A stretch of DNA of 64,000 nucleotides from Patescibacteria group bacterium (GTDB lineage Bacteria; Acidobacteriota; Polarisedimenticolia; Gp22-AA2): contig DASRAN010000075.1 of NCBI GenBank assembly GCA_035638115.1, positions 28,252-92,251 of the forward strand, in the 5' to 3' direction. The position numbers were made by a program, and so were the translations under genes. Every line of letters begins with the position of its first letter. Positions within the stretch are counted from its first letter, which is position 1. The notes beneath the pieces are model-generated. The model had not been told where the DNA came from and did not search any database. It saw only the letters and a program-made list of their open reading frames with translations. Below are positions 1 to 64,000 of the stretch, in pieces.

Positions 1-1
1 G

Positions 2-76
2 CGCATCCTCATCTGGAGCGCCACCACCGAGAGCCGCGCCCCGCGGCGGCGCGCCGTCGTGGCGCGGGCGGCCTGA
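2..76 (+). CDS. pstC: Phosphate ABC transporter permease PstC, 3' fragment (gene starts left of the window)
   Basis: A frame ending at TGA 74-76 with uniformly G/C third positions, immediately upstream of pstA. Assigned by synteny with pstA/pstB/phoU; the fragment is too short to recognise on its own. Confidence 0.4.
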   Translation, partial: RILIWSATTESRAPRRRAVVARAA

Positions 77-80
77 GGTC

Positions 81-946
81 ATGAGCGGAATCGGGCCGGC
101 TCCCGGCGCTCAATGGAGGCGACGCCTCGTCTCGCGGCTGGTGGTGGGCTTCTGCGCCCTGTCGGTGGGGCTCGCCCTGGCGCCGCTCGGATTCCTGCTC
201 TTCTTCGTCGCCAAGCAGGGCCTGACGGCGGTCAACTTCGACTTCTTCACCCAGATGCCGAAGCCGGTCGGCGAGGCGGGCGGCGGGATGGCGAACGCCA
301 TCCTCGGCACGCTGGTCCTGATCGGCCTGGCCGGCCTCCTGGCGGTGCCGATCGGCGTCATCGCCGGCGTCTACCTGTCGGAGTACCGCGCCACCGCCGT
401 CGCCTCGGTGGTCCGATTCTCGGCCGACGTCTTGAACGGCGTCCCGTCGATCGTCATCGGCATCTTCGCCTACGGCGTCCTCGTCCTGCCGATGGGGCGG
501 TTCAGCGCCCTGGCGGGAGGCGCCGCGCTCGGCGTCATGATGATCCCGATCATCGTCCGCACCACCGAGGAGCTGCTGCGTCTGGTGCCGCCCGCCCTGC
601 GGGACGGCGCGCTGGCGCTCGGAGCAACCCGCGCGCGTGCCGTCCTGACGGTGATCCTGCCGGCCGCGCTGCCGGGGATCATGACCGGCATCCTGGTCGC
701 GCTGGCGCGCGTGGCCGGCGAGACCGCGCCTCTTCTGTTCACGGCCTTCAACAACCGCTACTGGTCGACGCGTCTGGACCAGCCGATCGCGTCGCTCACG
801 GTCCAGGTGTACACTTACGCGATTTCGCCGTACGAGGACTGGCACCGGCAGGCGTGGGCGGGAGCGACCGTCCTCATCGGCGCCATCCTGATCTTCTCCC
901 TCCTGGCGCGCGGGGTGACCCGGCGGCTGGAGAGGATGCATCGCGC

Positions 947-950
<4 letters not shown>
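81..950 (+). CDS. pstA: Phosphate ABC transporter permease PstA
   Basis: 289 aa polytopic membrane protein with the PstA-type ABC permease signature. Followed by pstB through an ATGA overlap. Confidence 0.85.
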
Positions 951-1779
<829 letters not shown>

Positions 1780-1783
<4 letters not shown>

Positions 1784-2472
1784 CGGAGCACACCAGCCGG
1801 CACTACGAGCAGGAGCTGCGCGACCTGAAGGAGAAGATCCTCCTCATCGGCGGCCGCGTCGAGGAGATGATCGCCTCGGCGATGAGCTCGCTCACCGACC
1901 GCGACCCCGACTTGGCGCGCAAGGTGATCGAGTCGGACACGCTGGTCGACGCGGCGGAGCTCGAGGTGGACCACCTGTGTCTCAACCTCCTGGCGCTGCG
2001 CCAGCCGGCCGCCTCCGACCTGCGCTTCATCACCACGGCCCTCAAGATCGTCACCGACCTGGAGCGCATCGGCGACCTGGCGGTGAACACCGCGGAGCGC
2101 TCCATCGAACTAGCGCAAGAGCCGCCCCTCAAGCCATACATCAACATCCCACGCATGAGCAAGGCGGTGTCGACGATGGTGGGCGAGGCGCTCGACGCCT
2201 TCGTCGGCAGGGACCCGGACAAGGCGCGCAAGGTTCTGGCCTCGGACGACGCCGTCGACCAGCTCAACGTGCAGCTGTTCCGCGAGCTTTTGACCTACAT
2301 GATCGAGGAGCCGAAGAACGTCAGCCGGGCGCTGCGGATCACCTTCATCGCCAAGTACCTGGAGCGCATCGGCGATCACGCCACCAACATCGCGCAGATG
2401 GTGATCTTCATGTGCGAGGGGCGTGACGTCCGTCACCCGCGGCTGCGCGGCTCGCGCGCCGGGATTTCCTGA
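1780..2472 (+). CDS. phoU: Phosphate signalling complex protein PhoU
   Basis: The 230-aa protein has two PhoU repeats. The ATG at 1780 overlaps the pstB stop by 4 bp. Confidence 0.9.
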
Positions 2473-4173
2473 TCAGGCCTCGGCAGGCAGGGTGATCTGG
2501 AACGTGGTTCCGGCGCCCGGTGCGCTGTGCGCCTCGATCGTCCCCCCCATCGCCTGGGTCAGGTGCTTGGCGATCGCGAGGCCGAGACCGGTCCCCCCCT
2601 CCTTCCGGTCCCGCGATCGATCGACGCGGTAGAAGCGCTCGAAGATCCGCCCCAGCTCACCCGGCGGGATGCCGATGCCGGTGTCGCTCACCGACAGCAC
2701 GACGCGGCCGTCCCGGGCGGCGGCGCTGATCACGATGCGGCCGCCGTCGGGCGTGAACTTGATGGCGTTGTCGACCAGGTTGATGAGCACCTGGGCCAGC
2801 CGGTCGCGGTCGGCCCGGACGGCCGGGAGCCCGGCCGGGATCTCGGCCCGCAGCGTCTGGGATCGCCGCAGGGCGCCGGGGCGCAGGGTCGCCTCGGCCT
2901 GGGCCACCACCTCGGCGAGCGTCACCCGTCCGATCCGCAGACGCGCCTCTCCCTGCTCGACCGACGCCAGGTCGAGGAGATCCTCGATCAGGTCGCGCAG
3001 GCGATCGGCATGCCGCGCGATCACTTCGACGAACTCCACCGCGCGCGGTCTCTCGTCCAGTCCGCCCGCCAGGAGCGTCTCCGCGTAGCCCTTGATGGCC
3101 GTCAGCGGCGTGCGCAGCTCGTGCGACACGTTGGCGACGAACTCGCTGCGGACGCGCTCCAGCCGTTTGATCTCGGTGATGTCGTGCAGCACCACGACCG
3201 CCCCGATCGAACGCTCCCCCTCGCGCACCGCCGCCAGGCTCGCGCTGATGACCCGCTCCGGCGGCCCGGCGAGGGCGATCTCGTGGGTCAGGGGCGTGGT
3301 GGCGCCCAGCGCCCGATCGACCGCCTCCTGCAGCGCCGGGACGCGCGCCGCCTCGAGCGGCTGGCGACCGGTGAGCGTCCCGCCGGCGCCGAACATGCGC
3401 GCGAAGGCGGCGTTCGCGGCGGCGATGCGGCCGTCGGCGTCGAGCAGGAGCACCCCTTCCACCATGCCGTCCAGGATGGTCCGCAGCTCGGTGCGCTCGC
3501 GCTCGAGCAGTGCCAGGCGCTCTTCCATCTGCCCCGCCATCCGGTTCAGGGAGCGGGCGAGGTCGGCGACCTCGTCGTCGCCGCCCGGGTACGAGCGCGC
3601 CCCCATCCCGCCCGCGGCGATGGCGGAGGCGGTGCGGCTCATCTCCTGGAGCCGCCGCGTCGGCTGCCGCGCCAGGAGCCACCCGGCGGCCGCCGCCACC
3701 AGGATCGACAGGAGCGCCGTGCCGGCGATCAGCGGGCGCTCGCGCTCGCGGGCGCGCGCCACCGCGGTCAGCGGCGTCGCCAGACGGACCACGCCGCGCG
3801 CCGGGGCCTGCGGATCGATCGGGACCGCGACGTAGAGCATCTCGATCCCGAGCGTGGCGCTGGAGCGCACCGACTGCCCGGTTTCGCCCGCGAGCGCCGC
3901 CGCGACCTCGGGCCGCGTGGCGTGATTCTCCATGGCCAGCCGCTCCTCCTCGGTGCGCTCGCTGTCACCCAGCACGGTGCCGTCGGCGGCGATGACGGTG
4001 ACGCGCACCTGGAGGTCGCGCCCCAGCCGGGTGGCCAGGCGCTGCGCGGACCCGCCCAGATCAGGCTCGGTGGACAGCAGATCGGTGGCCATGCGGGTCT
4101 CGACCAGGAGCTGGGCGGCGGTGCGCGCGATCACCTCGCGCCGGAGCGCGCCGTTGAGGACCACTCCTCCCAC
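2473..4173 (-). CDS. phoR: Phosphate regulon sensor histidine kinase PhoR (true start probably upstream, near 4230)
   Basis: PAS domain, HisKA motif SHELRTPL and HATPase G-boxes DTGIGI/GGTGLGL. The listed GTG start at 4173 excludes a hydrophobic segment (LTLSFAVVALVAALVGGVVL) that is in frame between 4174 and 4242. Confidence 0.85.
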   Translation of the reverse strand: MGGVVLNGALRREVIARTAAQLLVETRMATDLLSTEPDLGGSAQRLATRLGRDLQVRVTVIAADGTVLGDSERTEEERLAMENHATRPEVAAALAGETGQSVRSSATLGIEMLYVAVPIDPQAPARGVVRLATPLTAVARARERERPLIAGTALLSILVAAAAGWLLARQPTRRLQEMSRTASAIAAGGMGARSYPGGDDEVADLARSLNRMAGQMEERLALLERERTELRTILDGMVEGVLLLDADGRIAAANAAFARMFGAGGTLTGRQPLEAARVPALQEAVDRALGATTPLTHEIALAGPPERVISASLAAVREGERSIGAVVVLHDITEIKRLERVRSEFVANVSHELRTPLTAIKGYAETLLAGGLDERPRAVEFVEVIARHADRLRDLIEDLLDLASVEQGEARLRIGRVTLAEVVAQAEATLRPGALRRSQTLRAEIPAGLPAVRADRDRLAQVLINLVDNAIKFTPDGGRIVISAAARDGRVVLSVSDTGIGIPPGELGRIFERFYRVDRSRDRKEGGTGLGLAIAKHLTQAMGGTIEAHSAPGAGTTFQITLPAEA

Positions 4174-4242
4174 CAGCGCCGCGACGAGCGCGACGACGGC
4201 GAAGGACAGGGTGAGTCGCGGGCGCAGGCGCAGGGCGGTCCC

Positions 4243-4941
4243 TCACTCGGAGGCTTCGAACCCCTCCGGGCGGAAACGATATCCCAGGCCGCGGACCGTC
4301 TCAATCCACGAGCCCACGACGCCGAGTTTCGCCCGAAGCCGCTTCATGTGGGTGTCGACGGTGCGCGTCTCCAAATCGCCGCTGTACCCCCACACGTCGC
4401 TCAGGAGCTGGTCGCGTCCGAAGGCGCGGCCGGGGCGGCGCGCCAGCCGATGCAGCAGCTTGAACTCGGTGGAGGTGAGCCCGACCTCGTGACCACGCAC
4501 GGTCACGGTGTGGGCCGCCAAGTCGATGACCAACGGCTCGAAGACGATCCGCTCCACGGCGTCCTCGCGCCCGTCGCGGCGCAGGATCGCGTGCACCCGC
4601 AGGACCAGCTCGCGCGGCGAGAACGGCTTGACCACGTAGTCGTCGGCCCCGACCTCGAACCCGACGATCCGGTCGGTCTCCGACCCGCGCGCAGTGAGCA
4701 TGACGATCGGGATGGCGCGTGTCTTCTCGTCCTGGCGCAGGATGCGGGCCACTTCGACCCCCGACATCACCGGCAGCATCAGGTCGAGCACCACGAGGTC
4801 GGGCCGGTCGCGGCGCGCCAGGTCGAGCGCCTGCTGGCCGTCGCCGGCGGTCACCACCCGGTACCCCGCCTGCGAGAGGTTGTACCGGATCAGCTCGACG
4901 ATATCCTTCTCGTCGTCGACGACGAGGACGGTCTGCGCCAT
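4243..4941 (-). CDS. phoB: Phosphate regulon response regulator PhoB (OmpR family)
   Basis: REC domain (DDE, LDLMLP, K) plus an OmpR-type winged-helix C-terminus. Convergent with the pst operon and adjacent to phoR. Confidence 0.9.
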   Translation of the reverse strand: MAQTVLVVDDEKDIVELIRYNLSQAGYRVVTAGDGQQALDLARRDRPDLVVLDLMLPVMSGVEVARILRQDEKTRAIPIVMLTARGSETDRIVGFEVGADDYVVKPFSPRELVLRVHAILRRDGREDAVERIVFEPLVIDLAAHTVTVRGHEVGLTSTEFKLLHRLARRPGRAFGRDQLLSDVWGYSGDLETRTVDTHMKRLRAKLGVVGSWIETVRGLGYRFRPEGFEASE

Positions 4942-4959
4942 GGATGAGCCTCTCCGGGA

Positions 4960-5075
4960 TTCGAATTATAGGGCCGGGGGGGAGCCTTCCGTGACGGTCC
5001 CGTCACGGTCGCGTGACAATCGCCCCTGTGGACCGGGATTCGCGGCGTCACGGCGGCGCCGACTCTCTGTATAAT
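4960..5075. promoter_or_regulatory. Divergent promoter region with Pho-box-like repeats
   Basis: Minus strand: TATAAT (4970..4965) 24 bp upstream of the phoB ATG, and RBS GGAGAGG. Plus strand: TATAAT 5070..5075 25 bp upstream of the 5101 ATG, and RBS AGGAGGAG. Between the two -10 boxes lie TGACGGT (4992), TCACGGT (5003), TGACAAT (5014) and TCACGGC (5047), all on an 11-bp register. Read on the minus strand these are ATTGTCA / ACCGTGA / ACCGTCA, which resembles the CTGTCA half-site. Confidence 0.55.
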
Positions 5076-5100
5076 CGGGCCCCCGCTCAGGAGGAGAGCC

Positions 5101-5409
5101 ATGCCCGAGAAGAGCTCGAGGACCAGGAAACGCACGCCGGCCCCGCGACCGGATCCGCCCGCGGCCAGGCCCGCCGCCCCCACGACGCCCGTCCACGCGG
5201 CGCCCGTGTCCAAGGCGCCCGTCGTCGCCGCGGCGGCCGCGGCCGTCACATCGACCGTCGCGAAGACCGCCATCTCCCCCGAGCAGCGGCGCCGCATGGT
5301 CGCCGAGGCGGCGTACTACAGGGCGCAACGCCGCGGCTTCCGGGGCGATCCGGTCAGGGACTGGACCGAGGCCGAGGCCGAAATCGACGCCATTCTCCTG
5401 AACCGCTGA
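5101..5409 (+). CDS. DUF2934 domain small protein with an Ala/Pro-rich N-terminal half
   Basis: 102 aa. The C-terminal motif AEAAYYRAQRRGFRGDPVRDWTEAEAEID matches the DUF2934 signature (Y..A..RG...G...DW..AE). The gene has its own TATAAT -10 and a strong RBS. Confidence 0.55.
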   Translation: MPEKSSRTRKRTPAPRPDPPAARPAAPTTPVHAAPVSKAPVVAAAAAAVTSTVAKTAISPEQRRRMVAEAAYYRAQRRGFRGDPVRDWTEAEAEIDAILLNR

Positions 5410-5416
5410 CGGACGG

Positions 5417-7546
5417 GTGGTGAGCGCCCTCCCCGAGCCGCTGGCTCGCCTCCCGGAGCTGGCCCGGAACCTCTGGTGGAGCTGGCATCCGGAGGCGCGC
5501 GCGCTGTTCGACACCATCGCCCGCGCCGGCGCGCAGCCGCACGCGGACAATCCGCTGCGCCTGCTCGCGACCCTCGATCCCCCGATCGTCCGGGCGCTCG
5601 CGGCCGACGGCGCCTTTCGCGAGTCGTGCGCCCGCGTCCTCGCGGCGTTCGACCAGGCCCTCGCGGGCCGCGGCGCCTGGTTCCCGGCGCACGCACCGCC
5701 GAACGCCGACCTGCCGATCGCCTACTTCTCCGCCGAGTTCGGCGTGCACCAGGCGCTTCCGGTCTACTCGGGCGGGCTCGGGATCCTGGCGGGCGACATC
5801 GCCAAGGAGGCGAGCGACCTCGGACTGCCGCTGATCGGTGTCGGTTTCATGTACCCGCAGGGCTACTTCAAGCAGCGCATCGGCCCGGACGGACGTCAGG
5901 AGGAATCGTACGAGCGTCTGGAGCGCGAGGTCGCTCCGGCCGAGACCGTGCGCGACGCGGAAGGCCGGCCGCTGCGCCTCTCGCTGCCGCTCCCCGATCG
6001 CCTCCTGCACGTCCAGGTCTCGGCGGTGCGCGTCGGCCGCGTCCTGCTCTACCTGATGGATACCGATCTCGAGTCGAACCCGCCGTGGGAGCGCGAGCTG
6101 ACGGCGCGTCTGTACGGCGGCGACCAGGAGACCCGGCTCCTGCAGGAGATCCTGCTCGGCATCGGCGGCGTGCGGATCCTGCGCGCGCTCGGCCTGCGTC
6201 CGGGGATCTGGCACGCCAACGAGGGCCACGCGGCCCTGATGATGGTCGAGCGCGTGCGCGAGCAGGTCGAGGCGGGGGCGACCTTCGACCAGGCGGTCGA
6301 GCAGGTGCGGCGCCAAAGCGTGTTCACCACCCACACGCCGGTCCCCGCCGGCCACGACGCCTTCCCGTTCTTCCTGATGGAGAAATACCTGGCCACCTAC
6401 TGGCCGACGCTCGGCCTCGATCGCGACCGCTTCCTGGCGCTCGGGGCGCACGAGCAGACCTCCGGCAGCGCGTTCAACATGAGCGCCCTCGCCTTCCGGC
6501 TGAGCGGACGGCACAGCGCCGTGTCGGTGCGTCACGCCGAGGTGTCGCGGCGGATGTGGGCGCCGCTCTGGCCCGGCACGCCCGTCGAGCGGGCGCCGAT
6601 CACCGCGGTCACCAATGGCGTGCACGTGGCGTCCTGGGTGGCGCCGGAGATCGACGCCTTGTTCCGCGCCCACGTCGCCGCCGACTGGCTGGAGCACCAC
6701 GACGAGGACGCGCTCTGGGAGCGGGTCGACCGGATCCCCGATCGCGAGCTCTGGGACACGCACGGCCGGCTCAAGCTCCGGCTGCATCGCTTCCTGCGGG
6801 AACGCGCCCGCCGGCGCTTCACCGACGGCCGGTCGGCGGCGCCCCGGGTGGTCTCCTCGGGCGCGCTGTTCGACGCCGACGCCCTGACCCTCGGATTCGC
6901 GCGTCGTTTCGCGACCTACAAGCGGGCCACGCTCCTGTTCCGGCATCCGGCGCGGCTCGCGGCGCTCCTGAACGACCCGCGCCGGCCGATCCAGATCGTC
7001 TTCGCCGGCAAGGCTCATCCGGCCGACCAGCCGGGCCGGCGGATGCTGGAGACCGTCCACCGCGCCGCGACCGACCCGGCCTACGGCGGCCGCGTGGCGT
7101 TCGTCGAGGACTACGGCATCCACTCCGCCCAGCACCTCGTCCAGGGCGTCGACGTCTGGCTCAACACGCCGCGGCCGCCGCTCGAGGCGAGCGGCACCAG
7201 CGGGCAGAAGGCGGCGCTCAACGGCGTGCCGAACCTCAGCATCCTGGACGGCTGGTGGGTGGAGGGGCACGACGGGACCAACGGCTGGGCGATCGCGCCC
7301 CGGGACGCCGCGGGGGACGGGGAGGAGCGCGACGAGGCCGACGCGCAGGAGCTCTACCGCCTGCTGGAGTCGGAGGTGGCGCCGGCTTTCTACGACCGCG
7401 ACGCGGACGGCCTGCCGCAGCGCTGGCTCCGGCTCATGCGGCGCGCCATCAGGACCACGGCGGCGCGCTTCTCCGCCCGCCGCATGGTCAAGGAGTACAT
7501 CGACAGGCTGTATCGTCCCTGCTGGGACGAGTCGCCGCGCGGCTGA
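5417..7546 (+). CDS. glgP: Alpha-glucan phosphorylase (GT35, GlgP / maltodextrin phosphorylase family with DUF3417-type N-terminus)
   Basis: 709 aa. The N-terminal LWWSWHPEARALF motif and the length fit the bacterial alpha-glucan family phosphorylases. GTG start at 5417. Confidence 0.8.
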   Translation: MVSALPEPLARLPELARNLWWSWHPEARALFDTIARAGAQPHADNPLRLLATLDPPIVRALAADGAFRESCARVLAAFDQALAGRGAWFPAHAPPNADLPIAYFSAEFGVHQALPVYSGGLGILAGDIAKEASDLGLPLIGVGFMYPQGYFKQRIGPDGRQEESYERLEREVAPAETVRDAEGRPLRLSLPLPDRLLHVQVSAVRVGRVLLYLMDTDLESNPPWERELTARLYGGDQETRLLQEILLGIGGVRILRALGLRPGIWHANEGHAALMMVERVREQVEAGATFDQAVEQVRRQSVFTTHTPVPAGHDAFPFFLMEKYLATYWPTLGLDRDRFLALGAHEQTSGSAFNMSALAFRLSGRHSAVSVRHAEVSRRMWAPLWPGTPVERAPITAVTNGVHVASWVAPEIDALFRAHVAADWLEHHDEDALWERVDRIPDRELWDTHGRLKLRLHRFLRERARRRFTDGRSAAPRVVSSGALFDADALTLGFARRFATYKRATLLFRHPARLAALLNDPRRPIQIVFAGKAHPADQPGRRMLETVHRAATDPAYGGRVAFVEDYGIHSAQHLVQGVDVWLNTPRPPLEASGTSGQKAALNGVPNLSILDGWWVEGHDGTNGWAIAPRDAAGDGEERDEADAQELYRLLESEVAPAFYDRDADGLPQRWLRLMRRAIRTTAARFSARRMVKEYIDRLYRPCWDESPRG

Positions 7547-7579
7547 GCGGCGGCGGACTCCCGGCTCGGAAGCCGCCGG

Positions 7580-10500
7580 CTAGGGGCAGGCGCTCGGCGA
7601 CGTGGCGATCGAGGGACCGCGCGGCGCCGCCTGGGCCGCGTCCCCGTCGTCCCAGGTGCCGCCGCCGCAGTTGACGGCGCGCAGGACGTAGAAGAAAGCA
7701 CCGTCGAGCGGCGGCATGTCGGCGTCATCCTTCGAGAGCGACGTGGTGTCGTTCGCGAGGCAGGCGTTGACGGCCTGGCCGAAGTTCCCCTGGCTTGCGA
7801 CCAGCGTCGCGGCGTCGCCACGCAGGAGGTCGTACCCCGAGGCGCCGGTGACGGCGCTCCACGCCAGGTGGACGGCGCCATTGGCTCCCTTCGTGACCCG
7901 CAGCGTGGCGGTCAGGGCGAGAGGCGCGGCGTTGTCGATGGCGCCGTCACAGTTGTCGTCGATGCCGTTGCACACCTCCGTCTGCGGCGCGCCGGGAGCG
8001 CAGGAGTCGTGCACCGCGCCGCCGGCGCACGACGTGGCTCCGGTCCGCGCGCAGGCCCCCACGCCGCAGGCCGTGGCGACCGGGACGTAGTCCTCGTCGG
8101 TCGACCCGTCGCAGTCGTTGTCGATCCCGTCGCAGATCTCCGCCGAGGGAGCGCCGGGAGCGCAGGAGTCCTGCACCGCGCCCGCCACGCACGACGTCGC
8201 CCCGGTCCGCGCGCAGGCCCCCACGCCGCAGGTCGTGGCGACCGGAGCGTATCCCTCGTCGGTCGCGCCGTTGCAGTTGTTGTCGATCCCGTCGCAGTTG
8301 GCGTCGCTCGCCCCGGGGTGCACCGCGGGGTCGAAGTCATTGCAGTCCTGCGGCGCGAAGTAGCCGTCGCCGTCCCGGTCGGCCCGCAGGACCTCGATCG
8401 CCTTGACGGCGGGGTTCTCCAGCTCGTGCTCGAACTCGATGTCCAGGTGCCCGTCGGTGACGCTGGCCACGGCCGAGCGCACCACGGCGACGGCGCTGCC
8501 GCCGGCCGCCGCCACCTGGTCGAAGTCGCTGTAGACCACCTGGTTCTCGACGCTGATGTCGAACAGCCGCGACCCGGCCGACGTGGTGCCGCTATAGACG
8601 TTGGCGAAGAACAGGTTCACCAGGTACTGGCCGTTGGGAACGGTGAACGAGTATCCGAGCTCCTGTCCGGCCGGAAGGTCCCAGTGCTCGCACTGGAACA
8701 GATCCTCGGTCGCCTCGTCGACGCAGCCGAAGAGCGACGAAATCCCCGAGATGACGCACGCGTTCCCGCCGCCGTTGAGGTCGCAGGCGAAGGCGCTCGC
8801 GGACTGGTTGTAGCCGAAATCGGCGTGCCAGGCCTGGCCCGCGCAATCGACCCTCGCCCCGCCGCACTCGGCGTTGGTCACCCCGGCGTTGAGGCGGATG
8901 GTCTGGCCGGTGGTGCTGTCGGTCGCCACCGGGCCGAAGCAGCGGTTGCGCGGATCGACGGGACAGGGATCGTCGGCTCCCACCAGACCGTCGTTGTCGA
9001 GATCGGCGTCGACGAACTCGCACTGCCCTGACGCCGGGCTGCACGTCAGGCCGGGGGCGCAGGCCGCCGTACCATGACAGACCCCGCCGGCGCAGACGTC
9101 GCCGGTGGTGCAGGCGAGGCCGTCGCTGCACGAATTGGTGTTGTTGAGATGCAGGCAGGCGCTGGCGAAGCAGACGTCGTCGGTGCAGGGGTTGGCGTCG
9201 TCGCAACCGGCGTCGTTGACGCACTCGACCGCCGTTCCCGCGCGCACCTTGACGAAGTCCCAGGTGGCCGGGAAGGGATCGCCCGGGCCGGTCGAGGTCG
9301 AGATGATGCCCACCGCCAGCGCCGCGGAGCCGGAGACCCAGCCCGGCGGGATCGGCTCGGGCGCGCCGAGATTCTGCACCGGTCCCGGCACCTGTCCGCT
9401 GGTCACGAGGAAGGCCGGCTGGACGGTGGAGGCGGCGGGGTCGATGGTCAGGAAGAGATCGACCGCGTCGGGGCCGGGCATCGACACCGGCGCCTGAGGG
9501 CGGCTGACGAACGTGCCGCCGAACTCGCGGGCGAACTGGATCCCGCCGTTGCCGCCGTTGGCCGAGACCATCAGCTTCACGTAGTTGTCCTGATCACCCG
9601 TGCCGACGAACAGACCCATCGACTGGAAATCGACCGGGACCAGACCCGCGAACGGCGCCAGGATCCGGGTGTGGGCCGTGAAGGTGCCTGTCGCCTGGGT
9701 CACGTGGACGCCGAACTGGAAGCCGTACTGCTGCGTATTGGTCGACGAGAAGGCGTCGCCGGCGGGCACCTGATCGATGGTGCAGACACCGGCCGCGCCG
9801 CCGGCGGTCATGAGGGCAGCGTCGAACAGCGACTCGTAGTTGGACGTGCCGTTGGTCATCAGACCGGTGAAGCCGAGGTTCAGGAGCCCTCCCGGACGCG
9901 GGGCGTCGTTGTCCCAGGTCAGGATCACCGGCAGGCTGGTGGTCATGCCGTTCGCCGGATCGATGGCGAACGGGTCGCTGGTGTCGGGCATCCCGTCGTT
10001 GTCGTCGTCCGGGTCGTTCAGGTTGGAGATGAAGTCGCCGTCCCAGTCGGGCGGCACGTCGGCCGCCGAGCAGGGGTCGGTGCCGTTGTCGATCTCGTCG
10101 CCGTTGGAATAGTGATCGCCGTCCTCGTCGATGGCGTAGTCGTGCGCCCCGGTGCACTGGACGAAGTCGGCCGGCTCGAACACGACGATGTCGCTGTCGG
10201 CGTAGTCGGCCACCCAGATGGTGCCGCCGAACGGGCCCGCGTCACCCTGCGCCCAGACGTCGAGCGGCGTGCTGCCGACGTTCGAGAACAACGGCTGCAC
10301 CAGGGTCGCCACCGTGCCGGCGCCGTTGAGCTGGATGCGGTACACCGTGTTGTCGAACGAGGCGGTCAGGAGATCACCCGACATGGCCCCACCGAAATTC
10401 GAAGCCGTGTACTCGGCGATCCCGTTGGTCGAGAAGCCGAAGGTGGCGAGCGCCCCGTCGCCGGCGCCCGGGAGCAGGTAATCGCACTCTCGCGGGTCGC

Positions 10501-11632
10501 CGCTCACAACGGGCGACTGGCCGTTGAACTTGTTCGCGGTGTTGGCGCGCGTCGGGTTCGGGTGGCCGCCGTAGAACCCGGCGCCCGTGACGTACTGGAG
10601 CTGGTCGTCGAGACTCGAGCCCGGCTCGTGGATGGCGTTGGTGCAGGTGCTCGTCCCCTCGCCGATCGGCTCGTCGCCCCAGCCCGCGTTCGGACCGTTG
10701 TCGACGGTGTACATGCGGCCCAGGTGGTTGATCACGACGTCGTACGGATTGCGGAACCCGGGAGCGTAGACCTGCACCGGACCGCCAGGAACCAGCTTCG
10801 CCATGTTGGCGCCGTTGTCGCCGCCGAACGGGTCGTTCAGGTCAACCCCCGGCGTGCCGCTGTTGCGCGACGCCAGCGGGTCGTCGAGCGTCGGCAGGTC
10901 GTAGGTGGTGGTGCCGATCGCGTCCAGATCGACCGACAGGATCGCCGCCGACAGCGCGTACTCGGGGAGACGCGCGAAGTTGTTCGACGGCGCGCCCATG
11001 TTGGTGTTGCCGCCCTGGGCGATGAACAGCGTGTTGGTCGCCGGATCGAGCGCCAGCCCGTTGCTGGCGTGGTTCTCCTCCGACCGCGGCAGCCCGCGCA
11101 CCAGGTCGAGCTTGATCCAGGCGCTGCCGTTCCAGGTCAGCCGCGACAGGATGCCCGAGTTGGTGTCCAGGTTGCTGTCGGTTCCGCTGCCGCCGGCGCC
11201 GATGCGCGGATCGCTCGAAGCGACGTAGATCACCGGATTGGCGGCGGTGCCGACGACCAGGATCCCGGTCACCTCGCGTCCGGTGATCGACGCGTTGGGC
11301 GTCCCGTCGTCGTTGCGGTTCGGCATGTCGCGCACCAGCGTGATCGTCTCGGTGGCGCTCACGACGAAGCTGTTCGGCGCGCTGCGCGTCACGGTGTAGA
11401 TCAGGATGGTGCCGTTCTGCTGCGTGACGTAGAGACGGTTGTCCGGCCCGAACTGCAGCGCGGTCGGATTCGCGAGCGCGGTCCCCGACAGGACGCTCTT
11501 GCCGAAGCTGATGGTCTGGGCCGAGGCCGGGACGATCGTGACGCAGACGAGCAAAAGCGCCAGGACCAGCGACCGCACGCACCTCGGGCGCAGACGGGAC
11601 CTGTCGGGATCGATTACGAGAGTGTTGGGCAT
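7580..11632 (-). CDS. Giant secreted multidomain protein (SGDH/PQQ-like beta-propeller, TSP3-like Asp-rich repeats, malectin-like carbohydrate-binding domain, Cys-rich MopE-type repeats)
   Basis: 1350 aa from the ATG at 11632 (MPNTL...); the listed start at 11650 is an upstream GTG. Domain evidence: signal peptide; glucose/sorbosone-dehydrogenase-like beta-propeller blades; TSP3-like Asp-rich repeats (DPDDDNDGMPD); a malectin-like block; two 54-aa Cys-rich repeats of the C.GIDNDCDG..DE type. Confidence 0.75.
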   Translation of the reverse strand: MPNTLVIDPDRSRLRPRCVRSLVLALLLVCVTIVPASAQTISFGKSVLSGTALANPTALQFGPDNRLYVTQQNGTILIYTVTRSAPNSFVVSATETITLVRDMPNRNDDGTPNASITGREVTGILVVGTAANPVIYVASSDPRIGAGGSGTDSNLDTNSGILSRLTWNGSAWIKLDLVRGLPRSEENHASNGLALDPATNTLFIAQGGNTNMGAPSNNFARLPEYALSAAILSVDLDAIGTTTYDLPTLDDPLASRNSGTPGVDLNDPFGGDNGANMAKLVPGGPVQVYAPGFRNPYDVVINHLGRMYTVDNGPNAGWGDEPIGEGTSTCTNAIHEPGSSLDDQLQYVTGAGFYGGHPNPTRANTANKFNGQSPVVSGDPRECDYLLPGAGDGALATFGFSTNGIAEYTASNFGGAMSGDLLTASFDNTVYRIQLNGAGTVATLVQPLFSNVGSTPLDVWAQGDAGPFGGTIWVADYADSDIVVFEPADFVQCTGAHDYAIDEDGDHYSNGDEIDNGTDPCSAADVPPDWDGDFISNLNDPDDDNDGMPDTSDPFAIDPANGMTTSLPVILTWDNDAPRPGGLLNLGFTGLMTNGTSNYESLFDAALMTAGGAAGVCTIDQVPAGDAFSSTNTQQYGFQFGVHVTQATGTFTAHTRILAPFAGLVPVDFQSMGLFVGTGDQDNYVKLMVSANGGNGGIQFAREFGGTFVSRPQAPVSMPGPDAVDLFLTIDPAASTVQPAFLVTSGQVPGPVQNLGAPEPIPPGWVSGSAALAVGIISTSTGPGDPFPATWDFVKVRAGTAVECVNDAGCDDANPCTDDVCFASACLHLNNTNSCSDGLACTTGDVCAGGVCHGTAACAPGLTCSPASGQCEFVDADLDNDGLVGADDPCPVDPRNRCFGPVATDSTTGQTIRLNAGVTNAECGGARVDCAGQAWHADFGYNQSASAFACDLNGGGNACVISGISSLFGCVDEATEDLFQCEHWDLPAGQELGYSFTVPNGQYLVNLFFANVYSGTTSAGSRLFDISVENQVVYSDFDQVAAAGGSAVAVVRSAVASVTDGHLDIEFEHELENPAVKAIEVLRADRDGDGYFAPQDCNDFDPAVHPGASDANCDGIDNNCNGATDEGYAPVATTCGVGACARTGATSCVAGAVQDSCAPGAPSAEICDGIDNDCDGSTDEDYVPVATACGVGACARTGATSCAGGAVHDSCAPGAPQTEVCNGIDDNCDGAIDNAAPLALTATLRVTKGANGAVHLAWSAVTGASGYDLLRGDAATLVASQGNFGQAVNACLANDTTSLSKDDADMPPLDGAFFYVLRAVNCGGGTWDDGDAAQAAPRGPSIATSPSACP
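7960..8292. repeat. In-frame 162-bp tandem duplication (x2, roughly 90 % identical) inside the giant gene
   Basis: Copy 1 starts near 7988 (gcgccgggagcgcaggagtcgtgcaccgcgcc...) and copy 2 near 8151 (gcgccgggagcgcaggagtcctgcaccgcgcc...). They encode successive 54-aa Cys-rich modules. Confidence 0.8.
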
Positions 11633-11727
11633 GAGGGATTCGCGACACACGACATGTACGACGGCCGGCCCCGCTTGTCAAGCACGACGATGCGCGCCAT
11701 CGCCGACCTGACGTATGCTCTGCCGCC

Positions 11728-13332
11728 ATGCGCCGCCGAGTGCAGTTTCGTTCCCACCGCGTCCGCCTGGCGTGCGTCGCCGCGGTCGTTTTCGTACTCC
11801 TGGTTACGACCCTGTCGGCGGCCGCCACGCCACCGTCGCGCGGCCCCGCGCCGCGGCTCGTGGTGCTGATCGTCCTGGATCAGTTCCGCTCCGACTATCT
11901 CGATCGGTTCGCGTCCCGGTTCGGCGGCGGAGGGTTCCTGCGTCTGGCGCGGGACGGCGCCCGGTTCGACGACTGCGCCTACCCGTACGCGATCACCCAG
12001 ACCTCTCCCGGTCACGCCACCCTCGCGACCGGCACCACGCCCGACCGCCACGGCATCGTGAGCAACGAGTGGCTCGACCGCGCTTCGGGAAAGATGGTCC
12101 TCTCGGTCGAGGACGCCGCCGCTCCCCTCCTGGGCGCCACGCCGGACCAGCCCGGCTGCTCGCCGCGGCGCCTGGTCGGCGACACCCTGGCCGACGAGAT
12201 GCGTCTGGCGACCCAGGGCCGGTCGAAGGTGTTCGGCCTCTCCGTCAAAGCGCGCTCGGCCATTTTCGCCACCGGCCGCGGCGCCAACGGTGCCTTCTGG
12301 TACGACGAGGCGAGCGGCCGGATGATCAGCAGCCGCTATTACGGCGCCGCCCTGCCGGGCTGGGTCGAGGAGTTCAACGCGGCCCGGCCCGCCGATCGGT
12401 ACCTCGGACGCGAGTTCACCGCCGGCGGGGCGCGCGTGGTCGGCCTCGGCGCGCCGGGCGGCGCCCCCGATCGCGCCTACTACGAAGCGCTGGCGAAGAC
12501 GCCGTTCATCCACGACCTGCTGTTCGAGTTCGCGCGCGAGACCGTGCGCCGCGAGGGGTTGGGCGCCGACGACGCGCCCGATTTCCTGTTCGTCGGCCTG
12601 TCCGGGCACGACTATCTCGGGCACCAGGTCGGACCGTACTCCGAAGCGATCGGCGCGATGGCGGCGCGAACCGACGAGCAGATCGCCGGGTTCCTGCGCT
12701 TCCTCGACGAGCGCGTGGGCGCGGGCCGCTACCTCGTCGCCCTCTCCTCCGACCACGGCGTGGCGCCGACGATGGCGCAGGGCGAGACGGCGGGCGTGCC
12801 GGGGCACGCCATCGACACCGTCCGCCTGCGCCGCGCGATGGAGCAGGCGCTGCGCGATCGATTCGACGCGGCCGACGCGATCCACCGGCAGGACGAGCCG
12901 CTCGCGGTCTGGTTCGACGCGGCCGTCCTCGAGCGCCGTCACGCCACGATCTCCGAGGCCGCGCGCGTGGCGGGGGCCGCCGCCGCGGCAACCGACGGGA
13001 TCCTCGGGTTCGTGGGGCCGGGCGGCGCGACCGACCTCGACCGGGTGACGGCGGAGGCCTACCGTCTGAGCACCTATCCGGGGCGCAGCCCCGATCTCTT
13101 CATCGTCCCGCTGCCGTTCGCGTCGGATCGCGCCGCGGCGCCCGCCAACCACGGAACCCCCTGGGGGCACGATGCCCGCGTCCCTCTCCTCTTCTATGGC
13201 CCGGCGTTCAGGTCCGGCGTCTCGCGCGAGGCCTGCACGCCGGCCGATCTGGCGCCGACGCTGGCGGCGGCGCTCGGCATTCCGCCGCCGGCCATGGCGA
13301 CCGGGCGCGTCCTGGAGCGGGCGCTGCGATGA
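11728..13332 (+). CDS. Alkaline phosphatase family protein (type I phosphodiesterase / nucleotide pyrophosphatase-like), secreted
   Basis: 534 aa with a signal peptide. Carries an AlkP-superfamily metal-ligand motif (LDQFRSDY, TQTSPGHATLATG). Divergent from the giant gene. Confidence 0.8.
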   Translation: MRRRVQFRSHRVRLACVAAVVFVLLVTTLSAAATPPSRGPAPRLVVLIVLDQFRSDYLDRFASRFGGGGFLRLARDGARFDDCAYPYAITQTSPGHATLATGTTPDRHGIVSNEWLDRASGKMVLSVEDAAAPLLGATPDQPGCSPRRLVGDTLADEMRLATQGRSKVFGLSVKARSAIFATGRGANGAFWYDEASGRMISSRYYGAALPGWVEEFNAARPADRYLGREFTAGGARVVGLGAPGGAPDRAYYEALAKTPFIHDLLFEFARETVRREGLGADDAPDFLFVGLSGHDYLGHQVGPYSEAIGAMAARTDEQIAGFLRFLDERVGAGRYLVALSSDHGVAPTMAQGETAGVPGHAIDTVRLRRAMEQALRDRFDAADAIHRQDEPLAVWFDAAVLERRHATISEAARVAGAAAAATDGILGFVGPGGATDLDRVTAEAYRLSTYPGRSPDLFIVPLPFASDRAAAPANHGTPWGHDARVPLLFYGPAFRSGVSREACTPADLAPTLAAALGIPPPAMATGRVLERALR

Positions 13333-14732
13333 GAGACCTGCCCGCCGCCGCGCGACGCGCCGCCTTCGTCGCCGCATCCGTCACGGCGTGCGTCGCCGCA
13401 TCCGTCACGGCGTGCGTCGCGGCGTGCGTCGCGGCGCCGATGGCCGCGCTCCTCCTGGCGCGGGCCGCCGATTCCCTTCCGTCCGCCGCCCTCGCCGCGA
13501 CGCGGGAGACGGCCCCGGGCGGGGGCGCGCCGCGCCCGATCCTGATCACCATCGACGACCTGCCGATCGGCCTCGAGCGCCTGCACCCGGATCCCGCCGA
13601 CCGGGAGCGGATCACGAACGGGCTTCTCGCCGCGCTGGCGCGGCACCGGATCCGGGCCGTCGCCTTCGTCATCTGGGGACACGTCGCAGGCGACGCCGAC
13701 CGCGCCCTGCTGGGCCGCTGGCTCGAGGCCGGGCACGAGCTGGGCAACCACACCCGGAGCCACCCCGGCCTGACCAGGACGTCGAAGGACGAGTACCTCG
13801 CCGACGCCGAAGCCGGGCGGGCCGGTCTCCAGTCGCTTCTCGACGCTCGCGGCGCCCGCGTGCGTTTCTTCCGTTTCCCGTACCTGCAGGAGGGAGACAC
13901 GGCGGACAAGCTCGAGGCGGTGCGCCGTTACCTGGAATCGAGCGGCCAGCGCGGCCTTCCGGTGACGATCGACGACGAGGACTGGTCGTTCGAGGCCCCC
14001 TTCCTCGAGGCGGAAGGCCTGCGCGACACGCGGCGCGCCCGGTCAGTCGCCGCCGACTACCAGGCGGCGCTGCGGGCGGAGGTGCGGCACCACGAGGCGA
14101 CCGCCGACGAACTGTTCGGCCGCGTCGTGCCGCAGGTCCTGCTGCTGCACGCCAACGCCATCGGCGCCTCCGAATGGGACCGCCTGTTCACCTGGCTCGA
14201 ACAGACCCACCACCGGTTCGCCGGCGCCGACGAGGTGCTGGCCGACGAGGCGTTCGCGGCGCCGCCCGGATTCGTCGCGCCCTACGGGTGCGGGCTCTGG
14301 GATCGGATCGCGCACCAGCGCGAAGAGGAGGCGATGCGCCGCGACCTCGCGGCGCTCCTCGCCGCCCAGTCGGACGCCTGGACGCGCGGCGACCTCGACG
14401 CTTTCTGCTCGGTCTACGCCGACGACGCGCTCTACCTGGCGCCGAGCGGCGAGGTGCGTGGACGCGCCGCGGTGCTGGAGCGCTATCGCGCCCATTACCC
14501 CGACCGGCAGGCCATGGGAGCGCTGCGGCTCGACATCGAGGAGATCCGGCCGGTCTGGGGGATGGAGGTTCTGCCTTCGGACGACGCGATCCCCGGCGCC
14601 ATCCATGGCGCCACGGTGGTCGCCCGATGGACCCTGACCGACGCGGGCCACAAGGAGACCTCGGGCCGGACCCTTCTCGTCTTTCACCGCGTCCGGAGCC
14701 GATGGGAGATCGTCCAGGACGCTTCGATGTAG
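13329..14732 (+). CDS. Polysaccharide deacetylase (NodB/CE4 domain) fused to a C-terminal NTF2-like (DUF4440/SnoaL-like) domain
   Basis: NodB motifs TIDDLP and HELGNHTRSHP. The C-terminal roughly 120 aa (AAQSDAWTRGDLDAFCSVYADDALYL...) is NTF2-like. The ATG at 13329 overlaps the stop of the phosphatase gene (ATGA). Confidence 0.75.
   Translation: MRDLPAAARRAAFVAASVTACVAASVTACVAACVAAPMAALLLARAADSLPSAALAATRETAPGGGAPRPILITIDDLPIGLERLHPDPADRERITNGLLAALARHRIRAVAFVIWGHVAGDADRALLGRWLEAGHELGNHTRSHPGLTRTSKDEYLADAEAGRAGLQSLLDARGARVRFFRFPYLQEGDTADKLEAVRRYLESSGQRGLPVTIDDEDWSFEAPFLEAEGLRDTRRARSVAADYQAALRAEVRHHEATADELFGRVVPQVLLLHANAIGASEWDRLFTWLEQTHHRFAGADEVLADEAFAAPPGFVAPYGCGLWDRIAHQREEEAMRRDLAALLAAQSDAWTRGDLDAFCSVYADDALYLAPSGEVRGRAAVLERYRAHYPDRQAMGALRLDIEEIRPVWGMEVLPSDDAIPGAIHGATVVARWTLTDAGHKETSGRTLLVFHRVRSRWEIVQDASM
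13375..13440. repeat. 24-bp tandem repeat (2.5 copies) in signal-peptide coding sequence
   Basis: gccgcatccgtcacggcgtgcgtc repeated twice, then a partial copy. It encodes AASVTACVAASVTACVAACVAA. Confidence 0.8.
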
Positions 14733-14740
14733 GAGGCCGC

Positions 14741-16255
14741 GTGCGGCGGATCATGATGGCGATCCTGCTCGCGGGGATCGCCCTGCGTGTCGCCTGGGTC
14801 TGGCGCCCCCTGGATCACCGGATCCGGGCGCCGTGGCGTCAGGCCGACGAAACCCAGATCGCCCGCAACTTCGCGCGCGAGGACCCGAACATCCTCCGGC
14901 CGCGCATCGACTGGCGCCGCGACGGGCCGGGGCTGGTCGAGATGGAGTTCCCTCTCGTCCCCTGGACGGCCGGGATGCTCGACCGCCTCCTCGGCTACCG
15001 GGAGGAGTACCTCCGGGTCCTCTCCTGCCTGCTCGAGATCGGCGGGCTCCTGCTGTTCGCGGGCCTCGCCCGGCGACTCCTCCCCCCGCCGGGCGCCGCG
15101 GCGGCGGTCGGCCTGTACGCCGTCAATCCGCTGCTGATCTACCTGGCCACGGCGATGCAGCCGGAGCCGATGATGCTCTTCCTGTCGCTGGTCGCGATGA
15201 CGCTTCTGGCGCGCTTCGACGAGCGCGGCTCCGCCGCGTCGCTGGTCCTCGCGGGCGCGGCTCTCGGCGGCGCCATCCTGGGCAAGGCGCCCGCCGCCTG
15301 TCTCGGGCTGGTCTTCGCCTGGGTCGTCCTGCGCCGCCTCGGGAGACGCGCCTTCGCCTCGCCCGCGGTCTGGGCCGCCGCCGTCCTGGCCCTCGTGCCG
15401 CCGATTCTCTGGTACCACTGGGCGAAGGGGCTCTTCCTTATATATGGGAACTCGCTGGGGCTGTCGAACGAGTACCCGTTTCTCGGCCTCGACATGCTGC
15501 GCCGGCCGGTCTTCGTGCTGGGTCTGCTGAAGTGGGAGACCCTCGGGGTGGTCACCCCGATCGGCTGGCTGCTGCTTCTTTTCGCCTGGCGCGCGCCGCG
15601 CGCCGCGACCGCGCTGCCCTGCGCCTGGTGGGTCTCGGTCTGGGTCTTCTACCTCGCGGCCGCACGCACCACCGCGGACGACTGGGCCTTCTACTATCAT
15701 TGCGTTTCGGCGGCGCCCGCCTGCCTGCTGATGGGGGCCGGGTTCTCCGCGCTTCTCGTCTCGACGGGGGGGACGAGCCTGAAGCTGCCGCCCGGCGCGC
15801 GGCGCCGGGCGCTCGGCTGGCTGTTCTACTCCGCGACCGTCCTGGCCCTGATCCTGGCGACGGCTGCGCTGCTGCGCGCGCGCGACGGGCGGGAGGATCT
15901 GCGTGACATGCGCGCCTGCGGGCTGCGGTTCCTGGAGCGGATTCCGGAGGGTTCGATGATCGTGGTGCGTGGCGGATCGATCGCCGACGAGGACGGCTTT
16001 CCGACGGCGCACAACCAATCGATGTTCTTCGCCTGGCTCGACCGGCGCGGATTCACCTACGGCAACGAGGAGCTCGCCATCCCGGTCCTCCAGGACATCG
16101 CGCGGCGGGGCGGGCGCTACTGGATCGCCGAGACGTCGGAGCTGCGCGGCGCGATGAGCGCCGCGGCGGCGCAGAGCTTCCATTTCGTGGCGCGGTGCGA
16201 TCCCGGCTACGTCCTCTACGATCTCGGCGCGCCACTGGCGGAGGAGGCCCGATGA
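14741..16255 (+). CDS. GT-C fold glycosyltransferase, family 39/83-like (PMT/ArnT family), paralog 1
   Basis: About 504 aa, polytopic. N-terminal loop with Asp-Glu (RQADETQIARNF). RBS AGGAGG lies 5 bp upstream of the GTG at 14741. The upstream part of the listed 13172..16255 ORF is a shadow frame. Confidence 0.7.
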   Translation: MRRIMMAILLAGIALRVAWVWRPLDHRIRAPWRQADETQIARNFAREDPNILRPRIDWRRDGPGLVEMEFPLVPWTAGMLDRLLGYREEYLRVLSCLLEIGGLLLFAGLARRLLPPPGAAAAVGLYAVNPLLIYLATAMQPEPMMLFLSLVAMTLLARFDERGSAASLVLAGAALGGAILGKAPAACLGLVFAWVVLRRLGRRAFASPAVWAAAVLALVPPILWYHWAKGLFLIYGNSLGLSNEYPFLGLDMLRRPVFVLGLLKWETLGVVTPIGWLLLLFAWRAPRAATALPCAWWVSVWVFYLAAARTTADDWAFYYHCVSAAPACLLMGAGFSALLVSTGGTSLKLPPGARRRALGWLFYSATVLALILATAALLRARDGREDLRDMRACGLRFLERIPEGSMIVVRGGSIADEDGFPTAHNQSMFFAWLDRRGFTYGNEELAIPVLQDIARRGGRYWIAETSELRGAMSAAAAQSFHFVARCDPGYVLYDLGAPLAEEAR

Positions 16256-17745
16256 CCGGTCCGTCCGAGGGCCCGGGAGGGGATCGTCGCGCCGTCCTGG
16301 GCTGCCTCGCGGCGCTGACGCTGCTCGCCGCCTTCGTCCGCCTGGTCGACCTCGGCTGGCAATCGCTCTGGGTCGACGAGTATCTGTGGACCCTCACCGC
16401 GTCTTTGAAATCGCTCTCCGCGATCATCCACCGGCCCGACGGCTATCCCCCGACCATGGCGCTCCTGTTCCGCGCCCTGCAGCGCTCGGGTCTCGGGGCC
16501 GACTGGTGGCTGCGGCTCCCCTCGGCGCTCGCCGGCACGCTGTCGGTCCCGGTCCTGTACGCCGTGGCGCGCCGCGTCGCCCCGCCGGCGACGGCGCTGA
16601 CGGCCGCGGGCCTGCTGGCGATCAATCCGATGGCGGTCTGGTATTCCCAGGAAGCCGGGGCGTACGCCCTGGTGATGCTCTGCGGCCTCGTGGCGACCTG
16701 GTGCCTCCTGCGCCTGCTCGAGGGGGCGGGCCCGGGCACAGCACTGGGCTACGCTCTCGCCGCCGGCGCCGGATTCGGGCTGCATTACTACTTCCTCTTC
16801 CTGCCGATGGCGCATGCCCCGTTCGCGCTGCGTGACGCGCTGGCGAGCCCCGCCCGGCGCCGGACCTGGATCGCCGCCGCGATCCTCGCCGCCCTGGCCA
16901 TCGGCGCCTGGCTGCCGCTGTTCGTCGCCGACGTGCGCGGCCAGCGTGAGCAGGACCGGGGGCAGGAATTCTCCCTGCTGGCGCTTCCTTACACCACGCA
17001 GACCTTCGTCGGCGGCTTCGCGATCGGCCCGCCGGTGCGTCTCATGCATCCCGCCGTGCGCGCCGGCCGGACCCCCTGGAGCGCGTTCGGCGTCGAGACG
17101 CTCTCCTCGGCCGCCGCCATCCTGGTCGCGGCGGCGCTCTTCGTGATCGCCATTCCCGCGCCGCGCGCCGGACGCCGCCTGCTCTTCGCCGCGGCCATCG
17201 TGGTGCCGATCCTGGGTCCCTACCTGAACTCGCTGCTCGGGGTGGGATATCGTCCGCGCTACGCCCTGGTCGCGCTGCCGTATGCGCTGCTCTGGGCGGC
17301 GGGAGGGCTCGAGACCCGCAGGCGCCGACTCGCGATCCTCCTGCTCTCCGCCTTCGTGGTGATCGGCCTCGCGGGTCTGGTGCGCAGCCACGCCCCGAGC
17401 CACCGGCGCGAGGACAACCGCGCCGCCGCCGAGTACGTGGCCCGGGGCGGCGGCGGCGACGCGGTCCTGATCGGCGAAGGCGCCGACCCGTTCGAGCGCT
17501 ACGCTTCCGGTCTGGACCGGCTCGTGGCGCTCGACGCGCCCGACGCGGAAGACGACGCCGCGCTGGGGCGGCGCCTCGGTCCGCTGCTCGCCGGGCGGGG
17601 CGACCTGTGGCTGATCTCGTCGCGCCCCTGGACCGAGGACCCGGAAGGCCGGGTCCCGGCCTGGCTCCGGTCCCACCTCGTCCTCGCGGATCGCGCCCAG
17701 TTCGCCGGCGTGACCGTGGAGCGGTACGCGCGGGGACGTTCGTGA
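16252..17745 (+). CDS. GT-C fold glycosyltransferase, family 39/83-like (PMT/ArnT family), paralog 2
   Basis: About 497 aa with an SLWVDEYLW loop-1 motif. The ATG at 16252 overlaps the paralog 1 stop (ATGA). Confidence 0.7.
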   Translation: MTGPSEGPGGDRRAVLGCLAALTLLAAFVRLVDLGWQSLWVDEYLWTLTASLKSLSAIIHRPDGYPPTMALLFRALQRSGLGADWWLRLPSALAGTLSVPVLYAVARRVAPPATALTAAGLLAINPMAVWYSQEAGAYALVMLCGLVATWCLLRLLEGAGPGTALGYALAAGAGFGLHYYFLFLPMAHAPFALRDALASPARRRTWIAAAILAALAIGAWLPLFVADVRGQREQDRGQEFSLLALPYTTQTFVGGFAIGPPVRLMHPAVRAGRTPWSAFGVETLSSAAAILVAAALFVIAIPAPRAGRRLLFAAAIVVPILGPYLNSLLGVGYRPRYALVALPYALLWAAGGLETRRRRLAILLLSAFVVIGLAGLVRSHAPSHRREDNRAAAEYVARGGGGDAVLIGEGADPFERYASGLDRLVALDAPDAEDDAALGRRLGPLLAGRGDLWLISSRPWTEDPEGRVPAWLRSHLVLADRAQFAGVTVERYARGRS

Positions 17746-19253
17746 CCGGATCGCCGCCACGCGCACCGCGCCGGCAGGCCGCCCTGCTCGCCCTGGTCCT
17801 GATCGGGGGCGGCCTGCTCATGCTCCCGCGGCTCGGCGCGCAGAGCCTGTGGGTCGACGAAGGTCTCACCGTCATCGCCGTCTCCGGCGCGCAGAGCGTG
17901 CCCGATCTCGTCGATCGCGTGCGGACGCTCGACACCCAGCCGCCCGCCTCGCATCTCGTCCTCTATGCCCTGCGCGGCCTTGTGCCGCGCGACGAGTTCG
18001 GCTGGCGATTGTCGTCGTTCCTGCTGTGCGAGGCGGCGATCGTCCTGCTCTGGCTCGCGGCCACGCGCCTCTTCGGCCCGACGGTCGCGATCCTCGCCGC
18101 GGTCGCGGCGCAGTTCTCGCCGTTTCTCGCGTTCTACGCCATGGAAGCGCGCGGCTACGCGCTCTGGCTCATGGCCTGCTGCGGCGCGCTCTATGCGATG
18201 CAGCGCTGGCTGGAGGCGCCCGCCGGATTCGGCTGGGCCGTCGTCTGGGGCCTGGCGAACGCCCTGGGCCTCTGGACCCATCCGTTCCACCTGTTCGCCA
18301 TGGTGATGCAGATGGTGGTGGCGCTCACGGCGATCCTGAAGGGGAGCGTCCCGGCAGGGGTCGCGCGCCGCGCCTTCGGCACCAGCCTCGCGGCGCAAGC
18401 CCTCGCCGTTCTCCTCTTCCTGCCCTGCCTGTTCGCCATCCTGTCGCGCGATCCGATCGGACGCGGCGTCGGCTGGACCCGGAACCCCACGGGCGTCAGC
18501 GTCCTCTATTATCCGTTCGCGCTGGTGTTCGGCTTCTCGTTCGGACCCAGCCTCGGCGAGCTCCATACCGATCCGCTGCGCCTGCTCCTCGGAAAGCACC
18601 TGCTCGCGTCACTGGCCGCGGCGGCGGCGTTCGTGGTCCTGGTGCTGGCGGCGGCGCTTCTCGCGCGTCAGGCCTGGGACGATCCGCGGCGCCGGGCGCT
18701 TCTGACCGGCACCGCGCTCGCGCTCTCGGCGGGGCTCGCCGGTCCCGCGATCTACGTCGTCCTGCGCAGCTTCCCTCTCCTGCCGCGCCACCTGATCTAC
18801 GTCTGGCCCGCGGTCCCGCTGCTCGAGGCGCTGGCCCTGGTGCGACTGCCGCGTCTGCGGCCGGCGCTGCTCGCGGTCCTGGCGCTGCAGGGGCTCGCCC
18901 TGCTCAACCTGCTCTACAACCCGGCGTACGCCAAGGACGACGAGCGCGGCGCGGTGCGCTTCGCGCTCGCCCGTTCGGGAGAGCGACCCGTGGTGCTGGG
19001 CGACGTCGCGCCGATCTACGCGCCGGCCGGGCGCGGGCTCCTGCGGAATCGCACCGACCCGGGTGAGGCCTCCCCGTTCGCCGACGCGACGGACGTCTGG
19101 CTGGCCGACAGCCGCGCGTGGGAGGACCCCGAGGGCCGCTATCGCGCCCGCCTGCAGCGCACCCTCGGCGGCCTGGGTCTTGTCGACGCCGGAGAGGACG
19201 CCTCCTTCCGGGGCGTCGTCCTGCGTCACTGGCGCCGCGGGCCGTCGTCGTGA
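17742..19253 (+). CDS. GT-C fold glycosyltransferase, family 39/83-like (PMT/ArnT family), paralog 3
   Basis: About 503 aa with an SLWVDEGL motif. The GTG at 17742 overlaps the paralog 2 stop (GTGA). Confidence 0.7.
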   Translation: MTGSPPRAPRRQAALLALVLIGGGLLMLPRLGAQSLWVDEGLTVIAVSGAQSVPDLVDRVRTLDTQPPASHLVLYALRGLVPRDEFGWRLSSFLLCEAAIVLLWLAATRLFGPTVAILAAVAAQFSPFLAFYAMEARGYALWLMACCGALYAMQRWLEAPAGFGWAVVWGLANALGLWTHPFHLFAMVMQMVVALTAILKGSVPAGVARRAFGTSLAAQALAVLLFLPCLFAILSRDPIGRGVGWTRNPTGVSVLYYPFALVFGFSFGPSLGELHTDPLRLLLGKHLLASLAAAAAFVVLVLAAALLARQAWDDPRRRALLTGTALALSAGLAGPAIYVVLRSFPLLPRHLIYVWPAVPLLEALALVRLPRLRPALLAVLALQGLALLNLLYNPAYAKDDERGAVRFALARSGERPVVLGDVAPIYAPAGRGLLRNRTDPGEASPFADATDVWLADSRAWEDPEGRYRARLQRTLGGLGLVDAGEDASFRGVVLRHWRRGPSS

Positions 19254-20521
19254 GCCGCCGTCTGCCCGCGGTCGTCGCGGTGCTCGCCTTCCTCGTCCTG
19301 ACGGCTGTCGCCGCCGCCCGGGTCCGCGCCGATCTGGTCGACCCGCTGCGCCCGGCGCTCGAGCGCTTCGGCATGCAGGACCTGCGCGACAATTTCTACT
19401 ATCCCTCGGTCGCGCTCCTGCAGGGACGCAATCCCTATGACGTCGCCGACTACAAGACGCACTACCCGATCGATCGCCCGCTCCCGGCCTATTCGCCGAT
19501 CTCGCTTCTCGTCCACCTGCCGCTCGCGCTTCTGCCTCTGGGCGCCGCGGAGACGGCCGACTTCGTCGTCAACGCCGCGCTGCTCCTGGTGCTGGCGCGC
19601 GTCGCCCTGGCGGGCGCCGGCGCTCCGGTCACCGTCGCCCGCATCTTCGGGATCGCCGCCCTGATGACGCTGTCGCGCGCCGGGCAGCAGACGCTCTACA
19701 TCGGCCAGTGCGCGGTCTACGTCGCCCTCGGCTCGGCGATCGCCCTGGTGGAGGCGAGACGCCGGCCCTGGCTGGCGGGCGCCGGGATCGCGATCGCCTG
19801 CCTCAAGCCGAGCTACGGCCTGCCGCTCGGCTTCCTGATGCTCTGCCGGCGCGACGTCGGCGCCTTCGTGCGCGGCGCCGGTCTGGCCGCGCTGGCGGGG
19901 ATCGCCGGCGCGGTCGTCCCGATCGCCGCCGCCGGGGGGATCGCGCCCTTCGTCGCCTCGGTCCGGCACGGCATGCAGGTCGTGGCCACCGACCCGTCCT
20001 ATCACGAGGCGACGAGCCTCATCCGGATCGACGTCGGCGCGCTGTTCGGGCGCTTCCTCGGCCGGTCGCCCGGCGCCGCGATCGAGATCCTGCTCGGGAT
20101 CCTGATCCTCGGCTCGGCCGGGGCGATCCTGTGGACACGCGAAGCGCGCGCCGCGGCCGGCGGCGGGGAGCGGGAGCCGCGGCCGGCGGGTGACGGGCTG
20201 GCCTGCCTGGCTCTGCTGCTGGGGCTCTATCACCAGTCCTACGACGCGCTCCTGCTCGTCCTGCCGGTCACCGCCCTCTTGTTCGGCTCGCGGGTGTGGC
20301 GCCCGGCGGCCGGCGGGACGTGGACGCGGGCGGCGCTCCTCGCGCTGCTCCTCGTCCCGTGGTTCAATCTTCTCGCCACGCACGCGGTCCTGAATCGCGT
20401 CGAGACGGTGCGGGCGCTCTGGCTGCCGCTCGCCACCGCCAACGGAGCCGCGCTCCTGCTGGCTTATCTCACCTGGGCGTGGGGGATGTCGCGGACAGCG
20501 CCGCCGCGTTCGCCGCCATGA
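19250..20521 (+). CDS. Polytopic membrane glycosyltransferase, DUF2029/GT87-like (polyprenol-phosphate-sugar dependent)
   Basis: 423 aa with multiple TM segments. The GTG at 19250 overlaps the paralog 3 stop (GTGA). The family call rests on topology and context and is weaker. Confidence 0.5.
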   Translation: MSRRLPAVVAVLAFLVLTAVAAARVRADLVDPLRPALERFGMQDLRDNFYYPSVALLQGRNPYDVADYKTHYPIDRPLPAYSPISLLVHLPLALLPLGAAETADFVVNAALLLVLARVALAGAGAPVTVARIFGIAALMTLSRAGQQTLYIGQCAVYVALGSAIALVEARRRPWLAGAGIAIACLKPSYGLPLGFLMLCRRDVGAFVRGAGLAALAGIAGAVVPIAAAGGIAPFVASVRHGMQVVATDPSYHEATSLIRIDVGALFGRFLGRSPGAAIEILLGILILGSAGAILWTREARAAAGGGEREPRPAGDGLACLALLLGLYHQSYDALLLVLPVTALLFGSRVWRPAAGGTWTRAALLALLLVPWFNLLATHAVLNRVETVRALWLPLATANGAALLLAYLTWAWGMSRTAPPRSPP

Positions 20522-21860
20522 AGCGATCGACCAGGGCCACGACCTCGTTGTTGTTCAACGTGGCGCAGCGCAGCAGGGCGGTGTTGACGACCTGGAAGGG
20601 CCGCGCGAGCTCCGGCGCCCCGCCGCCTTCCGGCGGCGGCGTGTCCCGCACCAGCGGCAGCGGCTGCACGTGGCGCGCCCGGTGCACGCCGGCGTAGAGG
20701 GCGCGAGACGCCTCGAAACCGGGGAACAGGCGCTTCAGCCCCCTGTCGATCAGACCTTCGCGCAGCGCGGCGTCGCCGGCCTCCATCTGATCCGACGCGC
20801 TGTCCATGTATCGCGGCAGGTAGATCAGGCTCAGGCCGCGCGTCTCCTCCGGGCGCGAGATCAGGTTGGTCATCTCGATGAGACCGGTCAGCTCCACCGA
20901 CGGCTCGCCGATGTTGAGCACGTAGTACGGCGTCAGGGGCTTCTCCAGGACCAGGACGAGACAGGCGACGCCCAGGTAGGTGACGGCGGTCGGGTTGTCG
21001 CGCTCGAACCTCTCGACGACCGGTCGCAGCTCCGGCCCGACCACCTGGCGCGCCAATCCGGTCGGGGCGGTGAAGAAGACCTGGTCGAACAGCTCGCTCG
21101 TCTCGGAGCCGGGGGCGTCGGCCCAGGTCACGCGGCAGGAGGCGGGCCCGGCGCCGCTCCCCGCGGCCCCGGTCATGCCTTCGATCCTCCGCACCGGCGC
21201 GCCGGTCCTGACGCGCGCCCCGGCCGCCCGGAGGCTCTCCGCGAAGCGTCCGAGGATGGCGTGATAGCCGCCATGGACGTAACCCAGGTTCTCGCTTCCC
21301 GCGGCGGCGCTGCGGGCCCCGAACAGGCGCTTGAGCGTCGCGTAGATGAAGACCGCCGCCACCTGGTCGTGGAACGGACCGAACTTGGCGCGCAAAAGCG
21401 GCTGCCAGAAGACCTCGTACCCCCGCCGCCCGCAGATCCGGGTCAGCCACTCGGCCGCGGTCACGAGATACAGCGGCTCCGGTCTCGCGATCCGGGTCGC
21501 GTAAAGGACCGCCGCCCCCAGCCGCGCCTTGTCCCAGGCGCTCAGCAGCGGGAAACGCAGGAAGTCGCGGTTGCCGTTCATGTCGTGGAACCGGCCGCGC
21601 GCGTAGTAGCCGGTGCCGGTCTTCGTCCAGCGCAGCGCGTCCTTGAGCCCGAGCTCGTCGAGCAGCGCGATGAGGCTCTGATCCTGGGGGAGGATGCAAT
21701 GGTAGAACCGGTCCCAGACGAACGGTCCGTAGTCCTGGGACGCGGCGAGACCGCCGAGGACGGGACCCGCTTCGAGCAGGTGCACCGCGTGGCCGGCCCG
21801 GGCGAGACGGTGCGCGAGGGTGAGGCCGAGGATCCCGCCCCCGACCACCGCGGCCTTCAT
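20469..21860 (-). CDS. NAD(P)/FAD-dependent oxidoreductase (amine-oxidase/protoporphyrinogen-oxidase-like fold)
   Basis: N-terminal Rossmann motif MKAAVVGGGILGLTLA...LLEAGPVLGG. The start at 21860 overlaps the stop of the upstream acetyltransferase (ATGA). Last gene of the minus-strand operon. Confidence 0.7.
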   Translation of the reverse strand: MKAAVVGGGILGLTLAHRLARAGHAVHLLEAGPVLGGLAASQDYGPFVWDRFYHCILPQDQSLIALLDELGLKDALRWTKTGTGYYARGRFHDMNGNRDFLRFPLLSAWDKARLGAAVLYATRIARPEPLYLVTAAEWLTRICGRRGYEVFWQPLLRAKFGPFHDQVAAVFIYATLKRLFGARSAAAGSENLGYVHGGYHAILGRFAESLRAAGARVRTGAPVRRIEGMTGAAGSGAGPASCRVTWADAPGSETSELFDQVFFTAPTGLARQVVGPELRPVVERFERDNPTAVTYLGVACLVLVLEKPLTPYYVLNIGEPSVELTGLIEMTNLISRPEETRGLSLIYLPRYMDSASDQMEAGDAALREGLIDRGLKRLFPGFEASRALYAGVHRARHVQPLPLVRDTPPPEGGGAPELARPFQVVNTALLRCATLNNNEVVALVDRFMAANAAALSATSPTPR

Positions 21861-22531
21861 CGCGCCGAGACGATCGGGCTCTTGGGGCTCAGACCGTCCG
21901 CGTCGCGAACGTAGACGCGCCCGCACCGCTCGCAGGTCAGCTCGCGCGCGCCGGCGGCGCCGGTCGCGGCCCCGCCCCGCGGCGCGGTGGCGTCCGGGCC
22001 GCGCAGGAGCGGATGCCCGCAGGCCGAGAGCCAGCCGGCGACGCGCGCCGGGTTGCCGACGACGAGGGCGTGCGGCGGCACCTCGCGGGTGACGACCGAG
22101 CCCATGCCGACCATGGCGAATTCGCCCAGGAGGACGCCCGGACCGATGGTGGCGTTGGCGCCGATGGTCACGCCGCGGCGCACGCGGGTCAGGAGCGTCT
22201 CCTCGGTCGGGTCGGAGGTCTCGAGGCCGGTCAGATCGGGCCTCCCGGAACGCGGAAAGCGATCGTTGGTGAACACCGTGTGCGCCGACAGCATGCAGAA
22301 GTCCTCGATCGCCACGCCGGCGCAGATGTAGACCGAGGCGTTGATCTTGACGTAGTTGCCGATCACGACGTCGTAGGCGACGTAGCTCTTCTCGCCGACG
22401 ATGCAGTCGTGACCGATGCGCGCGCCGCGACGGATGTGGACGCCGTCCCAGACACGCGTGCCGGAGCCCAGGATCACCCCCTCCTCGACCAGCGCGGTGG
22501 GGTGCACCCAGGCGGGGGCGCCGCCGCTCAT
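21857..22531 (-). CDS. Sugar N-acetyltransferase, left-handed beta-helix (hexapeptide) family, WbpD/PglD-like, with a Cys-rich C-terminal tail
   Basis: Hexapeptide repeats (IGHDCIVGEKSYVAYDVVIGNYVKI...VVGNPARV). The tail reads ACGH...CERCG. The ATG at 22531 overlaps the stop of the upstream dehydrogenase. Confidence 0.75.
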   Translation of the reverse strand: MSGGAPAWVHPTALVEEGVILGSGTRVWDGVHIRRGARIGHDCIVGEKSYVAYDVVIGNYVKINASVYICAGVAIEDFCMLSAHTVFTNDRFPRSGRPDLTGLETSDPTEETLLTRVRRGVTIGANATIGPGVLLGEFAMVGMGSVVTREVPPHALVVGNPARVAGWLSACGHPLLRGPDATAPRGGAATGAAGARELTCERCGRVYVRDADGLSPKSPIVSAR

Positions 22532-23535
22532 GCCGCCCCGTCGACCCGCAGCCAGTTGTTGCGGCTCGCGGACCGGTAGGCCGCCTCGACGACCTGCACC
22601 GAGGCGAGCGAATCTTCGGCGGAGATGATCGGCAGCTCCCGTCCCTTCAGGCAGCCGACGAAGTTGCCGAGCTGGCGGGCGAACGCCTTCAGCTTGTCGT
22701 ATCCGCTGCCGAACGGGACCCACTTGCTGCTCCCGTCCTGGCGGTACTTCGAGCCGCTCCAGCCGATCTGCAGCGTGCCGTCCGAGCCGAAGACCTGCAC
22801 GTAGTGGGGCGATTCCTTGGTGATGGTCCAGGACAGGTCGAAGGTGCCGATGACGCCGCCCTGGGTGAGGAACTGGACGCGCACCGTGTCCTCGACGTCG
22901 AGCCCCTGCCACGCGATGCCGTTCTGCGCCTGCACGTCGACGATCGGCCCCAGGAGATAGCGCGCGATGTCGGCGGAGTGCGAGCCGTTGTCGATCAGCA
23001 CGCCGCCTCCGGAGATGCCGCGGTCGGCGTTCCAGCGATCCTGCATCGAGATCTTGCTGCAGAAGGAGTTCTCGTACATGACGATGCGGCCCAGGATCCC
23101 CGACTCGATGATCGCCTTCGCCTTGATGATGTCGTCGACGTAGCGGAACTTGGACGCCATCATCAGGAGGAGATCACGCTCGCGGGAGAGCGCCACGAGC
23201 GATCGCGCCTGCTCCGACTGGATGGTCAGCGGCTTCTCGCACAGGACGTGGACGCCGCGCTCCAGGAAATGCCGCGCGATGTCGTGATGCAGGCTGGGCG
23301 GCGTGCAGATGATCGCCGCGTCGATCGAGTCCAGGATGGCGGGCTCGCGGTAGTCGGCGTACAGGACGCACTTGTGCTCCTCCGCCACCGCCTCCCCGGC
23401 CGCCTTGCGGTTCTCCACCGCGACCGCGAGCTTCGCCTCCGGCAGCGTCGCCAGGGCCTGCAGGTGCGACTGGGCGATGCGGCCGCAGCCGATGATCCCG
23501 AACCGGACCGTCTGACCCTTCGTGACCCCCTTCAC
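22528..23535 (-). CDS. Gfo/Idh/MocA family oxidoreductase (UDP-sugar 3-dehydrogenase, WbpB-like)
   Basis: N-terminal FGIIGCGRIAQSHL Rossmann fold with the typical GFO_IDH_MocA C-terminal domain. Confidence 0.8.
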   Translation of the reverse strand: MKGVTKGQTVRFGIIGCGRIAQSHLQALATLPEAKLAVAVENRKAAGEAVAEEHKCVLYADYREPAILDSIDAAIICTPPSLHHDIARHFLERGVHVLCEKPLTIQSEQARSLVALSRERDLLLMMASKFRYVDDIIKAKAIIESGILGRIVMYENSFCSKISMQDRWNADRGISGGGVLIDNGSHSADIARYLLGPIVDVQAQNGIAWQGLDVEDTVRVQFLTQGGVIGTFDLSWTITKESPHYVQVFGSDGTLQIGWSGSKYRQDGSSKWVPFGSGYDKLKAFARQLGNFVGCLKGRELPIISAEDSLASVQVVEAAYRSASRNNWLRVDGAA

Positions 23536-23560
23536 GATGCCGTCCCTCCCCCGTTCCCGC

Positions 23561-24787
23561 TCAGCCCAGCGCCCCGGCCGTCTCGCGGATGGCGCGGGCG
23601 ATCGCGTCGACGTGATCCTGCGTGTAGCGCTCGTTCCACGGCAGCACGACGACGCCGGCCAGCGCCTCCACGGCGCCCGGCGTGTCGCGCAGATCGTAGG
23701 TCACCGGCGGGTCGCCGCGGCGGTGCTCGCCGACGAACGGGAAGCGGCTGGCTCCGAAGGTTTTCTGATCCCGCAGCACCTCGCACTCGAAGGCGAGCTT
23801 CTGGATGTAGCGCGGCGCGCTGAAGATGCCGGCTTCCTTGAGCCGGGCGCCGAAGGCGTCGGCTCCGCCGCGGATGATCCCGGTGTCGATCCGGAGCGGG
23901 TACTTCCAGTAGACCGGGCTGGCGCCGGCGGTGATCTTGGGCGGCTGCACGCCGCGGACCCCTTCGATCTGCCGGGACAGGCTCTCGGCCATCGCCACCC
24001 GATGGCGCACCATCGCCGGCAGCTTGTCGAGCTGCGCCAGGGCCACCGCTCCGGCCAGCTCGGTCATCCGGTAGTTCAGCGCCAGGAAGTAATGGTCCGG
24101 CTTCGGATCGCCGTACCCCCAGGCCTTGTCGATGAACAGGCGCGCCCGGCGCCAGAGCGTCTCGTCGCGGGTGACCACCATGCCGCCTTCGCCCGCGGTG
24201 ATGTGCTTGGTCTGCTGCAGGCTGAAGCAACCGACGTCCCCGATCGTCCCGACCGGCTTCCCCTTGTAGGTCGCGCAGAAGGCCTGGGCGCAGTCCTCGA
24301 TCAGCCGGATCCCCTTCGCACGACACAGATCGACGATCGGATCCATGTCGCACGGGTTGCCGAACAGGTGCGTCACCATGACCGCGCGGGTGCGCCGGGT
24401 GATCTTCCGGGCGATGGTCGCGGCGGTCAGGTTGTAGGTCAGCGGGTCGACGTCGGCGAAGACCGGGATGGCGGTCTGGTACAGGATCGGCGTGATCGCC
24501 CCCATGTCGGTGATCGGCGTGGTGATGATCTCGTCGCCGGGCTCCGGGTCGATCGCCGCGACGGCGGCATGGATCGCCGCGGTCCCCGAGGTGGCGCAGC
24601 GGCAGTACGGGATGCCGATCGACGCCGCGAAGCGCTCCTCGAACGCGCGCACCGTCGTCCCCTTGGTGCAGTTGAGGGTCCCGGAGGCGATGACGCGCTT
24701 CAGGACGGCGATCTCCTCCTCGCCGAACGAGCGTCCGCTGATGTCGGCGTCGGACGGGAGGGTGACCTTGGTGCTCGTGGTGCTCAT
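23561..24787 (-). CDS. DegT/DnrJ/EryC1/StrS family PLP-dependent sugar aminotransferase (WbpE/ArnB-like)
   Basis: The 408-aa protein carries the conserved family lysine region (SLQQTKHITAGEGG). Its start overlaps the wecB stop (ATGA). Confidence 0.85.
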   Translation of the reverse strand: MSTTSTKVTLPSDADISGRSFGEEEIAVLKRVIASGTLNCTKGTTVRAFEERFAASIGIPYCRCATSGTAAIHAAVAAIDPEPGDEIITTPITDMGAITPILYQTAIPVFADVDPLTYNLTAATIARKITRRTRAVMVTHLFGNPCDMDPIVDLCRAKGIRLIEDCAQAFCATYKGKPVGTIGDVGCFSLQQTKHITAGEGGMVVTRDETLWRRARLFIDKAWGYGDPKPDHYFLALNYRMTELAGAVALAQLDKLPAMVRHRVAMAESLSRQIEGVRGVQPPKITAGASPVYWKYPLRIDTGIIRGGADAFGARLKEAGIFSAPRYIQKLAFECEVLRDQKTFGASRFPFVGEHRRGDPPVTYDLRDTPGAVEALAGVVVLPWNERYTQDHVDAIARAIRETAGALG

Positions 24788-26031
24788 GCACGGCCTCCGA
24801 TGGGGCCCGCTCCCTTGCGGGGCGGACCGGATGGTTGCGCCGCGACCGCGGCCGCGGGATCGAAATCTTCGGGCCTCGTCCCGAGACCCAGGCGAAACAG
24901 CACGGCGTCGAGGATCCGGCCGCTGGCCCGCCCGTCCCCGAACGGGCTGGGGTAGGGCGGCTCCCCCGCCCGCGTAGCCTGTGCCTCCAGATGGCGCCGC
25001 AGCTCGGCGAGGATCCTGTCCGGCCCGGTTCCGACCAGCATATTACTCCCCGTCTCCACCCCTTCGGGCCGCTCGGTGGTCTCCCGCGCCACCAGCACCG
25101 GGACTCCGAGGGTCGGGGCCTCCTCCTGGATGCCGCCCGAGTCGGTCAGGGCCACCCGGGCCCGGGCCAGGAGATCGACGAACGGAATGTAGGGCAGCGG
25201 GTCGAGCAGGTGCACGTTCGGGAGCCCGGAAAGAAGACGCCGGGCCGGCTCCTGGACGCGCGGATTGCGGTGCACGGGGTAGACGAAGCGGGCCCGCGGG
25301 TAGAGCCGCGCCGCGCTCGCGATCGCCTGCAGCACCTGCTCCAGCGGGGACGGGCCGGAGGAGCCCAGCGGCGCGATCCAGTTCTCGCGGCGATGCAGGG
25401 TGATCAGGACCAGCGGCTCCCCTTCACGCAGCGGGACGTCGCGCACTCCGTGCGCCGCCCGCAGATCGGCGCGCGCCAGGGTGGTGAGCAGGCTGTCGAT
25501 GACGGTGTTCCCGGTGACCAGGATTTCGGCGCGCGGCACCCCTTCGCGCACCAGGTTCGCGGCGCTCTGGGGCGTGGCGGCGAGGTGCAGGTCGGTCACC
25601 GTGCTCAGCATCCGGCGGTTGGCCTCCTCGGGCCAGGGATGGAAGCGGTTGAAGCTGCGCAGACCGGCCTCGACGTGCGCCACGGCGATCCGCTCGTGGA
25701 AGGCCGCCAGACCGGCGGCGAAGGCGCTGGTCGTGTCCCCCTGCACCACGACGAGGGCCGGCCGGTCACGCGCGTACAGCTCCGCGATGCGCGGGATGAC
25801 CCGGCAGACGATCTCGTTGAGCGACTGGTCGGGACGCATGATGTCGAGGTCGTCGTCCGGGGCGATGCCGAAGGGGCCGAGGATCTGGTCGACCATCTCG
25901 CGGTGCTGTCCGGTGACCGCCAGCCGGACCCGCAGCCGCGGCTCCGCGGCGAGCGCCTGGACGACCGGGAACAGCTTGATCGCCTCCGGCCGCGTGCCGA
26001 GGACGACCAGGACCAGGGGCCGCTCAGCCAA
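24784..26031 (-). CDS. wecB: UDP-N-acetylglucosamine 2-epimerase (non-hydrolysing), WecB/WbpI family
   Basis: LVVLGTRPEAIKLFPV...VVQGDTTS...HVEAGLRS motifs. The start at 26031 is TTG, so the true start is uncertain. Confidence 0.85.
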   Translation of the reverse strand: MAERPLVLVVLGTRPEAIKLFPVVQALAAEPRLRVRLAVTGQHREMVDQILGPFGIAPDDDLDIMRPDQSLNEIVCRVIPRIAELYARDRPALVVVQGDTTSAFAAGLAAFHERIAVAHVEAGLRSFNRFHPWPEEANRRMLSTVTDLHLAATPQSAANLVREGVPRAEILVTGNTVIDSLLTTLARADLRAAHGVRDVPLREGEPLVLITLHRRENWIAPLGSSGPSPLEQVLQAIASAARLYPRARFVYPVHRNPRVQEPARRLLSGLPNVHLLDPLPYIPFVDLLARARVALTDSGGIQEEAPTLGVPVLVARETTERPEGVETGSNMLVGTGPDRILAELRRHLEAQATRAGEPPYPSPFGDGRASGRILDAVLFRLGLGTRPEDFDPAAAVAAQPSGPPRKGAGPIGGRA

Positions 26032-27012
26032 GCGCGCGCTCCTGGCGCATGCGGCGCACGACGGCTCCCGGCGCGGCGCCGACCGCCCGGGCGTGCTCCT
26101 CGAGCGTGACGACGTCGTGGGTCGCGGTGAGACGGCGCAGGACGTCCTCGACGAACTCGACCTTGGCGGCCGTGGTCAGGTCCATGCCGGGGAAGAAGGC
26201 CAGCTCCTTCACCTGATCGCAGCCGAGAAAATCGAGCGGATGGAGGAGGAACGACGGCGTGACGCCGGAGAGGCGGCAGAGGGTCAGGGCCGTTTTCAGG
26301 TGGAGCATCGCCGCGGAGCGTGAGAACCGCATCAGATAGAGCAGGTAGCTCATGTGAAACGGCACCCGGACCACCGGCATGGTGGTGACCGGGATCTCGA
26401 CCAGCCTGTGGTCGTCGACCGACCAGGTGTAGGGGCGGATCGGCTGCAGCCCGTCGCGGAACGAGCCGAACAGCTTGCGGCGCTTCTCGCGCTCGGCGTC
26501 CGGCATGCCGCGGCTCTTCCAGAAGTAGTAGGCGCGCGCGAACGGCCCCAGGAAGGTCGGCAGCGTGCTGCAGTCGTACTGGTAGCCGCGGCTCACCAGG
26601 ACCCGGAGCGTGTCCGGGCTGAGACTGTAGCCGGGTCCGCGGAAGCCGACCGGCCGGCGCCCGGTCGCCTTCTCGATCGCCTCCTCGGCCCGCGCCACCT
26701 CGTCCTCGATCTCGGGACGCGTGTAGAGGTGGAACCAGGGTTCGTGGCGGAACGAGTGGTTGCCGATCTCGTGTCCCGCGGCGGAGAGCGCGCCGAGCGC
26801 CGCCGCGTTCTTCTCGAGCGCGGCGTCCTGCCCGACGACGAACAGGGTGGCGCGCAGCCCCTGACGTCGGAGCACCTCGAGCATGATCTTCGCGAGGGTG
26901 TCGAGATAGGACGGCAGCGCCTCCCAGCCCGGGTCGCCGTGAATCTTCATGTACGACCAGAGATTGTCGAGGTCGACCCCGAGGCTCAGGAGCGGGCGCG
27001 TCCCTTTCACGT
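26024..27012 (-). CDS. Polysaccharide deacetylase (NodB/CE4)
   Basis: LFVVGQDA...GHEIGNHSFRHE motifs. The GTG at 27012 overlaps the stop of the upstream gene (GTGA). The 5' 4 kb of the listed 26024..31087 ORF is shadow sequence antisense to the 29024..31381 gene. Confidence 0.75.
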
Positions 27013-28761
27013 CTTCTCCGTGCGCGCGTCGTGCGCGGCGATCGTCTCGCCCGCGACGCGTGGCGGCCTGGGTGCGGTCGCGTCGGCCTGTGGCGGCGGC
27101 GCGCCCGCACGGATCCGCAGTCCCAGGAGCTCGCGCAGGAGCCCCAGATGGCTCCAGATGGTCCGCGCGATCTTCATCTTCGACTCGCCGAACAGGCGCG
27201 ACTCCAGCGTCGTCGGGTATTCCACCACGCGCCCGCCGGCCAGACGCAGGCGGATCAGGATCTCGGCCACCCCCAGGAATCCCCCGTGCTCGATGCGGAG
27301 CCCCTCGACCGCCTCCTTGCGGTAGACGCGGAAGCAGCTGGTGTAGGTGTGGATCGATTTCCCCAGGAGCGCGCTGTACATGCGTGACAGGGAGCGCGAC
27401 AGGAACAGACGCCAGGGCGGGATGTTGAAGACCCTGCCCTGCGGATGATACGGGGAGGCCGTCACCAGATCGGCCTCGGCGATCATCGGGATCATGTTGG
27501 CCAGATCGTTCGGATCGTAGGAGCAGTCGCAGTCGATCGAGGCGACCACCGGGGTCGGAGCGTTCCGCAGCCCGGTCATGATCGCGGCGGCCACGCCGGC
27601 GTTCTTCGGGTGACGCAGGATGCGGCAGTCGGGAAAATCGGCGAACCGCTCCCGAAGACGGTCCCAGGTGGCGTCGCTGCTGCCGTCGTCCACCAGGTTG
27701 AAGAAGATCCGGTAACGCGTCCCGAGACGACGCCTGAGATCGAGGAGCGTGCCGCGCATGTACGGGATGTTCGCTTCTTCGTTGTACAGCGGCACCACCA
27801 GGGTCACCGGGGGCCGGTCGGCCGCCGCCGGCTCCTCGGCCCGGATCTCGATCGGCCGCTCGACGTGCGCCGGCGCCTCGGGACGGTCGCGCCACGGCAG
27901 GCCGAGATAGTCGCCGACCGGCTGGAACCGATAGGTGCGGAAATACTCCTCGAACACGTCGCGCGTCTTCCCGAGACTGCGGTACTGGCGGATGCGCTGC
28001 AGGCGGGAGATGCCGCGGATCTGCGGCTGGTCGCGATCGATCTCCCAGGGCATGAAGTAGAAGACGATCGGCGTGCGGCGCTTCCGGCTCCACCAGGCCA
28101 CCGCCTCGCGCAGCAGGACGTGCGGGAACTGGCGGACGTAGTTGCCACCGGAGAACGGGACACGCAGTCCGCCGGCGCTCACGGTCGAGACCGGCAGCTC
28201 CCAGATCGTCCGGGTGCCGGCGGAATGGCGGTGCTGGTGCGTCTCGAACATGCGCGGGTCGCCGGCGAAGCGGCGCAGGATCGGGTTGACGCTCGAGTCG
28301 TAGAGGTAACCCTCCTCGACCAGCACGTCGAGGACCCAGAGCTCGTGGCGCCGCATGATCCAGCGCGGGTGGCGATAGCCGAGGATCCGGTTCGAGCCGG
28401 CCGCCTCGAGCGCCTCCTTGGCGCGCTGCAGCTCCTCGCGCAGCTCCTCGGGGTGCGGCAGCATTCCCTTGACGCCGCCGCGGGGCCAGTAGCCGCGGCT
28501 GGCGATCTCGTGCCCGGCGTCGCGGATCATCCGGACCACTTCCGGCTGGCGCTCGGCGATCCAGCCGAGCACGAAGAAAGTGGCGGTGACCTGGTGCGCG
28601 GCCAGGAGGCCGAGCACCTCCTTGAGGCTGTTCTCGAGACGCGACTCGATCCGCGTCCAGTGCTTGCGCGCCACCACCCCGTCGAGGGAGGCGCCGTGGA
28701 AATAGTCCTCGACCGACACGGTCAGGATGTGCGGATGCTTCGGCTCGTCGGCCACTCCCAC
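27007..28761 (-). CDS. Fusion protein: N-terminal polysaccharide deacetylase (PEP-CTERM/XrtA-locus DUF3473-type) + C-terminal GT2 polyprenyl-phosphate glycosyltransferase (DPM1/ArnC/GtrB-like)
   Basis: N-terminus HILTVSVEDYFH...ATFFVLGW (deacetylase). C-terminus VTLVVPLYNEEANI...LVDDGSSDAT...DCDCSYDP (GT2 DxD/DAD). RBS AGGTGGGAG precedes the GTG at 28761. First gene of the 8-gene minus-strand operon. Confidence 0.75.
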   Translation of the reverse strand: MGVADEPKHPHILTVSVEDYFHGASLDGVVARKHWTRIESRLENSLKEVLGLLAAHQVTATFFVLGWIAERQPEVVRMIRDAGHEIASRGYWPRGGVKGMLPHPEELREELQRAKEALEAAGSNRILGYRHPRWIMRRHELWVLDVLVEEGYLYDSSVNPILRRFAGDPRMFETHQHRHSAGTRTIWELPVSTVSAGGLRVPFSGGNYVRQFPHVLLREAVAWWSRKRRTPIVFYFMPWEIDRDQPQIRGISRLQRIRQYRSLGKTRDVFEEYFRTYRFQPVGDYLGLPWRDRPEAPAHVERPIEIRAEEPAAADRPPVTLVVPLYNEEANIPYMRGTLLDLRRRLGTRYRIFFNLVDDGSSDATWDRLRERFADFPDCRILRHPKNAGVAAAIMTGLRNAPTPVVASIDCDCSYDPNDLANMIPMIAEADLVTASPYHPQGRVFNIPPWRLFLSRSLSRMYSALLGKSIHTYTSCFRVYRKEAVEGLRIEHGGFLGVAEILIRLRLAGGRVVEYPTTLESRLFGESKMKIARTIWSHLGLLRELLGLRIRAGAPPPQADATAPRPPRVAGETIAAHDARTEKT

Positions 28762-28987
28762 CTATCCTCGCCGGCGCCGCCGGAACGGCCCGACACCAGC
28801 GATCGGGGCCACACGGGTTACAGGATTGCAACCGGGCATGCAGGGAAACCCCCGGCACGGGGCGGCGAATGCGTCCGCGGCACGCTCCCGCGAACCTGCC
28901 CGATTCTAAGGCCAAACCGACCCGCCCCGCCCCCAAAGATAGGTTGCCCGAGGCCTTTAGGCACCCTCGGCCGCTCGCGCCGCGCGG

Positions 28988-29016
28988 TTGACAGCCCCGC
29001 CCGCGCCTCTTATCGT
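28988..29016 (+). promoter_or_regulatory. Sigma70-like promoter TTGACA-N17-TATCGT
   Basis: TTGACA at 28988..28993 and TATCGT at 29011..29016. The ATG at 29024 lies only 8 bp past the -10, so the transcript would be leaderless or have a very short leader. Confidence 0.5.
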
Positions 29017-29023
29017 CCCGGCC

Positions 29024-31381
29024 ATGTCCGAGGGCGGTCCAGCCAGGCGCGACCCGGTTTTCCCCGCCATCGGGGTCATCAGCCTCGCGGTCCTGATCCT
29101 GGAGCTGGCCCTGACGCGGCTCTTCTCCGCCACCCTGCACTACCACTTCGCCTTCATGGCCATCTCGCTGGCCCTGCTCGGCTCCGGGAGCGCCGGGGTG
29201 GCGATCTACCTGGCGCAGGACCGGCTGCGCCTTGCGGGATGGGAGACCTGGGGGGCCCGTGCCGCCGTCCTCTTCGCGTTGACGACGGTCACGGCCCTGC
29301 TCGCCGTGCTCCTGCTGTCCCCGGGGGTCGAGGGGACCGCCGGCAACGGGGCCCGCATCGCCGCCATCTACGTGGCCTGCGTGCTGCCCTTCTTCTGCGC
29401 CGGCTGCGCCGTCACGCTCGCGGTGATGAGCCGCGCGGCGGCGATCGCCCGGCTGTATCGATTCGACCTGGCGGGGGCCGCCGCCGGCTGCCTGCTCCTG
29501 GTCCCGCTGCTCGATCGGATCGGCGGCGTGAACACGATCCTGGTCGTGCCGGTCGCCGCCGCCTGCGGCGGGGCGCTCTTCGGACGGGCGCCGGGGGCCG
29601 CGCCCCGGGAGGCGCGGCGCGCGCTGGCGGTCGCCGCCGCGGCCGCGGCTCTTTTGGGCCTGAACCTCGCGACCGGCTGGATCGACGTGCGCCAGGCCAA
29701 GGGAACGCGGGAGACGCACGTGCTGCTGTCGCGCTGGAACTCGTTCTCCCGCGTGACGGTGACGCCCGCCGAGGGGTCGGGGCTCGAGATCCGGATCGAC
29801 GCCGACGCCTCCACCCTCGTCACCGCCGGCGCGGGCGAGGTGTCGCGCCACCCCGAGGCGCGCGATCGCCTGACCGCGCTGCCCTACGCCGTCATGCGGC
29901 GGCCGAGCGTGCTGGTGATGGGACCGGGCGGCGGGGACGACGTGATGGTGGCGCGCTTCCACGACGCCCGCGCCGTCACCGCCGTCGAGATCAATCCGAT
30001 CATCGCGCGCGACATCATGTCGAGCGAGCCATATCTCTCCTTCTCCGGCGGGCTCTTCCGGCGCCCCGGCGTCCGCCTCGTGGTCGACGACGCGCGCAGC
30101 TTCATCAGCCGCTCGGAGGAGCGCTTCGATCTGATCCAGGGGACCATGGTCGACACCTGGGCGGCGACCGCGGCCGGCGCCTTCGCCCTCACCGAGAACC
30201 ACCTCTACACGGTGGAGGCGTTCCAGGACTACGACCGCCACCTCGCCGACGACGGCGTCCTCTCCCTGACCCGCTGGTACTTCGAGCCGCCCGACCAGGT
30301 CCTGCGTCTGGTGTCGCTGGCGCGCGAGGTGATGCGCCGCCGCGGCGTGACCGACCCGGCGTCGCACCTGGTGATCGTCCGGGATCGCGCCCGCAGCGAC
30401 CCGCGCACGCCGGCGATGTTCCTCTACAAGAAGAGCGCCTTCACCGATGAGGAGGTGAAGGCGCTCGAGGGTTTCGCCTCCTGGCACCAGTTCACCGTCC
30501 TCTACTCGCCGGCCACGCGACCGGCGAACGATTTCACGCGCCTCGCCGAGGCGGAGCGTCCGGAGACCGTCTGGTCCGCCTACCCGACGAACATCGCCCC
30601 GACGACCGACGACAGCCCGTTCTTCTTCAACAGCGTGCGGCCGGGCGACCTGCTCCACCTGGCGGACAAGGCGCCGGAGTGGCGCAAGACCAACGTCGGC
30701 ACGCTCATCCTGTTCCTGCTGTTCGCGCTGGTGGCGGCCCTGGTCGCGGTCCTGGTGGTCGGCCCGCTCCTCCTCGCGCGCCGGCGCGCCGCCGTGCCCG
30801 CCGGCGCCGCTCCCTGGCTGGCCTACTTCCTCTGTCTCGGGGCCGGCTTCATCCTCGTCGAGGTGGCGCTGGTGCAGCGCTTCATCCTCTTTCTCGGGCC
30901 GCCGGTCTATGCCCTGACCGTGGTGCTGTTCTCGCTTTTGCTCTTCGGCGGTCTCGGGAGCGGCCTGTCGGCGCGGATCGCGGGCGAGCGCGTCGCCCGG
31001 CGGCTGGGGCTCGTCCTGCTGGCGGTCTGCGGCGCCGCCGTGCTGGCCGCGTTCGCGCTCTCGCCGCTGGTCCACGCCCTGGTGCACCTGGGACGCCCCG
31101 CGCGCATCGCCCTGTCGGTCGCCCTGATCGCCCCGCTCGCCACCTTGATGGGGATGCCGATGCCGACGGGTCTGCGGATGCTGCGGGCGGCGGCCCCGGA
31201 TCTGCTTCCCTGGGCCTGGGGGCTCAACGGGGCGGCGTCGGTGCTCGGCTCGGTCGGCGCGCTGATCATCGCCATCGCCGCCGGGTTCGACGCGACCCTG
31301 CTCGCCGGGGCGGCGTTCTATCTCGCCGGCTGGATAGCGCTCGCCCGCGTCAGCTCTTCAGCCGCACGCGCGCCAGGTTGA
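29024..31381 (+). CDS. Polytopic membrane protein with embedded spermidine-synthase-like (aminopropyltransferase/SAM-MTase fold) domain
   Basis: 785 aa. Multiple TM helices flank a central VLVMGPGGGDD...VEINP...VVDDARSF...DLIQGTMVDTW...GVLSL block, which reads as a spermidine synthase fold. Confidence 0.7.
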   Translation: MSEGGPARRDPVFPAIGVISLAVLILELALTRLFSATLHYHFAFMAISLALLGSGSAGVAIYLAQDRLRLAGWETWGARAAVLFALTTVTALLAVLLLSPGVEGTAGNGARIAAIYVACVLPFFCAGCAVTLAVMSRAAAIARLYRFDLAGAAAGCLLLVPLLDRIGGVNTILVVPVAAACGGALFGRAPGAAPREARRALAVAAAAAALLGLNLATGWIDVRQAKGTRETHVLLSRWNSFSRVTVTPAEGSGLEIRIDADASTLVTAGAGEVSRHPEARDRLTALPYAVMRRPSVLVMGPGGGDDVMVARFHDARAVTAVEINPIIARDIMSSEPYLSFSGGLFRRPGVRLVVDDARSFISRSEERFDLIQGTMVDTWAATAAGAFALTENHLYTVEAFQDYDRHLADDGVLSLTRWYFEPPDQVLRLVSLAREVMRRRGVTDPASHLVIVRDRARSDPRTPAMFLYKKSAFTDEEVKALEGFASWHQFTVLYSPATRPANDFTRLAEAERPETVWSAYPTNIAPTTDDSPFFFNSVRPGDLLHLADKAPEWRKTNVGTLILFLLFALVAALVAVLVVGPLLLARRRAAVPAGAAPWLAYFLCLGAGFILVEVALVQRFILFLGPPVYALTVVLFSLLLFGGLGSGLSARIAGERVARRLGLVLLAVCGAAVLAAFALSPLVHALVHLGRPARIALSVALIAPLATLMGMPMPTGLRMLRAAAPDLLPWAWGLNGAASVLGSVGALIIAIAAGFDATLLAGAAFYLAGWIALARVSSSAARAPG

Positions 31382-32258
31382 CCGCCGCCACGCCCCCCAG
31401 GATCACCAGCGTCCCGAGGATCATGAATCCGTCGATCGGCTCGCCGAGCACGAGCGCGCCGAGTCCGACCGCGATCACCGGATTGACGTAGGCGTAGGTC
31501 GACACCTTCACGGCGGGGACGTGCGACAGGAGCCACATGTAGGCCGAGTACCCGAACAGCGATCCGGCCACCACCAGCCAGGCGACGGCGAGCGTGGCGC
31601 GCGGGGTGGGATGGAAGCGGGCCGCCTCGCCGAGCGCCAGCCCGAGACCGACGAGCGCCAGCCCGGCGATCAGCATCTCGAGCGCCACCGCCATCAGCGG
31701 CGCCACGTCGCGCACGCGGTGCTTGGAATAGATCGAGCCCGCCGTCCAGCAGAGGTTGGCCCCCATCAGCATCGCCTCGCCCTTCATCTCCCCCAGTCCG
31801 CGCGCCTCGAGAACCCTCAGCTTCGGCCACATCAGGATGAGCGTCCCCGCGAAGCCGATGCCGATCCCGACAATGCCGAGCCCGGTGATCCGCTCCCCGC
31901 CGCGACGCATCGCCTCGAACATCACCATGAAGAACGGCAGGTTCGCGACGATCACCGCGGCCATGCCGGACGGCACGGTCCTCTCCGCCATCGTGACCAG
32001 GAGATTGCCGCCGAACAGGAGCAGGAGCCCGGTCGCCGCGATGGGACCCAGCATGGCGCGCGGCGGCAGCGGCACGCGGCGCAACAGGAGAAAGACGAGC
32101 AGGATCACCCCCGCCGTCAGGAAGCGCGTGCCGGCCATCAGGGCGGGCGGCAGAACGCTCACGCCGGCGCGGATCGCCATGTAGGTGGATCCCCACAAGA
32201 CATAGACGGCGGCGAAGTTGAGCCCCACCAGGAAGGCGTGGCGTCGTCCGGCCGGGGT
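31350..32258 (-). CDS. EamA/DMT family transporter
   Basis: Only the C-terminal roughly 300 aa of the listed 31350..33731 ORF are membrane-transporter-like (two EamA repeats). The rest is antisense to the real plus-strand genes at 32385..33791. The start is uncertain: my reading of the text near 32220-32280 disagrees in frame with the supplied translation. Confidence 0.6.
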   Translation of the reverse strand, partial: TPAGRRHAFLVGLNFAAVYVLWGSTYMAIRAGVSVLPPALMAGTRFLTAGVILLVFLLLRRVPLPPRAMLGPIAATGLLLLFGGNLLVTMAERTVPSGMAAVIVANLPFFMVMFEAMRRGGERITGLGIVGIGIGFAGTLILMWPKLRVLEARGLGEMKGEAMLMGANLCWTAGSIYSKHRVRDVAPLMAVALEMLIAGLALVGLGLALGEAARFHPTPRATLAVAWLVVAGSLFGYSAYMWLLSHVPAVKVSTYAYVNPVIAVGLGALVLGEPIDGFMILGTLVILGGVAAVNLARVRLKS

Positions 32259-32384
32259 GGTCAAGGTGCGGGAGCGGGGGGGCGCGACCGGAACATGTTG
32301 GCGACGGATTCTATCCGTCCCCGGGGCGCCGCGGCAACGACCCGGCCCGGGTGCGTCCCGGGCGTCGTGTAGAATGGGCGCGCT

Positions 32385-33125
32385 ATGTCGTCTCCCGGCG
32401 TCTTCAAGTGGCCGTCGCTGCTCGTCGTCATGCGTCACGCCCAGAGCGAGGCGAACCTGCACCGCGAGCGGCTCGACCGCGCCGACAGCCCCGAGACCCA
32501 CGTCCACATCGCCACCCGCGACGTCGACGTGCCGCTCACCGACGAAGGACGGCGCCAGGCGGGCGAGACCGGGCGCGATCTCTCCTCGCAATTCGGCCCG
32601 TTCGACGCGGTCTACGTCTCGCCCTACCGCCGCACGCGCGACACCGCCGAGCTGGTGGTCGCCGCGCTCCAGCCACGACCGCCCTGCATCATCGAGGAGC
32701 GGATCCGCGAGCGCGAGTTCGGGGTGCTCGAGGGGCTGACGCGGCGCGGCGTGCGCCAGCTCCATCCCGAGGAGGTCGAGCGCAAGCAGCGGGTCGGGAA
32801 GTATTACTACCGCCCGCCCGGGGGCGAGTCGTACCCCGACGTGAATCTCCGGGTGCATTCGCTGCTCGGCACCCTCGTGCGCGAGAACGCCGGGCAGAGG
32901 ATCCTCGTCGTCACCCACAGCGTCGTGGTCCTGTCGTTCCGCCGCCTTCTGGAGCGTCTCGACGAGGACAAGGTGCTGGAGCTCGATCGGCACGACGAGC
33001 CGAAGAACGCCTCCCTCTCGGTCTACGCGAGCGTCGCCGGGGAGACGGGCGGCAGCGGCCTGATGCTGCGGGAATGGAACAGGACGCCCTGGTCGGCCGG
33101 CGCCGGCCGGCTGGCGTCCGTCTGA
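32385..33125 (+). CDS. Histidine phosphatase family protein (phosphoglycerate-mutase-like)
   Basis: RHAQSEAN motif with a catalytic His, and a ...HS... motif later. Confidence 0.75.
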   Translation: MSSPGVFKWPSLLVVMRHAQSEANLHRERLDRADSPETHVHIATRDVDVPLTDEGRRQAGETGRDLSSQFGPFDAVYVSPYRRTRDTAELVVAALQPRPPCIIEERIREREFGVLEGLTRRGVRQLHPEEVERKQRVGKYYYRPPGGESYPDVNLRVHSLLGTLVRENAGQRILVVTHSVVVLSFRRLLERLDEDKVLELDRHDEPKNASLSVYASVAGETGGSGLMLREWNRTPWSAGAGRLASV

Positions 33126-33134
33126 GGAGGAACG

Positions 33135-33791
33135 ATGGGCACCGATCTGATCCTGTACGTCGGCGAGAAGAACATCTCCTCCTGGTCGATGCGCGGCTGG
33201 CTGGCGGTCACCCACAAGGGCGTGCCGTTCGAGGAGCGCACCATCCCGCTCAAAGAGGACAAGGACCGCAGCCGGCGCCGGAAGGTCTCCCCGACGGGCC
33301 GGCTCCCGGTGCTGCATCACGGATCGATCGTCGTCCCCGATTCCCTCGCCATCGTGGAGTATCTCGAGGAGACTTTCCCCGCTCCGGCGCACCCCGCGCT
33401 CTGGCCCGCCGACCGCGGGGCCCGGGCGCACGCGCGCTGGCTGGCGGCGGCGATGCACTCCGGGTTCATGAAGCTGCGGGAAGGGATGTCGTTCAACACC
33501 TGCTTCCTGCCGAAGCGCAAGCCGGCCGGGGCGGAAGCGCTCGCGGAGGCCGCCGAGATGCTGGCGCTGTTCGAGGACGCGCTCCGCGGCGGGACGGGAC
33601 CGTTCCTGTTCGGCTCCTACGGCGGCGTCGACGCGATCTATGCCCCGGCGATCGTGCGTCTGGTGGCCTACGAGGTCCCGACCGCCTCGACCCCGAAAGC
33701 GGCCGCCTACCTGCGCGCGGTCCTCGCGCACGAGCCGGTGAGCCGCTGGCTCGACGCGGCACGCGCGCTGCCTCCGGCCGAGACCTACTGA
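33135..33791 (+). CDS. Glutathione S-transferase
   Basis: The 218-aa protein has a thioredoxin-like N-domain (ILYVGEKNISSWSMRGW) and an alpha-helical C-domain. RBS GGAGG precedes the ATG. Confidence 0.8.
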   Translation: MGTDLILYVGEKNISSWSMRGWLAVTHKGVPFEERTIPLKEDKDRSRRRKVSPTGRLPVLHHGSIVVPDSLAIVEYLEETFPAPAHPALWPADRGARAHARWLAAAMHSGFMKLREGMSFNTCFLPKRKPAGAEALAEAAEMLALFEDALRGGTGPFLFGSYGGVDAIYAPAIVRLVAYEVPTASTPKAAAYLRAVLAHEPVSRWLDAARALPPAETY

Positions 33792-33838
33792 GCGGGCGCG
33801 GGAGGGACGCGGGCGTGGCGGAGCGGGCGATCCGGATC

Positions 33839-34198
33839 ATGGCGAACGGCGTGCGCCTGTACGCCATCCTGAACGACTCCCCCGCGGCCTCCCTGCTCTG
33901 GGAGGCGCTGCCCCTTTCGGGAACGGCCCGCGTCGCCGACGGCGAGGTGGCGTTCGACGCCGACCTGGCGGGATCCGCCGGGCCGGCGGCGGCCGGCGCC
34001 GACACGAAGACGGGCAACGTTCTCTATCACGCGCGCCAGAAGCGCGTGGCGCTGGTCTACTCCCCGGCCGGAGCAGAGGGCGCGCCGCGCCGGCCCGATC
34101 CCGAGGCGCAGGTCTGCGGACGGATCACCGGCGACGCGTCACGCCTGGCGCGCGTCGGCGCGGGCACGCGCGTCGTGCTGACCGCGCTCGCGGACTGA
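33839..34198 (+). CDS. Small hypothetical protein (possible cyclophilin-like fold)
   Basis: 119 aa from the ATG at 33839 (an alternative GTG lies at 33815). Strong GC3 bias and intergenic placement. The fold guess is weak. Confidence 0.4.
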   Translation: MANGVRLYAILNDSPAASLLWEALPLSGTARVADGEVAFDADLAGSAGPAAAGADTKTGNVLYHARQKRVALVYSPAGAEGAPRRPDPEAQVCGRITGDASRLARVGAGTRVVLTALAD

Positions 34199-34228
34199 GA
34201 CGCGCCGGCAGCGCCGCCGGGCGCCCGA

Positions 34229-35743
34229 CTACCAGGAGTAGTTGACGCGGTAGGTGACGACCTTCTCGCCGTCCGGCGGCACTTTCACCTTGAACTCGAT
34301 CGTCCGCGCGTCGGTCTTGTTGTACGGGTCGGACGACAGCCCGATCTTCCAGGACGACCAGCGGTACAGGTGCTCGACCACCCGGACCTCGACCGCCTCC
34401 TTCTTGTGGTTCCGCACCTTGATCTCGAACGCCTCGCTGGCGGTCTGCCGGCTGCTGTCGACCTTGAAGTCGGTCTGCTTTCTCTGCGCCTTCAGATCGA
34501 AGGCGTTGCCCAGGAGCAGCCTGACGGTCTCGTCGGCCGGTGTGTGGTCGATGGCGTTCTCGCCGATGAACTCGCGCCGGCCGTCCTCGTCGGCGCGGTA
34601 GATCTTCATCGTCCCCTTCGGCAGCGGCAGACCGAGCCCCGACGCCTTGTCGTTGCGGAACTCGAGGGTGGTCGCCACCTTGGTGTTCCCCTCGGCGCCG
34701 TACGACGGGTTGGCGCGCGCCGCGTCGCTCACGTAGCCGCCAAGCGCGATCGCCTGCGCGCCGTCGTAGACATAGAGCCTCTTCCCCGGCACGCCGGCGC
34801 GGCGGCAGAACTCCACCTGCTTGGTCTCGCGCTCCCGCAGCGTGGTCGGCTCGCTCAGGGTGTAGAGGTGGTACTCGTCGAACGACTTCTCGGTGACCGC
34901 GGGAGCGGCCCCCGCCATCTCCGACCGCATCGCCTTGCCGGCCATCTCGTACATCGCCGGCTGGATCTTGCTGACGTCGCCGGCCATCAGCTTGACACGC
35001 GCGTCGGGGAACTCGGCGCCGCTCTCGTTCTCGAGCGTCACCCAGCCGACCAGGTCGAAGTCGTCCCCGCGCTCCGGCGCCACCAGGTTGTAGGTCGCCT
35101 CCCAGCGCAGGCCGCCCGTGAGATACGACACCTCGAGCTCGCGCGTCCCCGACCCGGCCGACCAGAGGCGCCACAGGAGCGTCGGCCGCAGGATGGCGTC
35201 GTCGGCGAGAGGCTCGAAGAGCGGCTGACCCGGCAACGCGAACATCACCTTGCCGTTGACCTCGACGATCGGGGAGGTCGGCGAGGTCTCGACCCCGAAC
35301 GGCTGGTAGCCGCGCGCCATCCGCCAGCCGGCCGCCTGTCCCGTGTACCCGCTGCGGATGATCCGGCCGCTGGTGATCTCGACCGCGCCCGTCGCCGGGT
35401 TGATGGAGCGGAACGGGATCGTCTTCCCTTCCGAGCGCTTCAGGAGCGCGCCCTCGCTGAGCGGCTCGGCCTCGTAGTTCTGCTCCAGGATGCGCACCGC
35501 GCCGGCGTCCTTCAGGTCCCGGAGGATCACCGAATCGGGCTCCACGAGGGAGGTGACGTCGGCGAACCGCGCCTCGTTGGCCCCCTGTTTGAGGCTCAAG
35601 GAGCGCGTCTCCTTCACCAGAGCGAAGTCGCTGTTGTAGATCGTCAGCTGCACCTCGCGCCCCGCGGCCTCGGCCCGCGTGGCCGGGGCCGCCGTCAGGA
35701 CGAAAAGCGCCGCCGCCGCGATCCCGCGTCTCGTGGTCGTCAT
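34229..35743 (-). CDS. DUF4139 (with N-terminal DUF4140) domain secreted protein
   Basis: 504 aa with a signal peptide (MTTTRRGIAAAALFVLTAAPATRA). The length and motif pattern fit the conserved DUF4139 family. Confidence 0.65.
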   Translation of the reverse strand: MTTTRRGIAAAALFVLTAAPATRAEAAGREVQLTIYNSDFALVKETRSLSLKQGANEARFADVTSLVEPDSVILRDLKDAGAVRILEQNYEAEPLSEGALLKRSEGKTIPFRSINPATGAVEITSGRIIRSGYTGQAAGWRMARGYQPFGVETSPTSPIVEVNGKVMFALPGQPLFEPLADDAILRPTLLWRLWSAGSGTRELEVSYLTGGLRWEATYNLVAPERGDDFDLVGWVTLENESGAEFPDARVKLMAGDVSKIQPAMYEMAGKAMRSEMAGAAPAVTEKSFDEYHLYTLSEPTTLRERETKQVEFCRRAGVPGKRLYVYDGAQAIALGGYVSDAARANPSYGAEGNTKVATTLEFRNDKASGLGLPLPKGTMKIYRADEDGRREFIGENAIDHTPADETVRLLLGNAFDLKAQRKQTDFKVDSSRQTASEAFEIKVRNHKKEAVEVRVVEHLYRWSSWKIGLSSDPYNKTDARTIEFKVKVPPDGEKVVTYRVNYSW

Positions 35744-35852
35744 CGCAGGCCCTCCGCGGCGGAACCGGTGACGCGCGATCCGCCGCGCGTGCCGCCGCCG
35801 GGGGCAAGCATAACAAAGCTCGTCGTGGAGGACGTGTCCGGCGCGGGGGAGG

Positions 35853-38800
35853 CTAGTTGCGCAGGCCGCGCTCGACCCAGCCGACCAGCTCGGTCATCCC
35901 GAACGGCTTCGGGAGCAGGCCGATGGCGCCCTCGAGCACGGCCTGGTGCGCCTGCTGGCTGTGGGCGTGACCGGAGCAGAGGAGGATCCGGGCCTTGCGA
36001 TCCATGCCGGTCAGCCGCCGGAAGGTCTCGAGACCGCCCAGACGCGGCATGATCATGTCGAGCACCACGAGCGAGATCGTGCCCCACTCGCGGCGGTAGA
36101 TGTCGAGCGCCTCGATGCCGTCGGCGGCGAGCAGCACCTCGTAGCCGCGGCTCCTGAGCATCTCCCCGGTCATCTCGCGCAGCACCGACTCGTCGTCCAC
36201 CACCAGGATCCGCACCTGGCCGGCGGCGCCACCCTGCGACCGCACCCGCATCGTGCTCGCGGGCGCCCCCTCGCCGCGAGCCGGGTCGCCGGCCGCATCG
36301 CCGGCCGCATCACCGGCGCCGTCCCCGCCCGCCGCGCCATCGCTCCGCGTGAGGGCGTCCGGCGCGGCGGCGTCCCGCGCGTCCCCGTCCGCGGCGCCGG
36401 GCGCCGCGGCGTCGAGGTCGGGAGCCAAGTCCGTCACCTCCGTCACGCGTGGATCGACGCTCGCCGGCGCGGGCTGGGCGACCGGGAGATAGAGACGCAC
36501 CGCCGTGCCGACGCCGGGTGCGCTGCTCAGCGCCACGTGACCTCCGAGGCGGCGGACGATCTCGCGCACCACGGTGAGCCCGAGCCCGCTCCCTTGCGAC
36601 ACCGGTTTGGTGGTGTAGAACGGCTCGAAGACGCGATCGAGCACCTCGGGGGTCATGCCGGTGCCGTTGTCGCTGACCACGACCGAGAGGTAATCGCCGG
36701 GCGCCAGCCCCGGGATCGAAGCGACGCCCTGCTCGTCGAGATGGCCGGAGCGCGCCTCGAACACGATCCGCCCCCCGTCGGGCATCGCGTCGCGCGCGTT
36801 CACCGCCAGGTTCAGCAGGATCTGGCGGATCTCCCCCGCGTCGGCGTCGACCGGCGGAAGGGAGGGCGCGCAGCGCGACTCGAGGACGATCGACGGATCG
36901 ACGGTGCGGGTCAGGAGCGTCAGAGTCTCGGCGACGAGTGGCGACAGGTCGATCGGCCCCTGCTTCCCCGTCGCCCCGTGCGAGAACGCCAGGACGCTGC
37001 GGACCAGGTCGGTGGCGCGCTGCGACTGCTCCTCGATGACGGCGGCCTTGTCGTGCACCGGGTTGTAGTCCGGCACCAGGCTCCTGATGTGGCTGGCGTG
37101 ACCCATGATGGCGGTCATGGTGTTGTTCAGGGAGTGCACGACGCCCGGCGCCAGTCTGCCGAGCGACTCCATCTTCTGCGCCTGCGCGAGGAGTCCCGCG
37201 GGGGGCGGCGCTCCCGGGGCCGACGACGCGTAGGCGGCCGAGGCCGGGCCCGCGTGGGAGCGCGCCGGCGTTTCGTCGGGCGGCGCGATGACCCGCGCCT
37301 CGGTCGCGGCGGCGGCTTCGTCCGCGGGGCGCGCGTCGGCGGCCGCGTTCTCGGGGTCGGCGGAGCCCTGGGCGCACTCCAGAACCAATGCGGCCATCGC
37401 CGAGACCGCCTCGACGCCGGCGCGTACCGTCTCGAGCCCCCCGGCGTACCGGTTGGCGAGGAGCAGCACGCCGCGGACCACGCCGCCGCTGCGGCACGGC
37501 GCGACCACGACGTGGCGGAACCCGGCGTGACGGGGCCATCCGACGGCCAGGCAACTTTCGTCCGCCAGGTCGACGACGGTCGGCGCGCCGTTGGCGAGCC
37601 CCAGTGCCAGGACCGGGTCGTCCACCGGCCGCTGGTAGAGTCCCACGGCCGCCTCGTCGGGGAAGCCGCGCTGCGCGACGAGCCGCAGGCTGGGCGGCGC
37701 GCCGGTCCCGGTGGCGAGCAGGGCAGCGGCGTCCGCCGAGGCCATCTCGACCAGCCGCCCGAGGATCGCGGCGGCCCGCAGCTCCATCTCGTGCTCCGAC
37801 GAAGCGCTCGCCAGGAGGCCGGCCAGGGCGCGCTTCTCGCGCTCCAGGACGCTGCGCTCCAGCCCGTGCCGCTCGATCTGCCATTCCAGGTCGAGGCTGT
37901 GCCGCATCACGTCGGCGAGCATGCGCGCGTTGTGGATCGCCGTCCCGACCTGCCCGGCGATGGCGCGCAACAGCGCGCGCTCGCGCGGGTCGTAGGGCTT
38001 CGACTCCGAGCCGAACAGCTCGAGGATGCCGATGACGTGGCCGCGGGCCAGAAGCGGCTCGCAGGCGATGCGGCGGTAGCCGGCCCGGTGCAGGAGATCG
38101 AGACCGAACCCCGACGGATCGTCCGTGATCTCGCCGAACGCCAGCCCCTCCCCGCTCTCCCAGACCCGTCCGGACAGGCCCTCGCCCCGCCGCCAGCGCG
38201 GTAGACGCGCCACCTCGAGCCAGCGCGGGTCGCCGAAGCCGCGCGCGAAGCGCAGCACGTCGTCTCCTGCGTCGCTGGTCTCCACGAGATAGATGGCGCC
38301 CGCGGCGTGGCCGCTGGTCTCGATCGCCTTCTTCAGCGCCATCTCCACCTGGCGCTCCGAATCCAGACCCGGGGTCGCGACCGCCGCGATCGCCGCCCGC
38401 GCTTCGAGCCGGGCGTTGCGCGCCTCGAGCTCGGCGCGCGTCTCGCGCTCGTCGTCCGACAGGGCGACGGGCGACTCGGCGGCGGCCTGCGCCGCCTCGC
38501 CCAGGGCGCGCAGGCGGACGCGCTCGACGTGGTCGGCGGTTTCGGCCGCCAGGATCTCCGCCAGGATCATCGGCTCGCCGGCGAACGCGTCGGTCTCGCG
38601 CGCCACCAGGATCAGGACACCGGTCCGGCGCCCGCCGCTCCCGAGGCCGAGGACCAGGATCGATCCATATCCCAGCGCGCGGACCGCCTCCGGCAGGAAG
38701 CGGGCCGTGGCGGCTCCGGTCGGCGCGGTGAGCAGCAGGCTCCCCGCCTGGCGTCCCTGGCGCAGCGTGTCGATCTCGCGCCCGAGGGTGCGCTCCAGCA

Positions 38801-39090
38801 GGTCGGCCTCCGAGGCCGGGATGATCCGCCCCTGGCACCAGCCGACACGCATCAGCCCGTGACGCTCGTCGGCGTCGAGCAGGACGAGTCCGCAATCGAT
38901 GGCGAGGATCTCGACGATGGCGTTGATCCCGACGCGCAGCACGGCCTCGGTGGTCTGCTCCAGACCGAGGCTGGTCTGCAGCTCGCGCAGCGCCAGCAGA
39001 TCGGCGACGCGCGCCTTGGACGGCGCCGCGGGACCGGCCGGTCCGAACGTCGTGTTGAAGGGCGCGCTCAACGAGGAGGCTTCAGCCATG
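35853..39090 (-). CDS. Hybrid sensor histidine kinase / response regulator with multiple GAF domains
   Basis: ATG at 39090 (MAEASSL...). At least three GAF-like blocks, HisKA (HSLNNTMTAI), HATPase (DNGTGM, GSGLGL), a D/A/G-rich linker, and a C-terminal REC domain (VVDDE...DMIMP...K). Confidence 0.85.
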
Positions 39091-39123
39091 ATGGTAGAAT
39101 TCCCGTTCTCCCGCGGAGACCGC

Positions 39124-39777
39124 ATGCCCGGCGGATGGCCCCGGTTCGATCTCTACGTCATCACCGACGCCGCGCTCGCGCCGGGACGATCCCACCTCGA
39201 GGTGGCGCGCGCCGCACTGGCCGGAGGCGCCGACGCCGTGCAGCTTCGGGACAAGAACGCCACCGCGCAAAACTTATGCGCCGCCGCCTCGGAAATCCAG
39301 CCGCTCGCGCGGAAATTCGGCGCCGCCTTCGTGGTGAACGACCGGGTCGACGTCGCTCTGCTGACGGGGGCCGACGGGGCCCATCTCGGGCAGACCGACC
39401 TGCCCTGCCAGGAGGCGCGCCGCCTGCTGCGGCGGCCGGCGATCCTGGGGGTTTCCGCCGCGACGGTGGAGGAGGCGAAGAAGGCGGCGAAGGACGGGGC
39501 CGATTACATCGGTGTCGGTCCGATCTTCGCGACCCCGACGAAACCGGACGCCGGGGAGGCGATCGGGACGGAGCGCCTGGCGGCGGTGGTCCGGGCGGTT
39601 CCGATTCCGGTGGTCGCGATCGGCGGCATCGATCACGAGAACGTCATCCAGGTGCTCGCGACCGGAGCGGCGGGGGTCGCCGTCGTGGCGGCCGTGGTCT
39701 CGGCTCCCGACATGGCCGCGGCGGCGCGGGCGCTGAAGAGCCGCATCACCGCGGCGCTGAAGGGCCGCGCTTCGTGA
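39124..39777 (+). CDS. thiE: Thiamine-phosphate synthase ThiE
   Basis: FDLYVITDAAL...AVQLRDK...VVNDRVDVAL...IGVGPIFAT motifs. An alternative ATG lies at 39088. Confidence 0.85.
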   Translation: MPGGWPRFDLYVITDAALAPGRSHLEVARAALAGGADAVQLRDKNATAQNLCAAASEIQPLARKFGAAFVVNDRVDVALLTGADGAHLGQTDLPCQEARRLLRRPAILGVSAATVEEAKKAAKDGADYIGVGPIFATPTKPDAGEAIGTERLAAVVRAVPIPVVAIGGIDHENVIQVLATGAAGVAVVAAVVSAPDMAAAARALKSRITAALKGRAS

Positions 39778-40571
39778 AACGGGCGCTGACCATCGCCGGC
39801 TCCGACTCGGGAGCGGGCGCCGGGCTCCAGGCCGATTTGAAGACGTTCGCGGCGTTCGGCGTCTACGGCACGTCGGCGGTCACCGCCGTCACCGCCCAGA
39901 ACACCGTGGCGGTCACCCGCATCCAGGAGATCGACCCCGACGTCGTCGCGGCGCAGATCGAAGCCGTTCTCACCGACATCGGCGCCGACGCCGCCAAGAC
40001 CGGGATGCTCGCCGGGGCCGCCATCGTGGAGGTGGTGGCCGCGACCCTGCGGCGCTTCGCGGTCCCGCACCTCGTGGTCGACCCGGTGATGATCGCCAAG
40101 AGCGGCGACGCGCTGCTGCGCGACGACGCGGTGGCCACCCTGGTCGAGCGCCTGCTGCCGCTGGCGGAGGTGGTGACGCCGAACCTGCCGGAGGCGGCGC
40201 GACTGGCGGGAGGCGGCGCCGGGACCGACCGGGACCTGGAGGATCAAGCGCGGCGGATCGCCGCCCTGGGGCCGCGTTGCGTCGTGATCAAGGGCGGACA
40301 CGCCACGGGACCCGAGAGCGTCGACCTGTTCTTCGACGGGACGCGGTTCGAGCGCCTCCGCGGTCCGCGCATCGCCACCCGCGCCACGCACGGCACCGGC
40401 TGTACCTTCTCGGCCGCCCTCGCCGCCGGTCTTGCCCTGGGCCGCCGGCCGTTCGAGGCGGCCGTGGCCGCGCGCGCCTACCTCGAAGCCGCCCTGCGCG
40501 CGGCTCCCCGGATCGGACGGGGCGCGGGCCCGCTCGATCACCTCCACGCGCGGCGCGACGACCGTCCTTAG
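39774..40571 (+). CDS. thiD: Hydroxymethylpyrimidine/phosphomethylpyrimidine kinase ThiD
   Basis: LTIAGSDSGAGAGLQADLKT...HGTGCT motifs. GTGA overlap with the thiE stop. Confidence 0.85.
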   Translation: MKRALTIAGSDSGAGAGLQADLKTFAAFGVYGTSAVTAVTAQNTVAVTRIQEIDPDVVAAQIEAVLTDIGADAAKTGMLAGAAIVEVVAATLRRFAVPHLVVDPVMIAKSGDALLRDDAVATLVERLLPLAEVVTPNLPEAARLAGGGAGTDRDLEDQARRIAALGPRCVVIKGGHATGPESVDLFFDGTRFERLRGPRIATRATHGTGCTFSAALAAGLALGRRPFEAAVAARAYLEAALRAAPRIGRGAGPLDHLHARRDDRP

Positions 40572-41464
40572 GGCCGGTCCGCGGGGACCGGCACCAGCGT
40601 GAGCAGAGCGATCTCCGGCGGCACCAGGAAGCGCACCGGCAGGATGCTCGTCCCGAGCCCGGTGGTCACGAACATCCTCCGTCCTTCGTCGATGATGAAC
40701 CCCGCGGCATAGCGCTCACCATACCGGGACGGCACCAGCGGACGGCCGAGAAACGGCACCCGGACCTGCCCGCCATGCGTGTGCGCGGCGAGCGTCAGCG
40801 CGACGCGGGCCGGGACCTCGGGGAGCAGGTCGGGGTTGTGGGTCAGCACGAGCACCGGCGCGTCGTCCGTCACGCCCGCCAGGGCCGACCCGAGATCGTG
40901 GGGGCCGCGCAGGAGATCGGTCACGCCGACGATCCAGAACGGGGCGAGCGACCCTCCGGCGCGCGACCCGCCGGCGTCGAAGGGCGGCATGCCCGCGGCC
41001 GACGGCGGCACCCGGAAGGCCTCGTCGTTGAGCACGCGGATCCCGGCGCGCTCCAGGGCCTGGGTCACGCGGCGTGGATTGAAAGCGAAATCGTGGTTTC
41101 CGAGGACGGCGTAGACGCCGAGCGGCGCGTGCAGGCCGCGCAGGACACCCTCGAACTCCTCGGGCGGGATGAGGTGGCCGCCGGGATTCCGGTGGCTGAT
41201 GTAGTCGCCCGCGAGGAGGATCAGGTCGGGCGCGGCCGCGTTGGTCCGCTCGACGATGGCGCGCAGCTTCCCGAGCCCGTTCCAGGGCGAGCCGATATGC
41301 AGGTCGGAGAGAAGGGCGATCCGCAGCGGCGCGTCGGCCGCCGGCCAGCCGGGAATCGGAACGGCGTAGGTATTGACCCGCAGCGAGGCCGGCTCGATCC
41401 AGAAGCCCCACAGGGCGAGCCCGCAGACAAGCGCCGCGGCCGCGAGCAGGAAGAGCATGCGCAC
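40568..41464 (-). CDS. Metallophosphoesterase (calcineurin-like), membrane-anchored
   Basis: DLH, GDY, GNHD and THGGQ metal-binding motifs. N-terminal TM segment. Confidence 0.8.
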   Translation of the reverse strand: MRMLFLLAAAALVCGLALWGFWIEPASLRVNTYAVPIPGWPAADAPLRIALLSDLHIGSPWNGLGKLRAIVERTNAAAPDLILLAGDYISHRNPGGHLIPPEEFEGVLRGLHAPLGVYAVLGNHDFAFNPRRVTQALERAGIRVLNDEAFRVPPSAAGMPPFDAGGSRAGGSLAPFWIVGVTDLLRGPHDLGSALAGVTDDAPVLVLTHNPDLLPEVPARVALTLAAHTHGGQVRVPFLGRPLVPSRYGERYAAGFIIDEGRRMFVTTGLGTSILPVRFLVPPEIALLTLVPVPADRP

Positions 41465-41539
41465 CGCTCCGGGGGAACGCCTTGATGCCGCCCGCCGCCG
41501 CGCGTCGTCAGTGGGGATACGACGCTCCGGAGATTCGCC

Positions 41540-44416
41540 TCAGGAGCAGCCGCTGGTCGCGCCGCAGTTCATGCACTTGTAGCAGGCGCCGTTCCTGACC
41601 ATGATCGAGCCGCAGTCGGGACAGGGCGGCGCATCCTCGTCCGGCCGGAAGGCGAACGGCGCATGGCCGGTGTCGGGTTCTTTGGCGTCGCGCGCCGCCG
41701 GTCCCGAGGGTCCCGGCACCAGCGCCACGGGGATCGCCGGCGCGGGCCACGGGCCGGGCGGCGCGATGGACGCCGCCGGCTCGCCCGCCTCGGGCTTCAC
41801 GTGCACCCCGTTGGCCTCCGCCGCTTCGCGCCCGAGGAACTTCGCGCCCAGCCAGCGGAAGATGTAGTCGATGATCGACTTGGCGATCGGGATCTCGCCG
41901 TTGTTGGTGAAGCCGGACGGCTCGAACCGCACGTGGCTGAACTTGTCGACCAGGACCTGGAGCGGCACGCCGTACTGCAGGGCCAGCGACACCGCCGTGG
42001 CGAAGCTGTCCATCAGACCGGAGACGACGCTCCCCTCCTTCGCCATGACCAGGAAGATCTCGCCCGGCTTCCCGTCCTCGTACATGCCGACGGTGAGGTA
42101 GCCGTCATGACCGGCGATGGAGAACTTGTGGGTGATCGCCCGGCGCTCGTCCGGGAGACGGCGGCGCACCGCCCGTGAGCTCTCGGCCGCGGGGGCTCCC
42201 TGGATCGGCTCGACCTTCGCGGCGGCCGGATCCTTGCCGGTGTTGAGCGGCTGGCTGCGCTTGCAGCCGTCGCGGTAGATGGCGACCGCCTTCAGTCCCT
42301 GTTTCCAGGACTCGATGTAGGCCTGGGTGATCTCGTCGACCGTCGTGTCGGACGGCACGTTCACCGTCTTCGAGATGGCGCCGGAGATGAACGGCTGGGC
42401 CGCGGCCATCATCTTCACGTGTCCCATGTAGTGGATGCTGCGCGCGCCGCGGAGCGGCCGGAAGGCGCAGTCGAACACCGACAGGTGGGAGTCCTTGAGG
42501 TGCGGCGCCCCCTCGATCGTCTCGTTCTCGTCGAGGTACTCGAGGATCTCCTTCACCTGGGCCTCGCTGTAGCCCAGGCGCAGGAGCGCCTTGGGGACCG
42601 TCTGGTTGACGATCTTCAGCATCCCGCCGCCGACCAGCTTCTTGTACTTCACGAGCGCGATGTCGGGCTCGATGCCGGTGGTGTCGCAGTCCATCATGAA
42701 GGCGATGGTGCCGGTGGGCGCGAGCACGGTCGCCTGGCCGTTGCGGATGCCGTGACGCGAGCCGAGCTCGTGCGCCTCGGTCCAGGCGTCGCGGGCGGCG
42801 GTGTAGAGGTCGAGCGGCACGTGCGCCGAGTCGATCTTCGAGACGTGGCTGCCGTGCTTCCTGACCACCTTGAGGAACGGCTCGCGGTTCTTCTCGAACC
42901 CCTCGAACGGCCCCATCTTCTCGGCGATGCGGGCGGACATCACGTAGGCGTGCCCCGTGAGCACCGCCGTGATGGCGCCGGCGTAGTCGCGTCCCGCGTC
43001 GGAGTCGTACGCCAGGCCGCGGCTCATCAGGAGCGCGCCGAGATTGGCGTAGCCCAGGCCGAGAGGACGATAGTCGTGCGAGTTCTTCGCGATCCGCTCC
43101 GTCGGGTACGAGGCGTTGTCGACGATGATCTCCTGCGCCAGGATGGTGGTCTCGATCGCGTGGCGGTAGGCCGGCACGTCGATCTCGCCCTCGGTCGTGG
43201 TCAGACGCATCAGGTTCAATGAGGCGAGATTGCAGGCCGAGTCGTCGAGGAACATGTATTCCGAGCACGGATTGCTGGCGTTGATGCGCGCCGTGTTCGG
43301 GCAGGGATGCCACTCGTTCACCGTGGTGTCGAACTGCATGCCCGGATCGCCGCACAGCCAGGTCGCCTCGGCGATCTGCCGCACCACGTCGCGCGCCTTG
43401 AGGGTCTCGATCACGTCGCCGGAGGTGCGGGCGCGGGTGCGCCAATCGCCGCCGTCGAGCACCGCCTGCATGAACTCGTCCGTCACCCGGACCGAGTTGT
43501 TGGAGTTCTGGAAGAAGATCGACGAGTAGGCCGGCCCGTCGAGCGCCCCGTTGTAGCCGGCGTCGATGAGCGTCCAGGCCTTCTTCTCCTCCTCCTGCTT
43601 GCACTTGATGAACTCGACGATGTCCGGGTGATCGACGTCGAGGATGACCATCTTGGCGGCGCGCCGCGTCTTGCCGCCGCTCTTGATGACGCCGGCGAAG
43701 GCGTCGTACCCTTTCATGAACGACACCGGACCCGAAGCCGTCCCGCCGCCGGCCAGGAGCTCCTTCGAGGAGCGGATCGGCGACAGGTTGGTGCCGGTTC
43801 CGGAGCCGTACTTGAACAGCATCCCCTCGGTGCGTGCCAGGCTCAGGATCGAGTCCATGGTGTCCTCGACCGAGTTGATGAAGCAGGCGGAGCACTGCGG
43901 GCGCGACTCGATGCCGACGTTGAACCAGACCGGCGAGTTGAACGACATCTTCTGGTAGACCAGGAGGTGCTTGAGATCGGCCTCGAACGCCTGCGCGTCC
44001 GGCTCCTGGTTGAAGTATCCCTGCGCCCGGCCCCACGCGCCGACGGTGCGCACCACCCGCCCGATCAGCTGGCGGACGCTGCGCTCGCGCTCGGCGGTGC
44101 CGAGGGTGCCGCGGAAGTACTTCGAGGCGACCACGTTGGTCGCCGTCTGCGACCAGAACTTCGGCACCTCGACGTTCTTCTGCTCGAAGACGATCTCGCC
44201 CTTCTCGTTGGCGATGACGGCGCTGCGCTCCTCCCACTCGATCTCGTCGAAGGGGTCGACGCCGGGTCGGGTGAAATAGCGCTCGATGGTCAGACCGTCG
44301 GCCGCCTGTCTGAGGGACAGGGGCGCGGGGTATCCGGCGGGCGACGACGCACGGCCGGTCTTCTGCTGCGGCTGCGAGGCGATCCTGCGATCCCTGATCT
44401 CCGACTCCTTCTTCAT
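41540..44416 (-). CDS. nrdJ: Adenosylcobalamin-dependent ribonucleoside-diphosphate reductase (class II RNR) NrdJ
   Basis: 958 aa from the ATG at 44416, with RBS GAGGGGG. Strong class II RNR similarity throughout. C-terminal Cys4 tail (CPDCG...CYKCMNCG). Confidence 0.9.
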   Translation of the reverse strand: MKKESEIRDRRIASQPQQKTGRASSPAGYPAPLSLRQAADGLTIERYFTRPGVDPFDEIEWEERSAVIANEKGEIVFEQKNVEVPKFWSQTATNVVASKYFRGTLGTAERERSVRQLIGRVVRTVGAWGRAQGYFNQEPDAQAFEADLKHLLVYQKMSFNSPVWFNVGIESRPQCSACFINSVEDTMDSILSLARTEGMLFKYGSGTGTNLSPIRSSKELLAGGGTASGPVSFMKGYDAFAGVIKSGGKTRRAAKMVILDVDHPDIVEFIKCKQEEEKKAWTLIDAGYNGALDGPAYSSIFFQNSNNSVRVTDEFMQAVLDGGDWRTRARTSGDVIETLKARDVVRQIAEATWLCGDPGMQFDTTVNEWHPCPNTARINASNPCSEYMFLDDSACNLASLNLMRLTTTEGEIDVPAYRHAIETTILAQEIIVDNASYPTERIAKNSHDYRPLGLGYANLGALLMSRGLAYDSDAGRDYAGAITAVLTGHAYVMSARIAEKMGPFEGFEKNREPFLKVVRKHGSHVSKIDSAHVPLDLYTAARDAWTEAHELGSRHGIRNGQATVLAPTGTIAFMMDCDTTGIEPDIALVKYKKLVGGGMLKIVNQTVPKALLRLGYSEAQVKEILEYLDENETIEGAPHLKDSHLSVFDCAFRPLRGARSIHYMGHVKMMAAAQPFISGAISKTVNVPSDTTVDEITQAYIESWKQGLKAVAIYRDGCKRSQPLNTGKDPAAAKVEPIQGAPAAESSRAVRRRLPDERRAITHKFSIAGHDGYLTVGMYEDGKPGEIFLVMAKEGSVVSGLMDSFATAVSLALQYGVPLQVLVDKFSHVRFEPSGFTNNGEIPIAKSIIDYIFRWLGAKFLGREAAEANGVHVKPEAGEPAASIAPPGPWPAPAIPVALVPGPSGPAARDAKEPDTGHAPFAFRPDEDAPPCPDCGSIMVRNGACYKCMNCGATSGCS

Positions 44417-44656
44417 TCCGCCCCCTCGGAGACGCGGCCCGGCGTGCGACCGGACCCGCCAGAAAAAGAGATAACCCGACCGAACGCCCCTGCGTGACAC
44501 GCGGCGACCCGGGCAACATCCGGAGCGCCGATCCCGGAGGCCCCCACCTGCCAACCTCTGCCTGCCTTGAGCACTGGATTCGTCGTTCGCGACGCGGTGG
44601 GTCGGCTCGTCTTGCGCCATGCCGCCGTCCGAAACCACCGTGGTCGAGCGGGCCGC

Positions 44657-44685
44657 ATCCTATTAACCCTGTTGTGGGCTGTCAA
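44657..44685 (-). promoter_or_regulatory. Sigma70-like promoter TTGACA-N17-TAGGAT for nrdJ (roughly 240-nt leader)
   Basis: Minus-strand TTGACA (plus coordinates 44685..44680), 17-bp spacer, TAGGAT (44662..44657). Confidence 0.55.
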
Positions 44686-44867
44686 GGCCCGAAACGCAAA
44701 ATGTTGGGGTCGCCGGCCGATGCGCCACAACATGCGGAGCCACAGCGAATTAGCCTGTGGGCCGCGATGTGGAAATCGTGTGCGCCCGCAACCGGAAACC
44801 GATTTGTGTATTTTACACCGGAACCCCGATCGCCGGACCCGGTCTCTTCGCGGCGCCGCGGCGTTCG

Positions 44868-44897
44868 TTGACGCCTCCCCGGAGAGCGGGCTATCAT
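44868..44897 (+). promoter_or_regulatory. Sigma70-like promoter TTGACG-N18-TATCAT upstream of tRNA-Ser
   Basis: TTGACG at 44868..44873 and TATCAT at 44892..44897, roughly 40 bp before the tRNA 5' end. Confidence 0.5.
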
Positions 44898-44938
44898 CCG
44901 GCCGCTTCGGCGCCGACGGGCCAGGCGCCGTCTCCCGT

Positions 44939-45025
44939 GGAGAGGTGTCCGAGTGGCTGAAGGAGCACGCTTGGAAAGCGTGTGTGGGGGAAACCTCACC
45001 GTGGGTTCGAATCCCACCCTCTCCG
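44939..45025 (+). tRNA. tRNA-Ser (anticodon GGA), 87 nt, CCA not encoded
   Basis: Folded by hand. Acceptor GGAGAGG/CCTCTCC. 3-bp D-stem TCC/GGA. Anticodon stem CACGC/GCGTG with loop TTGGAAA. Long variable arm. T-stem GTGGG/CCCAC with loop TTCGAAT. Discriminator G. Confidence 0.85.
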
Positions 45026-45046
45026 CCGGGGAGACTTCCTGACGCG

Positions 45047-45754
45047 ATGATCATCGTCCGCCCGTCCTCCGCCCGCGGCCGCACGCGTCTGGACTGGCTG
45101 GACAGCCGGCACACCTTCTCCTTCGGCGGCTACTTCGATCCGCAATTCGTCGGCTTTCGATCCCTGCGGGTGATCAACGACGATCGGGTGAAGCCGGGCG
45201 GCGGGTTCGGCACGCATCCGCATCGCGACATGGAGATCCTGTCGCTGGTCCTCGACGGTGCCCTCGAGCATCGCGACAGCCTGGGTCACGGATCGGTGAT
45301 CCGGAAAGACGACGTGCAGCGCATGACGGCGGGGACCGGCGTCAGCCACAGCGAGTTCAATCCCTCCGCCACCGATCCGGTGCACTTCCTGCAGATCTGG
45401 ATCCTGCCGGAGCGGCCGGGGCTGACGCCGGGATACGAGCAGAAGACCTTTCCGGAAGCGGACCGCCGCAACGCCCTGCGGCTGGTGGCGTCGCAGGACG
45501 GGAGCGGTGGCTCGCTCACCGTGCACCGCGACGTGGCGGTGCACCTCGGCCACCTCGACGCCGGTGGATCCCTGGCGTTTCCGACCGCACCCGGGCGTCA
45601 CGCCTGGGTGCACGTCTTCCGCGGCCACATCGCCGTCAACGGGACGATGCTGGTCGCCGGGGACGGCGCCGCATCGAGCGACGAGGCGTCGCTCGAGGTG
45701 AAGGCCCCCGACACCGAGGGGGACGCGGGATTCCTGATCTTCGATCTCGCCTGA
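45047..45754 (+). CDS. Pirin family protein (cupin)
   Basis: FGTHPHRDMEI and HSEFN cupin metal-site motifs. The ATG at 45047 lies 21 bp after the tRNA. Confidence 0.85.
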   Translation: MIIVRPSSARGRTRLDWLDSRHTFSFGGYFDPQFVGFRSLRVINDDRVKPGGGFGTHPHRDMEILSLVLDGALEHRDSLGHGSVIRKDDVQRMTAGTGVSHSEFNPSATDPVHFLQIWILPERPGLTPGYEQKTFPEADRRNALRLVASQDGSGGSLTVHRDVAVHLGHLDAGGSLAFPTAPGRHAWVHVFRGHIAVNGTMLVAGDGAASSDEASLEVKAPDTEGDAGFLIFDLA

Positions 45755-45793
45755 AGACGCGCGCGGCCGCCGCGACGGCCGCGGGGGCCCCCA

Positions 45794-47848
45794 TCACTCG
45801 CCGCCGTCGGTCTCCATCTTCTTGCGCAGCTGCAGGCGGATCTGCTCGGCGGCCGGATCGCGCGGGGCGGTCGTGGCGATCCCCGCCAGGGCGCCCAGCT
45901 TCTCGCTCAGGAGCACGCCGAGCAGGCTGTCGAGCAGCGAGCCGTTCCCCCCGCTCCCTCCCAGGCTGATCTTCGGGACCACGTCGACGCGGGAGGTCTC
46001 GATCGCCTCCGCGAACCGGCCCATCACCTGCTGGGCCATCTGGAACTGCGGGCCGCCGTAGGCGCGGACCTGCTCGTCGATGGCGAGGGCCTGCGCGACG
46101 CCGACCCGCGCCGCGCGCTCCGCTTCCGCCTCCGCCAGGGCGCGGATCTTCTTCGCCTCCCCCTCGCCCAGGAGACGGGTCTTCTCCCCCTCGGCGCCGG
46201 CGAGCGTCTGGATCTGGGCCGCCTGCTGCTGGGCCCGCGCGAAGTCGGCCTTCCCCTGGTTCGACTGCACCTGGATGCTGATCTCGGACTCGGTGAGCAG
46301 CTGCTGCTGGCGCGCCCGCGCCTCGGCCTCGCGCAGCTCGCGCTCCTTGCCGGCCGCGGTCTGCTGGCGCGAGTAGGTCTCGATCTGCTCCACGGCGATC
46401 TGCCGGCTCCGCAGCTGCGTGAGGATCTGCTCGATCTGTCCCCCCGGCTGCCCGCTGGTCGGCGTCCCGATGAGCACCTCCTGCAGCTCGAGGTTGTAGT
46501 GCGCGAACTTCTCCTTCATCTGCTCCCCGGACTGCTCCTGGATCGAGGAGCGCTCCTGGATCAGCTGGATCAGGGTGCGCGTCTGGCCGACGTTCTTGAA
46601 GTAGGCGCTGACCATCGGATCGAGCGTCTGCTCCACGAGCTTCTTCACGTCGCCGAAACGCTGGATCACCAGCGGCGCTTTCCGATAGTCGATGTGCACC
46701 ACCACCGACAGGGGGAGGCTCGGCTCGAAGGCGTCCTTGGTGATCAGGCTCACCTCGGCGAGGTTCTCGTCGTACTTGTGCGATCCGGTCTCGCCGCGGG
46801 TCCACTTCAGGATGAAGTTGGTGGTCGGCACCGTGAGGACCTTCCCCGCGTAGGTGTTGAACGCGTACTTGCCCGGCAGGAGCGGCTCGCTCCAGACGCC
46901 CCGCTGACCCCGCGCCACCAGCTCGCCGTGCAGGTAGTCCTTCCCCGAGAGGTCGGTGCCGGTGACGCCCGTGTACGACACCACCACGCCGACGTTGCCG
47001 ACCTCGACGACGCTCTTCGGGATCAGCTCCACCGTCCCGAACAGGCGGTTGACGTAATAGGTCCCCTCCACCAGGACCTGGAGCTGCCGGCCGCGGAAGC
47101 CGCCGGCCCGCAGGAACCGGTCGGCGTCCTGGAACTTGTTGTGGTAGGTCTCGGCCAGCGCCGGCTCCTCGCCCACGATCGGCCCGATGATCTCCCCGCT
47201 GGGGAGCGACGGGCCGTCGTGCACGGTGACGATCCCCACGCTGTCGTCGGTGCCGCGGATGATCACCGGCTCGAAACCGCCCCGCTCGGCGATCACCGCC
47301 GACATCTTCTTGAAGACCGCGAATTCGCTCCGATCCAGCGGCAGGTAGTAGACCTGGTCGTCGGTGATCACGACGAACTGCGCCAGATTGATCGCGTAGG
47401 TCCCCTCGCGCAGGATCATCCGCTGCGGGCCCTTCTGCCCGCCGGCCCGCAGGAACCCCACGACGTCCTGGTAGTCCCGCGCCGATTCGTTGCAGGCCAG
47501 CACCTGGGTCGCGGACAGGTCCTTGCCGTCCCGCGCGAAGACGTAGCCGATCTTCCCCTGGGGGATGGTGACCAGGGGCATGCGATGGACGCGGTACTGG
47601 AACGGCGTCAGGAAGTGCCAGCCGCCGCGCAGGACGTCCGGCTGGAACCCCGCCTCGCCGCCCAGCGCGATCAGCCCCGAGCGGATCGAGCCCTTGCCGC
47701 TGATCAGCTTCTCGACGATGCCGACACGCGTGTTCGGGATGTAGCGAATCCAGAGGGACAGGACCAGCAACAGGAGAATGCCCCCGAGCACCCCCAGCGC
47801 GGTGGTGCCCGGGTGCAGGGCGATCCAATCGAGTGAACCGGCGATCAT
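45794..47848 (-). CDS. Flotillin-like SPFH/band-7 family protein (YqiK-like)
   Basis: 684 aa from the ATG at 47848. N-terminal TM segment, SPFH domain, then a long Ala/Glu/Gln-rich coiled-coil (EAEARARQQQLL...AEAEAERAARV). Confidence 0.8.
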   Translation of the reverse strand: MIAGSLDWIALHPGTTALGVLGGILLLLVLSLWIRYIPNTRVGIVEKLISGKGSIRSGLIALGGEAGFQPDVLRGGWHFLTPFQYRVHRMPLVTIPQGKIGYVFARDGKDLSATQVLACNESARDYQDVVGFLRAGGQKGPQRMILREGTYAINLAQFVVITDDQVYYLPLDRSEFAVFKKMSAVIAERGGFEPVIIRGTDDSVGIVTVHDGPSLPSGEIIGPIVGEEPALAETYHNKFQDADRFLRAGGFRGRQLQVLVEGTYYVNRLFGTVELIPKSVVEVGNVGVVVSYTGVTGTDLSGKDYLHGELVARGQRGVWSEPLLPGKYAFNTYAGKVLTVPTTNFILKWTRGETGSHKYDENLAEVSLITKDAFEPSLPLSVVVHIDYRKAPLVIQRFGDVKKLVEQTLDPMVSAYFKNVGQTRTLIQLIQERSSIQEQSGEQMKEKFAHYNLELQEVLIGTPTSGQPGGQIEQILTQLRSRQIAVEQIETYSRQQTAAGKERELREAEARARQQQLLTESEISIQVQSNQGKADFARAQQQAAQIQTLAGAEGEKTRLLGEGEAKKIRALAEAEAERAARVGVAQALAIDEQVRAYGGPQFQMAQQVMGRFAEAIETSRVDVVPKISLGGSGGNGSLLDSLLGVLLSEKLGALAGIATTAPRDPAAEQIRLQLRKKMETDGGE

Positions 47849-48001
47849 GGTCGTGTCCTCGTCCCCGTGTCGGGGCTTTTCGCGATCGGCTTCCTGGAGC
47901 GATGGCGCATTATCCTCCCGTGAAATCCGCCACCGCAAGCGGGGCCGGCGGGTGGCTGCGCGCGGGCGTGATCCACCGCCCGGCGGTCTCCCGGGCTCGC
48001 G

Positions 48002-48030
48002 TTGACACCCCCGGGTCGATCGGCTAGCAT
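48002..48030 (+). promoter_or_regulatory. Sigma70-like promoter TTGACA-N17-TAGCAT
   Basis: TTGACA at 48002..48007 and TAGCAT at 48025..48030, about 70 nt upstream of the predicted SRP RNA 5' helix. It may drive an ffs precursor, dnaX, or both. Confidence 0.5.
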
Positions 48031-48103
48031 CGCCCGCGGTCGGCGAGTCCCTGACATTTCGCTTCGAGACCGTGGTGGGGATGCCGGCGTGACGGCCGGT
48101 TCG

Positions 48104-48200
48104 AGCCCCGCGCGATGCGAACCACCGAACCCGGTCAGGCCCGGAAGGGAGCAGCCGTAAGGCGGACCTCGCAGGTGCCGCGGGCCTGCTTGGACCGGCC
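48104..48200 (+). ncRNA. ffs: Signal recognition particle RNA (4.5S-type SRP RNA, ffs)
   Basis: Domain IV motif GGTCAGGCCCGGAAGGGAGCAGCCGTAAGG at 48133..48162 (compare E. coli GGUCAGGUCCGGAAGGAAGCAGCCAAGG). A terminal 12-bp helix, GGCCGGTTCGAG at 48104..48115, pairs with CTTGGACCGGCC at 48189..48200. Canonical position immediately upstream of dnaX. Confidence 0.65.
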
Positions 48201-48275
48201 CTCAGGCCGGCCTCCCCGCTTCCCTCGTCGCATCCGGTCTTCGTTCCGGCGGTCCTGTCCGGACGCTTGGAGCCC

Positions 48276-50150
48276 ATGAGCTACCAGGTCATCGCCCGCA
48301 AGTACCGGCCCCAGACCTTCGAGGAGGTCGTCGGCCAGAGGCCGATCGTCACCACGCTCAAGAACGCGGTCGAGCAGCGGCGCGTGCACCACGCCTACCT
48401 GTTCTCGGGACCGCGCGGCGTCGGCAAGACGACCGTGGCGCGTCTGCTGGCCAAGTCGCTGAACTGCGCGACCGGACCGACCCCCGTGCCGTGCAACGCC
48501 TGCGCCTCGTGCGCCGAGATCGCGCAGAGCCGCAGCATGGACGTGCTGGAGATCGACGGCGCCAGCAACCGTGGCATCGAGAACATCCGCGAGCTGCGGG
48601 AGACGGTGCGCTACGCGCCGGCCCGCGACCGCTACAAGGTCTTCATCATCGACGAGGTCCACATGCTCACGGACCCGGCCTGGAACGCGCTGCTCAAGAC
48701 CCTGGAGGAGCCGCCGCCCCAGGTCGTCTTCATCTTCGCCACCACCGAGTACCGCGAGATCCCGCGCACCATCCTGTCGCGCTGCCAGCATTTCGAGTTC
48801 CGCAAGGTCGCGCCGTCGGAGCTTCTGGCGCACCTGGCCAAGGTGGCCCAGGGCGAGAGCGTGACGGTGGAGCCGCAGGTCTTCGATCTGATCGCCCGGG
48901 TGGCCGACGGCTCGCTGCGCGACGCGTTGAGCGCGCTCGATCAGGTGATCGCCTTCTCCGGCAGCACGGTGACCGCGGACCAGGCGCGGACCATCCTCGG
49001 GGTGGTGGACCGCGAGCTGATCCTCGGCTTCTACCAGGCGGTGCGGGAGCGCGACTGCGCGCGCCTGATCGGCATCGTCGACACCCTGTTCGAGAAGGGG
49101 TACCAGCCGGTCGAGTTCCTGGAGGATCTGATGGCGCACGGCCGCGATCTCCTGCTGCTGCGCGCCCTGCCGGAGACCGGCCACCTCGTCGCCGGCACGG
49201 AGGACGAGCTGCGCGCGATGCGCGACCGGGCCCGTTCGTTCAGCGAGGACGAGCTGTTGCGCATCCTCGAGCTCCTGACGCGCGAGGCGCCGCGTCTGCG
49301 GGGCTCGTCGCACGCCCGCTTCCTGCTCGAGGCGCTGGCGATCAAGCTGGCGCGTCTGACCGATCTGCGCCCGATCGAGGAGCTCCTGGCGCGTCTGGAC
49401 GCGCCCGGACGCCCGGCCGACGCCGGCGCTCCACCCGCGGCGCCGCCCGCCGGCGCCAAGACCGGTCCCGCGGCAGGCGGCTTCGGGGTGTCAGGCGGCG
49501 CGGCCACAACGGCGCGCGGCGTGACGGCGGCGCCGGTCGTCGCACCTGCCGCGACCACGGTCTCCGCCGCGGCCCCGGCCTCCGCCTCGCCGGCGACGCC
49601 GGCCTTCATGCCCGAGCCCGGCAGCGCGCTGCCGACACCTCTCGCCGGAACCGACGCGCCGGTGCCGAGCGAGGCTCTCGTCGAGGCGCTGCTCCGCCGC
49701 GTCCACGACGAGCGCGCCGCGGTCGGCGCCATGCTCGAGCAGGCCGCCTGGATCCAGGTGGAGGAGGATCTCCTGCGCGTCGTGTTCGCGGAGAAGCACG
49801 GCTTCTTCCGCGACAAGGTGCAGAGCCGCGAGGTGTCCGACTACATCCGCCGCGTCGGCCGCGAGATGGCGGGCCGCGAGCTGAGGGTCCAGGTGGAATG
49901 CGGCGCCCCGGGTGTGGCCGGCCCCGCCGCGCCGGCGCTTCTGACGCCGCGGCCCGCGGCGACGGGGCCCGCGCCGTCCCTCCGGACGCCCGCGCGCGTG
50001 CCGGCGGCTGCCGGCTCCGTGCCGGTCGCCGCCGCGCTCAACGGCGATCCCGGCCGCCGCGCTCTCGTGGAGCGGGCCCTGCAGGAGCCGTCCCTGCGCT
50101 CGGTGCTCGATCTGTTCGACGGCGAGATCGTGGAGATCGAGCCGGTCTGA
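48276..50150 (+). CDS. dnaX: DNA polymerase III subunit tau (DnaX)
   Basis: Clamp-loader AAA+ motifs (GPRGVGKTT, DEVHML, SRC) and a Zn module (CNACASC). Long Ala/Pro-rich linker before the C-terminal tau domain. ATG at 48276. Confidence 0.9.
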   Translation: MSYQVIARKYRPQTFEEVVGQRPIVTTLKNAVEQRRVHHAYLFSGPRGVGKTTVARLLAKSLNCATGPTPVPCNACASCAEIAQSRSMDVLEIDGASNRGIENIRELRETVRYAPARDRYKVFIIDEVHMLTDPAWNALLKTLEEPPPQVVFIFATTEYREIPRTILSRCQHFEFRKVAPSELLAHLAKVAQGESVTVEPQVFDLIARVADGSLRDALSALDQVIAFSGSTVTADQARTILGVVDRELILGFYQAVRERDCARLIGIVDTLFEKGYQPVEFLEDLMAHGRDLLLLRALPETGHLVAGTEDELRAMRDRARSFSEDELLRILELLTREAPRLRGSSHARFLLEALAIKLARLTDLRPIEELLARLDAPGRPADAGAPPAAPPAGAKTGPAAGGFGVSGGAATTARGVTAAPVVAPAATTVSAAAPASASPATPAFMPEPGSALPTPLAGTDAPVPSEALVEALLRRVHDERAAVGAMLEQAAWIQVEEDLLRVVFAEKHGFFRDKVQSREVSDYIRRVGREMAGRELRVQVECGAPGVAGPAAPALLTPRPAATGPAPSLRTPARVPAAAGSVPVAAALNGDPGRRALVERALQEPSLRSVLDLFDGEIVEIEPV

Positions 50151-50186
50151 CGGGGCGCGGCCGGCGGCGAGGGGAGACGACGCGAC

Positions 50187-50471
50187 ATGGACATGCGGGT
50201 GCTGATGAAGCAGGCGCAGAAGATGCAGGAGAAGATGCAGCGCGAGATCGCAGAGCTTCTGGTGGAAGGCTCGGCCGGCGGCGGCATGGTCACGGTCAAG
50301 ATGACCGGCTCCCACGCCCTGACCTCCGTGCACGTCAGCCCCGAGGTCCTCGAAGGGAAGGACGCCGAGATGATCGAGGACCTGATCCTCGCCGCGGTGA
50401 ACGACGCCACCCGCCGGGTCGAGGAGGCCGTGGCCTCGAAGATGAGCGGGCTCCGGCTCCCCGGATTCTGA
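50187..50471 (+). CDS. ybaB: Nucleoid-associated protein YbaB/EbfC
   Basis: The 94-aa protein has the typical YbaB sequence and the canonical dnaX-ybaB-recR position. Confidence 0.85.
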
Positions 50472-50475
50472 GGCG

Positions 50476-51072
50476 ATGCAGCTCGCCGCCCCCCTGGAGC
50501 GATTGATCGAGCGGCTGCGCGCCCTCCCCGGCGTCGGCCAGAAATCGGCCCAGCGTCTCGCGTTCCATATCCTCCGCAGCCCCGACACCGAGGTCCGCGC
50601 CCTGGCCGCCGCCATCATCGAGGTCAAGGAGCGGATCCGCCTGTGCGGGACCTGCTACAACATCACCGACGCCGACCCCTGTCTCGTCTGCACCGACGCG
50701 GCGCGCGATCGCGCCAGCATCTGTGTCGTCGAGGAGCCCAACAACCTGGTGGCGATCGAGAAGTCGGGCGGGTTCCGGGGCCTCTACCACGTCCTGCACG
50801 GCTCGCTCTCGCCGCTCAAGGGGATCGGCCCCGACGATCTCAAGATCCCGGCCCTTCTCGAGCGCCTGCGCGACGGCGCCGTGAAGGAGATCATCCTGGC
50901 GACCAACCCGAACGTCGAAGGGGAGGCGACGGCGGTCTATCTGTCGCGCCTGCTCAAGCCGCTCGGCCTGAAGGTGACGCGCATCGCGCTCGGCCTGCCC
51001 GTCGGAAGCGAGCTGGAGTACGCCGACGAGGTGACTGTCGGCAAGGCGCTCGAAGGACGCCGGGAGCTGTGA
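50476..51072 (+). CDS. recR: Recombination protein RecR
   Basis: HhH motif ([13 protein letters not shown]), C4 zinc finger ([16 protein letters not shown]) and Toprim domain. Confidence 0.9.
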
Positions 51073-51106
51073 GGAGCCCGTCCGGGACCGATCCGGGGCG
51101 GCGCTG

Positions 51107-53755
51107 ATGACCGGCGGCAAGCAGGGACTCTTCCTCCGCATCGAGTCGTTCGCGCGGCGCCGCTATGGCCTGGTGTTCGGCACGACGATCGTCCTGGTCG
51201 TGGTCTCGACCCTCCTCGGACTGCGCCTGCATCTCGACGGCGACATCCTCAACCTGGTCCCGAAGCACAACCGCGCCGTCAACACCTTCAAGGAGGCGGT
51301 GGTCGATTTCGGGAGCCTCGACTACCTGCTGCTCCTGATCGAGGCGCCGCCCCGCGCCGCCGCCGGGTCGGTGACGGCGGCAGCCGCGGGCACCGCCGGC
51401 GCGGCCGCCGACCCGGCCGCCGACCCGGCCGACGAGGGGCACGGCGTCGAGGATCTGCAGACCTACGCCGAGCTTCTGGCCGGACGCCTGCAGAAGCTGC
51501 CGTCGATCCGCTATGTCGAGTACAAGCTCGACACCTCCGGGCCGCTGTTCGACTTCCTGCGGCGCAACCAGGTGCTTTTCCTTCCGCCGTCGCGCATCGA
51601 CGACCTGGCGGCCAAATTCAGCGACACCGCCATCCGCCAGCGTCTCGAGGAGGATCTGCGCCAGCTCACGGGGCCGGCGTCGTTCCTGTCGAAGCGCATC
51701 CTCGAGCAGGATCCCCTGCAGATCAGCCCCTTGCTCTACGAGGCGGTGATCCGCAACCGCGGTCCGATCAAGATCGACACCAACGGCGGCTACTACCAGT
51801 CGCGCGACGGCACGGCGCTCCTGCTCGTCGCCAAGCCGATCAGACCAAGCCAGGATCTGAGCTTCTCGCGCTCGATGGTGAAGGAGGTGCGTGGCGCCGT
51901 CGCCGAGGCCGCGGACGATTTCCGGCGCGACGCGGGCTCCGCCGAAGCCCCCGCCGTCGAGCTGGGCGGCGGATACATCATCGGCCTCGAGGACAGCAAT
52001 CTGATCGCGCAGGACATGAAGCTGAACGGCTTCCTGTCGTTCATCGCGATCGTTCTCCTCTATTACTTCTGCTACCGGCGGGTCGCGGCGATCCTCTACT
52101 CGGCCGTTCCGCTCATGGTCGGCCAGAGCCTGACGCTGGCGGTCGCCTGGCTCTGCCTCGGGAGCCTGAACTCGGCGACCACCGGATTCACCGCCATGCT
52201 CATGGGGCTGGGAACCGACTTCACCATCGTCATGTACGCGCGCTACGTCGAGGAGCGCCAGCGCGGTCTGCCGCTCGACGAGGCGCTGCAGCGCATGATG
52301 GGGGCGTCGGCGTTCGGCGTCTTCACGGGGGCCATCACCTCGGCCGGCACCTTCTATGCCATGTGCATCACCGAGTACAAAGGCCTGCGGGATTTCGGCT
52401 TCCTGGTCGGCACCGGGATCATGCTCTGCATGGTCGCCATCCTGTTCCTGCTGCCCGCGATGATCGCGTGGAACGACGGCCGCAAGCGCAAGGGCGACGT
52501 GACCGGCCGCCTCTACCTGCACTCGTTCGGCCTGGAGCGGATCATGACGTGGAGCACGCGTCACCCGGTCCCGGTCCTGGCCGTGTCTTTGGTCGTGACG
52601 GCGGGGGCCTGCGTCGCCGCCTGGAACGTGGAGTTCAGCGACAGCGTCCAGGACCTGCGCTCCGCCAAGAACCGCGGCATCCTCCTGCAGGAGAGGATCG
52701 CGCGCGAGTTCGGCGCCTCGTTCAACCCGATGATGGTGGTGGCGCGCGGCCCCGACCAGCAGACGATGATGACGCGCAACCGCGCCGCCAACCGGATCCT
52801 CGACCAGTTCGTCGCCGACAAGACGCTCCTCGGGTACGAGTCGATCTTCTCCTACCTGCCGCCCGCCGAAGACCAGCACGCGGTGATCGCCGCGATGCGG
52901 GCGCGTGCGGGCGGCGATTTCGACGTCACACGCATCGAGCGCACCTTTCGCGCGGCGGGCGGCGCGCTCGGCTATCGCGAGGGATCCTACGACGGCTACC
53001 TGGGCGCCCTGCCGGCCACCCTGCGGCCGGAGCGCCCGGTCACCCTCGAGGACCTCGAGTCGGCCGGTCTCGATCGCTTCGTGCGGCGCTACGTGCACCA
53101 CGAGGAGGACGGCGACTGGACCTCGGTGACCTACATCTTCCCGTCCGCTCCCGACGCCAAGCGTCATGCGCCGCCGGCGCTCGTGGCGGCCCTCGATCAC
53201 CCCGACCAGGGATTCGAGATCACCGGCGCGAACATCGCCAGCGCCGAGCTGCGGCGCATCTTCAAGCGCGACGCCTGGAACGCCGTGATCCTCGGCATCC
53301 TGCTGGTCTCCGTTCTGCTGTGGCTCGACTTCCGCAGCGTCTGGCTGACCGCGCTCGCCAACCTGCAGGTCATCCTGGGCGTGATCTGGATGCTGGCGAT
53401 CATGCAGATCGCCGGCATCAAGATGAACTTCGTCAACGCCTTCGTCACCACCATGATCCTCGGAGTCGGCATCGACTACGGCATCCACATCATCCACCGC
53501 ATCTCGCAGGAGGGCCTCTCCAACCCGGCCGGCCTGCTCGAGACCGGCAAGGCGGTGATCATGGCGGCCATGACCAACGTGGCGGGCTTCGGCACCATCG
53601 GCCTGTCGAACTACCCCGGCCTGCGGTCGATGGGGATCGTCAGCGCCATCGGCTCGGTCACCTGCCTCGCGACGGCCCTGACCACGCTGCCGGCGCTGCT
53701 GATCGTGCTGCGGACGCGGGTGCGGCACTTAGGCGGCTCCCCGAGCGAATCCTAG
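51107..53755 (+). CDS. MMPL/RND superfamily transporter (two sterol-sensing-like 6-TM bundles; HpnN-like)
   Basis: 882 aa. Two repeats, each with a large periplasmic loop followed by a 5-6 TM bundle. Confidence 0.75.
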   Translation: MTGGKQGLFLRIESFARRRYGLVFGTTIVLVVVSTLLGLRLHLDGDILNLVPKHNRAVNTFKEAVVDFGSLDYLLLLIEAPPRAAAGSVTAAAAGTAGAAADPAADPADEGHGVEDLQTYAELLAGRLQKLPSIRYVEYKLDTSGPLFDFLRRNQVLFLPPSRIDDLAAKFSDTAIRQRLEEDLRQLTGPASFLSKRILEQDPLQISPLLYEAVIRNRGPIKIDTNGGYYQSRDGTALLLVAKPIRPSQDLSFSRSMVKEVRGAVAEAADDFRRDAGSAEAPAVELGGGYIIGLEDSNLIAQDMKLNGFLSFIAIVLLYYFCYRRVAAILYSAVPLMVGQSLTLAVAWLCLGSLNSATTGFTAMLMGLGTDFTIVMYARYVEERQRGLPLDEALQRMMGASAFGVFTGAITSAGTFYAMCITEYKGLRDFGFLVGTGIMLCMVAILFLLPAMIAWNDGRKRKGDVTGRLYLHSFGLERIMTWSTRHPVPVLAVSLVVTAGACVAAWNVEFSDSVQDLRSAKNRGILLQERIAREFGASFNPMMVVARGPDQQTMMTRNRAANRILDQFVADKTLLGYESIFSYLPPAEDQHAVIAAMRARAGGDFDVTRIERTFRAAGGALGYREGSYDGYLGALPATLRPERPVTLEDLESAGLDRFVRRYVHHEEDGDWTSVTYIFPSAPDAKRHAPPALVAALDHPDQGFEITGANIASAELRRIFKRDAWNAVILGILLVSVLLWLDFRSVWLTALANLQVILGVIWMLAIMQIAGIKMNFVNAFVTTMILGVGIDYGIHIIHRISQEGLSNPAGLLETGKAVIMAAMTNVAGFGTIGLSNYPGLRSMGIVSAIGSVTCLATALTTLPALLIVLRTRVRHLGGSPSES

Positions 53756-53896
53756 TCCCCCACTCATCGCTCGCCGAGGCGCACGGCGCCAGGCGCTCCA
53801 ACGTCTCGTGCTCGCTGCTGTCGAGACGCCGGAATTCGCCTGGCGCCGCTGCCAGATCGGTCTGCGTACCGGCCAAAGGCGTCGTCAGGACCTGGA

Positions 53897-56800
53897 TCAG
53901 GGCGTCGTCTTGATGATCAGTTTGTCGACGTACAAGTCGGTGGATACGCCGCCGTTGGGAACGGTATCGATGACGCGGATCCAGACCGTTCCCGACAACC
54001 CGCCCGGTCCGAACGAGAATTCGCCGATCGTCCCGTTGAGGGCGACGTTGATGAGCGCGCCGGAGATCGCGGTGAAGTTCCCCGGCTGCTCCGGCCACAC
54101 GCCGGTCTGAGGCGTCGCGTAGTAGAACTGGAAATTGTCCCCGTCGCCATTTGTCCTCCATCCTCGCAGGGCCAGCTTGTGGCCGCCGCCGATCGGCACG
54201 TCGGGGAACTTCCAGGTGTGAACGAGTGCGTCGCCCGTCTCGACGAGCTCTTCCTGCTGATAATCGTCGGCATACGTGTCGAGGTAGGAGCCCTCCTCGC
54301 GCTCACCCGTTGTCGTGAACTCGCTCTGCGCTTTCGCATCGAACAAGGCTGGGAACAGGTACATCCGGTCCATTTTCAACGTGTCGGCGACAGAGTCCGA
54401 CCCTTGGTTGCTGTCCGTGATCTTGACGCAGAACGAAACGTTCTGACCGCCCGGGGGATACCCCAATGACGCGGTCTGCAGCGTCTCGCTGAGAGAGCTC
54501 ACGGTGAAGGCCGAGGTGTACGATTCGCCAGCCGAGCCGGTGCATTTGCCCGACGAGGTCTTCGTCGCCGTGTTGAAGACGAAATTGTCACCGTTCCCGG
54601 GAACTCGGAACCCTTCGACACGGAGGTCCCACGCCACGCTTTGACTCGGACTGTAGAAGGTGAAGTACTGCTGGACCTTCTTCATAATGCCGCCCTCGAC
54701 GCTGGTTCCATACAGCTCATCGTCGTATGAGTTCGCCCGCATCGAAGCGAGACCCGTGAAGGTTCCCTGCGAAATCGACGTGTCACCCACGTCGATCGCG
54801 CAATCCATATCGACGACGCCGTCGCAGTCATTGTCGAGGTTGTCGAAGCAGCTTGCGTAGCGGGCGGTGGACTCGGTGCCGAAGATTCTCGGATCCGAAT
54901 CGTTGCAGTCCTGCGAGCACGCGTATCCGTCACCGTCGGCGTCGGGCGCCTCGTCCGCGAGTCCGTTGCAGTCGTCATCGACGCCGTTGCAGACCTCCGT
55001 GGCGCCGGGATGGATGTTTGCGTTGGAGTCGTTGCAGTCGCCTGCGCACGAGGTGTACCCATCGGAATCGCCGTCGAACCCTTCGTCGATGACCCCGTTG
55101 CAGTTGTCGTCCACGCCGTTGCACACCTCGGCGGCGCCGTGGTGGATCCAGGGGTTGAGCGGCGCGCAATCCGTGATGTCCGGATCCCCGTCGCCGTCGT
55201 CGTCCGTGTCGTAGCAGTCGGCGATCCCGTCGCCGTCGGAGTCGAACCCTTCGTCGACGCCATCGACGCAGTTGTCATCGATGTTGTTGCACACCTCCGG
55301 GCGACCGTGGAAGACGGCGGCATTCAAGGGCGCACAATCCGTCGAATTGGGATCGCCGTCGTTGTCGTCGTCCGGGTCGTCGGAGGCGAAATAACCGAGC
55401 AGGTGCCCGCAACCGTCGGCGGTCCAGATCGAACCCGTCGACCCATCCGCGGACAATCGGAAGCCGTGGGACGAGCACGCCTCGTCGATGTCCTGGAGCG
55501 TTGCACCCGAAGCGGAGTCCAGGACAAGCAGGTGGCCGTTCCACATCGAAAGGTACACGACGCCGTCCACCCAGATCGGCGGCGCCGCAGCAGGGGCAGC
55601 CAGTGTCTCTTGCCAGAGGGTGCGGCCCGTCTGGGCGTCGAGGGCGTAGCACGTGGACTTTCCCGTGGAAGAATCGGAGGTCGTAAAGTAGAGAGCGTCG
55701 CCATCGAATGCCGGCGCGCTGTCCGGGCTCACGGGCGTGGCGACTGCCCAGACGACCTGACCGGTCGCAGCGTCGACGGCGCAGAGGCCGCCCTGACCCG
55801 GCCCGCTCTCACCTTTCAGGTCCAAATAGACGATGCCGCCGGCGTACATCGAAGTGTCGTCCCAGTAACTGTGCTGGCGCTGGGTATCATCCGGGTCGGC
55901 CAATGGATCTTCGAGGTCGAACGCTGCCGTGAGGGTGCCCGTCGTGAGCGCGTATGTGTTCAGGTGCAGCTCATCGCCGATCTGCAGTGCCGCGACAAGC
56001 TTGCCGTCACCCACGACGACGCTGGAGGCGGCGAGGTTGACGACCCACACCTCACTCAGGTCGGGATTCAGAACGCCAAACCCGCCGCTGTCGGTCCGGA
56101 CGATGAGCTTGCCGTCGGAGGCCGACATGTCCGCGACGCCGCTCCAGAGTCGGAAGGAGGTCGGCTCCAGGGAATCCGCGACCGAGCCTGCCGCGTCGCT
56201 TCCCTCCGCCGTGAGCCTCACGGACACGATCCCGTAGCTCGTATTGTCGAAGGACACGTATGCGTACAGACGATTCCCCAGAATCGCAGGCATGCCGGTT
56301 CCGAGATTGAGGCCCACCTGAGTCTCCCAGAGAATGTCTCCGGTGAACTCGTCCCGCGCGCGGAGGTAGCCGTTCGATTCTGCCGAGTACACCACACCGT
56401 CGGAGACGACAGCTCCCCAGGTGGTCGATGGTGGCGTACACGAGGTCGTCGCCGGTGTTTCGCTCAGCGGCGGAATGAAGAATGCACCGGACGCACCCTG
56501 GCGCGACGCATTCCCCTGGTAGGTGGGCCACTCCAGCTGGAAGTCCGGCGCGGCAGCTGTGGTGAACTGATAGAAGGCTCCGCCCTGGTTGTCCGAGGTC
56601 ATGTGACCCAGCAGATCGGTCGACTGCACGGAGAAGAGATACGTCACGCCCGGCGAAAGGCCGGACAGATCGACACCGTGCACCGTGATCCCGGGCAGCC
56701 CTGTCGCCGAGCCGGTGAGCGGCGGATAGACACCGTAGAAAACAGCCCCGTCAGCCGCCTCGTCCGTCGTCCAGGTGATACGGGCGCGGTGTGATCCGAT

Positions 56801-59533
56801 GTCGCTGACCGCGACGTTGGAGATGACTGGTCCCTGGCTGTCAATCGTTGCGGTCGCGGTCCGATTCCCCGTCGGGCAACCGCCGCCGTTCGTGTCGTTG
56901 TACACCGCATCAATCGTATCGCCGTGCTTCACCTCGAGCTGACCGTTCCCCGAGATGGGTAAGTTGGCCGGATGGAGTTGGACAGAACCGACGAAGACTC
57001 CCGTGTGAGCACCGGTCTCGGTCAATGTGATCGACTCACCCGCCGTCTCGGTCGTGCTCGTGACCGCGATCGTGGTGACGTCCACGGAGCCCGGGTTGAC
57101 GTCGAGGTCGGTGTCGCTGAGCTCGAGTTGGGCCAGGTTACTGGGGTCGTACACCGGTTGCCGGAACGCGATGCCCGCGCGCGCCTCGACAGTCTGCCCC
57201 GTCACGACGAGCGCGAAGGGCTGAGGACCGGGATCCTCGGTCGTCGCCCCAACACCTTCTGGGACGTCGGCGCCGTAGACGTCGATCGTCCAGGTCCCGA
57301 GCTGGAGGTTCGAGATGACGCGCACGCGCTCGACGTTGTTCAGGTTGTCGACCGAAGTCGCGTCGGGGATCGACTCGGCCGGGTTGTAGTGGTGGAACTG
57401 GTTCCCGCGATAGACCGTTCCGTTTGGCGCGGTGACGGTGAGATCGAGATCATTCACGAGGTTGTGAACGAGCGTGTTCGCCGCCGCGGCGTGATCAGTC
57501 CAGACGAGGGTGACCTCGAGCGGAGACGTCGTCCCGCCGACGTTGAACTGGACCTGCGCATGCTGCCCGGTCTCGACGCCGGTTCGGTCGTCATCGACGA
57601 GCAGGTGCTCCGGGTCGCACTGGAAGCTCAGAGCCTTGTCCAGCACGATGCGGCCCCAGCCCTGATTGTCGTTCGGATATCGGGTCTCACCGTTGTCGTA
57701 GGCGCCCGCACCGTTCATCTCCTGTGAGGAGTGTATGAGCATCGCCTTGATCAGGGCGCCTGTCGGAACCTTGATGTCGTTCGCGTTCTTGGTGCCGCTC
57801 GGATACCACCCCTCCCTGAAGTACTCGCGCACCAGCGCCGCGGCGCCCGCGACAGCGGGGGCCGCCATGCTCGTCCCGAACAACGGCTTGTAGGAGGTGT
57901 ACTTTGTGCCGTCGGTCTCGGGACAGGGATCCTGCGGTGGCAGGACTGTCGTGTCGTAGTAGCAGCCGCGCGCCGAGTAGATCGCTTCCCCTGGGGCCAT
58001 GACGTCGGGCTTGATGCGCCCGTCCTCGACCGGACCGCGGCTGCTGAACAGGCGACCATTGTGGAACGCGAGATTCGAGGCGAACTCTCCGTTGGCGGAC
58101 GCTCCGACCGCAATGGCGTTCTTCGCCGAGGCCTGGGCGTTGACGGTCGTGAGGTTCGGTCCGTGGTTGCCAGCGCTGAAGATCACCGTGAAGTCAGGAT
58201 GGTCCCAGAGATAGCCGTCGATGGCGCTCGAGTCAGTCGTGTAGTAGGGCAGCGGGTTGCCCCAGCTGTCCGAATGGATCCAGGAGGCCTCGCCGTCCCG
58301 CTTTCCCACCGGTCGAACGTTGGGGTCCCGGGCGGACTCGAAGAGATTGAAGTAGTCGAAGCCGACCGGAAGCGCGGTTCCGCTCACCATGTCCTGGACC
58401 TGGAGCTTGGCCTTGAAGGCGTCGCCGTCGTGAACCTCGGTGCGCTCCGCGGCGCAGTCGGGACTGTTGTACTCCTCCTCATTGCATTGGGGGCTGCGCT
58501 CGCCGTCGCCATCGAAAACGCCTGCGGTGCCGGCGTCTCCCAGGATGATCCCCGCCACGTGCGAGCCGTGGTTGGCGGGTGGGTTGTCGTAGGCGTCCCC
58601 CGTCAGGGTGGTGGGCGTGTAGTAGGCGGTGACCTTGCGGTGGTTCGGTCCCGGCGACACCGTGTCATGGAAGGCGGGGTGTCTCAAGTCGACCCCGGTA
58701 TCGGCAATCGTCACCGTCTCACCGCTGCCGTTGATCTCGCGGTCATGCAGAGGCCTGGCCTTCGTCGTCGCATCGCCGGACTGGACCGTCCAGGACGAGA
58801 TGTCGCTGTCCATCTCGATCGACCCGGCACGCTCGATCCAGGATACCGACGATTCCCGGGCGAGCTCTTCGAGCCGCGCGCGTGGCAGCGTCACCCGAAG
58901 AACGCCCTGCTGGCTGTCCGTCGTCATGGCGTCGGTCCCGCCCAGTTCCTCCACCGTCTTCAGCATCTCCTCGAACCGCGACGGCTCGATCGCCGCGACG
59001 TTCACGGCGATCTCCCCGGACGTGTCGACAGACCTCGTCGATGCGACCTCCCCAGCCGCTCGCGCCGATTGCAACCGCCGTTCGTTCAGGACCGCATCGA
59101 ATGACAAGGCGAGGTCGGCGCTCATCTTGTAGGCGGGCTGGAACTCACCGATCCAGCGGATCGAGCTGTGCGCCTTCAGCCGCCGCAGCGAACCGGGCTC
59201 GATCCGGACGATGAACGCGTTGTCGTAAACGTAGTGGAGAATCTGCAGCCCCTCGCCCGCCAGGGCTTTGCGGGTGTCGAGCGCGCGATCCCTGAGCTGC
59301 ACGACGTAGTACGCCTGCCCCCCTGGGGTGCGCTTCTCATTGCTCAGGCGCGGGGGCAGGTTCGGTCGCTCTCGGAGCGGATCGAAGCGATATGGCCCGA
59401 GCGTCACCACCAGGGGCGGGCCTCGACGTATTGCAATCTTGTCCTGCTTCGGAAGCGCAACGGCCGCCGTCGCGACGACCAGCAGCAGGACGACGAACAC
59501 GAATGCGGCGTGTGTCCGGTTCAAGAGTCGCAT
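53897..59533 (-). CDS. Giant secreted S8 family serine peptidase (subtilase) with FN3-like, PQQ-like beta-propeller and Cys-rich MopE-type repeat modules
   Basis: 1878 aa from the ATG at 59533 (MRLLNRT...), with RBS GGAGGG 5 nt upstream; the listed start at 59545 is an upstream ATG. Catalytic triad context: Asp (TIADTGVD), His (HGSHVAGI), Ser (GTSMAAP). Downstream lie a PQQ-type propeller and at least five C.N.DD.C.G..DE repeats. Confidence 0.85.
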   Translation of the reverse strand: MRLLNRTHAAFVFVVLLLVVATAAVALPKQDKIAIRRGPPLVVTLGPYRFDPLRERPNLPPRLSNEKRTPGGQAYYVVQLRDRALDTRKALAGEGLQILHYVYDNAFIVRIEPGSLRRLKAHSSIRWIGEFQPAYKMSADLALSFDAVLNERRLQSARAAGEVASTRSVDTSGEIAVNVAAIEPSRFEEMLKTVEELGGTDAMTTDSQQGVLRVTLPRARLEELARESSVSWIERAGSIEMDSDISSWTVQSGDATTKARPLHDREINGSGETVTIADTGVDLRHPAFHDTVSPGPNHRKVTAYYTPTTLTGDAYDNPPANHGSHVAGIILGDAGTAGVFDGDGERSPQCNEEEYNSPDCAAERTEVHDGDAFKAKLQVQDMVSGTALPVGFDYFNLFESARDPNVRPVGKRDGEASWIHSDSWGNPLPYYTTDSSAIDGYLWDHPDFTVIFSAGNHGPNLTTVNAQASAKNAIAVGASANGEFASNLAFHNGRLFSSRGPVEDGRIKPDVMAPGEAIYSARGCYYDTTVLPPQDPCPETDGTKYTSYKPLFGTSMAAPAVAGAAALVREYFREGWYPSGTKNANDIKVPTGALIKAMLIHSSQEMNGAGAYDNGETRYPNDNQGWGRIVLDKALSFQCDPEHLLVDDDRTGVETGQHAQVQFNVGGTTSPLEVTLVWTDHAAAANTLVHNLVNDLDLTVTAPNGTVYRGNQFHHYNPAESIPDATSVDNLNNVERVRVISNLQLGTWTIDVYGADVPEGVGATTEDPGPQPFALVVTGQTVEARAGIAFRQPVYDPSNLAQLELSDTDLDVNPGSVDVTTIAVTSTTETAGESITLTETGAHTGVFVGSVQLHPANLPISGNGQLEVKHGDTIDAVYNDTNGGGCPTGNRTATATIDSQGPVISNVAVSDIGSHRARITWTTDEAADGAVFYGVYPPLTGSATGLPGITVHGVDLSGLSPGVTYLFSVQSTDLLGHMTSDNQGGAFYQFTTAAAPDFQLEWPTYQGNASRQGASGAFFIPPLSETPATTSCTPPSTTWGAVVSDGVVYSAESNGYLRARDEFTGDILWETQVGLNLGTGMPAILGNRLYAYVSFDNTSYGIVSVRLTAEGSDAAGSVADSLEPTSFRLWSGVADMSASDGKLIVRTDSGGFGVLNPDLSEVWVVNLAASSVVVGDGKLVAALQIGDELHLNTYALTTGTLTAAFDLEDPLADPDDTQRQHSYWDDTSMYAGGIVYLDLKGESGPGQGGLCAVDAATGQVVWAVATPVSPDSAPAFDGDALYFTTSDSSTGKSTCYALDAQTGRTLWQETLAAPAAAPPIWVDGVVYLSMWNGHLLVLDSASGATLQDIDEACSSHGFRLSADGSTGSIWTADGCGHLLGYFASDDPDDDNDGDPNSTDCAPLNAAVFHGRPEVCNNIDDNCVDGVDEGFDSDGDGIADCYDTDDDGDGDPDITDCAPLNPWIHHGAAEVCNGVDDNCNGVIDEGFDGDSDGYTSCAGDCNDSNANIHPGATEVCNGVDDDCNGLADEAPDADGDGYACSQDCNDSDPRIFGTESTARYASCFDNLDNDCDGVVDMDCAIDVGDTSISQGTFTGLASMRANSYDDELYGTSVEGGIMKKVQQYFTFYSPSQSVAWDLRVEGFRVPGNGDNFVFNTATKTSSGKCTGSAGESYTSAFTVSSLSETLQTASLGYPPGGQNVSFCVKITDSNQGSDSVADTLKMDRMYLFPALFDAKAQSEFTTTGEREEGSYLDTYADDYQQEELVETGDALVHTWKFPDVPIGGGHKLALRGWRTNGDGDNFQFYYATPQTGVWPEQPGNFTAISGALINVALNGTIGEFSFGPGGLSGTVWIRVIDTVPNGGVSTDLYVDKLIIKTTP
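54880..55330. repeat. Array of divergent Cys-rich module repeats (about 35-45 codons each) within the subtilase gene
   Basis: Recurrent DNA words such as ccgttgcacacctc (55117, 55287). The same word occurs at 7978 in the first giant gene. Confidence 0.6.
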
Positions 59534-59837
59534 TTCACCCTCCATGAAGTCGCTTTCCTCACACGACTCGTGCGGATTGGATTCTCATCGTCTAGCCTCG
59601 ATCAGTTGCTCGAGCCTGATGCGGATGAATCGCGTTGTCGGCGACGGACGTGGCTGCGAATGGCCACGACCGGCGAGCCGACCTCCGGTCCACCGAGCGT
59701 TTGTAGATACAGATTCAGTCGTCGCGCCGTCTGGTTCCATGAATCTTGAATCGATCCGGCCGATCCCGCCGGGACCGTGGCCGGCGCCGCAGGCTCTGTG
59801 CTAGCCTCGCCTCACCGGCTCGCTCGAAGATGGCTCG

Positions 59838-62800
59838 ATGATGGGGGGAAGCTTCGTGGGTTGTCGATTCGGAGTGGTCTTCCTTTGCTCTCTGTTCGTA
59901 CTGTCGTTCGGCCCGATCCTCGGAGGAGAGAGTGGGGCGCCCACCTCCCCGGCGACGGCCGCCCTGCCGTCCGTCGCCGCCGCTCCGGCTGAGCCGACCG
60001 CGGCGCCGGACGATCCGGCCGTCGCGCGGGTCCAGAAGCTCGTGGATGACGGGCACTACGCTGAGGCCGAGACGGCGGCACGCGAATTCCTCACGGCCAG
60101 GAAGGCCGCGGGCGACACCGAATCGAAGTCGGTGGCCCGCGTGACTCAAGCGCTCGTCGAGGCGCTCACCAAGGGCACGAAGGCGCGGGAGCCTGCGACG
60201 CGGGAGCTGGCCCTGCGCTCCGTCGATCTCTCACGCCGGCTGTACGGGGAGGAGAGCGACGACCACGCAGAGAGCCTGTTCGACCTCGGCGAGCTGGCGT
60301 TCCGGAACGAGTCGCTCGACGAGGCGCGCTCGGCCTACGCGCGGACCATGGCGATCCAGGAAAAGATCCACGGGCCGAGGAGCCCACAGGTGGCGTTCAC
60401 GCTCAGCAAGGCGGCCGCGGTCGAAGGGGTGAGCGGCCATTTCAAGGCCTGCCGCGAATTCCTGGAGCGGGCGGTCTCGATCCAGGAGGAGACGCTGGGA
60501 CCCGACGCACTCCAGGTCGCCGCCGTGCGACACAACCTCTCGGTCATGATGTCGAATACCGGCGACCTTCTCGGCGCCGTGGACGAGAACGAGAAAGTGC
60601 TCGCCATCCGCACGAAGCGGCTCCCACCCGACCACCAGCTCACCGCCATGACGACGCAGAACCTTGCATTCCTCAAGTACAGGCTTGGAGATTTCGTCGC
60701 GGCGGAGGGACTCTTCAAAAAGGCGCTCGGGATGCAGGAGCGCAGTCTCGGCCCGGAGCACGCCGATGTCGGCCTGACGCTGGGAAACCTGGCGGCGACT
60801 CTCGCCGCGATGGGACGGCTGCCGGAGGCCCGTGCCGACTACGAGCGGGCGCTGGCGATCTTCGAGACTTCGGTCACGGCGAACCATTCGCTTCTCGCCC
60901 GCTGCCGCTCGGAACTCGCGGCGGTTCTGGCGCAGATGGGCGAGGGGGCCCGCGCCAGGGAAATGATATCGGCCGCGATTCCCAGTCTCGAGGCGAAGTT
61001 CGGAACCGTGAATCAAGAGGTCGCGGGGGCGCTTCACGACCTGGCCGACATCGAGGAAGGTCTCGGCGAGACCGAGGCGGCCCGCCGGCACAACGAGCAG
61101 GCGTTGTCGATCTTCGACTCGGTCTACGGCCCGGACAATCCCTTCTCGACGCGCACCCTGATCAGTCTCGGCGAGCTGCGGCTCGACGCCGGCGATTTCG
61201 AGGGAGCGGAGCCGCTCCTGCGCCGGGCCCTCGCCATCGATGACTCCGCGCTCGGAGCCCAGCATCCCGAGGGAGCGCGCGTGCGCGTCGATCTGGCGCG
61301 TCTCGCCCTCGCACGCGGAAACGGCGACGAGGCGATGCGTACAGCGCTTCAGGCCGAGGAGATCCTCCGCGCCCACTTCGATCACCTGCTCCTCGGACTG
61401 TCCGAGCAGGACGCGCTGGACTACGAACGGGTCCGCGTCTCGGGTCTCGGGGTCGCTCTCTCCGTCCTGGCGTCGCGCGGAGGGCGCGCGCAGGATCCCT
61501 CGTCCGTGGAGCAGGTCTGGAGCGGCCTCGCCGGCTCGCGCGCGCTCGTCCTCGATCGGATCGCCTCGCGTCACCGGCTTCTCGTCACCTCCGCGACGCC
61601 CGAGGCGAAGGCGATGACCCGCTCGCTGGCGGCGGCGACCAACCGGCTCGCGTCTCTCGTGGTGAAGGGGCCCGATCCCGGGCATCCAGGTGATTACCGC
61701 CGCGCCCTGTCCGAGGCGACGGAGGAACGGGAGCGGATCGAGCGCGACGTCGCGCAGCTCAGCGGGGCGCGGACGGCGGATCCCGCAGGGGCCGCCTCGT
61801 TCGGCGCGATCAAGGAGACGCTCCCGCCGGGAACGGCGCTCCTCGCATTCGTCAGGTTTGCGCGGACTGCCGTGGCCGTCCCCAATGCCAAGCCCACCGC
61901 CGGCAAGACGCCGGGCCGGCCCACGCCGACGTACGCCGCGTTCGTCTTGAACGGCGGTCGATCGGCCCCACGATTCATGGTCCTGGGCAGCGCGGAGGCG
62001 ATCGAGCCGCTCGTTTCGTCCTGGATGAAGGAGGCCGCGCAACCCGGTGCGCCGCCGCCGGGACCGGCCGCGGAGCTGCGTTATCGCGACGCGGCGGCCG
62101 CGATCCGCGCGAAGGTGTGGGATCCGGTCGAAAAAGCGCTCTCGGGCGCGCGGACGATCTTCGTCGTCGCCGACGGCGCCATCAACCTCGTCAACTTCGC
62201 CGCGCTCCCGGTGGGGGATCACGATTACCTCATCGAGCGGGGCCAGGTGTTTCACTACCTCTCGGCCGAGAGGGATCTCCTGGAGCACGGCGCACGCCCT
62301 CCGGGAAAGCCCGGCAGTCTCGTGGTCGGCGCGCCCGATTTCGACGCCGCGCCGGATGTCATCGCCCAGGTCGCGGGCATGTCACCAACAGCCCCGGAGG
62401 GAACCACCCCCACGGCGGCGCCTCCGGGGGCGGTGTTCCGCGGTTCCACGTCCACCTGCGCCGATTTCACCATGCTCCGGTTCGAGCCTCTTCCGGCGGC
62501 GCTGGAGGAGGCGTCGGCCGTGGAATCGATCTGGCGGCGCGCCGCGGTCGCGACGACGCAGGGCGACGACTCAGGAACGACGCGGCTGACCGGCCCGCTC
62601 GCCTCCGAGGCGGCGTTCAAGGCGATTGCGCCGCAACGGGGCCGGCTGCATCTCGCCACGCACGGCTTCTACCTTGGCGCGGCGTGCGGCGAGCCGGGCT
62701 CCGTCTCGACCGGCCTCGAGGACGATCCCCTCCTGCTCTCGGGCATCGCCCTCGCCGGCGCCAACAATCGCGCCACGGCGTCAAAGGACGCCGAGGACGG

Positions 62801-63155
62801 AATCCTGACCGCCGAGGAGATCGCGTCTCTCGATCTGTCGGGCGTCGAGTGGGCCGTCCTGTCCGGTTGCGAGACGGCGCTCGGTTCGATTCAGGCTGGC
62901 GAGGGGATCTTCGGCCTGCGCCGCGCGTTCGAAGTCGCCGGGGCCGACACCTTGATCATGAGCCTGTGGAAAGTGGAAGACCGGGCGACGCTCGAGTGGA
63001 TGAAGGAGCTCTACGAGCGCCACGCCGCCGGTGTTCCGGTTCCGGACGCGGTGCGCGACGCAGGCCTCGCGGTTCTTCGCGCGCGTCGCCACAAGGGTTG
63101 GAGCACCCACCCCTTCTACTGGGGCGCCTTCGTGTCGGCGGGCGGCTGGCGGTAG
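59838..63155 (+). CDS. TPR-repeat + CHAT domain protein (caspase-like peptidase fold), secreted/lipoprotein-like N-terminus
   Basis: 1105 aa. N-terminal hydrophobic signal with Cys (FLCSLFVLSFG). About 10 TPR-like repeats. C-terminal CHAT domain with a His (LHLATHGFY) / Cys (AVLSGCETALG) dyad and a terminal W...HP.YWGAF motif. Confidence 0.8.
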   Translation: MMGGSFVGCRFGVVFLCSLFVLSFGPILGGESGAPTSPATAALPSVAAAPAEPTAAPDDPAVARVQKLVDDGHYAEAETAAREFLTARKAAGDTESKSVARVTQALVEALTKGTKAREPATRELALRSVDLSRRLYGEESDDHAESLFDLGELAFRNESLDEARSAYARTMAIQEKIHGPRSPQVAFTLSKAAAVEGVSGHFKACREFLERAVSIQEETLGPDALQVAAVRHNLSVMMSNTGDLLGAVDENEKVLAIRTKRLPPDHQLTAMTTQNLAFLKYRLGDFVAAEGLFKKALGMQERSLGPEHADVGLTLGNLAATLAAMGRLPEARADYERALAIFETSVTANHSLLARCRSELAAVLAQMGEGARAREMISAAIPSLEAKFGTVNQEVAGALHDLADIEEGLGETEAARRHNEQALSIFDSVYGPDNPFSTRTLISLGELRLDAGDFEGAEPLLRRALAIDDSALGAQHPEGARVRVDLARLALARGNGDEAMRTALQAEEILRAHFDHLLLGLSEQDALDYERVRVSGLGVALSVLASRGGRAQDPSSVEQVWSGLAGSRALVLDRIASRHRLLVTSATPEAKAMTRSLAAATNRLASLVVKGPDPGHPGDYRRALSEATEERERIERDVAQLSGARTADPAGAASFGAIKETLPPGTALLAFVRFARTAVAVPNAKPTAGKTPGRPTPTYAAFVLNGGRSAPRFMVLGSAEAIEPLVSSWMKEAAQPGAPPPGPAAELRYRDAAAAIRAKVWDPVEKALSGARTIFVVADGAINLVNFAALPVGDHDYLIERGQVFHYLSAERDLLEHGARPPGKPGSLVVGAPDFDAAPDVIAQVAGMSPTAPEGTTPTAAPPGAVFRGSTSTCADFTMLRFEPLPAALEEASAVESIWRRAAVATTQGDDSGTTRLTGPLASEAAFKAIAPQRGRLHLATHGFYLGAACGEPGSVSTGLEDDPLLLSGIALAGANNRATASKDAEDGILTAEEIASLDLSGVEWAVLSGCETALGSIQAGEGIFGLRRAFEVAGADTLIMSLWKVEDRATLEWMKELYERHAAGVPVPDAVRDAGLAVLRARRHKGWSTHPFYWGAFVSAGGWR

Positions 63156-63982
63156 TCGACGCGCAGGACGGCGCGGTAGATCGGCGCCGCCGCGGGATCC
63201 GCCGCCTGCACGACGAACTCATAGTCCCCCGCCGGCAGCTCCGAGGTCGGAATCGGCGGAAGGTTGACCATCTCCGCGGTCTCGAGATGCCGACGAATCC
63301 GTCCCGCGGGCATCGCGAACGACCAGACGGGAGCCCCGCCGGGGGGGCGCAGCTCGAAGCGGATATTTTCCGTGTCGTCGATTCCGGACGGGAACGCGAG
63401 CGGCACGGCGGCGGCGATCTGGGTCTCAAGAGGATCGAGCGTCCAGACCTGCCGCGTGGTCTCCGCGCCGCGGAGCATCGCCGGCAGGACGTGGAGGATC
63501 GGCGCAGCGCCCGCGGCCGCCGCGTCCTCCCGCGCCGGCATGGACGGACCCACCCCCGGTGGGGCCGTCGACACGGAGGGCCGGCCCGATCGCTCGATCT
63601 GCATCCCGACGAGAAGACCCACGACCGCCGCGGCCGCGGCGGTCGTGCCGATGGCCGTCCAGCTCCGGCCGCGGCTCCGCGCCTGCGTCATCGGCCCGGC
63701 CGGGCGCCGGGCGATCCGACGCCTCCAGAACTCGACCTCGAGGCCGCACGAGGCGCAGGCCGCGACGTGGCTCGCGACAGTCGGATCGGCTCCTGCACCG
63801 TCCGCCGCCGCAAGACGTCGCAGCGTGCCCGTGTCGGGATGCGCTCCGAACATCGCCTCTCCCTGGGCCGCGACACGCGTCCCGATCTCCTTGAGATCGT
63901 CCGCCGCAGCGCGGCACGACTCGCAACCGGCGAGGTGCCCTTCGACGAAGCGGCGCTGGTCGTCTGACAACCGCGCCGCCAC
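63116..63982 (-). CDS. Putative anti-sigma factor (zf-HC2 N-terminus, single TM, extracytoplasmic C-domain)
   Basis: N-terminal HLAGCESC...HVAACASCGLE zinc-finger motif. TM segment WTAIGTTAAAAAVVGLLVG. 40-bp convergent overlap with the CHAT gene. The upstream partner lies beyond the window edge. Confidence 0.55.
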   Translation of the reverse strand: MAARLSDDQRRFVEGHLAGCESCRAAADDLKEIGTRVAAQGEAMFGAHPDTGTLRRLAAADGAGADPTVASHVAACASCGLEVEFWRRRIARRPAGPMTQARSRGRSWTAIGTTAAAAAVVGLLVGMQIERSGRPSVSTAPPGVGPSMPAREDAAAAGAAPILHVLPAMLRGAETTRQVWTLDPLETQIAAAVPLAFPSGIDDTENIRFELRPPGGAPVWSFAMPAGRIRRHLETAEMVNLPPIPTSELPAGDYEFVVQAADPAAAPIYRAVLRVDYRQPPADTKAPQ

Positions 63983-64000
63983 ATAGTCGGCGAGCAGGTC

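Follow-up and report, generated by a model that had tools for sequence, protein, structure and literature searches.

An acidobacterial locus with a conserved deacetylase–glycosyltransferase core, a candidate system for amino-sugar glycosylation of the cell envelope

Organization of the locus

We analysed a 64-kb stretch of DNA (the window) from an uncultured acidobacterium and located 15 tightly packed genes by GC3 frame plot and start-codon mapping (Table 1). They include two convergent, translationally coupled operons, G1–G6 on the plus strand (11728–20521) and G13–G7 on the minus strand (28755–20469), and nine gene junctions overlap by 4–8 bp. The G2–G6/G7–G11 arrangement recurs in the related loci L091 and L092 with protein identities of 48–81%, while the G13–G7 operon together with adjoining GT-C genes recurs in L005, L008–L010 and L089. 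As the junctions overlap and the arrangement recurs in these relatives, the clustering of the genes is not due to chance.

The enzyme classes named in the original prediction were all found in the places it had assigned to them, with HMM searches confirming three CE4 domains, three PMT_2 proteins, a GT87 protein, a WlbB-like acetyltransferase, GFO, DegT and 2-epimerase proteins and the GT2 fusion. The FAD oxidoreductase gene G7, which lies within the same interval (13329–31381), had been omitted from that description. The region had also been called an island, a term that lacks compositional support. GC content is flat across the locus and the flanks carry housekeeping genes, and therefore there is no mark of a horizontally acquired island.

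Table 1. Genes of the locus, with positions in the window
Gene	Position	Strand	Assignment	Basis
G1	11728..13332	+	PafA-like alkaline phosphatase/phosphodiesterase, periplasmic	Phosphodiest 131.7 bits (Pfam)
G2	13329..14732	+	Exported CE4 deacetylase with SnoaL/DUF4440 C-terminus	Polysacc_deac_1 59.9, cut-off 23.1
G3	14741..16255	+	GT-C glycosyltransferase, subfamily apart from G4/G5	PMT_2 64.2 bits, cut-off 26.1
G4	16252..17745	+	GT-C glycosyltransferase, W-V-D-E after TM1	PMT_2 42.1 bits, cut-off 26.1
G5	17742..19253	+	GT-C glycosyltransferase, W-V-D-E after TM1	PMT_2 28.0 bits, cut-off 26.1
G6	19250..20521	+	GT87 (DUF2029) GT-C glycosyltransferase	GT87 62.5 bits, cut-off 25
G7	20469..21860	−	FAD-dependent oxidoreductase, amine-oxidase/PPO/phytoene-desaturase fold	Amino_oxidase 92.4 bits
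G8	21857..22531	−	Left-handed beta-helix N-acetyltransferase, WlbB-like	Pfam Hexapep
G9	22528..23535	−	Gfo/Idh/MocA NAD-dependent sugar dehydrogenase	Pfam GFO_IDH_MocA
G10	23561..24787	−	DegT-family PLP sugar aminotransferase	DegT 280.7 bits
G11	24784..26031	−	Non-hydrolysing UDP-GlcNAc 2-epimerase, WecB/WbpI family	Epimerase_2 348.5 bits
G12	26024..27010	−	Cytoplasmic CE4 deacetylase (predicted), conserved-core member	Polysacc_deac_1 72.1 bits
G13	27007..28755	−	CE4+DUF3473::GT2 fusion	Polysacc_deac_1 + DUF3473 + Glycos_transf_2 (Pfam)
G14	29024..31381	+	Polytopic membrane protein, central spermidine-synthase-fold domain	AlphaFold model + Foldseek
G15	31350..32264	−	10-TM EamA/DMT transporter	EamA 133.9 bits

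The fusion protein, the CE4 deacetylases and the FAD oxidoreductase

A GT2 glycosyltransferase fused to a deacetylase had been predicted, and G13 is indeed such a fusion, but the order of its domains had to be corrected: a TIGR03006-like CE4+DUF3473 deacetylase forms the N-terminal part and a DPM1/ArnC/GtrB-like GT2 the C-terminal part. Its start at 28755 agrees with the database protein P0001. The nearest solved relative of the GT2 domain is Pyrococcus DPMS (5mlz, E 2e-22), with an alignment that spans the R-x-x-GESK segment, followed by ArnC (9hwj, 9bhc and 8vxh) and then the GtrB-type sll0501 (5ekp). Since all these solved relatives are polyprenyl-monophosphate glycosyltransferases, the domain groups with DPMS, ArnC and GtrB and not with the processive synthases, the placement that had been named as contrary to the original prediction. 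More than 3000 homologs of G13 were detected at E ≤ 1e-10, and the CE4/DUF3473 and GT2 Pfam domains were present in 120 of the 120 matches listed. A full-text literature search for DUF3473 returned no match and no experiment on any member of the fusion family.

Neither a TM helix nor a signal peptide was predicted in G13 or G12, so the fused CE4 domain and G12 are both predicted to be cytoplasmic, as are ArnD and NaxD. The second metal-binding His is missing from the fused CE4, whose chemistry may thus differ from that of a classic deacetylase; the metal motif of G12 is a canonical H-S-x-x-H (NHSFRH). Canonical motifs, TIDD and H-T-x-x-H, were also read from the sequence of G2, which starts with a hydrophobic segment (signal or anchor). 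A G2 homolog with 53–57% identity lies directly upstream of a G3 homolog in L091, L092 and L093.

G7 scored 353 bits against NF005560, a model named ‘hypothetical protein’, over its cut-off of 252. The best Foldseek matches of its AF2 model (pLDDT 87) were protoporphyrinogen oxidase (2ivd, E 6e-26) and phytoene desaturase (5mog).

Nucleotide-sugar genes

The top PDB match of G8 was 3mqg/3mqh (E 7e-34), labelled ‘lipopolysaccharides biosynthesis acetyltransferase’ in the PDB search and which we take to be WlbB; WxcM-like and QdtC 3-amino-sugar N-acyltransferases came next. From this WlbB-like family assignment, G8 would acetylate a nucleotide sugar at its 3-amino group. G9 is a probable UDP-GlcNAc 3-dehydrogenase. 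It scored 109 bits against the archaeal UDP-GlcNAc 3-dehydrogenase model NF040723, under the cut-off, and its PDB matches include 3q2k (E 1e-22) and 3q2i (E 1e-20), presumably both WlbA, neither of which ranks top. For G10, WbpE (3nu7) was matched with an E of only 6e-34 and was outranked by C4 aminotransferases in the PDB comparison, so G10 is not specifically WbpE-like and these matches do not fix the position of amination. G11 exceeded the TIGR00236 cut-off of 210 with 408.7 bits.

GT-C glycosyltransferases

The identity of G3–G5 as GT-C glycosyltransferases was borne out by PMT_2 scores over the gathering cut-off, by a D(E) motif conserved after TM1 and by a profile containing G5, whose sole meaningful PDB match was ArnT (5ezm, E 0.003). 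They had been described as a triple array of ArnT-like paralogs. This holds for G4 and G5, which share 28% identity over their full length and are true paralogs, but the relatedness of G3 was overstated: it shows marginal similarity to G4 and belongs to a separate PMT_2 subfamily. In L075, L034, L099 and L103, G3 homologs are neighbours either of the fusion or of the paired FAD and CE4 genes. In the Myxococcales locus L082, a G6 homolog (GT87, 78.3 bits) lies directly upstream of the fusion.

Accessory and flanking genes

G1 scored 360 bits against the NCBIfam PafA model, under the cut-off of 650, and has a hydrophobic segment (aa 14–32) that forms an N-terminal signal or anchor. Its end overlaps the start of G2 by 4 bp, and it is probably an accessory gene, the first of the plus-strand operon. 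In L092, 2.6 kb separates the G1 homolog from the downstream G2 homolog, so this linkage is loose.

The membrane-embedded spermidine-synthase fold predicted for G14 was confirmed, as the best 50 Foldseek PDB matches of its AF2 model (pLDDT 82) were all aminopropyltransferases; its score against Spermine_synth was 16.4 bits, under the cut-off of 22.9. The residues GPGGG and D377 are invariant. Its association with the locus is lineage-specific: the window and its closest relative, L089, are alone in having a G14 gene at this position, which lacks one in L005 and L008–L010. A G14-type gene adjoins GT4 genes in Blastocatellia (L088).

G15 reached 227.6 bits against YedA (cut-off 270). In L005 and L008–L010 its homolog immediately precedes the fusion and has the same orientation; no G15-type gene was seen in the distant loci. 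G15 is a candidate flippase with a weak link to the system.

A conserved core in distant phyla

Among 59 related loci, the fusion, a G12-type CE4 gene and a G7-type FAD gene form a conserved core, with a G7 homolog accompanying the fusion in 45 of the 59 and a G12 homolog in 47. By their genome labels, the carriers span at least seven phylum-level groups, which include Acidobacteriota, Myxococcota/delta-proteobacteria, Planctomycetota, Gemmatimonadota, Fibrobacterota, Betaproteobacteria (Ideonella, Rubrivivax) and Candidatus Multivoradales. This enzyme core has never been characterised before. Some loci (e.g. L051, L052, L056 and L078) have the core without DegT, GFO or Hex genes, and hence the family as a whole is not tied to one donor sugar.

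Distant phyla also have GT-C genes next to the core, drawn from several subfamilies. Of 58 loci, 21 have such a gene no more than 10 kb from the fusion (19 found with a GT-C profile, plus L082 and L078), and in 9 of the 19 found by the profile the distance is at most 400 bp. MprF-type flippase-like genes (LPG_synthase_TM) were observed near the core in 8 of 58 loci. An LPG_synthase_TM gene and a PMT_2 gene come after the fusion, FAD and CE4 genes in the Ideonella locus L078 and are encoded on the other strand.

Proposed pathway and alternatives

We consider it somewhat more probable than an even chance that the locus encodes a lipid-carrier (‘three-component’-type) system that glycosylates the cell envelope with an amino sugar outside the cytoplasm. 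Going by family membership, G9, G10 and G8 would turn UDP-GlcNAc into UDP-GlcNAc3NAc, which G11 may 2-epimerise to the manno form. Because the cluster encodes no 6-dehydrogenase, the product is unlikely to be a uronic acid. The solved relatives and the predicted topology suggest that the GT2 of G13 loads the sugar onto polyprenyl phosphate at the cytoplasmic face, and that the fused CE4/DUF3473 domain and G12 strip the N-acetyl group(s), baring free amine(s) in the cytoplasm. From its conservation, G7 may perform a redox step of unspecified kind on the lipid-linked intermediate; its fold can be likened to enzymes acting on hydrophobic, membrane-dissolved substrates (protoporphyrinogen oxidase, phytoene desaturase). 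The lipid-linked sugar would then be flipped. The window has no assignable flippase, the only candidates being G15, of the EamA family, and the G14 TM bundles, and related loci carry the MprF-type gene beside the core. Finally, G3–G6 would hand the sugar on to acceptors in the periplasm, which may be LPS, another glycan or proteins; G1 (phosphodiesterase) and G2 (exported CE4) are possible tailoring enzymes. Lipid A, core or proteins would be the acceptor purely by analogy.

This scheme shares the logic of the Arn/Lgm/Flm systems, in which a polyprenyl-P amino sugar is made and N-deacetylated in the cytoplasm, flipped and then transferred by GT-C enzymes. It thus resembles known lipid A modifications that confer antibiotic resistance, although the core itself is uncharacterised. 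The Arn/Lgm-like interpretation originally put forward is accordingly retained in its logic, as the GT2, CE4 and GT-C proteins and their neighbourhoods agree with it, but not in its details: no protein of the locus reached the cut-off of the Arn or PpgS NCBIfam models, and Arn-type schemes offer no role for the FAD oxidoreductase of the conserved core. The original prediction, which named no characterised pathway with this gene combination, did not consider the Wbp/Vim pathway (PMC7468200), which offers a closer parallel in joining diacetamido-sugar enzymes to a CE4 deacetylase.

In that work, Wbp enzymes, the CE4 protein VimE, the FemAB-like VimA and the Asn-synthase-like WbpS are tied to PEP-CTERM-type loci (PMC7468200). 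The genes could similarly tailor a nucleotide sugar for a polysaccharide or a ‘linking sugar’, the CE4 domains deacetylating a UDP-diacetamido sugar or an Und-PP-linked repeat unit, as has been proposed for VimE, the GT2 extending a lipid-PP-linked glycan with the sugar, and the GT-C operon being functionally separate. Consistent with this, TIGR03006, the XrtA/PEP-CTERM-locus deacetylase model, gives the N-terminal domain of G13 a score of 243.5 bits (cut-off 276.2), and several related loci lie in EPS or PEP-CTERM settings: the fusion adjoins PEP-CTERM proteins, UDP-sugar dehydrogenases and an ATP-grasp gene in L001, is near Wzy, MurJ-like and GT4 genes in L003, and is accompanied by asparagine-synthase-like genes in 10 loci. 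However, genes for Wzx, Wzy or EPS export are absent from the whole 64-kb window, as are FemAB-like, exosortase and Asn-synthase genes, the solved GT2 relatives all use polyprenyl monophosphate, and GT-C and MprF-type genes recur near the core. We therefore regard this alternative as unlikely.

The MprF-type genes also fit a different end product. Operons of a synthase, a deacetylase and an MprF-like flippase have been experimentally established (PMC11483062, PMC10128005); P. aeruginosa GpgSDF makes GlcN-phosphatidylglycerol, and C. difficile HexSDF is a comparable amino-glycolipid system. By this model the fusion would glycosylate a membrane lipid, the CE4 domains would bare the amine and a flippase would move the cationic lipid outward, the product not being a GT-C donor; about two-thirds of the related loci have no GT-C gene within 10 kb. 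But HexS is annotated as MGDG-synthase/MurG-like, whereas the GT2 of G13 is DPM1-like and aligns to DPMS, ArnC and the GtrB-type sll0501; four GT-C genes have a fixed place beside the pathway, both in the window and in its relatives; and a PMT_2 gene follows the flippase-like gene of L078. An amino-glycolipid product hence appears quite improbable.

Least credible is that the two operons are adjacent without shared function, by synteny inherited within one acidobacterial lineage, and that the GT-C array uses donors made elsewhere (polyprenyl-P-mannose or -glucose): GT-C genes are indeed abundant and arrayed in these genomes (L095 has six or seven G3-, G4- and G6-like genes within 18 kb) and a single polyprenyl-P GT2 faces four GT-Cs, yet different GT-C subfamilies adjoin the fusion independently in unrelated phyla, at less than 400 bp in the nine loci above, and in L099 and L103 the FAD and CE4 genes stand in one string with a gene for a G3-type GT-C.

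Organization of the locus and its chromosomal setting

As the G+C content of the window is ∼72%, raw ORF lists are mainly noise, and its genes were called from third-position GC and start-codon mapping. We observed that the locus consists of two convergent operons, G1–G6 and G13–G7, the 3′ ends of G6 and G7 overlapping by 53 bp. Overlaps of 4–8 bp occur at nine gene junctions of the locus, which indicates translational coupling. A start of G13 at 28761 gave no match in an exact-sequence look-up; the database protein starts at 28755. From the Pfam and NCBIfam searches of the locus proteins, we recovered every enzyme class that the original prediction had named in proposing an Arn/Lgm-like aminosugar glycoconjugate-modification island. 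Two genes had been missing from that description: G7, a member of the FAD amine-oxidase family that lies inside the interval, and G1, a PafA-like periplasmic phosphodiesterase that overlaps the start of G2.

Positions and assignments of the features of the locus, of the window and of related loci or contigs (L numbers) compared with it
Feature	Location	Position	Strand	Description	Basis
G1–G6 operon	window	11728–20521	+		third-position GC, start mapping
G13–G7 operon	window	28755–20469	-		third-position GC, start mapping
G2	window			exported CE4 deacetylase, SnoaL-like C-terminus	Pfam/NCBIfam
G3, G4, G5	window			three PMT_2 GT-C proteins	Pfam/NCBIfam
G6	window			GT87 GT-C	Pfam/NCBIfam
G8	window			hexapeptide acetyltransferase	Pfam/NCBIfam
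G9	window			Gfo/Idh/MocA dehydrogenase	Pfam/NCBIfam
G10	window			DegT aminotransferase	Pfam/NCBIfam
G11	window			WecB-family 2-epimerase	Pfam/NCBIfam
G12	window			cytoplasmic CE4	Pfam/NCBIfam
G13	window			N-terminal CE4+DUF3473, C-terminal GT2 (fusion)	Pfam/NCBIfam
G14	window	29024–31381	+	SpeE-fold membrane protein, beyond G13–G7 operon	
G15	window	31350–32264	-	EamA, beyond G14	
1356-aa protein	window	7580–11650	-	MopE-type Cu-binding motif repeats, malectin domain; directly upstream of G1	
1882-aa protein	window	53897–59545	-	MopE-type Cu-binding motif repeats, subtilase domain, PQQ beta-propeller	
tRNA	window	44939–45025	+	between class II ribonucleotide reductase and Band_7 genes	
SRP RNA	window	48099–48198	+	small bacterial type, 73 bits; directly upstream of dnaX	
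TPR-CHAT protein	window	59838–63155	+	1105 aa	
zf-HC2 protein	window	63116–64000	-	anti-sigma-type; convergent with TPR-CHAT gene	
Spermine_synth protein and neighbor	L005	2460–6590		887-aa membrane protein and adjacent 485-aa protein	
FAD, CE4 and PMT_2 genes	L103	9953–13889		FAD and G12-type CE4 pair adjoining G3-type PMT_2	
FAD, CE4 and PMT_2 genes	L099	46–4213		FAD and G12-type CE4 pair adjoining G3-type PMT_2	
GT-C array	L095	796–17277			
DUF6798/DUF6077 site	L021	9799–12138			
DUF6798/DUF6077 site	L046	15891–17531			
DUF6798/DUF6077 site	L074	18318–19841			
DUF6798/DUF6077 site	L029	18920–21157			

Elsewhere the window is unremarkable chromosome, with dnaX-ybaB-recR, SRP RNA and tRNA genes, a class II ribonucleotide reductase, a thiamine-phosphate synthase and two-component systems. 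Because the GC content is flat across the window, the flanks are of this housekeeping kind, and the flanking EamA, His-phosphatase, GST, DUF4139 and GAF kinase genes are syntenic in relatives, we abandoned the idea of a horizontally acquired island. The nearest named relatives of the window proteins come from Candidatus Polarisedimenticolia and Acidobacteriota MAGs (79–81% identity), and together with the 72% GC this indicates that the label “MAG TPA: Patescibacteria group bacterium” at NCBI probably arose from a mistake in binning or labelling. Another locus with the same synteny (L009) is labelled “Verrucomicrobiia”, where mis-binning may also have occurred.

The fusion protein G13 and the separate deacetylases

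The proposal of a GT2 enzyme fused to a deacetylase in a single polypeptide was borne out: the fusion is real, the order being CE4+DUF3473 followed by GT2. A database search with G13 returned >3000 homologs at E ≤ 1e-10, and each of the 120 homologs listed has the CE4/DUF3473 Pfam domains together with GT2.

In phmmer searches against the PDB, the GT2 domain (residues 316–540) best matched the Pyrococcus dolichyl-P-mannose synthase 5mlz (E 2e-22), in an alignment that spans the R-x-x-GESK segment (“SRLFGESKMK” opposite “IRARGESKLK”). The next matches were ArnC (9hwj/9bhc/8vxh) and then the GtrB-type sll0501 (5ekp), whereas the match to chondroitin synthase was marginal (E 3e-5). The domain is thus nearer to DPMS, ArnC and GtrB than to processive synthases, the acceptor-side R-x-x-G-E-S-K segment included, and the earlier assignment as a polyprenyl-P transferase withstood this comparison. 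We predict that the domain is a polyprenyl-phosphate glycosyltransferase of the DPM1/ArnC/GtrB type. Against the NCBIfam models, G13 scored 54.2 bits for ArnC (NF007986; cut-off 529), 35 bits for PpgS (NF058614; cut-off 370) and 46.3 bits for DPhHxTase_Halo (cut-off 375). No Arn or PpgS equivalog cut-off was approached. The locus does not belong to Arn, though its function may be Arn-like.

The CE4 domain of G13 scored 50.2 bits with Polysacc_deac_1 and 243.5 bits with TIGR03006, the XrtA/PEP-CTERM-locus deacetylase, which is just under the cut-off of 276.2. It reads H-E-I-A-S-R and so lacks the second metal-binding His, a position at which 16 homologs show no conservation. The 64-kb window contains neither exosortase nor PEP-CTERM genes; in locus L001, a 56%-identical G13 homolog lies beside PEP-CTERM proteins. 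Since some distant homologs occur in EPS contexts, the fusion family is not tied to one pathway.

G12 is a second CE4 protein (Polysacc_deac_1, 72.1 bits), and the canonical H-S/T-x-x-H motif is present in both G12 (NHSFRH) and the exported G2 (NHTRSH). G13 has neither a TM helix nor a signal peptide, which would place both of its domains at the cytoplasmic face, and like G12 it has no hydrophobic N-terminus. The CE4 domains of G12 and G13 are therefore both predicted to be cytoplasmic and to have the CE4 fold, as do enzymes of the ArnD/NaxD type. The ArnD model was not among the NCBIfam matches of G12 or G13 at E ≤ 0.001; the best matches of their CE4 domains were TIGR03006 and sporulation or peptidoglycan deacetylases.

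A probable diacetamido-sugar module

In the PDB, G8 best matched 3mqg/3mqh (E 7e-34), which we take to be WlbB, the enzyme of 3-N-acetylation in the diacetamido pathway of Bordetella; further N-acyltransferases of 3-amino sugars ranked next. G8 is predicted from this similarity to be a 3-N-acetyltransferase of the WlbB/WbpD type. G9 matched 3q2k (E 1e-22) and 3q2i (E 1e-20), both presumably WlbA, with inositol and other dehydrogenases ranking higher. G10 matched WbpE with E 6e-34, behind perosamine-type C4 aminotransferases, and its regiochemistry (C3 versus C4) is not separable by similarity. None of the scanned window proteins has a UDPG_MGDP_dh domain, the mark of a WbpA-type UDP-GlcNAc 6-dehydrogenase; such genes accompany the fusion in 11 distant loci. 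As the window encodes no UDP-GlcNAc 6-dehydrogenase, the product of the module is likely to be UDP-GlcNAc3NAc or its 2-epimer and not a uronic acid.

A conserved core of fusion, CE4 and FAD enzyme

A scan of one genome per species gave 80 loci encoding the fusion, and the 59 that span ≥12 kb were compared with the window proteins by tblastn. We observed a G12-type CE4 together with the fusion in 47/59 loci and a G7-type flavoprotein in 45/59. The DegT, GFO and Hex genes accompanied it in 31–35 and the epimerase in 33 of these 59 loci. These co-occurrence counts define the core as the fusion, the CE4 and the FAD enzyme. Genomes bearing the core are labelled Acidobacteriota, Myxococcota/delta-proteobacteria, Planctomycetota, Gemmatimonadota, Fibrobacterota, Betaproteobacteria (Ideonella, Rubrivivax) and Candidatus Multivoradales, so that the trio extends over at least seven phylum-level groups. 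A general rule of two deacetylases for two acetamido groups found no support, since both CE4s are kept in loci having no DegT, GFO or Hex genes nearby.

G7 scored above the cut-off of NF005560, a model titled only “hypothetical protein”. In Foldseek, its AlphaFold model (pLDDT 87) was nearest to protoporphyrinogen oxidase (PPO) and phytoene desaturase (PDS), with TM values of 0.74–0.76, and amine oxidases came next. Both PPO and PDS sit monotopically in the membrane and act on hydrophobic substrates, and this likeness is compatible with a predicted action of G7 on a lipid-linked intermediate. Two other identities were discarded: UDP-galactopyranose mutase, as G7 has no GLF Pfam match and the mutase ranked 42nd in Foldseek, far behind PPO/PDS; and HpnE (72.6 bits; cut-off 283).

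When metagenomes were scanned with G3, two contigs emerged in which the FAD and CE4 genes adjoin a G3-type PMT_2 gene. In L103, the G3-type GT-C, FAD and CE4 genes form an uninterrupted series on a single strand, after which come a fusion of glucose/sorbosone dehydrogenase with cytochrome c, another PMT_2 gene and a Wzx-like one; the order in L099 is FAD, CE4, G3-type. As no CE4-GT2 fusion was found in the sequence examined of either contig, the FAD+CE4 pair may be a sub-module independent of the fusion.

GT-C glycosyltransferases and flippase-like genes

The PMT_2 scores of G3, G4 and G5 were 64.2, 42.1 and 28.0 bits (cut-off 26.1), and G6, a polytopic protein with ∼10 or more hydrophobic segments, scored 62.5 bits with GT87 (DUF2029; gathering cut-off 25). 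Of the predicted three PMT/ArnT-like paralogs and a GT87 protein, the three PMT_2 proteins and the GT87 protein stand, and the paralogy is confined to G4 and G5 (full-length, 28% identity), G3 being of a different PMT_2 subfamily. An Asp, usually Asp-Glu, directly after TM1 is conserved in the GT-Cs of the window and their orthologs. This acidic motif of the first extracytoplasmic loop reads “WVDEYLW” in G4, “WVDEGLT” in G5 and “W-x-DEAF” in the orthologs of cluster 7; for G3 (“RQADET”) the alignment is less certain than for G4/G5. D39 of G5, a residue shared by at least 90% of 18 sequences, is aligned with the D of “LDMRH” in ArnT 5ezm, the sole and weak PDB match of the GT-C profile (E 0.003, 19.4 bits). 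The locus GT-Cs gave no NCBIfam match to the ArnT model at E ≤ 0.001, and phmmer searches of the PDB with G3 or G6 as single queries brought up nothing meaningful.

We clustered the neighboring ORFs of the fusion in 58 loci and searched them with profiles. As a raw count, 21/58 loci have a GT-C of the PMT_2 or GT87 type no more than 10 kb away from the fusion. The GT-C profile found 19 of the 21, and in 9 of these 19 the GT-C is ≤400 bp from the fusion. A ∼520-aa “W-x-DEAF” family accounts for 11 loci; there are also G3-type GT-Cs (L075, L034), a GT87 protein (L082), a further PMT_2 (L078) and weak GT-C-like proteins in Gemmatimonadota (L051, L052, L065). The association of GT-Cs with the core rests on this repeated immediate adjacency in unrelated lineages. 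L091 and L092 share the entire G2–G6/G7–G11 arrangement with the window, at 48–81% identity. MprF-type LPG_synthase_TM genes, of the family of the putative flippases HexF and GpgF, lie beside the core in 8/58 loci. The Ideonella locus L078 has the fusion, FAD and CE4 genes and, after them on the opposite strand, LPG_synthase_TM and PMT_2 genes; no flippase of this type was found in the window.

On an acidobacterial metagenome contig (L095), six or seven G3-, G4- and G6-like GT-C genes are arrayed in 18 kb, and large arrays of GT-C paralogs seem to be a typical trait of this acidobacterial lineage. Large polytopic membrane proteins with DUF6798 (three loci) or DUF6077 (one locus) were seen near the core in L021, L046, L074 and L029, where no PMT_2/GT87 gene was found. 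These proteins could be further GT-C-like transferases.

The spermidine-synthase-fold protein G14

G14 scored below the cut-offs of Pfam Spermine_synth (16.4 against 22.9 bits) and PRK03612 (39 against 472 bits). In its AlphaFold model (pLDDT 82), two TM bundles flank a SpeE-like beta-hairpin and Rossmann domain. The top 50 Foldseek PDB matches of this model were all aminopropyltransferases, the best being 1uir (E 1e-7; phmmer E 2e-4). At the place of D-S-x-D-P, presumably the catalytic motif of SpeE, G14 has T-M-V-D-T-W; the full motif is absent, and of its Asp residues only the second (D377) is invariant. The family has >4000 homologs, the named ones chiefly from Blastocatellia, and its alignment is highly conserved.

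The predicted membrane-embedded spermidine-synthase fold was thus confirmed, and the functional tie of G14 to the pathway is weak, its position being lineage-specific. Only the window and L089 have G14 at this position; it is missing there in L005 and L008–L010. We rejected it as a core component because of this absence, because no homolog was found in the genome-collection loci L008–L087, and because the homolog in L088 lies beside GT4 genes. L005, a relative of 80% identity, has an 887-aa Spermine_synth membrane protein with no detectable similarity to G14, next to a 485-aa protein with no Pfam match, at a distance of ∼5 kb from the fusion. Sister lineages thus have membrane SpeE-like genes near the same cluster that are unrelated to each other.

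Proposed pathway and alternatives

The model best supported by these data, which we consider slightly better than an even chance, is a lipid-carrier amino-sugar pathway of the three-component type. A 2,3-diacetamido hexose nucleotide would be made in the cytoplasm, its sugar would be transferred to polyprenyl-P by the GT2 domain of G13, and the fused CE4 and G12 would N-deacetylate it. An FAD-dependent step would follow, and after flipping, the GT-Cs G3–G6 would transfer the sugar to periplasmic acceptors; G2 and perhaps G1 would be periplasmic tailoring enzymes. More tentatively, the trio pathway may yield a polyprenyl-P donor of a novel type, with a doubly de-N-acetylated and/or FAD-oxidised 2,3-diamino sugar, installed on the envelope by dedicated GT-Cs. 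In the lineage of the window, G14 might then alkylate the exposed amine.

A tailoring route for EPS or a “linking sugar” is, in our estimate, unlikely. The model for such a route is the Wbp/Vim pathway of Porphyromonas gingivalis and Tannerella forsythia, which combines Wbp-type diacetamido-sugar enzymes with the CE4 protein VimE, proposed to remove the C-2 acetyl group; its authors linked the gene set to PEP-CTERM/EPS loci (PMC7468200). A deacetylase of the TIGR03006 type, to which the N-terminal domain of G13 is related, also occurs in these loci. However, Wzx, Wzy, exosortase, FemAB-like and Asn-synthase genes are all missing from the window, as are homologs of WbpA, VimA (FemAB-like) and WbpS. 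The GT2 of G13 is of the DPM1 type, whereas Vim has neither a DPM1-like GT2 nor a GT-C step; G13 and G12 were compared with VimE by description only.

An amino-glycolipid as the end product is still harder to credit. In GpgSDF of P. aeruginosa and HexSDF of C. difficile, a glycosyltransferase, a deacetylase and an MprF-type flippase produce a cationic or zwitterionic membrane glycolipid (PMC11483062, PMC10128005), and the LPG_synthase_TM family is shared with the 8 related loci described above. In those systems, however, the lipid is itself the end product, there is no GT-C, and HexS is MGDG-synthase/MurG-like. The window has no LPG_synthase_TM gene. The DPM1-type GT2 of G13 speaks against this alternative, as does the absence of the Wzx-to-Asn-synthase set. 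That unrelated operons are merely adjacent is very improbable.

Comparison with known systems

The lipid-carrier pathway proposed here would follow the same logic as ArnBCADTEF, which places L-Ara4N on lipid A in E. coli and Salmonella. In Arn, and by analogy in the locus, a dehydrogenase and a DegT aminotransferase make a nucleotide amino sugar that is N-acylated, a GT2 (ArnC) loads undecaprenyl-P, a cytoplasmic CE4 (ArnD) removes the N-acyl group and, after flipping, a GT-C (ArnT) transfers the sugar. ArnC and ArnT are also among the solved relatives of G13 and of the GT-C profile, respectively. However, no locus protein reaches an Arn equivalog cut-off (54 against 529 bits for ArnC), and the sugar would be hexosamine-derived, probably 2,3-diamino, whereas that of Arn is a pentose. 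The locus further differs in its GT2-CE4 fusion, second CE4, conserved FAD oxidoreductase and four GT-Cs, and in having no ArnE/F-type small flippase.

LgmABC of Bordetella and FlmF2/NaxD/FlmK of Francisella add GlcN or GalN to lipid A, and mycobacterial PpgS/Rv3779 adds GalN to arabinogalactan. All of them use a GT2 polyprenyl-P-HexNAc synthase, N-deacetylation of the lipid-linked sugar and GT-C transfer of the free-amine hexosamine, the same three-step scheme as that proposed for the locus (Lgm, Flm and Nax being compared by description only; the PpgS model gave 35 bits against a cut-off of 370). In Lgm, Flm and PpgS, the GT2 and the deacetylase are separate and act on plain GlcNAc/GalNAc, with no WlbB/DegT/GFO module and no FAD enzyme, whereas the locus has a fusion, a diacetamido-sugar module and a FAD enzyme. 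In Rhizobium, one polyprenyl-P-sugar synthase, RgtE, serves several co-encoded ArnT-like GT-Cs (RgtA/B/C/D) at different LPS positions. By description, this is a precedent for several GT-Cs on one donor; the Rgt donor, the anionic galacturonic acid, requires no deacetylase, unlike the locus, which encodes deacetylases.

Three-component systems (GtrA/GtrB/Gtr* and the GT136 pentofuranose systems) combine a lipid-linked donor synthase, a flippase and a GT-C that acts in the periplasm after polymerisation, and auxiliary enzymes modify the lipid-linked sugar (PMC11127046). The GtrB-type sll0501 is among the solved relatives of G13. These systems use neutral sugars or pentofuranoses and no deacetylases, in contrast to the locus, and their flippases are of the GtrA or MATE type, neither of which was found in the window.

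By analogy, the logic of the locus would match that of the Arn, Lgm, Flm/Nax, PpgS/Rv3779, multi-GT-C Rgt, Gtr and GT136 systems. It is set apart from all of them by the synthase-deacetylase fusion, the second CE4, the conserved flavoprotein and the diacetamido-sugar input. In the literature, we found no characterised member for DUF3473, TIGR03006 or ArnC-ArnD fusions and nothing on the gene set of the locus, so the set of CE4/DUF3473-GT2 fusion, CE4 and FAD enzyme is uncharacterised in the literature.

Addition of free-amine sugars from a lipid carrier to the envelope, as in Arn, Lgm, Flm/Nax and PpgS/Rv3779, is a main bacterial route to lower surface charge and to resistance to cationic peptides and polymyxins; the known systems come mostly from pathogens. 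The locus points to a module that is related to these systems yet distinct from them, with a fused synthase-deacetylase, a second deacetylase and a FAD enzyme. This module is common among phyla of soil and sediment (Acidobacteriota, Myxococcota, Planctomycetota, Gemmatimonadota, Fibrobacterota), and cultured Burkholderiales have it as well. Widespread in environmental phyla, it is experimentally tractable in a few cultured carriers. Its characterisation would give a function to DUF3473 and to the NF005560/PRK07233 “hypothetical” flavoproteins, could reveal an envelope sugar and a lipid-linked-sugar reaction that are both new, and would offer a way into the many GT-C genes of the PMT_2 and GT87 families that are orphans in these phyla.

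Other features of the window

The SRP RNA overlaps the 5′ end of a mechanical ORF (48093–50150). No cobalamin riboswitch was found at the Rfam gathering score upstream of the B12-dependent ribonucleotide reductase. The TPR-CHAT and zf-HC2 genes form a pair at the window edge that is unrelated to the glycosylation locus. The two large proteins with MopE-type motifs are presumably secreted.
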